Assembly: GCA_026125595.1 (NCBI GenBank)
Contig: JAHCKV010000002.1
Coordinates: 1-34,071 of the forward strand
Length of the DNA: 34,071 bases
Direction of reading: 5' to 3'
Source: Burkholderiales bacterium
GTDB lineage: Bacteria; Pseudomonadota; Gammaproteobacteria; Burkholderiales; Ga0077523
In this document: piece by piece, positions 1-34,071 of the stretch
Position numbering within the stretch: position 1 is the first letter of the stretch
Layout: every line of letters begins with the position of its first letter
The notes under the pieces: model-generated
What the model saw: the letters and a program-made list of their open reading frames with translations, nothing else
Database searches by the model: none
What the model was told of the DNA's origin: nothing
Translations under genes and position numbers: made by a program

Positions 1-3000
1 GGATCGCCAGCATCGCGACGATCGCGTCGGGCGAGCGCTCCGCCCACAACCCGACCAGCGCCCCTCGGCCCACGTCCGCCGCGCGCAGCAGGTGCGCCAG
101 TCGGTTCGACCGGCGATCGAGTTCACGATAGGTGCATCGCCAGTCGCCGTGGACGACGGCAACGGCATCCGGCGTGGCGGCGACCTGCTGCGCGAACGCC
201 CCGTGCACGGTGTCGGAAACGGGCGGTTGTGCGGGTCCCGTGCCCCATGCGTCGAGCTGCTGCATTTCGTCGGCGCCCAGCATTGCCAGTTCGGCGATGC
301 GCCGCTGCGGGTGCGCGACCATCTGCCGCAACAGCCGCCGATAGTGACCCGCCATCCGCGCAATGGTCGCCGGCTCGAACCGGTCGGCACGGTACTCGAA
401 CACGCCATGCAATCCGTCACCGGTCTCACGGAACGACAGCGACAGATCGAACTTCGCGGCGGCCGTGGTGAACGGCAGCGCCGACCATTGCAGATCGTCG
501 ATCGCAATCATCGGCGGTGGCGTGTTCTGCAGCGCGAACAGCACCTGGAACAGCGGTGACCGACCGGTCCCGCGCACCACCGGCAACGCGTCGATCACCT
601 GCTCGAACGGTACATCCTGGTGCTCATAGGCGCCCAGCGTCATCCGGCGCACGCGCGCCAGCAACGCATCGACCGGCGGATTGCCGCCGAGATCGGTCCG
701 CAGCACGAGCGTGTTGACGAACATGCCGATCAGTCCTTCGAGGTCCGCGCGGCGCCGATTGGCGATCGGCGTGCCGACCGCGATGTCCGTACCGTCGCAC
801 CAGCGGGACAACAGCACGTCGAAACCGGCCAGCAACGTCATGAACAGCGTTGCGCCGTGTTGCCGGCCCAGGTGATGCAGCGAAGCGGTCTGCGCTGCAT
901 CCAGACGAAACTCGAAGCGCGCGCCGCGCGGCGTTTCGTCGGCATTACCACGATCGGTCGGCAGCGCCAACGCGGGCGGCAGATCCCGCAGCTGGGCGCG
1001 CCAGTAGTCGAGATCCGGCTGGAAATCGAGGGTCCGCTGCCACGCCGCGAAATCGGCGTACTGCACGCCGAGGGGCGGCACGGCAGCGACGGGCTGGTCG
1101 GTGTCCGCCTGATAGAACGTCGCCCACTCGCGCACCAGCACGCCGATGGACCAGTCGTCCGCGACGATGTGATGCAGCACCAGCACCAGCACGTGGTCGT
1201 CATCGGCGGTGCGCAACAGCCGCAGCCGCCACAACGGCGATTGCGCCAGATCGAACGGAAGGCCCACCAGCGTCTGCACCTGCGCATCGATCTGGGCCTG
1301 CCGGTCGATGTCGCCGACCATCCGGACATCGATCACCGGCATGCGCGTCGGCGCCCACGGAGACACTTCGGCGCAGGGGCGACCGTCGACGGCGCGGAAC
1401 ACCGTCCGCAGCGTCTGATGGCGCTGGACGATGCGATCGAAACTGCGTTCGATTCGCGCGACGTCGATCGGCCCCCGCAACCGCAGCACGACCGGAATCG
1501 AATAGGCATTGCTGTCCGGCTCAATTGCGCGATCAACCTGGCGTTGCTGTGCGAACGACGGCAATTCGGCACCGTCGGGCAACGGCGGGATGGTCGTCGC
1601 TGCCTGCCGTGATGTCGTGTCCGCGGCGATGGCCTCGACGAACGCCGCGAGCCGCGATTGTTCGAGCAGCACGCGCAGCAACGTCGATGCCGCACACGTC
1701 GGCCAGCCGCGCCCGACCCCGGTCGCCAGCAGCGAATGTCCGCCCAGCGCGAAGAAGTCGTCCTGCGGGACGACGCGATCGCGGCCGAGCACGTCGGCCC
1801 AGATGCCGGCCACCAGCTCCTGCAGCGGATCGGCCGCGACCTCCGCACCGACGACCGTCGCCGATGTGGCGGACGTCGGCGCCGGCAACGCGCGCCGGTC
1901 GACCTTGCCGTTGGGCGTCAGCGGCATCCGGTCCAGCACCACGATCGCGGCCGGCACCATGGGGGCCGGCAACAGGCCGCGCAGATGTTCACGCAGGCGA
2001 TCGACATCCGGTGCAGCCCCCGCGGCGGACACCACGTAGGCCACCAGTTGCGGATTGTCCGGATCGTCGCGCCGCACGATGGCGACGGCCTGCATGACGT
2101 TCGGGTATCGTCCCAGCGCCGCTTCGATCTCGCCCAGCTCGATCCGGAATCCGCGCAGCTTGATCTGATGATCGCGACGGCCGACGAACGTCAACAGACC
2201 GTCGTCGCGGAAGCGGACGCGATCACCGGTCCGGTACAGACGAGCCGCCGGATCGGTCGAGAACGGGTCCGGCACGAACGCGGCAGCGGTCAGATCGGGC
2301 CGGTTCCAGTAGCCCGCGCTCAGACCCGCACCGCCGATGTACAGCTCGCCGTCCACGCCGATCGGCGCGGGCTGCAGGCGATCGTCCAGCACGTGCAACC
2401 GTGTGTTGGCGATGGCCCCCCCGAACGGCACCGTATCGCCGGTCAGGTGCCGCGGTTCGATGCGCAGCGCGGCCGACCAGATCGTCGTCTCGGTCGGACC
2501 GTACAGATTCCACAGCGCCGCGACCCGGCCGTGCAACCACGTCGCGAGGCCGCGGTCCAGTGCTTCGCCACCACACAACGCCTTCAGTTCGCGCCGGCCG
2601 GCCCAACCGATATCCATCAGCAGGCGCCACGTCGCGGGCGACGCCTGCATCACGCGGATGGCATGGCGGTCGAGCGCAGCGGCCAGTTGCTGCGGATCGC
2701 GCGCAACGCCGCTCGACGCCAGCACCAACCGCGCGCCACGCGCCAGCGGCAGGAACAGTTCGAGCCCGGCGATATCGAAGGACACGGTCGTGACGGCCAG
2801 CAGCCGGTCCTCCGGGTCCAGCCCCGGCGCGACCGCCATCGCATCGATGAAGTTGCGCAGACTGCGGTGGCAGATCGCCACACCCTTGGGTCGCCCCGTG
2901 CTGCCGCTGGTGTAGATCAGATAGGCGAGATCGTCGGATCGCACGTCGATGTGCGGATCCGCATCGCTGCTCGCCGCGATCCGCGCCGCGTCGGCCGTCA

Positions 3001-4756
3001 CGTCGACCACCGGCACATCGCCTGCCGACGCGATGCCGTCCAGCCCCGCCACCAGCAGCCGGTCGAGCCCGGCGTCCGCGACGATGAACGCCAACCGTTC
3101 GGCCGGATAGTCGGGATCCAGCGGCACATAGGCCGCACCCGTCTTCAATACCGCCAGCAATGCGACGACCAGTTCGACCGAGCGCCCCATGCACACGCCG
3201 ACGCGCGCCCCCGGCGCCACGCCTTCGGCCCGCAGGTGCACCGCGAGCCGGTTGGCGCGGGTGTTCAGCTCCGCATAGCTGAGCGCGACGGCAGCGGCAG
3301 CAGATGCTCCCGGCTCGAACACCAGCGCAATCGCATCGCCCCGTGTCCGTGCCTGCGCGGCGAACAGCGCGTGGACCGGTACCGGGTCGACCGCGACCGC
3401 GACGCCGCGTCCCCACTGTTCGAGCGTCGCGCACTCGTTCGCATCCGGTACCGGGACCGACCCGAACGTCATGTCCGGCCGTGTCAAACCGAGCAGGACC
3501 GTCTCGAAATGCCGCAGCAGGCGCTCTGCCGCAGCCGCGTCGATGCGGGCGGTGTCGTGGCGAACGACAATGCGCAACGCGCCGTCGGTCGGCAACACCA
3601 TGATCGCCAGCGGATAGTTCGTGCGCTCGTAGCCGCCGCCATCGGCCAGCGTCAGTGATCCGTCGCCGGTCCCCAGGGCCGCGTCCAAGGACACCGGATA
3701 GTTCTCGAACACCAGTACGCTGTCGAACAGGGGCGTGCCCACGGGCACGTCACTCCAGCGCTGCAGCGCCGTCAGTGCGCAATGGCCGTACTGCTCGCGA
3801 TCGCGTTGCGCCGCCTGCAACGACCGCAACGCGTCGACGACGGAACGCTCGGGATCGACCCGCACCCGCACCGGCACGGTGCTGATGAACAGGCCGACCA
3901 TCCGCTGCGCGCCGGCAAGCGTCGGCGGCCGACCCGAAAGCGTCGCGCCGAACAGCACATCGGACTGACCGCTGTAGCGGGCCAGCAGCAACGCCCACGC
4001 GCCTTGGCACACCGTGTTCAGCGTCAGCCGCGCGCTGCGCGCAAACGCCTGCAATGCGGCGCGCGTCGCCGGCGCCACATCGCGCTGCACTTCGTGGAAC
4101 CGGCCCGGACCGTCGACGACAATCCGGTCGATGCCCAGTGGCGTCGGCGCGTCGAATCCGCGCAAGGTCCCGCGCCAGTACCGTTCGGCCGGCGCCGGGT
4201 CCTGCTGCTGCAGCCAGTCGATGAAATCGCGATAGGGTCGCGTCGGCGGCAGCGACGCCACCGCACCGCGCCGCAGCGCGTCGTAGCACGTCAGCACCTC
4301 GGCGATCAGCACACCGTTGCACCATCCATCCATCAGAAGATGGTGGTAACTCCACACGAACCGATGGCGATTCGGGCCCAGCTGGAACAATGCGCAGCGC
4401 ATCAACGGCGCGGCGTCGAGCGCGAACCCGCGGGCACGATCGGCGGCGAGGAACTGCCGCAGCCGGTCATCGCCACCGTCGGTCTGCCAATCGTCCACGA
4501 CCCAATCCAGCGTCGCGGTGTCGTAGACGACCTGTACCGGTCGATCCACTTCGCGCCAATGGAAGCCGCTGCGCAACACGTCGTGGCGCGCAACGACCTG
4601 CTGCCACGCGGCGCGGAACAATTCGGTGTCGAGCGTTCCCTCCAGCACGCACCAGCGCTGCTCGAAATAGACGCCCTCGCCCGGCGCATACAGCGCGTGG
4701 AACAGCATGCCTTCCTGGGTTGGCGACAGGCCGTAGACGTCGATCGGTGTGGCCAT
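1..4756 (-). CDS. NRPS (3' end outside the window): DCL-type C - A (predicted Gly) - T - C - start of the next A domain
   Basis: ATG 4756 lies 2 nt after the upstream TAA. The frame (codon low coordinate = 2 mod 3) has no ORF-track entry because it has no stop in the window, and no listed minus ORF below 4756 uses this frame. Hand translation gives MATPIDVYGLSPTQEGMLFH... and SYHHLLMDGW (~4321-4345). A ~1890-3400: SFDIAGLELF (2777), VMQASPATW (2648), ALCGGEAL (2576), LWNLYGPTETTIW (2501) and TPNGKVDRR (1904) are all in frame and give the code D I L Q L G L I W K (Gly). T ~1640-1850: FFALGGHSLLAT, Ser codon 1733-1735. Second C ~290-1590: LHHIVADDWS (1148-1174). Third A ~1-250: CTYRELDRRSNRLAHLL...IVAMLAI. 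Confidence 0.85.
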   Translation of the reverse strand, partial: MATPIDVYGLSPTQEGMLFHALYAPGEGVYFEQRWCVLEGTLDTELFRAAWQQVVARHDVLRSGFHWREVDRPVQVVYDTATLDWVVDDWQTDGGDDRLRQFLAADRARGFALDAAPLMRCALFQLGPNRHRFVWSYHHLLMDGWCNGVLIAEVLTCYDALRRGAVASLPPTRPYRDFIDWLQQQDPAPAERYWRGTLRGFDAPTPLGIDRIVVDGPGRFHEVQRDVAPATRAALQAFARSARLTLNTVCQGAWALLLARYSGQSDVLFGATLSGRPPTLAGAQRMVGLFISTVPVRVRVDPERSVVDALRSLQAAQRDREQYGHCALTALQRWSDVPVGTPLFDSVLVFENYPVSLDAALGTGDGSLTLADGGGYERTNYPLAIMVLPTDGALRIVVRHDTARIDAAAAERLLRHFETVLLGLTRPDMTFGSVPVPDANECATLEQWGRGVAVAVDPVPVHALFAAQARTRGDAIALVFEPGASAAAAVALSYAELNTRANRLAVHLRAEGVAPGARVGVCMGRSVELVVALLAVLKTGAAYVPLDPDYPAERLAFIVADAGLDRLLVAGLDGIASAGDVPVVDVTADAARIAASSDADPHIDVRSDDLAYLIYTSGSTGRPKGVAICHRSLRNFIDAMAVAPGLDPEDRLLAVTTVSFDIAGLELFLPLARGARLVLASSGVARDPQQLAAALDRHAIRVMQASPATWRLLMDIGWAGRRELKALCGGEALDRGLATWLHGRVAALWNLYGPTETTIWSAALRIEPRHLTGDTVPFGGAIANTRLHVLDDRLQPAPIGVDGELYIGGAGLSAGYWNRPDLTAAAFVPDPFSTDPAARLYRTGDRVRFRDDGLLTFVGRRDHQIKLRGFRIELGEIEAALGRYPNVMQAVAIVRRDDPDNPQLVAYVVSAAGAAPDVDRLREHLRGLLPAPMVPAAIVVLDRMPLTPNGKVDRRALPAPTSATSATVVGAEVAADPLQELVAGIWADVLGRDRVVPQDDFFALGGHSLLATGVGRGWPTCAASTLLRVLLEQSRLAAFVEAIAADTTSRQAATTIPPLPDGAELPSFAQQRQVDRAIEPDSNAYSIPVVLRLRGPIDVARIERSFDRIVQRHQTLRTVFRAVDGRPCAEVSPWAPTRMPVIDVRMVGDIDRQAQIDAQVQTLVGLPFDLAQSPLWRLRLLRTADDDHVLVLVLHHIVADDWSIGVLVREWATFYQADTDQPVAAVPPLGVQYADFAAWQRTLDFQPDLDYWRAQLRDLPPALALPTDRGNADETPRGARFEFRLDAAQTASLHHLGRQHGATLFMTLLAGFDVLLSRWCDGTDIAVGTPIANRRRADLEGLIGMFVNTLVLRTDLGGNPPVDALLARVRRMTLGAYEHQDVPFEQVIDALPVVRGTGRSPLFQVLFALQNTPPPMIAIDDLQWSALPFTTAAAKFDLSLSFRETGDGLHGVFEYRADRFEPATIARMAGHYRRLLRQMVAHPQRRIAELAMLGADEMQQLDAWGTGPAQPPVSDTVHGAFAQQVAATPDAVAVVHGDWRCTYRELDRRSNRLAHLLRAADVGRGALVGLWAERSPDAIVAMLAI

Positions 4757-4758
4757 GG

Positions 4759-6450
4759 TTACGAATCGCCGGACTTCAATCGCGCCATCAGTTGTCGCAG
4801 CCGCGGATCGGTCGGTTCGGCCGGCGCCGCGGTCGGTCGGGTCGGTGCCCGCGCACGTGACGGTCCGCCGACTGCGATCAACGAGCGCAGATTCGCGACG
4901 CAGCGACGCGCCAGCATGGCGATGGTCGTCGGTTCGAGGACAGCGGGATGATGGCGCCACAGCATCTGCAACTGCCCGTCGCGGACGAATGCCACCACCT
5001 CCAGCGCATGGCCGCGCGCGGCGGCGGGATCGCGTTGCGCCGGCACCGGCTCGGCCGCGAGGCCGCGGATGAAGCCCGTCGCGGGCAGTTCGATGCGCCC
5101 CAGATAGTTGAAACTCACGGTGGCCGGCGACGCCGGCACACGACCCGCCATGCGCAATACGCCGTAGCCGATGCCGGCGTTCGGCACCGCGCCGCGGCAG
5201 GCCTTGACCGCATCCAGCTGGCGCTCGACGGCATCGCGCGGAACCTCGAGGCGCAGCGGATACTGCGCCGTGAACCAGCCGACGGTGCGTGACACGTCGA
5301 GGCGAGCGTCGAAGCCCTGCCGGCCATGGCTTTCGACATCGACGGTCACGGCATCGCCGCGCGTCCACTGACACAAGGTCTGGGCCAGGGCCGTCAGCAG
5401 GATGTCGTCGATGCCGGCCGCGAGCCGCGGCGGTACCGGTCCGAGCAGATCCGCCGTCGCCTCGGCATCCAGCGCGACGGCCGCTTCGACAACGTCGCCC
5501 TCGACCATCCGGGCCGCATCCACCACCCGCAACGGCAACGGAACGGACGGGCGGCACGCGCGAAGCCAGTGGTCGACTTCCGCTTCGAAGCGCGGCCGCT
5601 CGGCGGCCAGGTGCGTCGTCCAGGTGCCGAATCCCGTGCCCTCGGCCCACGCCACCGCCGACCCGCCCCGCAACGTGTCGACATCCCGCACCAGGTCAAG
5701 CAGCAGCACGCGCCACGACACGCCATCGACCACCAGGTGATGGGCGACCAGCAACAGCCGGGCGCCGCGGCTCGTGCCGAGATCGAACAGCACGGCGTGA
5801 AACAGCGGTCCGTCGGTCAGATCGAGGCCCGCTTGCGCAGCCGCGATCGCGGTCCGCAACGCCGCCAGCGGATCCGCCGCCGTCGACAGATCGATCCGTT
5901 GCAGCGGCACCGACACGGCATCGCGATCGGCATGCCATTGCCGCCATTCGCGCCCACCACCGCCGTCGTCGACGGCCTCGAAGCGCAACCGCAATGCGTC
6001 GTGCCGATCCACCAGCGTCTGCAGGGCGGCCCGCAGCCGCTCCGCGTCGAGTGCCGGATCCACGTCGAGCAGCAAACTCTGATTGTGGTGCTGCGGCCTG
6101 CCCGACCCGCGCCCGAGGAATGCCCATTGCATCGGGCTCAACGGCGCCGCCCCGGTGGCCGCCGTCGTCGCATCGGCGTTCGGCAATGTGATCGCCGTCG
6201 CCGCGGCCGCCTGTCCGGCCACCGTCTGATGCTCGAAGATCTGTGCCGGCGTCAGCGCCATGCCGTCGCGATGGGCCTGCGCGACGATCTGCATGCCGGA
6301 TACCGAGTCACCGCCCCGGTCGAAGAAATTGTCGTGGATGCCGATGTCCTGTCGACCGAGCACATCGCGCCAGATCGCCAAAAGTCGTTGCTCGGCGGCG
6401 TTACCCACCGCAGCCCGGTGTCGCCGGGCCGGCAGCACCGGCGCGGGCAA
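4759..6450 (-). CDS. NRPS module, C-terminal segment: T (PCP) - E (epimerization) - short C-terminal tail
   Basis: Frame of ORF 4759..6450 (TTG). It begins ALPAPV, which is the expected continuation of NGKVDRR. T ~6230-6420: NFFDRGGDSVSGMQI (Ser codon 6304-6306; the GGDS form is typical of carriers feeding E domains). E ~4800-6150: LSPMQWAFL, HHNQSLLL, AHHLVVDGVSW (~5715-5745). TAA 4761-4759. Confidence 0.9.
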   Translation of the reverse strand: MPAPVLPARRHRAAVGNAAEQRLLAIWRDVLGRQDIGIHDNFFDRGGDSVSGMQIVAQAHRDGMALTPAQIFEHQTVAGQAAAATAITLPNADATTAATGAAPLSPMQWAFLGRGSGRPQHHNQSLLLDVDPALDAERLRAALQTLVDRHDALRLRFEAVDDGGGGREWRQWHADRDAVSVPLQRIDLSTAADPLAALRTAIAAAQAGLDLTDGPLFHAVLFDLGTSRGARLLLVAHHLVVDGVSWRVLLLDLVRDVDTLRGGSAVAWAEGTGFGTWTTHLAAERPRFEAEVDHWLRACRPSVPLPLRVVDAARMVEGDVVEAAVALDAEATADLLGPVPPRLAAGIDDILLTALAQTLCQWTRGDAVTVDVESHGRQGFDARLDVSRTVGWFTAQYPLRLEVPRDAVERQLDAVKACRGAVPNAGIGYGVLRMAGRVPASPATVSFNYLGRIELPATGFIRGLAAEPVPAQRDPAAARGHALEVVAFVRDGQLQMLWRHHPAVLEPTTIAMLARRCVANLRSLIAVGGPSRARAPTRPTAAPAEPTDPRLRQLMARLKSGDS

Positions 6451-9400
6451 CGCCGCGCCGGTCGACCTTGCCGTTCGCCGTCAGCGCAAACGCGTCCAGC
6501 ACGACGAAATGACCGGGCACCATGTACGGTGGCAGCCACTGCGCGAGTCGTTGCCGGAGCGCCGGCACATCGACCGTCGTACCGTCGACGACACGCAGAT
6601 ACGCCACCAGCGCCGGCGCCGCGCCGACGACGTGCAGCACCACGACCGTTTCGGCGATTTCCGGTTGGCGGCTCAACGCCGCTTCGACTTCGCCGATCTC
6701 GATGCGGTATCCGCGCAACTGCACCTGCTGATCGGCGCGACCGAGATACTCGACGACACCGTCCGATCGGTAGCGGGCCAGATCACCGGTGCGATACATC
6801 ACGCAACCCCGCGCCCCGAACGGATCGGGCACGAAGCGCTCCGCGGTCAGATCGGGACGATGCAGATAGCCCCGTGCCACGCCGGCACCGCCGATGCAGA
6901 TCTCGCCGGTGACACCGACCGGCACCGGTTGCAGATGGCCATCCAGCAGATACAGCGCCGCCCCGGCGATCGGCCGGCCGATCGGAATCGACCCACGATC
7001 GCCGGGCTCGACTTCATGGACGCAGCAGCCGACCACGGTCTCGGTCGGACCGTATTCGTTGAGCAGTGCGATCGCCGGATAGCGGTCGCGCCAGAACGAC
7101 ACGTGGGATTCATTGAGGGCTTCGCCGCCGATCACGAACGCCCGCGGCAGTCGCGCATCCGCCGGCAGCGGCTGCGCTTCCAGCAGCGGTGGCAACGCGG
7201 CGAGATGGGCCGGCGTCAACTTGACGAAGCCGTGGTCGGCGCGCAGCGCCGACGCGAGTCCGACCAGCGACGCGTCGTCGGGCAACAGCATCACGGCGCG
7301 CCCCGCGAGCAGCGGCGCGAACAGCCCCGTGATCGTCGCGTCGAATCCGATCGACGAATGCACGGGCGCGCCCTGCCCCGCCGCCACCGGATAGCGTGCG
7401 AGGCACCAGTCGAGGTAGTGCATCAGGCCGCCGTGGGTCAATTGCGTGCCCTTCGGCGTGCCCGTGGACCCCGACGTGTACAGCACGTAGGCCAGCTGTT
7501 CCGGCCACACGGACCGCGCGATGCGCGTGTCGGCGCAGGCGTCGAGCACGGGACGGTCGCGATCGGGCACCAGCAGCGCAGGCCCTCCATCGGTGCCGGC
7601 ATCGACCGGATAAAGCCGTGCGACCTCGGTCTCGCCGGCGATCAGCACCGCGAGCTGCGCGTCGTCGATCATGAATCGCAGCCGCCGTTCCGGCAGCGCA
7701 GGATCGAGCGGCACGTACGCGGCACCGGCTTTCAGCACGCCGAGCAGCATTGCCAGCAACTGCGGCGTGCGTGGCAGGCAGACACCCACCCGCGATTCGG
7801 CACCCACACCCCGATCGATCAGATGCCGTGCGACGCGGTTGGCCGCAGCGTCGAGATCGCGATAGCTGAGGGCACCGTCGGGAGACGCCGCCGCCCGCGC
7901 ATCCGGCGTGCGGTCGACCTGCCGCTCGAAGCGTTCGACCAGACCTGCCCACCGGGCCGCGGGCGTTCCGGATCCCACCGGCGCCGGACCGCGCTGCCAA
8001 GCGGCGATTCGCGTCCGCTCGGCCTCGGTCAGCAGTGGCAGTGCGCCGACGTGCCGCGCCGGTTCGCGTAGCGCCGCCTCGACCAGCACCGTGAAGTGGT
8101 CGAGCATCCGTTCGATCCGCGCGTCGTCGAACAGGTCGGTGCGGTACTCCACCGCCAGCAGCAGTCCGTCCTCGCGGTCCAGTACATGCCAGCTCATGTC
8201 GAACTTGGTATGCGCCAGCTCGATCCCGTCCTGCGACATGTGCAGACCCGGAAACGCCAGTCCAGGTGCCGCTGCGTTCTGCATCCGGTAGCCATCGCTC
8301 TGGTACTGGAACATCACGTCGAACAGCGGGTTGCGGCCCGGATCGCGCGTGGTGACGACTGCGTCGACGACGTTCGCGAGCGGCAGATCACCGTGATCGA
8401 ATGCGTCGGCGACGGCCCGCTTGACGATATCGAGCCAATCCGTGAACGTCGCAGCGGCGTCGGCCCGCGCGCGGATGACCAGCGTGTTGACGAAGAAGCC
8501 GATCAGATCCGCGGTCTGCGGTCCGGTGCGTCCCGCCACCGGGATTCCCACCGCGATGTCGGAGCGCCCGGTGTAGCGATGCAGCAGCACGTCGAACGCC
8601 GTCAGCAGCAGCATGAATGGCGTCGCGCCGCACTGCACACCGGCCGCACGCAGCAACGGTCGGAGGGTCGAGGGCAAGGTCCGGGTCGCCGTCCGGGCCG
8701 GCTGCTCCATCGCACGGCCGCGGGGCCGGTCCGACGGCAGATCGAGCGGCGTCAGCGCGGCGAGCTGCGTTTTCCAGTAGGCCGTCTGCCGCCGGCATTC
8801 GGCGCTTTCGAGCCATGCCTGCTGATCGCGCACGTAGTCCGAGTACTGGTAGGTCAACGGTATCGCGGTCGTCGCCCGGTCTTCCCGCGCGGCGCGGTAC
8901 CCGGCCGCCAGTTCGCGCAGCAACACACCGCGCGACCATCCATCTGCCACCAGATGGTGCAGCACGAGCACCAGCACATGACGCTCCTCCGCGGTTCGCA
9001 GCAGTTGCGCGCGCACCAGCGGCGCCTGGGTCAGGTCGAACGGCTGCAACGCGTTCTGCCGGATCCGCTCCGCTTCGATTCCGGCCAGTGCCGGTGCGCG
9101 CAGATCGGACACGCCCAGCAGGCAGGCCACATGGGGCAGCACCCGCTGATAGGGCTTTCCATCCCGTGCGAGGAACACCGTGCGCAATGCATCGTGCCGT
9201 TCGACCACCTGTTGCAACGCCTGCTGCAGCGCCGGAACTTCCAGCGGTCCGGTCAGGGTCCACGTCAGTGCGATGTGATACGCGGACGTGTCCGGCTGCA
9301 ACTGATGCACGACCCACAGATGGCGCTGCGCCGCCGACAGCGGCAACTCGCCGGTCGATGCCGTCGATTCACCGGGTGCCGACGGCGGCATCGCGGCGAC

Positions 9401-9535
9401 ATCGGTCCACGCGATGCCGCGGGCTTCGAGCTGCGCGCGCAGCAGCTCCCGTTGCGCCGGCGGCAATGCCGCGACGCGACCCGCCAGCACGCGCAGCCGG
9501 TCGTCCGCGGTGTTCACCGGATTGAAATCGCTCAT
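6401..9535 (-). CDS. NRPS module, N-terminal segment: C (accepts polyketide acyl) - A (predicted Asn). Same gene as 4759..6450, interrupted by an apparent +1 frameshift
   Basis: ATG 9535 lies 14 nt after the LLM stop and is in frame with ORF 6401..9682, whose first 49 aa are an overlap artefact. C ~8050-9350: LSAAQRHLWVVHQL, LHHLVADGWS (~8940-8965). A ~6455-7990: LSYRDLDAAANRVARHL, LYTSGSTGTPKG, SIGFDATITGLF, FVKLTPAHL, FVIGGEAL, LLNEYGPTETVVG, YRTGDLARY, LRGYRIEIGEVE, LTANGKVDRR. The specificity code, hand-aligned to GrsA numbering, is D A T K V G E V G K, the Asn code as I remember the Stachelhaus table. Sense leaves this frame at ~6454; the nominal stop is 6401. Confidence 0.88.
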   Translation of the reverse strand: MSDFNPVNTADDRLRVLAGRVAALPPAQRELLRAQLEARGIAWTDVAAMPPSAPGESTASTGELPLSAAQRHLWVVHQLQPDTSAYHIALTWTLTGPLEVPALQQALQQVVERHDALRTVFLARDGKPYQRVLPHVACLLGVSDLRAPALAGIEAERIRQNALQPFDLTQAPLVRAQLLRTAEERHVLVLVLHHLVADGWSRGVLLRELAAGYRAAREDRATTAIPLTYQYSDYVRDQQAWLESAECRRQTAYWKTQLAALTPLDLPSDRPRGRAMEQPARTATRTLPSTLRPLLRAAGVQCGATPFMLLLTAFDVLLHRYTGRSDIAVGIPVAGRTGPQTADLIGFFVNTLVIRARADAAATFTDWLDIVKRAVADAFDHGDLPLANVVDAVVTTRDPGRNPLFDVMFQYQSDGYRMQNAAAPGLAFPGLHMSQDGIELAHTKFDMSWHVLDREDGLLLAVEYRTDLFDDARIERMLDHFTVLVEAALREPARHVGALPLLTEAERTRIAAWQRGPAPVGSGTPAARWAGLVERFERQVDRTPDARAAASPDGALSYRDLDAAANRVARHLIDRGVGAESRVGVCLPRTPQLLAMLLGVLKAGAAYVPLDPALPERRLRFMIDDAQLAVLIAGETEVARLYPVDAGTDGGPALLVPDRDRPVLDACADTRIARSVWPEQLAYVLYTSGSTGTPKGTQLTHGGLMHYLDWCLARYPVAAGQGAPVHSSIGFDATITGLFAPLLAGRAVMLLPDDASLVGLASALRADHGFVKLTPAHLAALPPLLEAQPLPADARLPRAFVIGGEALNESHVSFWRDRYPAIALLNEYGPTETVVGCCVHEVEPGDRGSIPIGRPIAGAALYLLDGHLQPVPVGVTGEICIGGAGVARGYLHRPDLTAERFVPDPFGARGCVMYRTGDLARYRSDGVVEYLGRADQQVQLRGYRIEIGEVEAALSRQPEIAETVVVLHVVGAAPALVAYLRVVDGTTVDVPALRQRLAQWLPPYMVPGHFVVLDAFALTANGKVDRRGVARAGAAGPATPGCGG

Positions 9536-9549
9536 CGCCGGGGGCCCGA

Positions 9550-10635
9550 TCAACCCGCGGTCACATCCGTCGTCGGGCCGACGGCGGCAGCCGTGCGATC
9601 GGCCAATGTCTTCAACGCGTTCAGATAGGGCAGTGAACCCATCACGGCGTCGTGGTCCTGCAGGAAATCGATCAGCGCGCACACTTCATCGACCCCCGCC
9701 GCCTGCAGCGACTGCACGAACGGCAGGCAGCTCTGTGGCGTTCCGATCAGCGATCGACCCTGCATGAAACCTTCGACGCCGAACTCGAGCAGGCTGTCCA
9801 GATCGTCGTTGGAAAAATCGTCGAGCCGGATCTCCAGACCCATGCCCTTCGCGAGGTTCTCGAGCAATCCGTAGTGGGTCTTCAGATAGGCGCAGAACGG
9901 CTGACGAACATCGTCCTTCACGCGCGCGAGCTCCGGCCCGAGGAACGTGTGGATCATCATCGAGACGGTGCGCGTCGCCGGATCGTGACCATGCTGGCGC
10001 AGTGCCTCGCGGTAACGCGCGATCTTCACCGCGACCTGATCCAGCGTTTCGCCCAGCAGCGACGTCAGCACGTGGGCGCCGCGACGACCGGCTTCGAGGA
10101 ACGTCTCGATCGACGTGCAGGTCACCCATACCGGCAGCTCCGGCTGGATCGGCCGCGGCAGCGTGCGGCATTCGACGACACGACCGGTGGCATCTTCGAA
10201 TTCCACGGCCTCGCCGCGCCACAACCGCTGGATCGCGTCGACGTTGCGCCACATCACCCCCTTGCGGGCGCCGTGCGGCTCGCGTGACAGGATGAATTCG
10301 TCCATGGTCCAGCCGGATGCGACGGCGATCGCGGCGCGGCCGTTCGACAGGTTGTCGACGACGGACCAGTCCTCGGCGATGCGCACCGGGTGCTGCAGCG
10401 GCAGCACGGCGCTGCCGGCCCGCAGTTGCACGTGCCGCGTCACCATCGCCAGCGCGGCGCTGGTCAGCGCCGGGTTCGGATACAGCCCGCCGAAGGCGTG
10501 GAAATGCCGCTCCGGCGTCCAGACCGCCGTGAAACCGTTGTCATCGGCGAAGCGCGCGCTGTCGATCAGCAACCGGTAGTGGCCCGGACCGGCGGTGGAA
10601 CCGTCGCCGTCGAAATAGAACAGACTGAATTGCAT
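9550..10635 (-). CDS. Free-standing flavin-dependent luciferase-like monooxygenase (LLM), natural-product-associated subtype
   Basis: ATG 10635 to TGA 9552-9550, 361 aa, with clean non-repetitive composition. It starts MQFSLFYFDG...YRLLIDSARFADDNGFTAVWTPERHF and ends ...AAGVDEVCALIDFLQDH. As far as I recall, this start and the DEvaCLIDF-like C-terminal signature mark the LLM subfamily usually found fused into or next to PKS/NRPS megasynthases. Confidence 0.82.
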   Translation of the reverse strand: MQFSLFYFDGDGSTAGPGHYRLLIDSARFADDNGFTAVWTPERHFHAFGGLYPNPALTSAALAMVTRHVQLRAGSAVLPLQHPVRIAEDWSVVDNLSNGRAAIAVASGWTMDEFILSREPHGARKGVMWRNVDAIQRLWRGEAVEFEDATGRVVECRTLPRPIQPELPVWVTCTSIETFLEAGRRGAHVLTSLLGETLDQVAVKIARYREALRQHGHDPATRTVSMMIHTFLGPELARVKDDVRQPFCAYLKTHYGLLENLAKGMGLEIRLDDFSNDDLDSLLEFGVEGFMQGRSLIGTPQSCLPFVQSLQAAGVDEVCALIDFLQDHDAVMGSLPYLNALKTLADRTAAAVGPTTDVTAG

Positions 10636-10768
10636 GCCGAGTCCCGTGGGAAAGGTGGTGTCCGGTGGCTATCGCGCGCGATCCACTTCGGCTGGCGCCC
10701 CGGCCTCGATGGCGTCGAGCAGTTCTTCGAGCACGGCGGCCGGTGCAGGCACCGCCGTTGCCGATCGA

Positions 10769-13700
10769 TCACGCGCGCGATGCCGCCGACCGTGCGTGCC
10801 GTCGAACGGCTTGCCGCGCCCGCATCGGCAGTTCGACACCGAATTCCTTGCGCAGCCGCGTGACCGCCTGGATCGCCAGCAACGAATGGCCGCCCAGTTC
10901 GAAGAAATCGTCGTCGGCGCCGACCTGCGCAATGCCGAGCAGATCGCCCATGGCCCTGGCGACCATGCGTTCGGTCGGCGTGCGCGGTTCGATGTACGCG
11001 GTCGTCAAATCCGGCCGGCCATGCCCGGCGGTGGCAGGCGCGGCAACGCTCTGCTGCCGCGCCCGGCGCACCTCCGGATCGAAGGCTTCGGCCAGCCGCG
11101 CCGGCAGACTGCGCGGCGACACGATGACCTGGCTGAACCGTGGCTGCGCGAGGATGCGCAACGTGGCCTGCCAGACCTCGACCGGCGTCAGCGCCGCCGC
11201 GAGCAACGCCGATGGGGCACCGGCGTCGCCCGGCAGGTCGTCCTGATGGCAGGCATCCCAGTTGATGGCGATCCACGGCGTGTCGCCGCGCTGGCCGGCG
11301 GCCAGCGCATCCCGATACGCATTCGCAGCCCCATAGGCGGCGAACCCGACGCCGCCGACAATCGACGACAACGACGACTGCAGCACGACGAAATCCGGCG
11401 TCGAGGATCGCAGCGCTTCGGCCAGCACGTCGATGCCCTGCACCTTGCTGCGGAAGATCCGCGCCCGATCGTCCGCGGAGGTCTGCGCGATCATGCAGCT
11501 CGCATGGTCGCCCATCACGTCGTTGTGGAACACGCCGTCGATCGCCCCGAACCGGGCGACCGCGGCGGCCAGCGTGTCGTTCATCCAGCGCGGATCGGCC
11601 AGGGGCCCGCTGAAGAACAGCAGTTCGGCGCCATCGTTGCGCAGTTGCTGCAAGCGGCGGATCAGCGCGCTGACCGGATGCCGCGGACCGTGGGTCGCGA
11701 GCCAGTGTTCCCATGCGTCGGCCGACGGCAACCCCGCGCGACCGACGAGCACGAGCCGCGCGCGGCAATCGCGATGCAGGGCCTGCGCGTAGATCATGCC
11801 GAGGCCTTCCACCAGATCGCCCGCGATCAGATAGACGCCGCGTTCGCGCAACAGCGCCGGTGGGCGATCCACCGGCGGCAACGGCAACGGCCGATGATCG
11901 CGCACCCAGCGCATGCCGTCGCGCAGCGCGACGAGCCGCGCGGCTGGATCCCACGGGGTCGCGCATTCGCGCACGAGATCGTCGATGACGCGATCCGCGA
12001 ACCGCGCAGCGCCCGATTCGACATCGATGTGCCGGCAGCGCAGCAGCGTCGATTCCTGGTCCGCCGCCTGGCACAGGCCCAGCACCGTTGCCGCGGCCGG
12101 ATCGACGGCATCGTGGCCCGACACGCGGTACGCGCCGGCGGTCACGAAGCTCAACGTGATCGGCCCGGCGAGGTCCGACGCCATCGCCGCCTGCGCCACG
12201 TGCAGCGCCACGTCGAACGCGTCGCCCGGTTGCGCCGACGGTCCCGCCGTCCACAGCACCAGCGCCTGGGTCGGTCGCCGTCCGGTCGCCAGCACCGCTT
12301 CGAACAACCGGTGATAGTCGTCCGGCATCGCCGGATCGAGCGCGTAGTCGCCGGTGCCCGCGTCGAACGCCGCGCCGCGACGGACCGGGATCAGGTCGAT
12401 CCCCGGCAGGCGCCGTTGCAGCTGCGCGTGCAGCTCGGCGTCGGCAAAGATCAGCCAGCACGCGTCGTTTGCGGACCCCATCGGCGCGATCAGCGGTGCG
12501 CCGCGCCACGTCGGCAGATGGAACCAGTCCGACGGGTCCTTCGCGTTGCCCGTGTCGTCGTCAGTCGTCACCACCGACTGCGGTGACGCACCGGTCTGTC
12601 GCGGGATCCAGTATTGCTGACGCTCGAACGGATAGGTCGGCAGCGGGACACGCCGACGGCTGCGTCCCTGTTGGTAGGCGACCCAATCGATGGTGGCACC
12701 GGCTTGCCACAACCGCGCCAACGCGACGGCGACGCCCTGCCCGCCGACCGGATCGGGCAGCGACGCGATCGCCGGTGCCGCCATACCGTCACGGGGCCGC
12801 GCGAGACCGGACAACACGGTACCCGGGCCGACTTCCAGACAAATCGGATCGTCACGACCGCGCACGGTCGCAAGACCGTCGCCGAAGCGCACGGCATGTC
12901 GCAGATGCCGGACCCAGTAGTCCGGATCGACGGCCTCGGCCGCGGTCAGCCATCCGCCGGTCACGTTCGACACGACATCGCGTTGCGGCGGCTGCAGCGA
13001 CACGGCTCGCACCGCCGCCGCGAACGCGTCCAGCGCGGGCGCCATCATCGCGGAGTGGAACGCGTGCGACGTATCGAGCGCATGACACACGACGCCGCGG
13101 CCTTCGAGCGCCTCGCGGAAGGCGACCACCGCCTGCTGCGGCCCCGACACGACGCATTGGGTCGGACCGTTGATCGCCGCGACCTCCAGATCCGTCGGCA
13201 GCAGCGCGCGCAGATCGGACTCGGCCAGCATCACGGCCATCATGCGACCCGGCGCGCAGCGCTGCATCAGCTCGCCGCGCACGGTCACCAGATGCAGTGC
13301 ATCTTCCAGCGAAACGACACCGGCCACGCACGCGGCGACATACTCGCCGATGCTGTGTCCCAGCAGCGCCTGCGGATGCACGCCCCACGACAGCCACAGC
13401 TGTGCCAGCGCGTACTCGATCGCGAACAGCACCGGCTGCGCCTGGTCGGTCTGCCGCAGACTTTCCTGCACCGCATCGTTCACGAGGACCGGATACAGCA
13501 ACTCCAGCAGCGGCACCCGCGCACCCAGCAATGCAGCGCAACGGTCCAGCGCCGCGCGGAACACCGGCTCGGCATCGTAGAGCGCGCGCGCCATGCCGAC
13601 CTGCTGGCTGCCTTGCCCCGGAACCAGGAACGCGACCGGTCGCGGGCCGGGCTCCACGGCGCCGGTGAAGCGGCGCGGACCGTCGCCGGCATCGAGCAAC

Positions 13701-15298
13701 GCGATCGCGTCATCGACGCTGCGGCACACCAGCACGCGCCGATGGGGGAACGCCCGGCGCCCCACCTGCAGCGTATGGGCGACATCGGCCAGGTTCGCAT
13801 CGGGATGCGCTCGCAGGTGCGCCCGCAATCGCTGCGTCATCGCTTCCAGTGCCGACGGCGTGCGGGCCGACAACGGCAGCAGATGCCAGCCGCGCTCGGG
13901 CATCGGCTCGGCGATCGCCGGCAACGGCGCCTCTTCCAGAATGGCATGGGCATTGGTGCCGCCCATGCCGAAAGAACTCACGCCCGCGCGCCGCGGTGTC
14001 GATCGACGCGGCCACGGCGTCAACGCGGTGTTGACAAACAGCGGGCCGCCGGAGAAATCGATGTCCGGATTCGGCCGGCGAAAGTTCAGGCTCGGCGGCA
14101 GCGCCTCGTGCCGCAGCGCCAGTGCGGCCTTGATGAATCCGGCCACACCGGCCGCCGCATCGAGATGGCCCACATGGGTCTTCACCGAACCGATCGCGCA
14201 TCGGCCGTCGGTTCGTTCGAACGCCGGCTTCAGCACCTTGTGCAGCGCGGCCAGCTCGATCGGATCGCCGAGATCAGTGCCGGTGCCGTGGGCCTCGATG
14301 TAGCCCAGCGTCGCCGGATTCACGTCCGCTGCCTGCAACGCCGCACGGATGACCGCGGCCTGGCCGCCGACGCTCGGTGCGATCAGCCCCACCTTGTCGG
14401 CGCCGTCGTTGTTGACGGCACTGCCGCGGATCACCGCGTAGATGTGATCACCGTCCGCCACCGCGGCCGGCAGCCGTTTCAGCACGACGACCCCGACGCC
14501 GTTGCCGAACACCGTGCCCTGTCCTTGCGCGTCGAACGCCCGGCACACACCGTCGGGCGACGCGATGCCGCCGGGTCGATGCAGGTAGCCCCGCGGCGCG
14601 ACCTCGCCGACGGTGACGCCACCGGCCAGTGCCATGTCGCATTCACCATCGATCAGACTGCGGCACGCACTGTGGATCGCCACCAGCGAAGTCGAGCAGC
14701 CGGTCTGGATGCCGACGCTGGGACCACGCAGGTCCAGGTGATACGACACCCGCGTCGGCATCAGGCCCAGTACGTTGCCGACCACCGCCTGCACGTCGTC
14801 GACGCTGTCGCGCACGGCAGCATCGGCATGCAGATTGATCACGTAGCCGTTCAGCGCCGCGCCGGCGAACACGCCGATGGCGCCGTCGTGGCGGCTGCTG
14901 TCGTAGCCCGCATCTTCGAGGGCCGACCACGCGCATTCGAGAAACACCCGCTGCTGCGGATCGAGAATCTCGGCTTCCCGCGGCGCATAGCCGAAGAACG
15001 TCGCGTCGAAGGCGCCGGGGGCCGTGAAGCTGGCCCACGCACGCACGTAGTCCGCACGCTCGAACCGTTCACGCGGTTCGCCTGCCGCGAGCAACTCGTC
15101 GTCGGACAGAAACCGGATGCCGGCCTCGTCCCGTTGCAGCAACTGCCAGAACGCCGCGAGATCGTCGGCGCCGGGAAAACGCCCGGCCATGCCGATGACG
15201 GCGACGCGACCGTCGCGGGATTCTTCGACCGCCTCGAGTTTGCGCCGCGCGTCGCGCAGTGCCTGGAGGATGCGTTCGTTGGATGCGATGTCGTTCAT
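10769..15298 (-). CDS. Type I PKS module 3: KS - AT (malonyl-type) - KR-like region - PCP-like carrier (T). The carrier domain is cut short by frame errors, and the repaired end is TAG 10671-10669
   Basis: ATG 15298 lies 28 nt after the upstream TGA and is in frame with ORF 10769..15439, whose first 47 aa are nonsense. NERILQALRDARRKLEAVEES forms a helix. KS ~13960-15210: VAVIGMAGRFPGADD, IQTGCSTSLVAIH (Cys codon 14696-14698), EAHGTGTDLGDPIE, GSVKTHVGHLDAAAG. AT ~12790-13640: FLVPGQGSQQ, GHSIGEYVAA, TSHAFHS. Linker TYPFERQQYW. KR-like ~11230-12540: FRSKVQG, LQSSLSS, AAYGAANAY. T ~10800-10960: FFELGGHSLLAIQ, Ser codon 10883-10885. The nominal TGA is at 10771-10769. Confidence 0.88.
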   Translation of the reverse strand: MNDIASNERILQALRDARRKLEAVEESRDGRVAVIGMAGRFPGADDLAAFWQLLQRDEAGIRFLSDDELLAAGEPRERFERADYVRAWASFTAPGAFDATFFGYAPREAEILDPQQRVFLECAWSALEDAGYDSSRHDGAIGVFAGAALNGYVINLHADAAVRDSVDDVQAVVGNVLGLMPTRVSYHLDLRGPSVGIQTGCSTSLVAIHSACRSLIDGECDMALAGGVTVGEVAPRGYLHRPGGIASPDGVCRAFDAQGQGTVFGNGVGVVVLKRLPAAVADGDHIYAVIRGSAVNNDGADKVGLIAPSVGGQAAVIRAALQAADVNPATLGYIEAHGTGTDLGDPIELAALHKVLKPAFERTDGRCAIGSVKTHVGHLDAAAGVAGFIKAALALRHEALPPSLNFRRPNPDIDFSGGPLFVNTALTPWPRRSTPRRAGVSSFGMGGTNAHAILEEAPLPAIAEPMPERGWHLLPLSARTPSALEAMTQRLRAHLRAHPDANLADVAHTLQVGRRAFPHRRVLVCRSVDDAIALLDAGDGPRRFTGAVEPGPRPVAFLVPGQGSQQVGMARALYDAEPVFRAALDRCAALLGARVPLLELLYPVLVNDAVQESLRQTDQAQPVLFAIEYALAQLWLSWGVHPQALLGHSIGEYVAACVAGVVSLEDALHLVTVRGELMQRCAPGRMMAVMLAESDLRALLPTDLEVAAINGPTQCVVSGPQQAVVAFREALEGRGVVCHALDTSHAFHSAMMAPALDAFAAAVRAVSLQPPQRDVVSNVTGGWLTAAEAVDPDYWVRHLRHAVRFGDGLATVRGRDDPICLEVGPGTVLSGLARPRDGMAAPAIASLPDPVGGQGVAVALARLWQAGATIDWVAYQQGRSRRRVPLPTYPFERQQYWIPRQTGASPQSVVTTDDDTGNAKDPSDWFHLPTWRGAPLIAPMGSANDACWLIFADAELHAQLQRRLPGIDLIPVRRGAAFDAGTGDYALDPAMPDDYHRLFEAVLATGRRPTQALVLWTAGPSAQPGDAFDVALHVAQAAMASDLAGPITLSFVTAGAYRVSGHDAVDPAAATVLGLCQAADQESTLLRCRHIDVESGAARFADRVIDDLVRECATPWDPAARLVALRDGMRWVRDHRPLPLPPVDRPPALLRERGVYLIAGDLVEGLGMIYAQALHRDCRARLVLVGRAGLPSADAWEHWLATHGPRHPVSALIRRLQQLRNDGAELLFFSGPLADPRWMNDTLAAAVARFGAIDGVFHNDVMGDHASCMIAQTSADDRARIFRSKVQGIDVLAEALRSSTPDFVVLQSSLSSIVGGVGFAAYGAANAYRDALAAGQRGDTPWIAINWDACHQDDLPGDAGAPSALLAAALTPVEVWQATLRILAQPRFSQVIVSPRSLPARLAEAFDPEVRRARQQSVAAPATAGHGRPDLTTAYIEPRTPTERMVARAMGDLLGIAQVGADDDFFELGGHSLLAIQAVTRLRKEFGVELPMRARQAVRRHARSAASRA

Positions 15299-15326
15299 GT
15301 CGGTTGCCAAAGTTCGCGAGCGCCGG

Positions 15327-18300
15327 TCATCGGCGTTGCAACAGATCGTCGAGCGCGGCCAGTTCCGCGGCGATGGCCGGGTCCAGCGCGCGGTCCGTCG
15401 CCGGTTCGATCGCCGCTGCGGCGGGCGGCTGCGCAGCAATCGGGGGCTCGACCGACGCAGGCGATGCCTCCGGCAGCATCGTGGCCAGCAGATGGCCCGC
15501 CAGCGCGGTGATGGTCGGAAATTCGAAGATGACGGCCGAGGTCAGCGTGACGCCGCATTGCCGCGTCAGCCGGTTGCGCAATTCCACTGTCATCAGCGAG
15601 TCCATGCCCATGTCGAAGAACCCGAGATCGGGTTCCGGCCGTCGACCGGCGGGCAGTCCGAGCACGACGGCGACTTCGCCCTGCAACCGGCGCACCACGG
15701 CCGCGTGCCGCTGACGGGCCGGCAGCGCCATCAGTTCCTGCAACAGCGGTGGCGCGTCGATGTTGTCGACGGCGGTCTCGCCCGGCGACACCGCCGCCCC
15801 GGCGAAGTCCGCGAACAGCGGATCGTCGCCGGCGCCCGTCGCCGCGAATTCGGGCCAGCGGATCGGAATCACGCCGACCTGCGCGCGCGGCGCCCGTTCC
15901 AGCAGATCGGCCAGCACACGGATCCCGTGATCCGGCGGGATCGCCCCGATGCCGCGGGCCTGCATCGATGCATGCAGCGCCGGACCGGCGGCTGCGCCGA
16001 TCTCGGACCACGGTCCCCAGTTGATCGACAATGCTGGCAGGCCGTCGGCACGACGACGGTGGGCCAGCGCGTCGAGCCAGCTGTTGGCCGCGACGTGACT
16101 GCCCTGGCCGGGGGAACCCAGCAGCGACGCGGCCGACGAATACAGCACGAATCCATCGAGCGGAAGGTCCCGCGTCAATCGATGCAGATGCCGCGCACCG
16201 TCCACCTTGGGCGCCAGCACCGCCGCCAGACGCGTGGCATCGAGTTGCTGCAGCACGCCGTCGTCCAGTACGCCGGCGGCATGGAACACACCCTTCAATG
16301 GCGGCAGGTCGGCAAGACTGGCGAACACGGCCGCCATGCGGTCGCCGTCCGCCACATCGGCCTGCAGCACGCGGACCATGGCGCCGGTGGCCCGCAGTTC
16401 GGCCAACGCGGCCGCAGCCGTGGATTCTGCGCGACGGGCCACGAGCACCACGGATCGTGCACCCTGCGCGACCAGCCACTCGGCAGTGCGCAGCCCCAGT
16501 CCGCCGAGACCACCGGTGATCAGGTAGGTCGCGTCGGATCGCACGGTGGCCGAGCGGGGTTCCAGATCGAGCACGATCTTGCCGATGTGCGTGGCGCGCT
16601 GCATGCAGCGGAAGGCCGCTGCCGCGGCGGCGATCGGGAACACCCGGCGCGGCAACGGCCGCAATGCCGCCGTGTCGAACCCGGCGCACACCGTCTGCAG
16701 CAGGGCCTGGATCCGCGGCGGATCGATGCGCGCCAGCTCGAGCAGATCAATGCGGTGGTAGTGCACATCGGGCCGCAGCGCCCGGACCTGCTCCGCGGTC
16801 CAGATGCCGCGCTTGCCGATCTCGACGAAGCGTCCGCCGGGTTTGAGACACGCGAGACTGCGCGGGATGAACGGACCGCTCAGCGAATTGAGCACCACGT
16901 CGACGCCGCCGGCCGCGATGACCGTATCGGCGAAGTCGAGCGTGCGCGAATGCATCGCGCGGGCCACGCCGCGCGCCTGCAGCGCCGGCCACTTGGCGGG
17001 ACTCGCCGTGCCGAACACCTCGGCGCCGAGCTGCCGCGCGACCGCGACCGCCGCCAGTCCGGTCCCGCCGGCCGCGGCGTGGATCAGCACCCGTTCGCCG
17101 GCTTCCAATCCCGCGATCTCCGCCAGCGCGTGCCGTGCGGTCAGGAAGCTCGCCGGAATGGTCGCGGCATCCAGCGGATCCAGCATCGCCGGTCGCGGTG
17201 CCACCCAATGGGCATCGACGGTGACATAGCGCCGGAAACTGCCGGGCGCCAGTGCGATGACGGCATCGCCGACCGCGAGTCCGGTCACACCGGTTCCGAC
17301 CGCGACGATCTCGCCGGCGCACTCGACGCCGAGCCAGTCCCGTTCGAACGGCAGCAGATCCAGCACATCGAGGACATCGATCAGATTGAGTCCGGCCGCG
17401 CGCACGCGGATCTCGACTTCGCCGGCACCGGGCCGGCGTCGCTCGACCGATTGCAGCCGCAGATCGTCCGGCGTGCCGCGCGTCGCGATGCCGAGCGCGA
17501 ACCCGTCGTCCCCGTTGGACCCGGCCCGCGGCAGCACGACGCGGTCCAGTCGCGGCACCCAACGCTGACCGTGGCGCCACGCGACGGTCCGTTCCGCATC
17601 GACGGCATCCAGTTCGCGCGCGATCGCATCGACCTGTCCGTCGATGGTATCGGTGGAATCCACATCGATCCGACGGCACTGCAACTGCGGATGCTCGAGC
17701 GCCACGACGCGCGCCAGCCCCCACACTGCCGCCGCATCGGGCCGCGGCACGGTACCGGCCGCCGGTGTCCCGCCGGTGGTCACGACGCAGAGACGCCACG
17801 CCCGATGGGGAATGGCCGCCAGCGTCTGCACGACGTGCAGCAGTTCAGCCGGATCGCAACCGGGATCCGCGTCGATGCCGTCGGAACCCGTCACGGCGGA
17901 TGCCACGTACAGGATCTGCAGCGATTCCGCGCCATGGGTCGCCGCCGGGTCCGCCAGCCACCGCTGCAGCGTCGACGGCGGACGCACGCTGGTGCCCGCG
18001 CGGGCCGCCAGCGCCGCGGCCAACGGCGAATCGGCGGCACCCAGCACCCACGGGCAGTCGGATCGCGCCGGAGCGGCAGCGACGATCACGCTCTGCGGCA
18101 ACGTCACCGGGCCTTCGGTCGAAGCGTGCAGCGCCTGGGCCGCCACGAAACCGCTGTCGCGCAGCAGGTCTTGCCATTGTCGCGACGACAGCAACGGATG
18201 GTCGGGACGCAGCGCGCGATCGGCGAATCTCCACCAGCCGTCGGTCAGGCCGAAGATCAGATCGAGCCAGCCCAGCGGCTGTGTCACCTCCAACAGCAGC

Positions 18301-19697
18301 AGCACGCCGCCGGGCGCCAGCAGCGACCGCACGTGATCGAGCGTTTGCCGCAGATCGGCCGTCGCGTGCAATACGTTCGCGGCGACCACCAGATCGAAAC
18401 CGCCGACCGCGAAGCCCTGGTCGGCCGGCGACTGCTCGATGTCCAGCCGCTGGAACCGCAGATCCGGACGGCCCCCGAAGCGCTGCTGCGCAGCCGCCAC
18501 GAGACTCGGTGCCACGTCGGTGAACACGTAGTGCGCGTCGCCGGCACGGGGCAGCACATGGGCCGTCGTGCCGCCGGTCCCGGCGCCGATCTCGATGATG
18601 CGCGCGCCTCGTGGCAGCGCTGCGACGACGTGCGCCGTGACCGCGGCGGCGAGCCGGTTCATCCATCGCGCACCCGGAGAGGTTTCGTACAGCCGGGTCA
18701 GATCGGTTGCATCGCCGCCGGGAAACAGCACCGACAACGGATCGATGTCACCGCGCAGCACGGCCACCGTGTGTTCGGCGCAGCGTCGCAGCAGCGTCAG
18801 TTCGGCACGTGCCGACGCAAACTGCGCCTGCAGCGCGGCCTGACCGGCGTGGGCATCGGACCAGTTCGCTCCGGCTTCGGCGTGTCCGGCCAGCTGACGC
18901 AACCGGGCCACCAAAGCGCGGCCGGCCGCGGATGGCACGGCCGTCGATCCAAGGTCGTCGACGATGCATCGGGCATAGGTGGCGGCGAGCACTTCCAGTG
19001 CCGGCAACAACTGCAGATAGGCCTGGCAGTCCGCCGCCGCCAGCTCCGCATCGAACAACGGCAGGGCCGCCGCCGTCAGTTCATCGACCGTCGGACGCCG
19101 AACCGGCGCTGGCAACGGTGCCGCGCGCCAGTCGCACCCATACAGCCAGTCGGCACTGCGTTCGCGGTGCAGCACCCGCTGCACGTTCGCGGGCCGCAAC
19201 TGCAATCCGCGCAGATCCACCAGCAGGACGCCGTCCGGCGCGTACCACTGCAGATCTGCCTGCAGCGTGCCACCGATGCGACGCACCTGCGCGTGACACC
19301 AGCAGTCGGTCGGCAACGGACCGGCCGCATGGACCGAAACGCGGTCGATGCCGGCCGGCAGATGGGTCGCGGTGCCGGACGCATCGACGAACAGCGCCGC
19401 AAGGCTCTGCAAACCCGCATCGATCAGCACTGGATGAATCGCGTACGCAAGCGCCGTCGGTGCCGACCGCGCGGGCAAGCGCAACCGCGCCAGCACCTGA
19501 TCGCGGCCGACGCGCAGTTCCGTCAGCGCGCGGAACGCCGCGCCATAGCCGATGCCCTGTGCCTCGAGGCGCTCGTAACACGCCGACACCGCCACGACAG
19601 CATCGCACGCCGCCTGAACCGTCGACAGATCGAGCGTGCCCGGCCGGTCGGCTTCACCACCGATACCCGCGGCGTGCAGCACCCACGTGTCGTGTCC
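15327..19697 (-). CDS. Type I PKS module 2, C-terminal segment: C-terminal half of DH - cMT - ER - KR - ACP
   Basis: Frame of ORF 15327..19682 (GTG). The same frame reads [11 protein letters not shown] from ~19697 and aligns with [10 protein letters not shown] in the module 1 DH. DH C-half: IGYGAAF, LIDAGLQ. cMT ~18100-18750: [39 protein letters not shown] ~16600-17500: [23 protein letters not shown] ~15990-16535: [37 protein letters not shown] ~15500-15700: [14 protein letters not shown], Ser codon 15597-15599. TGA 15329-15327. Confidence 0.88.
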
Positions 19698-22600
19698 GGC
19701 GCGAAGAGACCGTGAATCTCGAAACGCGACGTGCCGGCGTCGACCCGCTGCGACAGCTGCACCGTTCGCGGACCGTCCAGCCGCAGCGCCTGGTGGAAAT
19801 CCACATGCTCCAGCACGATCGTGCCGGCCACACCGCGGCTGCGCACCGCCGCGATCGTCATCTCCACGAAGCCGGCCGCGGGCAGTACCACGGTGCCGAA
19901 CACCGTGTGATCGGCCAGGAACGGCGATGCGGCAGCGTCGATGATCGCTTCATGGTGTTGCCCCTCGCTGCGCGCCAATCGCAGGGCCCGCCCCAGCAAC
20001 GGATGGTCGTGCGGCAGCGTCGATCGGTCACGCCGGCTGGCGGGCCGGGCCGTCGTCGGCCCGTCGATCCAGTGCCGTTGCCGCTGGAACGGATAGGTCG
20101 GCAGCGGGACGTGCCGCGCGACGGGCTCCGGCCGCGACGGTCGGGCACCGAGCACGTGCAGCCGGCCGACGCTCGACGCGAACACGGCGCGATCGTCGTG
20201 GCCGCGGCGCAGACTGGCCAATGTGCGTGTCGGCGGCAGCGGCAGCCATCGCTGGGCAAGCCCGATCAGGTGCGGCTGCGGTCCGATCTCCAGCAACGTG
20301 TCGCAACCCAGGGTCAGCAGTTGCTCCATCGCGGCCTGGAAGCGGACCGGTCGGCGCACGTGATCGATCCAGTAGAGCGGCGACGGTGCCGTCAACGGTT
20401 CGCCGGTGACGGTGGATAGCATCGGCAACCGCGGCGTGCGGACCACGATGCCGGCGACACTCGCGCCGAAGGCATCGAGCATCGGTGCCATGGCCGGCGA
20501 ATGGAACGCGTGGGACACCGCGAGCGGCACGCATTCGATACCGCGGTCCCGCAACCGCGCCGAAGCGCGTTCCAGCGCCGCGGTTTCGCCCGCGATCACG
20601 ACGCGGTCCGGCGCGTTGTATGCCGCGATCACGACACCGTCCTGCAGCGCCGGCGTCACGGCATCCGCGTCCGCCATCACGGCGACCATGCCACCCACGG
20701 CCGGCAACGCCTGCATCAGCCGGCCCCGCGCCGCCGTCAATCGCAGACCGGTTTCCCAGTCCATCGCATCGACGGCGACGGCGGCCGCGAACTCACCGAC
20801 GCTGTGACCGACCACCGCATCGGGCTCGATGCCCCAGCTGCGCCACAGCTCGGTCAACCCGAGCTGGATCGCGAACAATGCCGGCTGCGCGTAGTGGATC
20901 GTCCGATCCCGTTGCGTCGCTGCGGCGCCCCCCGCTTCGAACAGCAGATCCGTCAGCACGATGCCGGTCTCGGCCCGCAACAGTTCGGCGCAGCGGTCGA
21001 GCGCGCGGCGGAACACCGGTTCGGTGGCATACAGCTCGCGACCCATGCCGGCGTACTGCGAACCCTGACCGGTGAACAGGAACGCGATCTTCGGCCGCGC
21101 CGTCCCATGGCCCGTGTCGATCGCGGCATCCGGCTGTCCGGCCAACCACCGTTCGAGTCGACGACCGGCGTCGACCGCGCGCGCCGCGACGAGGGCCAGC
21201 CGATGCGGGAAACGGGTCCGCTGCCGATCGGCGCCGATGCAATGGCTCGACCAGTCGGTGGCCGGATCGCACAGCAGCAACGCATGCCGCCGCGCGAGTT
21301 CGGCCAGCGCGGCGGGATCCCGCGCCGACAGCAGCAGCGCCGCGGGCGCGTCGCCCGCGGCCGCGGCCGGCGCCGTCGACGGTTCCGCGACCGGCGACGA
21401 TTCGAGCACCACATGGGCATTGGTGCCACTGAAGCCGAACGAACTGACCCCGGCGAATCGCGGTCCGTCCGTCTCCCACGGCTGCGCGCTGCGCGGCACG
21501 TCGATCGGCAGCGACGACCAGTCGATATGGGGGCTGGGCATCGTGAAATGCAGGTGTGCCGGCAACATCCGGTGCCGCAGCGCGAGCGCCACCTTGATCA
21601 GGCCGCAGATACCGGCCGCGGCCTCCAGATGGCCGACGTTGGTCTTCACCGAACCGATCCGCAGCCGCGGGCCGTTCCGGTGGCTGTCCGCGAACACCGC
21701 GCCCAGCGCGCCGACTTCGATCGGGTCGCCCAGTGCCGTGCCGGTGCCGTGGGCCTCGATGTAGCTGACCTGACCCGGTTCGATCCGCGCATCGCGCAAC
21801 GCCTGGCGGATCACGGCCTGTTGCGCCGGTCCGTTCGGTACCGTCAAGCCGCCGCTGCGACCGTCCTGATTGACCGCGGCGCCGCGCACCAGCGCGACGA
21901 TGTCGTCGCCGGCCGCGATGGCATCGGACAACCGCTTCAGCACCACGACGCCGCAACCCTCGGCCCGCGCGAATCCGTCGGCGGTGGCCGCGAACGCCTT
22001 GCAGCGCCCGTCGGGCGACAGCATGTGGGCGCGCGAAAAATTGATGCTGAAGGCCGGCGACAGGATCCGGTTCACGCCGCCGACCAGCGCCGCTTCGCAT
22101 TCGCCGCGCCGCAGGCTCTGCACCGCGAGCTGCACCGCGACCAGTGACGACGAACACGCGGTGTCGACGATCAGGCTCGGCCCGGTGAAGCCGAACGTGT
22201 ACGACAGCCGTCCGGCCGCGACGCTGTGCGCGTTGCCGGTCGCGAGATAGGCATCGATCGCGTCGTCGGGGCGCGCCAGCAGATGATGGGAGTAGTCGTT
22301 GCTGCTGATGCCGACGAACACGCCGACGGGACGACCGGCCCAGTCGCCCGGCACGACACCGGCATGCTCCATCGCCTCCCAGCTGACTTCCAGCAGCAGC
22401 CGCTGCTGCGGATCGAGGCTCGCGGCCTCCTTCGGCGCGATGCCGAAGAACGCGGCGTCGAACGCCGCCGGGTCGTCGATGAAGCCGCCCTCGCGCGTCA
22501 CGATGCGGCCCGGCGCATCGGGGTCCGGATCGTGGAACGCAGCGGCATCCCAGCGATCGGGCGGCACCGGTCCGATCGCATCCCGCCCTTCGACCAGCAA

Positions 22601-22789
22601 CCGCCAGAACGCATCGGGATCGACGGCGCCCCCGGGAAAGCGACACCCGATGCCGACAATCGCAACGGGTTCGTGGGCTGCACCTTCGACCGCGGCCAGC
22701 CGCGCCTGCAGCCGATCGATGGCCTGCAGTGCACGCGCCATCCGGCGTTCGTCGGCGTCCGGCGTCGGAGCGTTCACGGGCGCATTCAT
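19523..22789 (-). CDS. Type I PKS module 2, N-terminal segment: docking helix - KS - AT (malonyl-type) - N-terminal half of DH. Same gene as 15327..19697, interrupted by an apparent -1 frameshift
   Basis: ATG 22789 lies 16 nt after the upstream TGA and is in frame with ORF 19523..23017, whose first 76 aa are an out-of-frame overlap. [23 protein letters not shown] forms a helix. KS ~21400-22672: [25 protein letters not shown] (Cys codon 22154-22156), [31 protein letters not shown] ~20300-21095: [27 protein letters not shown]. Linker [13 protein letters not shown]-half: [23 protein letters not shown]. Sense ends after FEIHGLFAP (~19697); the remainder to the nominal stop at 19523 is nonsense. 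Confidence 0.88.
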
Positions 22790-22805
22790 CGGCGTACGGT
22801 CCGGA

Positions 22806-25800
22806 TCACCGGTTCGACCCGGCGGGGGCAGCGTCGAGCAACCGGTCCAGCGCATCGAGCCGGTCGTCGAGCAGATCCTGCACCGCGCGGCCATCGACTC
22901 GGGGGGGTAGCGTAGCGTCGGCCGCTTCGACCCCGCCGCCCGCATCACGTGACCCGATCGACGCCGGTTCCGCGGCCGGCACGGCGAACTGCGACTGCAG
23001 ATGCGCCAGCAGCGCATCGGTGGTCGGATAGTCGAACACCAGCGTCGCCGGCAGCACGATGCCGAGGTCGGTCTGCAGACGGTTCTTCAGTTCGAGCGCC
23101 GTCAGTGAATCCAGGCCCAGATCGAAGAAACCGGATCGACGGTCCAGTTCCGCCGGGGCGAACCCGAGCGTCTGCGCGATCGCGGCACACACGTAGTCGT
23201 CCAGCAGTCGCGCGCGTTGCGCAGCATCGGCCGCAAGCAATCTGTCACGCAGGCCACCAGCCGGCACCGCCGCGGCGGGCAGTGCCGTACGCACCGTCGC
23301 GGCGGTCGCCGCAAGTTCGGCGAACAACGGCAGCGCCCGCAACCGCGGCTTCGCCAGTAGCGCGTCCCACGCGATCGGCAGCACGCCGACCTCGGCCCCG
23401 TCGCGATGCCAGACGCGATCGAGCCAGTCGAGACCGTCCTGCGGCGCGATGAACCCGACGCCGGGTAGGCCGCTGACGCGATCGTTGTGTCGATAGCGCA
23501 ACGCCGACCCGACGCCCGACCACGCGCCCCAGTCGATGCTGAGCGCCGGCAACCCGAGCCCACGACGGAATCGCGCGAGGCCGTCGAGGAATGCGTTGGC
23601 GGCCCCGTGGTTGGCCTGCCCCGGCGCGCCGATCATGCCGGCCGCCGATGCGAACAGCACGAAGCAATCGAGGTCGAGAGGTGCCGTCAGCGTATGCAGA
23701 TGCCAGCCGCCCGCGACCTTCGGCGCCAGCACACGCGACAGGCCCGCCGGCGGCAACTGCTGCAACAGCGCGTCTTCGAGAACGCCGGCTGCATGCACGA
23801 CGCCACGCAGCGGCGGCAAGCCATCGGTGCCGGCCGCGATGTCGTCCATCACCCGCGCGAGGGCCGCACGATCGGCGACGTCGACCGCGCGCAGATGAAC
23901 CCGGACCCCGTCGGCGCGCAACGCCCGCACCGCTTCGGCACCGGCATCGACCGACCGGCCCAGCAGCATCAGATGGCGCGCGCCGCGCTCGACCATCCAG
24001 CGCGCCACCAGCGAGCCGAGCCCCCCGAGGCCGCCGGTGATCAGATAGGTCGCGTCGGACCGGAATCGGGGCACTTCCGGCGCCGGTGCCGGCGGCACGT
24101 CGTCGACGACCACGACCTTGCCGACATGCCGCGCCTGCTGCACGGTGCGGAACGCGTCGACCACCGCGTCGCGCGTAAACCGCGTCACCGGCAGCGGCTT
24201 CCAGTGACCGGCGTCGACCTGCCGGACGATCTGTTCGAGCAGCGCCTGCACGGCTGCGGGCTGGTCCCGGCACAACGCCGACAGGTCGACGCGGTGGAAC
24301 GCGAGATCCGGCCACCGCGACGCCACTTCGGCATCGGTGAGCCCGGCGCCCTTGCCGATGTCGATGAAGCGGCCGCGCGGCTGCACCGCCGCGAGACTGG
24401 CACGCTGCAGTTCACCGGGTTGCGCGCTGAGCACGACATCGACGCCGCGACCGTCGGTGATCCGCAGGATCTCGTCCGCGAAGGCCGGCGTGCGCGAATC
24501 CATCACGTGCTGCACGCCCAGTCGTTCCAGCGCGGCCCATTTGCCGCGACTCGCGGTCGCGACGATCTCCGCACCCGCGGCCTGCGCGATCTGGATCGCA
24601 GCCTGACCGACACCGCCGGTGCCTGCGTGGATCAGTACGCGCTCGCCGGGCTGCAACCGCGCGAGCTGCAGCAGGCCATGCGCCGCCGTGCCGAAGGCCA
24701 CCGGCAAGCTCGCGGCCGACGCGTCGTCGACGCCCGCCGGCACCGCGACGACCAGCGCCTGATCGACCGTCACCTGACTGTCGAAGCCGTGTGGCGCGAG
24801 CGCCATGACACGATCGCCGATCGCGAAGCGCTCGACCTGCACGCCGATCGCGACGACCTCGCCGACGCATTCGCAACCCAGGGCCGCCGGGTCCGGATAC
24901 TGTCCCATCGCGATCAGCACATCGCGGAAGTTGACACCGGTGGCACGCACGCGGAGCCGCACCTGGCCCGCGGCCGGCGCGACGACGGCACCGGCGTGCC
25001 ACGCGAGGCTCGCGATCGAGCCCGCCGCGGTTGTCACCAGTCGCTGCGGCCGATCCGTTGCCGGCATCGCCGCGGGCCGCAACCTGCCACCTGCCGCACG
25101 CCGTCGACCACGCGGACCTGGGTTTCCGGCCGGTCGGCCGCGAACTCCCGCAACCAGTCGTCGACGGTCGCACCGAACACGGCGGCACTGCATCTGGGTG
25201 CTCCAGATCGCGCTTTTGCACGAAGCCCCACAGCGCGGAGTGCGCGACCGCCGCCGTTGCGTCGTCGGTCTGCCGGCAAAATACAACCGCGGCGCCTCGG
25301 GCCATCGGGACACCGTTTGCACCAACTCGAGCGCCTGCCGGCACAACCCCTCGACGGTCTCGGGCACCGCGTCGGGCACCACCGTCGACGGCAACACGAC
25401 GACGACCCGTCCGATGCCATCGGCATCCGGTGGCACCGCGTCGGCTGCGGTGGCACGTCGCATGACGGACGCTCCCTGGTCGCGCAACCCATCGGCGACT
25501 TCGACCGCCGACGCATCGTCGCCGATCACGAGCCACGACCCCGTCACGACGGACGGCCGCCGCGCAATCAGCACCGACTGCACCAGCGCACGGTCGCCCT
25601 GCACCGCCTGCGGCTGCTCGAAACCGGTATCGCGCAACAGCGCCTGCCACTGGGCGACCGACAGCAACGGGTGGGCGGGCCGGCGCGCGACGTCGGTGAA
25701 CTTCCACCAGCCCGGCATCGTGCCGAACACGAGATCCAGCCAGCGCAGCGCGGTAGTCGCTTCGAGCAGCAGCAGCAGGCCGCCGGGTGCCAGCAGCGTG

Positions 25801-27791
25801 TGCACCTGGCGCAGCGTGCGTTCGAGATCGGCCGTCGCGTGCAGCACGTTGGCGGCGACGATCACATCGAACCCGGCCGGATCGAGACCGCTTGCGGTCT
25901 CCGGTTGCTCGATGTCGAGGACCGTGCAGCGGATGAACGGATAGCCCGCAAAGCGCGTGCGCGCCGCGTTCACGAAATGCGCGGACACGTCGCTGAACAC
26001 ATAGTCGACGGGACCGATCGAGGCCAGCATCGGCAACAGGTGGGCCGTCGTGCCGCCAGTGCCCGCGCCGATCTCGAGCACCCGCAACGGGCGGCCATCG
26101 ACCGGTGTCGCGATCGACTGCCGCAACGCCTCCTGCAGCAATGCGTTCATGACCCGCGCACCGGCCGACGCTTCGTACAGCGCGGTCAGCAGCGTCGGAT
26201 CACCGCCGGGGAACAGCAATTGCAGCGGATCGACGCGACCCTGCAGGATCGCATCCAGTTCATTGCCGCAGCGGCGCAACAGTACCGACTCCGGCGCGGC
26301 CGCGACACCGCCGTCCGCCGGCGGCGGGGACAGCGGGATATCGGCGATCGGCGGCCACGCGGCTGCTTCGTCCGGCGCGACGCCCGCGCCGGCGAGCATC
26401 GCGACGCAGCGCGCGAACAGCGGCTGCCGGGACGGCTCGACCCCGAGACGGACCGCCAGTTGCGCGACCGACCCGGTCCGATCGGTCAGCGCGTTCCAGC
26501 CCAGTCGCCGCAACGCGTGAGCCGCATAGGTAACGCTCGACGCTTCGAGATCCGGCTGCAGCCGCTGGTAGTCGACGACATCCGGACCGGACAACAGCGC
26601 CGCCCACCGCGGCAACGTTCGCTCGCGCACGTCGTCGGGCGACCGCAGCAGCGTCGACGCCAGTGGCTGCGGCGGCCACGCCACGTCGTACAGCGCGGTG
26701 ACCGGCATCGGATCTTCGACCGGCCTGGCCGCCACCGTGACGAGTCTCAGACCGCGCAGCCACCCGAGCAGGGTGCCGTCGTCCGCGAACCATTCGATAT
26801 CGACCGATGGTTCGTCTCCGCCATCGCGGCAACGCGCGCGGACCCACGCCGGTACCGCCTCGCGGGCACCGAACCAGGCGAACGCGTCGACGGATCTCGG
26901 CAGCCGTGTGCGGTCATCCGAAATGACGAGGCCGGTCAACTGCAGGCCGGCATCGACCAGCACCGGATCGGGCGTGAGGGCCGCCGTCGCGCGCCGGTCT
27001 GCCGTCAGCCGCGCCAACGCTTCACCGGGACCGAAGGCGATATCGTCCAGCACCCGGAATGCGGCGCCGTACCGGATGCCGCGGGCGGCGAAGCGCGCGT
27101 AGAAATCCGCCGCCGCGAGTCGGTCCGGCAGATGGGCGAGCGCGGGCGGTTGGATCGAGGGCGCCCTGTCGCGCGGTGCCGGGACGAGATCGCCTTCGGC
27201 GTGCAACGTCCAATGGGCGTCCACCGCGCTGTGCAGTTCGAACCGTTGACCGTCGGCTTGCCGATGCACTGCGGTCTGCACGCGGACGCCGCCTTCCTCC
27301 GGCAGCCACAGCCCTTGGGCGAGCGTGACGCCGCGCAACTGGCAATCATGTCCGGACAGCGCGTGGCCTGCGGCCATCGCGAGGCACAGGTATCCGGCCG
27401 CCGGAAACAGCGTCGACTCGAACACGCGGTGATCGGACCACGGAATGCCGGTGGTCCCGTCGATCACCGCCTCGAATACCCGGATGGCATCGCCGGCCAG
27501 CGGCAACGGACGGCCCGGCAGCGGATCCGCACCACGGTCCGCAGCCGGTGGCGCGCCGATCACCGGCACCGCATCGAGCCAATGCCGACGTCGCTGGAAC
27601 GGATAGCGTGGCACGTCGACTCGCCGCCGGTTGCGCCCGGCATCGAACCCGGACCAGTCGACCGGCACGCCGGCTTCGTACAACGCCGCGAGACTGGTCA
27701 GCATGCGTTCCCAATCGGGCGCTGCGCCGCCGCGACCCGCACCGCCGGCACGCAGACTCGGCAACCACAACCGTCCGCCGCCGCCGAGACA
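22806..27791 (-). CDS. Type I PKS module 1, C-terminal segment: post-AT linker - DH - cMT - ER - KR - ACP
   Basis: Frame of ORF 22806..28784, meaningful from [14 protein letters not shown] (27791); upstream of that the ORF is out-of-frame AT. A 22-codon bridge LPGCDVCIEIGPQPVLLALAAG lies in a third frame (27793-27858). Linker [10 protein letters not shown] ~27580-27610. DH ~26700-27540: [32 protein letters not shown]. cMT ~25600-26250: [37 protein letters not shown]. Scrambled patch 25085-25278. ER ~24090-25010: [24 protein letters not shown] ~23520-24060: [37 protein letters not shown] ~23010-23220: [14 protein letters not shown], Ser codon 23106-23108. TGA 22808-22806. Confidence 0.88.
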
Positions 27792-30352
27792 ACCCTGCGG
27801 CCAGCGCCAGCAGCACCGGCTGCGGTCCGATCTCGATGCAAACGTCGCAGCCGGGCAAGCGCGTCCAGCGTCGCCATCGCGTCCATGAACGCGACCGGCT
27901 GCCGGATCTGGTCGACCCAGTAGCCGGCGGCGGCGGCCTCGGCGCCGGCGAGGCCGCCGGTCATGCTGGAGATGAAATCGATCCGCGCGGCACCGAACCG
28001 GACGGCATCGGCATGCCGGCGGAACGCCGGCTGCATCGGCGCCATCAGCGCCGAATGAAACCCGTGCGACACAGCGAGCCGCGTGGTCGGAAGGCCGCGG
28101 GCTTCGAGCGCGTTCAGCGCCGCACCCAGCGCAGCGGACGGGCCGGCGATCACGGTATGGGCCGGACCGTTGCACGCGGCGATCTCGACACTTTCGGGCA
28201 GCAACGCGGCGAGGTCTTCGCGGGACGCGCGCACCGCCGCCATGCCACCGGCCGTCGGCAACGCGTGCATCAATCGCGCCCGCGCCGCGAGCAGGCCCAG
28301 CGCCTGGGGCAGATCGACGATGCCCGCCTCCACCGCCGCCGCGTATTCGCCGACGCTGTGCCCGACGACGATCTGCGGCGCGACACCCCACGACCGCCAC
28401 AGCGCGGTCAACGCGTACTGCAGCGCGAACAGCGCCGGCTGCGTGAAGACGGTGGCATCGATGTCGGCCGACGCCGCGACCGTGCCGTCCGGATACAGCA
28501 CCGACCGCAGCGGCCGCTGCAGCATCGGATCGACGATCGCGGCGCACCGGTCGATGGCGTCGCGGAACACCGGCGCGCGTTCGTACAGCGCACGGCCCAT
28601 CTGCACGTACTGGGCGCCCTGCCCGGTGAACAGGAACGCGATTCGCGGCGCGGCGCGGTGCCCGACTTCGGTCGACGGCGTTGCCGCCGCGCGGTCGAGC
28701 TGATCGCGCAGACCCGCTCCATCGGCGGCGACCCACGCGCGACGCAGTGCGAAGTGCGACCGTCCCGTGTTGGCGGAAAAGCACAGATCGGCCAGTGCGA
28801 CGCCGTCTTCACCGAGCGCGTCCCGGTAGCGGGCCACCTGTTCGGCCAGCGCGGCCGGCGACCGTGCCGACACCGCCAGCACATGCAACGGACGATCGAC
28901 GGTGGCAGACACCGCCGGCCGGGACGGCGGCGCTTCCTCGACGATCAGATGCACGTTGGTGCCGCTCATGCCGAAGCTGCTGACACCACCGCGCCGCGGT
29001 CCGGCCGTCGCCGGCCATTCGGTCAGCGCGGTGGGCACGGTGAACGGCAGGCGCGCCCACGGAATCCGTGGACTCGGCGTCGCGAAATGCAGATGGGCCG
29101 GAATCTGCCGATGCTGCAACGACAGGACCAGTTTCATCAGGCCGGCGACACCCGCCGCGCCTTCGAGATGACCGAAATTGGTCTTCACCGAACCGATCAA
29201 CAGCGGCGTTGCGCGCCCGGCGAACACGTCGTTCAGCGCCATGACTTCGATCGGATCGCCGAGCGGCGTCGCGGTGCCGTGGGCCTCCACGTACTGCACG
29301 TCGGCCGGCTGCAAGCCGGCCCGTTGCAGCGCGGCGCGGATCACCGCAGTCTGTGCCGGTCCGCTGGGCGCGGTCAATCCGTTGCTGGCGCCATCGTGGT
29401 TGACCGCCGACCCGCGCACGACCGCGAGCACGCGATCACCGTCGGCCAGCGCGGCCGACAGTTTTTTCAGCACGACGATGCCGCAGCCTTCGCCGCGAGC
29501 ATAGCCCTGGGCCGCTGCGTCGAACGTGCGGCAACGGCCATCGGGCGCCAGCGCGCCCAGTCGGCAGAACCCGATCGTGGCCTCCGGCGACAGCATCAGA
29601 TTGACACCGCCGGCCAGCGCCAGCGTCGCTTCACCGTCGCGCAGGCTCTGGCAGGCCAGATGCACGGCGAGCAACGACGACGAACACGTCGTGTCCAGTT
29701 GCAGCGTCGGCCCCTGCAGACCGAACACGTACGCGATGCGGCCGGCGGCGATGCTGCGGTTGGTGCCGAGACTGCTGTGGGCATCGATGCGCGTCGGATC
29801 GCCGGAGCGCACGCTGCGCTGCGCGTAGTCGTCGAAGCAGACGCCGACGAACACGCCGGTGGCACTGCCGCGCAGATCGAACGCCGGCAGGCCCGCGTGT
29901 TCGAGCGCTTCATGGGTGACTTCCAGCAACAGGCGCTGCTGCGGATCCATCCGGTCGGCCTCGCGTGGCGCGATGCCGAAGAACTGCGGATCGAACTGGT
30001 CGACCTGGTCGAGAAAGCCACCGTGCCGGACATACATCGTGCCGGGTCGCGTCGGATCCGGATCATGGTAGCGATCGATGTCCCACGCGCGCGACGGCAC
30101 TTCGCCGATCGCATCGACACCGTTTTCCAGCAGTCTCCAATACGCTTCCGGCGTGTCGGCACCGCCCGGGTAGCGGCATGCCATGCCGATGATCGCGATC
30201 GGTTCGGCGGTCCGCGGCGTCACCTGCCGCTCGACGGCCTCCAGTTGCGCGCGCAACTGGCGGATCTCGACCGTCGCCTGCCTCAGCAGATCGCGCATCC
30301 GGTTGGGCTCGGCGGCCGCCGATGGCGCGGCCCCATGGGATTCAATCGCCAT
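27698..30352 (-). CDS. Type I PKS module 1, N-terminal segment: docking helix - KS - AT (malonyl-like). Same gene as 22806..27791, interrupted by two apparent +1 frameshifts
   Basis: ATG 30352-30350 shares its A with the upstream TGA. It is in frame with ORF 27698..30835, whose first 161 aa are an out-of-frame overlap. MAIESH...RMRDLLRQATVEIRQLRAQLEAVER forms a coiled-coil. KS ~28930-30205: IAIIGMACRYPGG, DTTCSSSLLAVH (Cys codon 29684-29686), EAHGTATPLGDPIE, GSVKTNFGHLEGAAG, GTNVHLIVEEAP. AT ~27860-28650: FLFTGQGAQY, GHSVGEYAAA, VSHGFHS. The homology-supported reading leaves this frame at 27859, so the tail to the nominal stop at 27698 is R/A-rich nonsense. Confidence 0.88.
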   Translation of the reverse strand: MAIESHGAAPSAAAEPNRMRDLLRQATVEIRQLRAQLEAVERQVTPRTAEPIAIIGMACRYPGGADTPEAYWRLLENGVDAIGEVPSRAWDIDRYHDPDPTRPGTMYVRHGGFLDQVDQFDPQFFGIAPREADRMDPQQRLLLEVTHEALEHAGLPAFDLRGSATGVFVGVCFDDYAQRSVRSGDPTRIDAHSSLGTNRSIAAGRIAYVFGLQGPTLQLDTTCSSSLLAVHLACQSLRDGEATLALAGGVNLMLSPEATIGFCRLGALAPDGRCRTFDAAAQGYARGEGCGIVVLKKLSAALADGDRVLAVVRGSAVNHDGASNGLTAPSGPAQTAVIRAALQRAGLQPADVQYVEAHGTATPLGDPIEVMALNDVFAGRATPLLIGSVKTNFGHLEGAAGVAGLMKLVLSLQHRQIPAHLHFATPSPRIPWARLPFTVPTALTEWPATAGPRRGGVSSFGMSGTNVHLIVEEAPPSRPAVSATVDRPLHVLAVSARSPAALAEQVARYRDALGEDGVALADLCFSANTGRSHFALRRAWVAADGAGLRDQLDRAAATPSTEVGHRAAPRIAFLFTGQGAQYVQMGRALYERAPVFRDAIDRCAAIVDPMLQRPLRSVLYPDGTVAASADIDATVFTQPALFALQYALTALWRSWGVAPQIVVGHSVGEYAAAVEAGIVDLPQALGLLAARARLMHALPTAGGMAAVRASREDLAALLPESVEIAACNGPAHTVIAGPSAALGAALNALEARGLPTTRLAVSHGFHSALMAPMQPAFRRHADAVRFGAARIDFISSMTGGLAGAEAAAAGYWVDQIRQPVAFMDAMATLDALARLRRLHRDRTAAGAAGAGRRVVSAAADGCGCRVCVPAVRVAAAQRPIGNAC

Positions 30353-33300
30353 CAGCGCCGACCCGGTCCGGCACCGGTGATCTCCGCGGCCAGCAGATCC
30401 GCCAGCTCCGCTTCCGACAGATCGTCCAGGTCGGCATCGGCCCCGGCCGTTGCGACGGATCGACCCGCGGACGTCGCGAAATCGGTCACCGGTGGCGCTG
30501 CAGCCCCGAGTTGCGCCAGGTGCTCGGCCAACGCGTGCAGCGTCGGATGGTTCCACGCCAGCGTCGGCTCGAGCGGATCCGCCAACGCCAGTTCGAGCTC
30601 CAGATCCCGCGCCAGCTCGACGGCCATCACGGAATCGACGCCGTAGTCGGCGAACGCCTTGTGCGGATCGATGTCGGTCTCGGGGAACCGCAGGTGCCGC
30701 GCCAGCCACGTGGTCAGCCAACGCCGGATCGTCGCGGCGCTGCGCGCCACCGCGGGTGCCGGCTGTCCGCTTTCGCCCGATGCCGGCGCCGGCGTTGCGC
30801 CGCGCGGCGATGCGGTGCCGGCCCGTCGCAGCCACGCATCCAGATCGCCGTCTTCACCGGCCAGCGCCTGCTCGATGTCGCCGATGCTGTCGCGATAGCC
30901 GGCGATCCATTGCGTGACGGCGCCAGGGGACAGCAGCACCGATTCTTCCGCCGAGTCGCGCAACGCGCGGTCGGCCGCGATGTCGAAGCGCGCCTGCGTC
31001 CAGTCCATGCCACGCCGCCACCCCGCGTCACGCACGGCCGACGCCCCGAGCGCGGCGCGCACGATGGCCCACGCGGCCACCTCGCCGACCGCGACGCAGG
31101 TCCGCCGTTGCGCGGTCACCGCATCGACAAAGGGCGCCGACGTCGTCGCGTGGCGCGCCGCCGCCCGCTCGGCGACGGACCGCAATGCCGACGCGATATC
31201 CGGCATGCCGAGCGCATCGGCGAGAAATCCGTCCAGCGTCGCCGGTTGCCGCAACGTCCGGGCGCCGAGATACATCGCGAGCGCCTCGGTCGGTCCTTCG
31301 AAGATCCGCAGGACCCGCGCATCGCGCAGCATCTGCGGCGCGAGATTGGTCTCGATGTAGCCGCGACCGCCGAGGCATTGCATCAGGTCGTCGGTCGCGC
31401 GCCAGTACCACTCGGGACCGAGAATCTTGCACGCGGCATAGACTTCTTCGGGCACCGCGGCACCGCGATCGAGGCGCTCGCACACGGCATCGACCAGTGC
31501 GCCGAGCGCGGTGATGCCCGCCGTGAGGCCGCTGAGTCGCGTGAGCGTGACCGGATGATCCAGCAACCGGCCGGTCGCGATGGAGCGCCGTGCGCCGTAG
31601 CGCAACATCAACTGCGCGCAGCGCTTCATGCCGCCGACGCAGGCGGCCGCGATCGTCAGCCGGCCGTACATCATCGCGTCCTGGGCGACGGCCATGCCTT
31701 CGCCGGCGCCGCCCAGCCGGTCCGCCGCTCCGACCGGAACGTCGTTCAGATGCACGGCGTTCTGCACCATGCCGCGCATCCCCATGGTCGGCGCTTCGGC
31801 GCCCTGCCGCAGTCCCGGTCGCCCCTTGCGCACCGCGAATCCGCTGATGCCGATTGCATGGCCGCTGCCGTCGACTTCGCGGACGAACACGTGGGTGACG
31901 CCGGCCCACGCGGCGGAGCCGCTCCAGATCTTCGTGCCGTTCAGCGACCAGCCGCCGGCCCGCGGCGTCGCCGACGCCGTGATGCCATGGGGATGGGAGC
32001 CCGCCCCTTCTTCGGTCAGTGCGAACGCCGCCAGCTCCCGGCCGGCAGCCAGTTGCGGCAGCAGCTCGTCGCGCAGCGCCGCATCGCCATGGCGCAGGAT
32101 CGGCCGCACGCCCAGCACGTTGTTCAGGCCGACGAACAGGCCGAGCGTCGCATCGATCGCGCCGAGCTGCTCGATCACCTGCCGCATCGCCCGGTGTCCG
32201 AAGCCGAGGCCGCCGTGGCTCGCCGGCACCTGCATGCCGAGCAGGCCGCGATTGCCGAAGTCGAGCACGACGCCGGGCGACAGACTGCGGCGCTCGTCCA
32301 TCAGCCGGGAATTCAGCGACGTGTCCGCGTAGTCGCGCAGCCATTCGAGCAGCGCCGCCGGCGCGGCGGCCACGGCCGGCTCGACCATCGCCGCCGGCTT
32401 CGAAACCGGAACCGCCACCACGCCGTCCAGTGGCCAGCGCGCCAGCGACGTCAGTTCGCCGGCCGCGAAATCCGCGGCGCAGCGCCGGCGCCGCACCTTG
32501 CCGCTCGGCGTCTTCGGCAACGATCCCGGCTTGACCAGCACGATGACCCGCACCTGCAGACCATGGTCCCGTGACACGGCGGCGCGAATCGCATCGAACA
32601 CGGCTGCCGGCTCGAGCCGGCGCCAGGCCTCGCGCTCGACTTCATGGACGACGACGAGCCGGGGCTCCTCGTCATGATCGACGGTGAAAGCCGCGCCGCC
32701 GCCGGTGGCGAGATCCGGGTGGCTGTGCTCGACGCTGAGCTCGATGTCCTGCGGCGCATGGTTGGCACCGCGGATGACGATCAGGTCACGCAGCCGGCCG
32801 GTCACGTACAGCGCGTCTTCATGGCGGAAACCCAGGTCGCCGGTGCGCAGGAATGGCCGCGGGTCGTTCCCGGTCGCGAGGCGGCCGTCGAACACTGCGG
32901 CACTTCCGGCCTCGGACCGCCAGTATCCCGGCGCGACACTGGCACCGGTCACCCACAGCTCACCGACGTGTCCGTCTTCGACCGGGCGCCGCGTGGACGG
33001 ATCCACGACGCGCAGTTCGAGCCCGTCGACGACGCCGCCGCAGGCCACCAACGGCTGCGCCGTCGCACTCGTCGTCGGCACCATCTGCACGCGGTCGCCG
33101 CGCAACGCATCGCGATCGACGTGCAGCGTCGTCGGCTGCCCGTGCCGCCGGACACCGGACACCATCAGCGTCGCTTCGGCCAGGCCGTAACACGGCAGGA
33201 ACGCCTCGGCGCGGAATCCGTGGGCGGCAAACGCGGCGGCGAATCGCTTCAGCGTACCGCTGCGAACAGTCTCGGCGCCGCTGAACGCGACGGTCCATGG

Positions 33301-34071
33301 ACTCAGGTCGAGACCTTCGCGATCCTGCGGCGCGATGCGGCGCAGGCAGTGCTCGTACGCGAAATTCGGCCCGCCACTGGTCGTGGCACGGAAATGGGAG
33401 ATCGCTTCGAGCCACCGTACCGGCCGGCGCAGGAACGCCGCCGGCGCCATCAGCGTCACCGGGAACCCGCTGAACACCGGCTGCAGGATCCCGCCGATCA
33501 GTCCCATGTCGTGATAGGGCGGCAGCCAGATCACGCCGCGGCTGTCCGGCCCATGGCCGAATACGCGGTGGATCACGCCGAGGTTGTGGTGCAGGTTGGC
33601 GTGGGTCACGCAGACCCCCTGCGGCTGCCGGGTCGACCCCGACGTGTACTGCAGCATCGCGATGCCGTCGACCTCGACCGCGGCGACGTCATGGCCGATC
33701 GTGGCGTCCGGCAACCGATCGGTCTCCCAGCACGGCACGGCCGAACCGGCGCAGTGGCCCGCGTGGATCAGCAGCGGCCCCAGCGCGTCGCGCAGCTTCG
33801 CCGTCGTCAGCACCGCCGCCGGCACCGCATCCGCGACGATGTGCTGCCAGCGATCGGCATCCTGATGGCGACGCGGCGGCGGCACCGGCACGGCGATCAG
33901 TCCGGTCTGCAGGCACGCGAAAAAACCGGCGACGAAATCGAGCCCCGGCGGATACACCAGCAAGACCCGCGGCCGCTCGCCTCCCGCTGCCGGCGGACCG
34001 AAGTGCTCGCACAGCACGCGGGCGATGGCACCGGCGCGCCGGTGCAGATCGCCATAGGTACACGCGATCGC
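30352..34071 (-). CDS. Loading protein: fatty acyl-AMP ligase (FAAL) - acyl-CoA/ACP dehydrogenase (ACAD) - ACP tridomain; 5' end lies outside the window
   Basis: The frame is open from the window edge (AIACTYGDLHRRAGAIARVLCEHF...) to TGA 30354-30352. ORF-track entry 30352..34017 is the same frame from an internal GTG. FAAL ~32428-34071: LQYTSGSTRQPQGV (STRxPxG variant typical of FAALs), PPYHDMGL, FLRTGDLGF, LPKTPSGKVRR. ACAD ~31258-32355: FALTEEGAGSHP, LNGTKIWSG, RIFEGPTE (position of the ACAD catalytic Glu). A spacer of about 170 aa has no motif I recognise. ACP ~30508-30741: FADYGVDSVMAVEL, Ser codon 30631-30633. Confidence 0.9.
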   Translation of the reverse strand, partial: AIACTYGDLHRRAGAIARVLCEHFGPPAAGGERPRVLLVYPPGLDFVAGFFACLQTGLIAVPVPPPRRHQDADRWQHIVADAVPAAVLTTAKLRDALGPLLIHAGHCAGSAVPCWETDRLPDATIGHDVAAVEVDGIAMLQYTSGSTRQPQGVCVTHANLHHNLGVIHRVFGHGPDSRGVIWLPPYHDMGLIGGILQPVFSGFPVTLMAPAAFLRRPVRWLEAISHFRATTSGGPNFAYEHCLRRIAPQDREGLDLSPWTVAFSGAETVRSGTLKRFAAAFAAHGFRAEAFLPCYGLAEATLMVSGVRRHGQPTTLHVDRDALRGDRVQMVPTTSATAQPLVACGGVVDGLELRVVDPSTRRPVEDGHVGELWVTGASVAPGYWRSEAGSAAVFDGRLATGNDPRPFLRTGDLGFRHEDALYVTGRLRDLIVIRGANHAPQDIELSVEHSHPDLATGGGAAFTVDHDEEPRLVVVHEVEREAWRRLEPAAVFDAIRAAVSRDHGLQVRVIVLVKPGSLPKTPSGKVRRRRCAADFAAGELTSLARWPLDGVVAVPVSKPAAMVEPAVAAAPAALLEWLRDYADTSLNSRLMDERRSLSPGVVLDFGNRGLLGMQVPASHGGLGFGHRAMRQVIEQLGAIDATLGLFVGLNNVLGVRPILRHGDAALRDELLPQLAAGRELAAFALTEEGAGSHPHGITASATPRAGGWSLNGTKIWSGSAAWAGVTHVFVREVDGSGHAIGISGFAVRKGRPGLRQGAEAPTMGMRGMVQNAVHLNDVPVGAADRLGGAGEGMAVAQDAMMYGRLTIAAACVGGMKRCAQLMLRYGARRSIATGRLLDHPVTLTRLSGLTAGITALGALVDAVCERLDRGAAVPEEVYAACKILGPEWYWRATDDLMQCLGGRGYIETNLAPQMLRDARVLRIFEGPTEALAMYLGARTLRQPATLDGFLADALGMPDIASALRSVAERAAARHATTSAPFVDAVTAQRRTCVAVGEVAAWAIVRAALGASAVRDAGWRRGMDWTQARFDIAADRALRDSAEESVLLSPGAVTQWIAGYRDSIGDIEQALAGEDGDLDAWLRRAGTASPRGATPAPASGESGQPAPAVARSAATIRRWLTTWLARHLRFPETDIDPHKAFADYGVDSVMAVELARDLELELALADPLEPTLAWNHPTLHALAEHLAQLGAAAPPVTDFATSAGRSVATAGADADLDDLSEAELADLLAAEITGAGPGRR

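Follow-up and report, generated by a model that had tools for sequence, protein, structure and literature searches.

In mycobactin biosynthesis, MbtM (FAAL), MbtL (ACP) and MbtN (acyl-ACP dehydrogenase) form the enzyme set for the lipid tail; in mycobacteria they are separate proteins, and the acyl chain goes to a lysine side chain. The FAAL-ACAD-ACP protein NvlI of Nostoc punctiforme has been proposed as the loader for nostovalerolactone, where it would activate and oxidise a fatty acid on the carrier (PMC9324945). In the puw cluster of Cylindrospermum alatosporum, PuwC is a FAAL, PuwD an ACP, PuwB a KS-AT-DH-cMT-ER-KR-ACP module and PuwE a PKS-AmT-Ox-NRPS protein, the oxygenase domain of which installs the 2-hydroxyl on the puwainaphycin fatty acid (PMC4219810). 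MupA, an FMNH2-dependent enzyme of the mupirocin trans-AT PKS, alpha-hydroxylates only an ACP-bound beta-keto thioester (PMC10952193).

Organization of the locus

The stretch of DNA analysed here (the window, 34,071 bp) is a whole contig, so that termination and tailoring genes lie outside it, as an earlier note on this DNA had stated. That note had also placed all genes on one strand with near-zero spacing. According to the GC3 frame plot and Pfam scans, all coding lies on the minus strand, which the note had not named, and is transcribed from 34071 to 1; neighbouring genes overlap by 1 nt at the closest and lie 33 nt apart at the widest. The genes are as follows.

30352..34071, minus: gene 1, loading module, 5'-truncated at the contig end
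22806..30352, minus: gene 2, PKS1 (Pfam, KS motif, three-frame reading, frameshift-aware alignment to 4 orthologues)
15327..22789, minus: gene 3, PKS2 (Pfam, tblastn, sequence reading, frameshift-aware alignment)
10669..15298, minus: gene 4, PKS3 (Pfam, three-frame reading against Aquincola and cyanobacterial C-termini)
9550..10635, minus: gene 5, stand-alone FMN-dependent luciferase-like monooxygenase, LLM (Pfam Bac_luciferase, TIGR04020)
4759..9535, minus: gene 6, NRPS1 (Pfam, specificity code, orthologue comparison, frameshift-aware alignment)
2..4756, minus: gene 7, NRPS2, 3'-truncated at the contig end (Pfam, motifs, specificity code)

The domain order is FAAL-ACAD-ACP / KS-AT-DH-cMT-ER-KR-ACP (twice) / KS-AT-KR-ACP / LLM / C-A-T-E / C-A-T-C-A(cut). 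Each domain is called by Pfam with E-values from 1e-11 to 1e-183, which bears out the string read earlier, and the order supports the colinear FAAL/ACAD-primed PKS-NRPS lipopeptide line proposed from it. However, the genes that had been taken as intact carry at least eight single-base indels and are not continuous ORFs.

Relatives of the cluster

The cluster is a member of a widespread, chemically uncharacterised family. Sequence and literature comparison turned up no characterised cluster with this gene order, and so none that also reaches 70% identity. To this extent the earlier claim that no characterised cluster matches holds, but every part it called unusual has a precedent. The cluster type is ordinary though its product is an orphan; all its enzyme parts are precedented, and uncharacterised relatives occur in many genomes. 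The best relatives, themselves uncharacterised, are Aquincola sp. MAHUQ-54 and marine cyanobacterial MAGs, in which the architecture is kept gene for gene and is fully colinear (megasynthases 50-57% identical, LLM 74-82%). Among the MAGs, JBCCQQ010000008 and JBCCHX010000001 hold colinear and intact clusters. Colinear relatives continue past the equivalent of the window with Gly, a further KS-AT-KR-ACP and a heterocyclising and oxidising module, and lines of the Aquincola type finish with reductase, aminotransferase and methyltransferase.

Upstream of its all2649-all2641 cluster, Anabaena (Nostoc) sp. PCC 7120 possesses an LLM 67% identical to that of the window. In this cluster, the first NRPS, C-A(Asn, DATKIGEVGK)-T-E, is 44% identical to NRPS1, and the second, C-A(Gly)-T-C-A-T, has the same order as NRPS2. 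The Asn-E first peptide module, regarded earlier as unprecedented, thus matches, together with C-A(Gly), the start of this cluster. Unlike in the window, three exporter genes lie between LLM and NRPS, and no FAAL-ACAD-ACP or PKS is found directly upstream, such a locus being about 25 genes off. Because the structure of the all2649-all2641 product is not known, this match assigns no product.

Loading module

32446-34062, minus: FAAL of gene 1, AMP-binding (Pfam 1.6e-53) and DIP2-like
31258-32355, minus: ACAD of gene 1, Acyl-CoA_dh_N/M/1, three subdomains
30517-30720, minus: ACP of gene 1, PP-binding

The FAAL matches NCBIfam fatty-acid--AMP ligase models, MbtM included, while the ACAD matches the carrier-protein-dependent dehydrogenases PigA and RedW, with its catalytic Glu in IFEGPTE; the ACP Ser sits in GVDSV. 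No frameshift was found in gene 1 by frameshift-aware alignment with the Aquincola orthologue. Gene 1 has the activities of MbtM/MbtL/MbtN in the same order, namely fatty acid adenylation, ACP loading and 2,3-desaturation on the carrier, but in a fused form and at the start of a PKS. The fused desaturating loader had been considered without parallel; the proposed loader NvlI is a precedent (PMC9324945), and the tridomain occurs in well over 100 loci, mostly cyanobacterial, with cyanobacterial homologues about 45-53% identical. Judged by architecture, nvl and the window both have FAAL-ACAD-ACP and, directly after it, cMT-containing type I PKS modules, whereas the nvl pathway uses PKS and tetronate-type chemistry and lacks NRPS and LLM.

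PKS modules

The following domains are called by Pfam.

29084-30205, minus: PKS1 KS
27866-28636 plus a frameshifted C-terminal part, minus: PKS1 AT
26721-27524, minus: PKS1 DH
25617-26114, minus: PKS1 cMT
24108-24971, minus: PKS1 ER
23517-24053, minus: PKS1 KR
22998-23198, minus: PKS1 ACP
21545-22672, minus: PKS2 KS
20141-21082, minus: PKS2 AT, HAFH
19179-20005, minus: PKS2 DH, split by an indel near 19700
18144-18668, minus: PKS2 cMT
16569-17429, minus: PKS2 ER
16002-16532, minus: PKS2 KR
15489-15689, minus: PKS2 ACP
14081-15208, minus: PKS3 KS
12821-13630, minus: PKS3 AT, HAFH
11249-11839, minus: PKS3 KR
10820-10960 onward, minus: PKS3 ACP, PP-binding match stops at profile position 52/67

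Cys-His-His is present in all three KS domains, the malonyl signature HAFH in AT2 and AT3, and motifs of DH, ER, KR and cMT were found. KR3 is atypical, with neither the LDD nor the Trp motif; its activity is putative, and the 3-hydroxyl, in whichever configuration, is predicted.

Like puw, the window would put a FAAL-activated fatty acid on a carrier protein, extend it with a fully reducing, C-methylating module, and insert a TIGR04020-type oxygenase where the PKS, after a last minimal extension, hands over to the first C domain. In contrast to puw, the window has its FAAL fused to ACAD and ACP and two methylating modules rather than one, and the oxygenase is a separate gene instead of a PuwE domain. 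Its last module contains a KR and no aminotransferase, so a 3-hydroxy rather than a 3-amino group is expected. The peptides also differ (D-Asn-Gly-X against Val-Dhb-Asn/Gln and so on).

LLM

The LLM scored 491 bits against TIGR04020 (cut-off 244), the "MupA/Atu3671" family to which MupA also belongs, and aligned over its full length with PDB 6KET (PuwE) at E 2.9e-108 and about 50% identity. The earlier note gave it no role. It most likely adds the 2-hydroxyl, as predicted from its family, by alpha-hydroxylating the carrier-bound acyl chain. The interposed LLM is therefore not the novelty it had seemed, being a MupA/Atu3671 homologue in the position of the PuwE Ox domain. Like MupA, the LLM would act in trans, where two modules meet, on the alpha-carbon of a thioester held by a carrier protein. 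MupA does so at a KS0-containing trans-AT bimodule, while the junction here leads from a cis-AT PKS to an NRPS without KS0. Since MupA needs a beta-keto substrate and PKS3 has a KR in the same module, KR and LLM may act in either order.

NRPS genes

8009-9352, minus: NRPS1 C (Pfam)
6467-7930, minus: NRPS1 A, code DATAVGEVGK, Asn-like (Pfam, specificity code)
6205-6390, minus: NRPS1 T (Pfam)
4876-6153, minus: NRPS1 E (Pfam)
HHLLMDG at 4345, minus: NRPS2 C, DCL type (Pfam, motif)
1904-3364, minus: NRPS2 A, code DILQLGLISK, Gly (Pfam, specificity code)
GGHSL at 1744, minus: NRPS2 T (motif)
HHIVADD at 1174, minus: NRPS2 second C (motif)
From about 250, minus: third A domain of the cluster (NRPS2), first ~80 aa only (Pfam)

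The A1 and A2 codes agree with the Asn and Gly codes, respectively, at nine of ten positions. In the window and Aquincola, Ala replaces Lys278 of the Asn codes, so the A1 substrate may differ from plain Asn; the code in cyanobacterial orthologues is DATK(I/V)GEV(G/C)K. The E domain of NRPS1 reads HHLVVDG and the following C domain has a DCL-type N-terminus. NRPS1 orthologues are single C-A-T-E genes of 1557-1586 aa. Alignment of NRPS2 with Aquincola NRPS2 revealed no frameshift.

Predicted pathway and product

While the domains are read from the sequence, the chemistry of every step is inferred, because no family member has a known product. The FAAL would adenylate a free fatty acid and load it on the fused ACP, and the ACAD would turn the ACP-bound acyl group into a 2-enoyl thioester (compare MbtM/MbtN/MbtL, and the proposal for NvlI). 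Each of the two fully reducing modules would add a malonyl unit, C-methylated by the in-module cMT. KS-AT-KR-ACP would add a third unit and leave a 3-hydroxyl, and the LLM would hydroxylate C2 on ACP3 using FMNH2 from an unlinked reductase. The resulting chain would be 2,3-dihydroxy-4,6-dimethyl-alk-8-enoyl, with methyls at C4 and C6 of the finished acyl chain rather than in the 2,4-dimethyl arrangement suggested before. NRPS1 would join it to Asn or a close analogue and epimerise this to D-Asn, and NRPS2 would use its DCL-type C domain to add Gly, followed by a third residue (Val in cyanobacterial orthologues). The predicted core is hence 2,3-dihydroxy-4,6-dimethyl-alkenoyl on D-Asn-Gly-X.

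Indels and alternative readings

Frameshift-aware alignment to homologues placed the indels, which break conserved motifs, at about ten approximate sites.

~27856, ~27795: AT1 of PKS1
~25255, ~25191, ~25150, ~25083: psi-KR linker of PKS1
~19700: DH2 of PKS2 (tblastn frame switch between 19712 and 19685)
~10800, ~10750: ACP3 and C-terminal docking helix of PKS3
~6454: extra base in the NRPS1 A10 motif NGKVDRR|ALPAP, the gene being read as two ORFs

The PKS3 ORF as written ends early, with a stop at 10769-10771. With so many broken motifs, either the sequence is error-ridden or the cluster is dead. A decaying pseudogene cluster, whose 8-10 indels are real and whose host no longer makes the compound, would fit the hits in AT1, the psi-KR of PKS1, DH2, ACP3 and the NRPS1 A10 motif, and the intact single-gene orthologues in Aquincola and cyanobacteria. 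We consider it unlikely. Where the frame is not shifted, the sequence shows neither in-frame stops nor deletions, and catalytic residues are kept. The indels are clustered (two in 60 nt, four in 180 nt, two in 50 nt), and at least four of them, read directly, fall within short stretches of G or C or within a cgg repeat, as local consensus errors typically do; the contig, a singleton in the collection searched, offers no independent check on them. Sequencing or assembly errors are the most likely source of the 8-10 indels. Taken as a whole, a lipopeptide line of an uncharacterised family, working by the above mechanism and blurred by such errors, is the best explanation and a probable one.

The MtaG/MelG monooxygenase domain hydroxylates the alpha-carbon of T-bound glycine. 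A similar action of the LLM appears quite improbable; it would yield a labile alpha-hydroxyglycine, and the chain might even be cleaved oxidatively to leave an acyl-D-Asn amide. Such a role would agree with the Gly module being conserved in all relatives examined and with LLM homologues (65-82% identical across phyla) being far more conserved than the neighbouring genes. In PCC 7120, moreover, the LLM stays together with C-A(Asn)-T-E and C-A(Gly), its neighbours being transporters and the Asn-NRPS rather than a PKS, so it could act elsewhere; yet the distant FAAL-ACAD-ACP/PKS locus makes a PKS partner possible there. Against glycine as substrate, the end-to-end identity is to the acyl-acting PuwE Ox (PMC4219810), the MupA substrate is an ACP-bound polyketide (PMC10952193), and the LLM directly follows KS-AT-KR-ACP in the window, Aquincola, cyanobacterial MAGs and Rhizobium loci. 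Acyl-chain hydroxylation thus remains the preferred role.

Acyl-D-Asn is also the prodrug motif of colibactin, xenocoumacin, amicoumacin and zwittermicin, and a C-A(Asn)-T-E module that opens the peptide part and passes to a DCL condensation domain is the hallmark of ClbN/ClbP-type systems. The window has this arrangement, and exporter genes adjoin the Anabaena and L089 homologues; a lipid-D-Asn head might thus be cut after export by a periplasmic ClbP-type peptidase, the active molecule starting at Gly. This is highly improbable, however, as no ClbP-like (beta-lactamase-fold) peptidase occurs in the window or the examined flanks of seven relatives. Rather than acting as a starter C domain with a simple fatty acid, C1 would be supplied, via an N-terminal docking region, by a three-module PKS that is dedicated to this purpose and costly, and so elaborate a methylated, hydroxylated lipid is an improbable throw-away group.

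Biological role

A lipopeptide that acts on membranes or binds metal is the most plausible product. It could serve as a siderophore, though we lean slightly against such a role. No TonB genes lie within 10 kb of the Aquincola and L090 clusters, so it would not be general. Jeanjean 2008, as cited in PMC4005646, connects all2649-all2641, a cluster with FurA boxes, to siderophore production. One relative is flanked by ExbB, ExbD, TonB, an AMIN-domain TonB-dependent receptor and an MFS_3 exporter, and another by a TonB-dependent receptor and MacAB-like exporter genes.

Gene layout and domain order

Because this high-GC DNA (70% G+C throughout the window) contains long spurious ORFs in all six frames, third-position GC was chosen to locate the coding frames. 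In the GC3 frame plot, position 2 was low and position 3 high in GC, and the pattern ran in the reverse direction over the whole window. Hence, every coding region was placed on the minus strand. Pfam scans of ten long minus-strand stop-to-stop ORFs gave the following order from 34071 to 1, with E-values of 1e-11 to 1e-183, far below chance.

Domains of the minus-strand ORFs (Pfam)
Upstream part, minus strand: AMP-binding and DIP2-like (FAAL), three-part acyl-CoA dehydrogenase, PP-binding; then KS-AT; then DH-cMT-ER-KR-ACP
Middle part, minus strand: KS-AT-DH(N); DH(C)-cMT-ER-KR-ACP; KS-AT-KR-ACP; Bac_luciferase
Downstream part, minus strand: C-A; T-E; C-A-(T)-C-A

This order agreed exactly with the domain string that the earlier note had read by hand. 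Its claim of nearly abutting genes on a single strand was likewise borne out, as gene starts and stops leave intergenic distances from a 1-nt overlap up to 33 nt. The window is a complete contig of 34,071 bp with one member in the collection, and neither flank is contained in this source. Rfam and tandem-repeat scans of the window gave nothing relevant; a lone weak 24-nt tandem duplication (24544-24592, inside ER1; 2 copies, 80% match) is probably insignificant.

Frameshifts in the megasynthase genes

The earlier note missed the interruption of the multidomain protein frames by 8-10 single-base indels relative to the orthologues. Several of the frame changes fall within domains rather than at gene borders. 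They were mapped by frameshift-aware protein-to-DNA alignment against the Aquincola orthologues for every gene, with three-frame reading in support; for PKS1, four orthologues were used (Aquincola, two cyanobacterial MAGs and Methyloversatilis).

Reproducible single-base indels (minus-strand genes; frameshift-aware alignment)
~27856, ~27795: AT1
~25255, ~25191, ~25150, ~25083: linker region of PKS1
~19700: DH2
~10800, ~10750: ACP3 and C-terminal docking region
~6454: A10 motif of the first NRPS

An extra pair at ~26482/~26367 in the Aquincola alignment was dropped from the count, since it did not recur with any of the three other orthologues. In alignment to the Aquincola orthologues, the FAAL-ACAD-ACP gene, the LLM, the second NRPS (NRPS2) and the C-terminal half of PKS2 showed no indel. 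When one paralogous module was compared with the other by tblastn, one frame switch appeared in DH2 between 19712 and 19685 and a second in the C-terminal part of AT1. Direct reading located a missing base ahead of WVLHAAG in DH2, two shifts less than 60 nt apart near CDVCIEIGPQPVLL in AT1, and an extra G between NGKVDRR and the expected ALPAP in the A10 motif.

Orthologues elsewhere are intact single genes (PKS1, 2465-2628 aa; C-A-T-E, 1557-1586 aa). The indels could be true mutations of a dead cluster. Such pseudogenisation is unlikely, however, because the indels are clustered (two within 60 nt at 27900-27750, about four within 180 nt at 25300-25050, and two within 50 nt at 10820-10740), direct reading placed those examined by it in G/C runs or a cgg repeat, and nothing else in the window looks degraded beyond the shifted stretches. 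Clustered indels in G/C runs look like local low-quality consensus, and for these reasons consensus errors are the more likely source. With some ten frameshifts, automatic gene calls and domain predictions on the contig will come out fragmented, and heterologous expression from the uncorrected contig sequence would fail.

Catalytic motifs and substrate specificity

Pfam and motif reading identified a modular type I cis-AT PKS/NRPS hybrid, with KS triads, in-module AT domains, carrier Ser, HHxxxDG and A-core motifs. Cys-His-His is kept in all three KS domains, and the DH, ER, KR and cMT motifs are all present. AT2 and AT3 show GHSxG together with the malonyl signature HAFH; thus the methyl branches must derive from the cMT domains. 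The catalytic Glu of the ACAD lies within IFEGPTE, and the Ser motif of the loader ACP is GVDSV. The E domain shows HHLVVDG and is followed by a C domain with the N-terminus LSPTQEGMLFH, which is of the DCL type.

A-domain codes were taken from alignment to GrsA; as a check, the GrsA sequence returned its own published code DAWTIAAICK. The A1 code, DATAVGEVGK, agrees with the Asn code at nine of ten positions, with Ala in place of the usual Lys278; the A2 code, DILQLGLISK, agrees with the Gly code, also at nine of ten. Ala at Stachelhaus position 278 (~7000-7200) is found in both high-GC members, the window and the Aquincola locus L081, and the cyanobacterial orthologues retain the Asn-typical Lys. 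The shared Ala278 may mark a substrate shift, leaving room for an Asn analogue. KR3 (11249-11839) has neither the LDD nor the Trp motif for stereochemistry, and its Rossmann motif, AGDLVEGLG, is unusual; as this KR is atypical, no stereochemistry was predicted. Cyanobacterial orthologues of the KR3 module also match Pfam Beta-ketacyl_N.

The loading module

The fused FAAL-ACAD-ACP has a separate-protein equivalent in MbtM/MbtN/MbtL of mycobactin biosynthesis. According to Pfam, the NCBIfam FAAL models, the ACAD Glu and the ACP Ser, the loader is of NvlI-type architecture: FAAL, three-subdomain ACAD and ACP in one polypeptide, with a PKS KS next. NvlI of the nostovalerolactone pathway, to which we liken it by architecture, has the same FAAL-ACAD-ACP design and is the proposed loader there, the desaturation of the ACP-bound acyl being likewise only proposed (PMC9324945). 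The ACAD part also matches the carrier-dependent dehydrogenases PigA and RedW in NCBIfam.

A scan of one genome per species gave 165 relatives of the FAAL-ACAD-ACP protein, the best 53% identical, mostly from cyanobacteria, together with Methyloversatilis and a few others. More than 100 homologues share both the tridomain architecture and the downstream PKS, and in dozens of loci the PKS genes keep the same order. Two gammaproteobacterial MAG loci (L043, L047) carry FAAL-ACAD-ACP, then an LLM (47%), then an NRPS, with zero PKS modules, a minimal variant whose LLM would work on the loader ACP. Three Agrobacterium/Rhizobium loci (L075, L077, L080) follow this logic in shortened form and run from FAAL to KS-AT-KR-ACP (43% identity), LLM (64%) and NRPS, without ACAD and methylating modules.

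The luciferase-like monooxygenase and the proposed product

The LLM belongs to the MupA/Atu3671 family (TIGR04020; score 491 bits, family cut-off 244.45, all 341 model positions aligned), and its closest solved structure is PuwE (6KET), matched end-to-end at ~50% identity (E 2.9e-108). PuwE is the PKS/NRPS of puwainaphycin, with an Ox domain placed between PKS and first NRPS module; the LLM of the window likewise sits between ACP3 and C1. MupA alpha-hydroxylates a beta-keto thioester in vitro, and only in ACP-bound form (PMC10952193). Given this position and the PuwE/MupA precedent, the same alpha-hydroxylase role is the natural reading. From MupA and the ACP3/C1 position we infer that the LLM would use FMNH2 supplied by a separate reductase to alpha-hydroxylate a carrier-bound thioester; no reductase gene was found within the window.

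LLM homologues number in the thousands at 65-82% identity, in cyanobacteria, Proteobacteria, Planctomycetes and Myxococcota. Across phyla, the LLM (9550-10635) is 65-82% identical, whereas the adjacent megasynthases are 40-57% identical; this excess of conservation suggests either strong constraint or a separate evolutionary history.

From the domains, which are read in the sequence itself, we infer the chemistry of all steps as follows. The FAAL would load a fatty acid onto the fused ACP, and the ACAD would convert the ACP-bound acyl to a 2-enoyl thioester, by analogy with the NvlI proposal. Two fully reducing cMT modules would then add two 2-methyl C2 units, KS-AT-KR-ACP would add one further unit with its 3-OH retained, and the LLM would presumably introduce a 2-OH. 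The predicted acyl is 2,3-dihydroxy-4,6-dimethyl-alk-8-enoyl, which would be joined to Asn, epimerised to D-Asn, and followed by Gly and a third residue. The two methyls of the "2,4-dimethyl" stretch described in the earlier note are kept here, but that numbering precedes the last extension, and the finished chain would be 4,6-dimethyl. The A domain for the third residue is cut by the contig end and is specific for Val in the cyanobacterial orthologues.

Two other readings of this product were weighed. The Anabaena arrangement suggests that the LLM might act on the Gly residue in the manner of MtaG, but similarity to PuwE/MupA and the conserved position after ACP3 speak against it, and we consider it very unlikely. 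The lipid and D-Asn could also form a prodrug head of N-acyl-D-Asn, as in ClbN/ClbP systems. The first peptide module does fit, being C-A(Asn)-T-E by its domains, the nine-of-ten Asn code DATAVGEVGK, the HHLVVDG motif and the DCL-type C domain that follows. However, a ClbP-type peptidase was seen neither in the window nor within the 10-kb flanks of relatives, all from incomplete clusters, and a leaving group would not call for so elaborate a lipid, which makes a prodrug head highly improbable.

Comparison with known lipopeptide clusters

Rakicidin contains Asn and Gly besides a 3-hydroxy-2,4-dimethyl fatty acid. The rakicidin/vinylamycin/BE-43547 group (APD cyclolipodepsipeptides) was rejected as a match, because Asn is the last module (m6) in rak, whereas here Asn-E comes first; the rakicidin-type order is lipid-PKS, Gly/Sar, Ser plus PKS (APD), then the last amino acid, Asn in rakicidin (PMC5075396). 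Puwainaphycin-type clusters convert beta-keto to beta-amino with an aminotransferase before the first C domain. By Pfam, none is present in the window and PKS3 carries a KR in its place, so the line would work in a puw-like manner without being a member. Cyanochelin A/B/C, fatuamide A and the lusichelins were rejected since their starters and monomers differ: these metallophores start with FAAL-PKS-thiazole-Phe-Gly-betaOH-Asp, salicylate or thiazolines, and their descriptions mention neither an ACAD nor a start with Asn-E (PMC12628792, 10.64898/2026.07.24.740629, PMC11877528, PMC12210259).

Relatives and cluster family

Gene-for-gene colinearity was found with Aquincola sp. MAHUQ-54, whose cluster lies over two contigs and was comparable up to the second NRPS, and with two marine cyanobacterial MAGs (loci L040 and L003). 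The MAG order is FAAL-ACAD-ACP, PKS, PKS, KS-AT-KR-ACP, LLM and C-A(Asn)-T-E in the first part, and C-A(Gly)-T-C-A(Val)-T-x, C-A(Gly)-T, KS-AT-KR-ACP, C-A-T-Cy-A-Ox-T and onward in the second. Compared with the window, these colinear relatives are 50-57% identical in the megasynthases and 74-82% in the LLM. No product has been assigned to any of their clusters, and literature searches on the domain combination and the all26xx locus tags turned up none either.

The earlier note was to be refuted by a cluster that shares the gene order at 70% identity or more and has a product assigned to it; none was found in the sequences and literature covered, where the best megasynthases reached 50-57%. Its statement that the line matches no characterised cluster holds in that the cluster is an orphan, yet it belongs to a large uncharacterised family assembled from known parts. 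No new enzymology or biosynthetic logic needs to be invoked, as each step has a characterised or proposed precedent.

The peptide half also occurs in Anabaena PCC 7120 (BAB74352, BAB74348 and neighbours), with the all2649-type order LLM, C-A(Asn)-T-E, C-A(Gly)-T-C-A-T and the same specificity codes (Asn, Gly). In comparison with PCC 7120, identity is 67% for the LLM, 44% for the first NRPS and, in the second, ~50% within the first 324 aa. By accession arithmetic from the anchor HetR (alr2339, BAB74038), we take BAB74352 and BAB74348 to be all2653 and all2649, which would put these genes at the beginning of the nine-gene all2649-all2641 cluster. According to PMC4005646 (citing Jeanjean 2008), that cluster carries FurA boxes and is linked to siderophore production. 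Its product is absent among the cyanobacterial siderophores given as known in a 2026 preprint (10.64898/2026.07.24.740629).

Possible biological role

Directly upstream of the clusters in the two cyanobacterial MAGs lie genes for ExbB, ExbD, TonB, an MFS_3 exporter and a TonB-dependent receptor with an AMIN domain; in an ENA metagenome relative, a gene for a TonB-dependent receptor occurs together with exporter genes of the MacAB type. Aquincola (L087 1-9900) and a 271-kb Logan contig (L090 1-9800) carry a divergent operon instead. Its products are a docking-domain TubC_N-C-A-T protein, a methyltransferase, a class III aminotransferase and a fusion of a CmlA-like diiron beta-hydroxylase with a docking domain and a terminal reductase; the Logan contig alone adds MbtH. 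This gene content suggests reductive release followed by transamination.

Taken with the Anabaena data, the flanks of the relatives make a metal-binding lipopeptide a reasonable guess for the window, somewhat short of probable. More tentatively still, the window might be a high-GC representative, from Proteobacteria, of a BGC family that crosses phyla (cyanobacteria, Burkholderiales and others) and makes an undescribed amphiphilic metallophore class, in which a 2,3-dihydroxy methyl-branched unsaturated lipid is joined to D-Asn-Gly-... and the peptide half is the FurA-controlled all2649-all2641 of Anabaena PCC 7120. If so, solving one member, for example that of the culturable Aquincola sp. MAHUQ-54, would give a product for a model-organism cluster orphan since 2008 and for hundreds of related clusters. 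A functional cluster would offer a new lipopeptide scaffold whose lipid head is unusual, and an entry point to a large, uncharacterised BGC family common to cyanobacteria and Betaproteobacteria, including the iron-stress-linked cluster of a model organism.

In PCC 7120, two loci on opposite strands (L083/L084 and L088) lie ~25 genes apart, one with LLM, exporter and NRPS genes (BAB74352 to BAB74348) and the other with FAAL-ACAD-ACP and PKS (BAB74377); the two may cooperate.

Follow-up and report, generated by a model that had tools for sequence, protein, structure and literature searches.

The stretch of DNA analysed here – the window, 34,071 nucleotides of a Burkholderiales contig (JAHCKV010000002.1) – encodes a polyketide-peptide assembly line headed by a protein that combines a ligase, a dehydrogenase and a carrier. 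The locus raises the question of how such a line acquires its first acyl unit and in what oxidation state. We favour, with moderate confidence, the reading that this protein (the loader) is the lipoinitiation protein of the hybrid line, in which a FAAL would load the starter, an ACAD would desaturate it and the first ketosynthase (KS1) would receive it.

The loader is encoded by one uninterrupted reading frame (30352-34071, minus strand; 1239 codons plus a TGA stop and no internal stops in the translation of the window), its 5' end cut by the contig end. The chain runs from FAAL to ACAD, then through a spacer of ~165 aa to the ACP, and every Pfam match exceeds its gathering score: AMP-binding (aa 4-384, 1.6e-53), the DIP2-like AMP C-terminal subdomain (AMP-dom_DIP2-like, aa 429-542), Acyl-CoA_dh_N (aa 573-677), Acyl-CoA_dh_M (aa 682-778), Acyl-CoA_dh_1 (aa 790-938) and PP-binding (aa 1118-1185, E 9.3e-11). 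A single frame with these matches bears out the preliminary description of three functions in one polypeptide, and the motifs it quoted are all found in the translation: YTSGSTRQPQGV at aa 142-153, RIFEGPTE with Glu925 and YGVDSV with Ser1147. No aligned relative departs from the loader at Glu925 (catalysis), Ser1147 (carrier) or Lys525 (adenylation). These observations establish the domain identities of the loader.

The ligase part comprises the following features.

32788..34071, minus strand: FAAL N-terminal (large) subdomain, aa 1-428, Pfam AMP-binding
33613..33648, minus strand: phosphate-binding loop, aa 142-153, read from the sequence
33037..33153 (approximate), minus strand: FAAL-specific insertion, aa ~307-345, between A5 (YGLAE) and A6 (GELWVTG)
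32425..32787, minus strand: FAAL C-terminal (small) subdomain, aa 429-549, Pfam AMP-dom_DIP2-like, with the A10 lysine Lys525

The FAAL N-terminus is absent because the contig ends. An earlier estimate of 40-50 lost residues is about right, since the alignment to the Ols FAAL structure 7r7e begins at its residue 39 against loader residue 3 and ~45 positions of the family consensus precede the first loader residue in the window, which puts the loss at ~36-45 residues. Consistent with assignment to the FAAL class, the spacing from A5 to A6 is 70 aa in the loader versus 44 and 46 aa in the window's two NRPS adenylation domains – an insertion of 24-26 residues at the known FAAL-specific site – and this stretch aligns to 7r7e without a large gap. 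The top matches of the FAAL part in a PDB sequence search were likewise all FAALs (7r7e at 6e-148, 3kxw, FadD32, FadD23, FadD28 and 3pbk). FAAL models are also the top single-enzyme NCBIfam models for the ligase part, though all score under their curated cut-offs (e.g. PRK05850, 423 versus 775 bits), as expected for a diverged, truncated and fused protein, so that no curated subfamily can be called. Among 34 aligned relatives, Y142, S144, G145, S146, T147, P150, G152 and V153 of the phosphate-binding loop are invariant, as are T521, S523, G524 and K525; the family consensus for the loop is YTSGSTGxPKGV, from which the window protein differs in having STRQPQGV instead of STGxPKGV. As we envisage the first step, the FAAL would adenylate a free fatty acid and, without CoA-ligase activity, move the acyl group to the phosphopantetheine of Ser1147 on its own ACP.

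FAAL-ACP didomain loaders (Ols, ambruticin AmbG, nocuolin NocH, mycosubtilin MycA) have no ACAD between ligase and carrier. Among solved structures the loader FAAL is nearest to that of Ols, and in both systems the cis ACP precedes a KS. What sets the loader apart from them is a central dehydrogenase unit.

31246..32355, minus strand: ACAD catalytic core, aa 573-942, with N, middle beta and C-terminal helical domains (three Pfam ACAD domains)
31918..31926, minus strand: Trp716-Ser717-Gly718 in KIWSGSAAWA, at the site of the dehydrogenase flavin-side motif W-I-T-N
31297..31299, minus strand: codon of Glu925, the predicted catalytic base, in RIFEGPTE

The best PDB sequence matches of the whole domain are the dehydrogenases ACAD9 (8.7e-40), VLCAD (1.8e-39) and IVD, and Foldseek searches with the AF2 model of the ACAD part (mean pLDDT 85) returned ACADs at E 1e-19 to 1e-22. 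Glu925 lines up with the Glu in LIFEGTNE of ACAD9, and alignments of 34 and 48 sequences show no variation at R922, F924, E925, G926, P927, T928 or E929; many further core residues and the Trp716 motif are also invariant in the 48, which span several phyla. Given this conservation, the ACAD is probably active, and the catalytic Glu context to which the preliminary description had pointed is supported. With Glu925 as base, the FAD-dependent ACAD would strip two hydrogens from the ACP-bound thioester, most plausibly yielding a 2-enoyl-ACP.

The invariant Trp716-Ser717-Gly718 (alignments of 34 and 48 sequences) suggests a variant of this step, with the same architecture and product, in which the ACAD acts as an acyl-ACP oxidase, with O2 in place of ETF as electron acceptor and formation of H2O2. 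Here Gly replaces the Thr of W-I-T-N, a Thr that the prolyl-PCP dehydrogenase and SCAD have at the equivalent position, and the best local PDB match of the segment is Arabidopsis acyl-CoA oxidase 4 (2ix5, KRWIGNSTFA), with Gly at the same position; the redox partner may therefore differ. The ACX4 structure paper reportedly ties oxygen reactivity to a small pocket by flavin N5/C4a and to extensions covering the ETF site. Most family members are moreover cyanobacterial, and cyanobacteria are reported to lack beta-oxidation enzymes, FadE among them (PMC11730487). Yet a single residue is insufficient to define the chemistry, the whole domain is closest to dehydrogenases, and the window's organism, a high-GC non-cyanobacterium, probably has ETF. 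We consider an oxidase fairly unlikely.

That the acyl-ACP is oxidised before it reaches KS1 had been predicted from the domain order. Order alone predicts nothing of the kind; the step is nonetheless reasonable and fits published proposals. ACADs of lipopeptide clusters probably work on FAAL- or ACP-bound acyl chains, according to a review (PMC9113097), and NocC and NocI, stand-alone cyanobacterial ACADs of the nocuolin/chlorosphaerolactylate locus, desaturate C6-C12 acyl-ACPs in vitro after a FAAL has put the chains on the ACP (PMC9486936). NocC and NocI are the sole experimental precedent we found for the chemistry proposed here; unlike the loader domains, they are separate proteins, and they are tied to a beta,gamma double bond (PMC9486936).

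This last point bears on regiochemistry. An active ACAD might give a product other than the 2-enoyl thioester, by introducing a beta,gamma (Delta-3) bond directly or through isomerisation, by forming a gamma,delta bond on an unsaturated chain, or by acting in trans on later ACP-bound intermediates. LipB is tied to the Delta-cis-3 bond of friulimicin (PMC9113097), NocC has been connected with the beta,gamma double bond in chlorosphaerolactylates (PMC9486936), and the authors of the nostovalerolactone study remark on beta,gamma double bonds in that pathway (PMC9324945); the NocC and LipB cases count against a fixed 2-enoyl outcome. Set against these, Glu925 occupies the canonical position for alpha-proton abstraction, and fusion to the loading ACP argues for the starter, not a later intermediate, as substrate. 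We regard a different double bond as unlikely and retain the 2-enoyl-ACP as the likeliest product.

The preliminary description had left ~170 aa between ACAD and ACP, at ~30745-31245, without an assignment; the stretch that we find without a Pfam domain, aa 943 to ~1105 (nt 30757-31245), matches it closely. Structure prediction with AF2, which had been suggested for this spacer, gave five helices followed by a low-confidence motif region and a linker.

30898..31245, minus strand: helical C-terminal extension of the ACAD, aa 943-1058, the main share of the spacer
30823..30897, minus strand: conserved motif YrdSIGDIEQaLAGEDgdLDawLRR, aa 1059-1083
30757..30822, minus strand: low-complexity Ala/Pro/Gly/Ser linker, aa 1084-1105

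The helical extension, modelled mostly at pLDDT >90, belongs to the ACAD: it is present in stand-alone ACADs as well, and the ACAD-plus-extension unit is also found alone and as ACAD-ACP. When it is included in the Foldseek query, VLCAD and ACAD9 rank first with 532-566 aligned columns, versus ~375 for short ACADs. These long, dimeric, mitochondrial enzymes, the best sequence and fold matches to the loader ACAD, share its I-F-E-G catalytic Glu motif and carry an extra C-terminal domain where the loader model places its ~120-residue extension; the bacterial long ACADs 2z1q and 3owa, grouped with them, likewise have an extra all-helical domain after the core. The long ACADs differ from the loader in acting on CoA thioesters and in having W-I-T where it has W-S-G. 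Their extra domain shows no detectable sequence or stand-alone fold similarity to the loader extension, and the extension searched alone had no significant match to VLCAD or anything else in fold, PDB-profile and Pfam searches, so homology is unproven. By its position the extension may cause the loader to dimerise, as its PKS partner does, an analogy that the empty searches leave weak.

A related reading takes the ACAD for a scaffold or dimerisation module without catalysis, much like moonlighting ACAD9, so that the starter would be handed on saturated. According to PDB titles ACAD9, the closest solved sequence relative, acts structurally in the assembly of complex I, and the extension could serve dimerisation alone. 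Invariance across phyla of the catalytic Glu, of the motif around it and of dozens of core residues would not be expected in a mere scaffold, and the occurrence of the ACAD-plus-extension unit outside the full fusion also speaks against it; we consider this reading very improbable and continue with a catalytic ACAD. In the motif that follows the extension, G1064, D1078 and L1081 never vary among 34 relatives, Y1059, I1063, E1067 and G1072 are at least 90% conserved, and both models give it low confidence (pLDDT 44-75). The linker (pLDDT <50) differs in length and sequence between relatives.

The chain ends in the carrier and a tail, and the loader gene runs directly into that of the putative recipient.

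30502..30756, minus strand: acyl carrier protein domain, aa 1106-1190, Pfam PP-binding
30631-30633, minus strand: phosphopantetheine attachment site Ser1147, motif YGVDSV
30355..30501, minus strand: C-terminal tail with the conserved acidic helix LSEAELADLLAAEI, aa 1191-1239
30350..30354, minus strand: TGATG, the loader stop overlapping the ATG of the first PKS gene
22833..30352, minus strand: first PKS module, KS-AT-DH-cMT-ER-KR-ACP (Pfam), recipient of the starter

The ACP is a four-helix bundle in the AF2 model, with D1146 and S1147 invariant among 34 relatives. In the tail, a helix is modelled at aa 1220-1233 (consensus LSExExAxLLAAELA, E1230 invariant), and the N-terminus of the partner PKS is predicted to be coiled-coil-like; the tail probably serves to dock the loader onto the protein that follows. 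The ACP and this helix would bring the starter to the Cys in the active site of KS1, in a translationally coupled, fully reducing, C-methylating module. KS1 keeps its catalytic Cys and His residues (DTTCSSS, HGTAT, NFGH), and a type I PKS ketosynthase lies directly downstream in 61 of 75 related loci, as in the window. Together with the overlapping TGATG, these observations support the role claimed for the loader in priming KS1. The neighbours of the homologues P0003, P0024, P0110 and P0078 are KS-AT-DH-cMT-ER-KR-ACP proteins of 2455-2628 aa. In the window, a second such module, a KS-AT-KR-ACP module, a luciferase-like monooxygenase and NRPS modules follow the first.

The first PKS translation begins MAIESHG and has no internal stop codons; by tblastn with the 2541-aa PKS adjoining homologue P0003, we traced a frame change between nt 27797 and 27866. 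Several frameshifts lie among the downstream megasynthase genes of the contig, affecting both PKS genes and the NRPS genes: besides that in the first PKS, there is one at ~nt 19715-19721, a split of the NRPS between A and PCP domains at nt 6401-6450 and a compensated pair near nt 1650-1745. The pathway in the source organism may therefore not be intact, and if all these were real mutations the loader would be an intact gene inside a decaying, non-functional cluster. We doubt this: codon-position GC bias is kept (nt 1-6800 examined), the reading frames followed had no stop-riddled stretches, and compensated frameshifts within ~90 nt typically stem from indels introduced in sequencing or assembly. 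The public runs that match give ~2-9 fold coverage here, and their contigs neither confirmed nor corrected the indels.

The premise that a ligase, a dehydrogenase and a carrier would normally come as separate proteins did not survive comparison. The same architecture is found in over 120 clusters of full-length proteins, 44-56% identical to the loader, and relatives are encoded in at least 155 species genomes – mostly cyanobacteria, with some Burkholderiales, Myxococcota and Chloroflexota. Published precedents also exist. NvlI of the nostovalerolactone (pks1) pathway in Nostoc punctiforme is drawn as a FAAL with an adjacent ACAD, the ACP being given in the figure legend, and is proposed to activate a fatty acid, octanoate, and to oxidise it ahead of elongation (PMC9324945). 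By its published description, in which function is a proposal, NvlI resembles the loader in heading type I PKS modules and in the activate-then-oxidise logic proposed for both; its downstream line differs in having no NRPS and in finishing in tetronate-like chemistry. The function proposed in print for the fusion is the same as that put forward here, and in the literature searched we found no experiments on any fused FAAL-ACAD-ACP family member. Enduracidin Orf45 is a FAAL-ACAD fusion (PMC9113097). By description, Orf45 and the ramoplanin and friulimicin (LipA/LipB/LipD) systems also use a ligase and an ACAD to supply an unsaturated acyl starter via a carrier (PMC9113097; bioRxiv 10.1101/2020.05.22.111625), but with a free-standing ACP and with an NRPS starter C domain in place of a KS as acceptor; in ramoplanin, friulimicin and related lipopeptides the FAAL, ACAD and ACP genes are separate.

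The claim of novelty accordingly fails: because the fusion occurs in at least 155 species and a published pathway already depicts it, the loader is an ordinary member of a widespread, known family. Relatives annotated 'AMP-binding protein' include those of Crocosphaera subtropica ATCC 51142 (P0078), Anabaena/Nostoc (P0110), Aquincola agrisoli (P0024) and Methyloversatilis thermotolerans (P0060). The family's FAAL-ACAD-ACP relatives align over 92-100% of the length and share the Pfam domains, the spacer and the helix at the C-terminus, and in most a KS-AT-DH-cMT-ER-KR-ACP module comes next; the Crocosphaera locus further resembles the window in having KS-AT-KR-ACP and NRPS genes close by. Within this family the window's loader forms a distinct lineage, with full-length identity of at most 56% to any relative.

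The loader gene lies on the minus strand of the window (34,071 bases, 70% G+C). Translation gives an open reading frame from nt 34071 to 30355 that encodes 1239 residues with no internal stop and is closed by a TGA at 30352-30354. Numbering residues from the first codon within the window, Pfam places the following domains in this chain:

aa 4-384, minus strand: AMP-binding domain (Pfam, 1.6e-53, above gathering score)
aa 429-542, minus strand: small C-terminal adenylation subdomain (Pfam, above gathering score)
aa 573-677, 682-778 and 790-938, minus strand: N, M and C domains of an ACAD (Pfam, all above gathering scores)
aa 1118-1185, minus strand: phosphopantetheine-binding (PP-binding) domain (Pfam, 9.3e-11, above gathering score)

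The 5' end of the frame runs past the contig edge, and comparison with the Ols FAAL structure and the family consensus indicates that ~36-45 N-terminal residues have been lost. The preliminary description had claimed a FAAL, an ACAD and an ACP in a single chain, quoting a motif for each, and a FAAL that lacked its N-terminus. Given the unbroken frame, the Pfam domains, the presence of the quoted motifs in the translation and an N-terminal loss of matching length, this observation is confirmed as written. Within the ACP, D1146 and S1147 are invariant in the family alignment. An AlphaFold2 (AF2) model covering aa 555-1239, computed from 48 sequences (mean pLDDT 85), contains the helices of the four-helix ACP bundle.

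Fatty acyl-AMP ligases (FAALs) make acyl-AMP and pass the acyl group to holo-ACP rather than to CoA, and they are distinguished by a FAAL-specific insertion, ~20 residues that the large subdomain carries between motifs A5 and A6. The loader ligase has the adenylation fold of the ANL superfamily, and its P-loop residues and the A10 lysine (Lys525) are invariant in the family alignment. All 15 of its best PDB matches are FAALs, including the olefin synthase loading domain (7r7e, 6e-148), a Legionella protein (3kxw), FadD32, FadD23, FadD28 and an E. coli protein (3pbk). FAAL models likewise head the NCBIfam single-enzyme matches (E 1e-127 to 1e-98, versus 1e-29 for typical CoA ligases), though none reaches its curated cut-off (e.g., 423 against 775), which leaves the domain without a curated subfamily assignment. 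The distance from A5 (YGLAE) to A6 (GELWVTG) is 70 residues in the loader, compared with 44 and 46 in the two A domains of the NRPS on this contig. This surplus of 24-26 residues coincides with the known site of the FAAL-specific insertion, which sets the domain apart from an acyl-CoA synthetase without the insertion, and the stretch is collinear with FAAL structures in alignment. Sequence comparison thus identifies the ligase domain as a predicted FAAL.

The solved proteins closest to the ACAD region by sequence are ACAD9 (E 8.7e-40) and VLCAD (1.8e-39). The three-part ACAD fold is supported by the AF2 model, which matches ACAD structures with E 1e-19 to 1e-22 and TMt 0.84-0.91. In ACAD9 and VLCAD the glutamate of the I-F-E-G motif is the catalytic base, and Glu925 of the loader (within RIFEGPTE) aligns with it. 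Alignments of 34 and 48 members from several phyla show R922, F924, E925, G926, P927, T928 and E929 to be invariant, together with dozens of core positions and, in the neighboring domains, the ACP Ser1147 and the adenylation Lys525. The ACAD could in principle serve as a non-catalytic scaffold; such conservation of catalytic and core residues makes this unlikely. Far from being degenerate, with the Glu925 context and core residues unchanged across 48 sequences, the ACAD domain looks active.

One flavin-contacting segment of the middle domain departs from the aligned dehydrogenases, in which it reads W-I-T-N. The loader has K-I-W-S-G-S, and W716, S717 and G718 (nt 31918-31926) are invariant in the family; the tryptophan is kept and a glycine occupies the threonine position (W-S-G-S). 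The best PDB match for this segment is Arabidopsis acyl-CoA oxidase 4, which has glycine at the same position. One interpretation, which we hold to be improbable, is that the built-in ACAD is an O2-using acyl-ACP oxidase within the loading module, freed from electron-transfer flavoprotein by the invariant glycine and by the private extension that follows the core. The invariant W-S-G, with a glycine at the flavin N5-side position in common with the plant oxidase, speaks for such an enzyme, as does a report that cyanobacteria lack beta-oxidation (PMC11730487). If true, an oxidase would explain how a ‘dehydrogenase’ can operate in cyanobacteria, given their lack of beta-oxidation, at the entry to a widely conserved family of pathways to unsaturated, methyl-branched lipopeptides.

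The extension itself, which the preliminary description had left as an unassigned spacer, occupies aa 943 to ~1105 between the ACAD and the ACP. The AF2 model has five confident helices over aa 943-1063, followed by a poorly modelled stretch, the ACP bundle and a last helix. Long dimeric ACADs of the VLCAD/ACAD9 type carry an additional helical domain of ~120-180 residues after the core. A Foldseek search ranked these proteins first (mouse and human VLCAD and ACAD9; 532-566 aligned columns, TMq 0.59-0.62), with short ACADs aligning over ~375 columns (TMq 0.48-0.51). This ranking and the number of aligned columns place the extension at the site of the extra VLCAD/ACAD9 domain. We considered the label ‘VLCAD C-terminal domain’ and rejected it, since an extension profile of 15 sequences retrieved nothing relevant from the PDB, a model of the isolated extension (AF2, pLDDT 81) matched only generic helical bundles there (E above 1) and no Pfam family matched at E up to 1. 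What we keep is the modelled description of an all-helical extension, placed as in VLCAD and ACAD9.

With the spacer alone as query, a search of 1.84 billion representative proteins returned 145 matches. Beyond three-domain chains, these include stand-alone ACAD-extension proteins (~550 aa), ACAD-extension-ACP didomains, one ACAD-extension-A protein and larger chains to which an aminotransferase or NRPS module is also fused. Its occurrence with the ACAD in such varied protein layouts indicates that the spacer is integral to one subfamily of assembly-line ACADs rather than a linker, and by this distribution the ACAD-plus-extension unit is a mobile module. The best conserved piece of the spacer, Y-x-x-x-I-G-D-I-E-Q-x-L-A-G-E-D-x-x-L-D-x-x-L-R (aa 1059-1083; window 30823-30897), has three invariant residues and falls in the low-confidence region of the model; the piece IGDIEQxLAGEDxxLDxxLR could be an interaction motif. 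Five homologues (P0134, P0212, P0252, P0166 and P0125) illustrate the range of contexts, with the ACAD and extension found alone, with an ACP, with an A domain, or in a FAAL-ACAD-ACP protein that also has a class I/II aminotransferase (oxoamine-synthase-like).

We then asked how widely the whole chain is distributed. Among the matches listed in a homology search, 119 relatives share its Pfam set, at 44-56% identity and lengths of 1175-1438 aa; query coverage is 92-100% for 118 of the 119 and 54% for the remaining homologue, P0109. A scan using one genome per species found loader relatives encoded by at least 155 genomes. The majority are cyanobacterial (Nostoc, Nodularia, Calothrix, Crocosphaera, Leptolyngbya, Planktothrix and others), and the remaining carriers include Burkholderia stagnalis, ubonensis and lata, Methyloversatilis, Aquincola, a Mycobacterium MAG, Polyangiaceae, Phototrophicaceae (Chloroflexota), Granulosicoccaceae and Thermoanaerobaculia. 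The best full-length relative among GTDB species representatives is from Aquincola agrisoli (56% identical). The preliminary description had read the sequence correctly, and its proposal that the loader desaturates an acyl-ACP before KS1 is sensible; its view of the fusion as unusual does not survive these counts. The loader is a new and moderately diverged addition to a large family that had been noticed before. An apparent oddity thereby receives an ordinary annotation, as the lipid loader for a PKS-NRPS cluster. What interest remains is real, if modest, and attaches to the family as a whole with its built-in dehydrogenase.

The genes that follow the loader fit this annotation. The loader stop codon overlaps the start codon of the next gene (TGATG), which encodes KS-AT-DH-cMT-ER-KR-ACP with the Cys and His residues of the KS retained. 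A second like module, a KS-AT-KR-ACP, a luciferase-like monooxygenase and NRPS genes leaving the other end of the contig complete the order. Two of these downstream features are:

9550-10635, minus strand: stand-alone luciferase-like monooxygenase, flanked by the last PKS module and the NRPS
2-4756, minus strand: long NRPS frame (C-A-PCP-C-A...) leaving the window start, detected through codon-position GC bias

At its C-terminal end, the protein preceding the latter frame has a second Condensation-type domain, which may be an epimerase. In one distant relative (P0138), a domain of the monooxygenase kind lies within an NRPS module that is joined to the loader (FAAL-ACAD-ACP-C-LLM-A-PCP).

This arrangement recurs elsewhere. 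Among related loci with enough downstream DNA, 61 of 75 have a type I KS downstream of the loader within 1.5 kb and on the same strand. One or two ~2500 aa proteins of the same composition follow the loader in an ENA metagenome relative, Aquincola, Anabaena/Nostoc and Crocosphaera ATCC 51142. The shared cluster type comprises the loader, two KS-AT-DH-cMT-ER-KR-ACP proteins, a KS-AT-KR-ACP and NRPS modules, of which one includes an oxidase domain. At locus L005 (CP000806.1 3166016-3189843), a marine cyanobacterium, Crocosphaera subtropica ATCC 51142, has the same cluster type as this 70% G+C contig. The literature searched contained no product for conserved clusters of this type, which join a loader to two fully reducing, C-methylating modules and then NRPS.

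Published descriptions provide several precedents for the loader. In the pathway proposed for nostovalerolactone, the FAAL of NvlI activates octanoate, the adjacent ACAD oxidises it and four PKS modules elongate the product; the figure legend lists FAAL, ACAD and ACP for NvlI, and the scheme is a model without enzymology (PMC9324945). By this description, NvlI has the same domain set as the loader at the head of a PKS line. A review notes the enduracidin protein Orf45 as a fused FAAL-ACAD and regards FAAL- or ACP-bound chains as the probable substrates of the ACADs in lipopeptide clusters, reporting no mechanistic study (PMC9113097). The stand-alone cyanobacterial ACADs NocC and NocI desaturate C6-C12 acyl-ACPs in vitro (PMC9486936). 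ACAD fusions are absent from the discussion in a 2025 FAAL review and in the 2026 FAALPred survey, and we found no biochemical study of a fused FAAL-ACAD-ACP protein in the literature searched.

The domain identities, residue conservation and PKS synteny are direct observations. In the best-supported reading, for which we infer the chemistry, redox partner, regiochemistry, oligomeric state and docking, the FAAL would load its own ACP with a free fatty acid, the ACAD would dehydrogenate the ACP-bound thioester and the ACP would then dock on the first PKS via a conserved C-terminal helix. The simplest product of the ACAD step would be the 2-enoyl thioester; a rival possibility is that the ACAD gives beta,gamma or other regiochemistry.

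Several genes downstream of the loader have interrupted frames on the minus strand. Comparison with an intact homologue places one frame change within the module 1 AT of the first PKS (nt 27797-27866) and another within the module 2 DH of the second (~nt 19715-19721); in relatives, the protein that each of them splits is a single chain of ~2500 aa. The NRPS is split by a frame change between A and PCP (nt 6401-6450), and a PCP at ~nt 1650-1745 reads GGHSLLAT, runs out of frame for ~20 residues and then returns to frame, as expected of a compensated indel pair. Compensated pairs of this kind suggest assembly indel errors rather than decay. Public runs, which yielded low-depth, fragmentary contigs, gave no restoration of frame and a single 3-nt difference at 19703. 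The loader gene is free of any such defect.

Exceptions to the synteny include four Burkholderia loci (L070, L074, L075 and L082) that have a loader relative with no PKS after it. In L070 (Burkholderia stagnalis), a Pfam scan of the locus found that the loader relative adjoins KAS III-like and metallo-beta-lactamase-fold genes. This suggests a different downstream use of the three-domain protein in Burkholderia. These neighbors led us to compare the B. stagnalis locus with the afc cluster, as a characterised Burkholderia pathway that might use the fusion, but we could draw no link: in the AFC-BC11 paper AfcA is described as a FAAL and no more, and the dehydrogenases are separate proteins.

Finally, up to 63% of sampled 31-mers from window 30352-34071 were found in plant metagenome runs, with lower shares in rhizosphere, groundwater and bioreactor metagenomes. 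These matches suggest that the source organism or its close kin is probably soil- or plant-associated.
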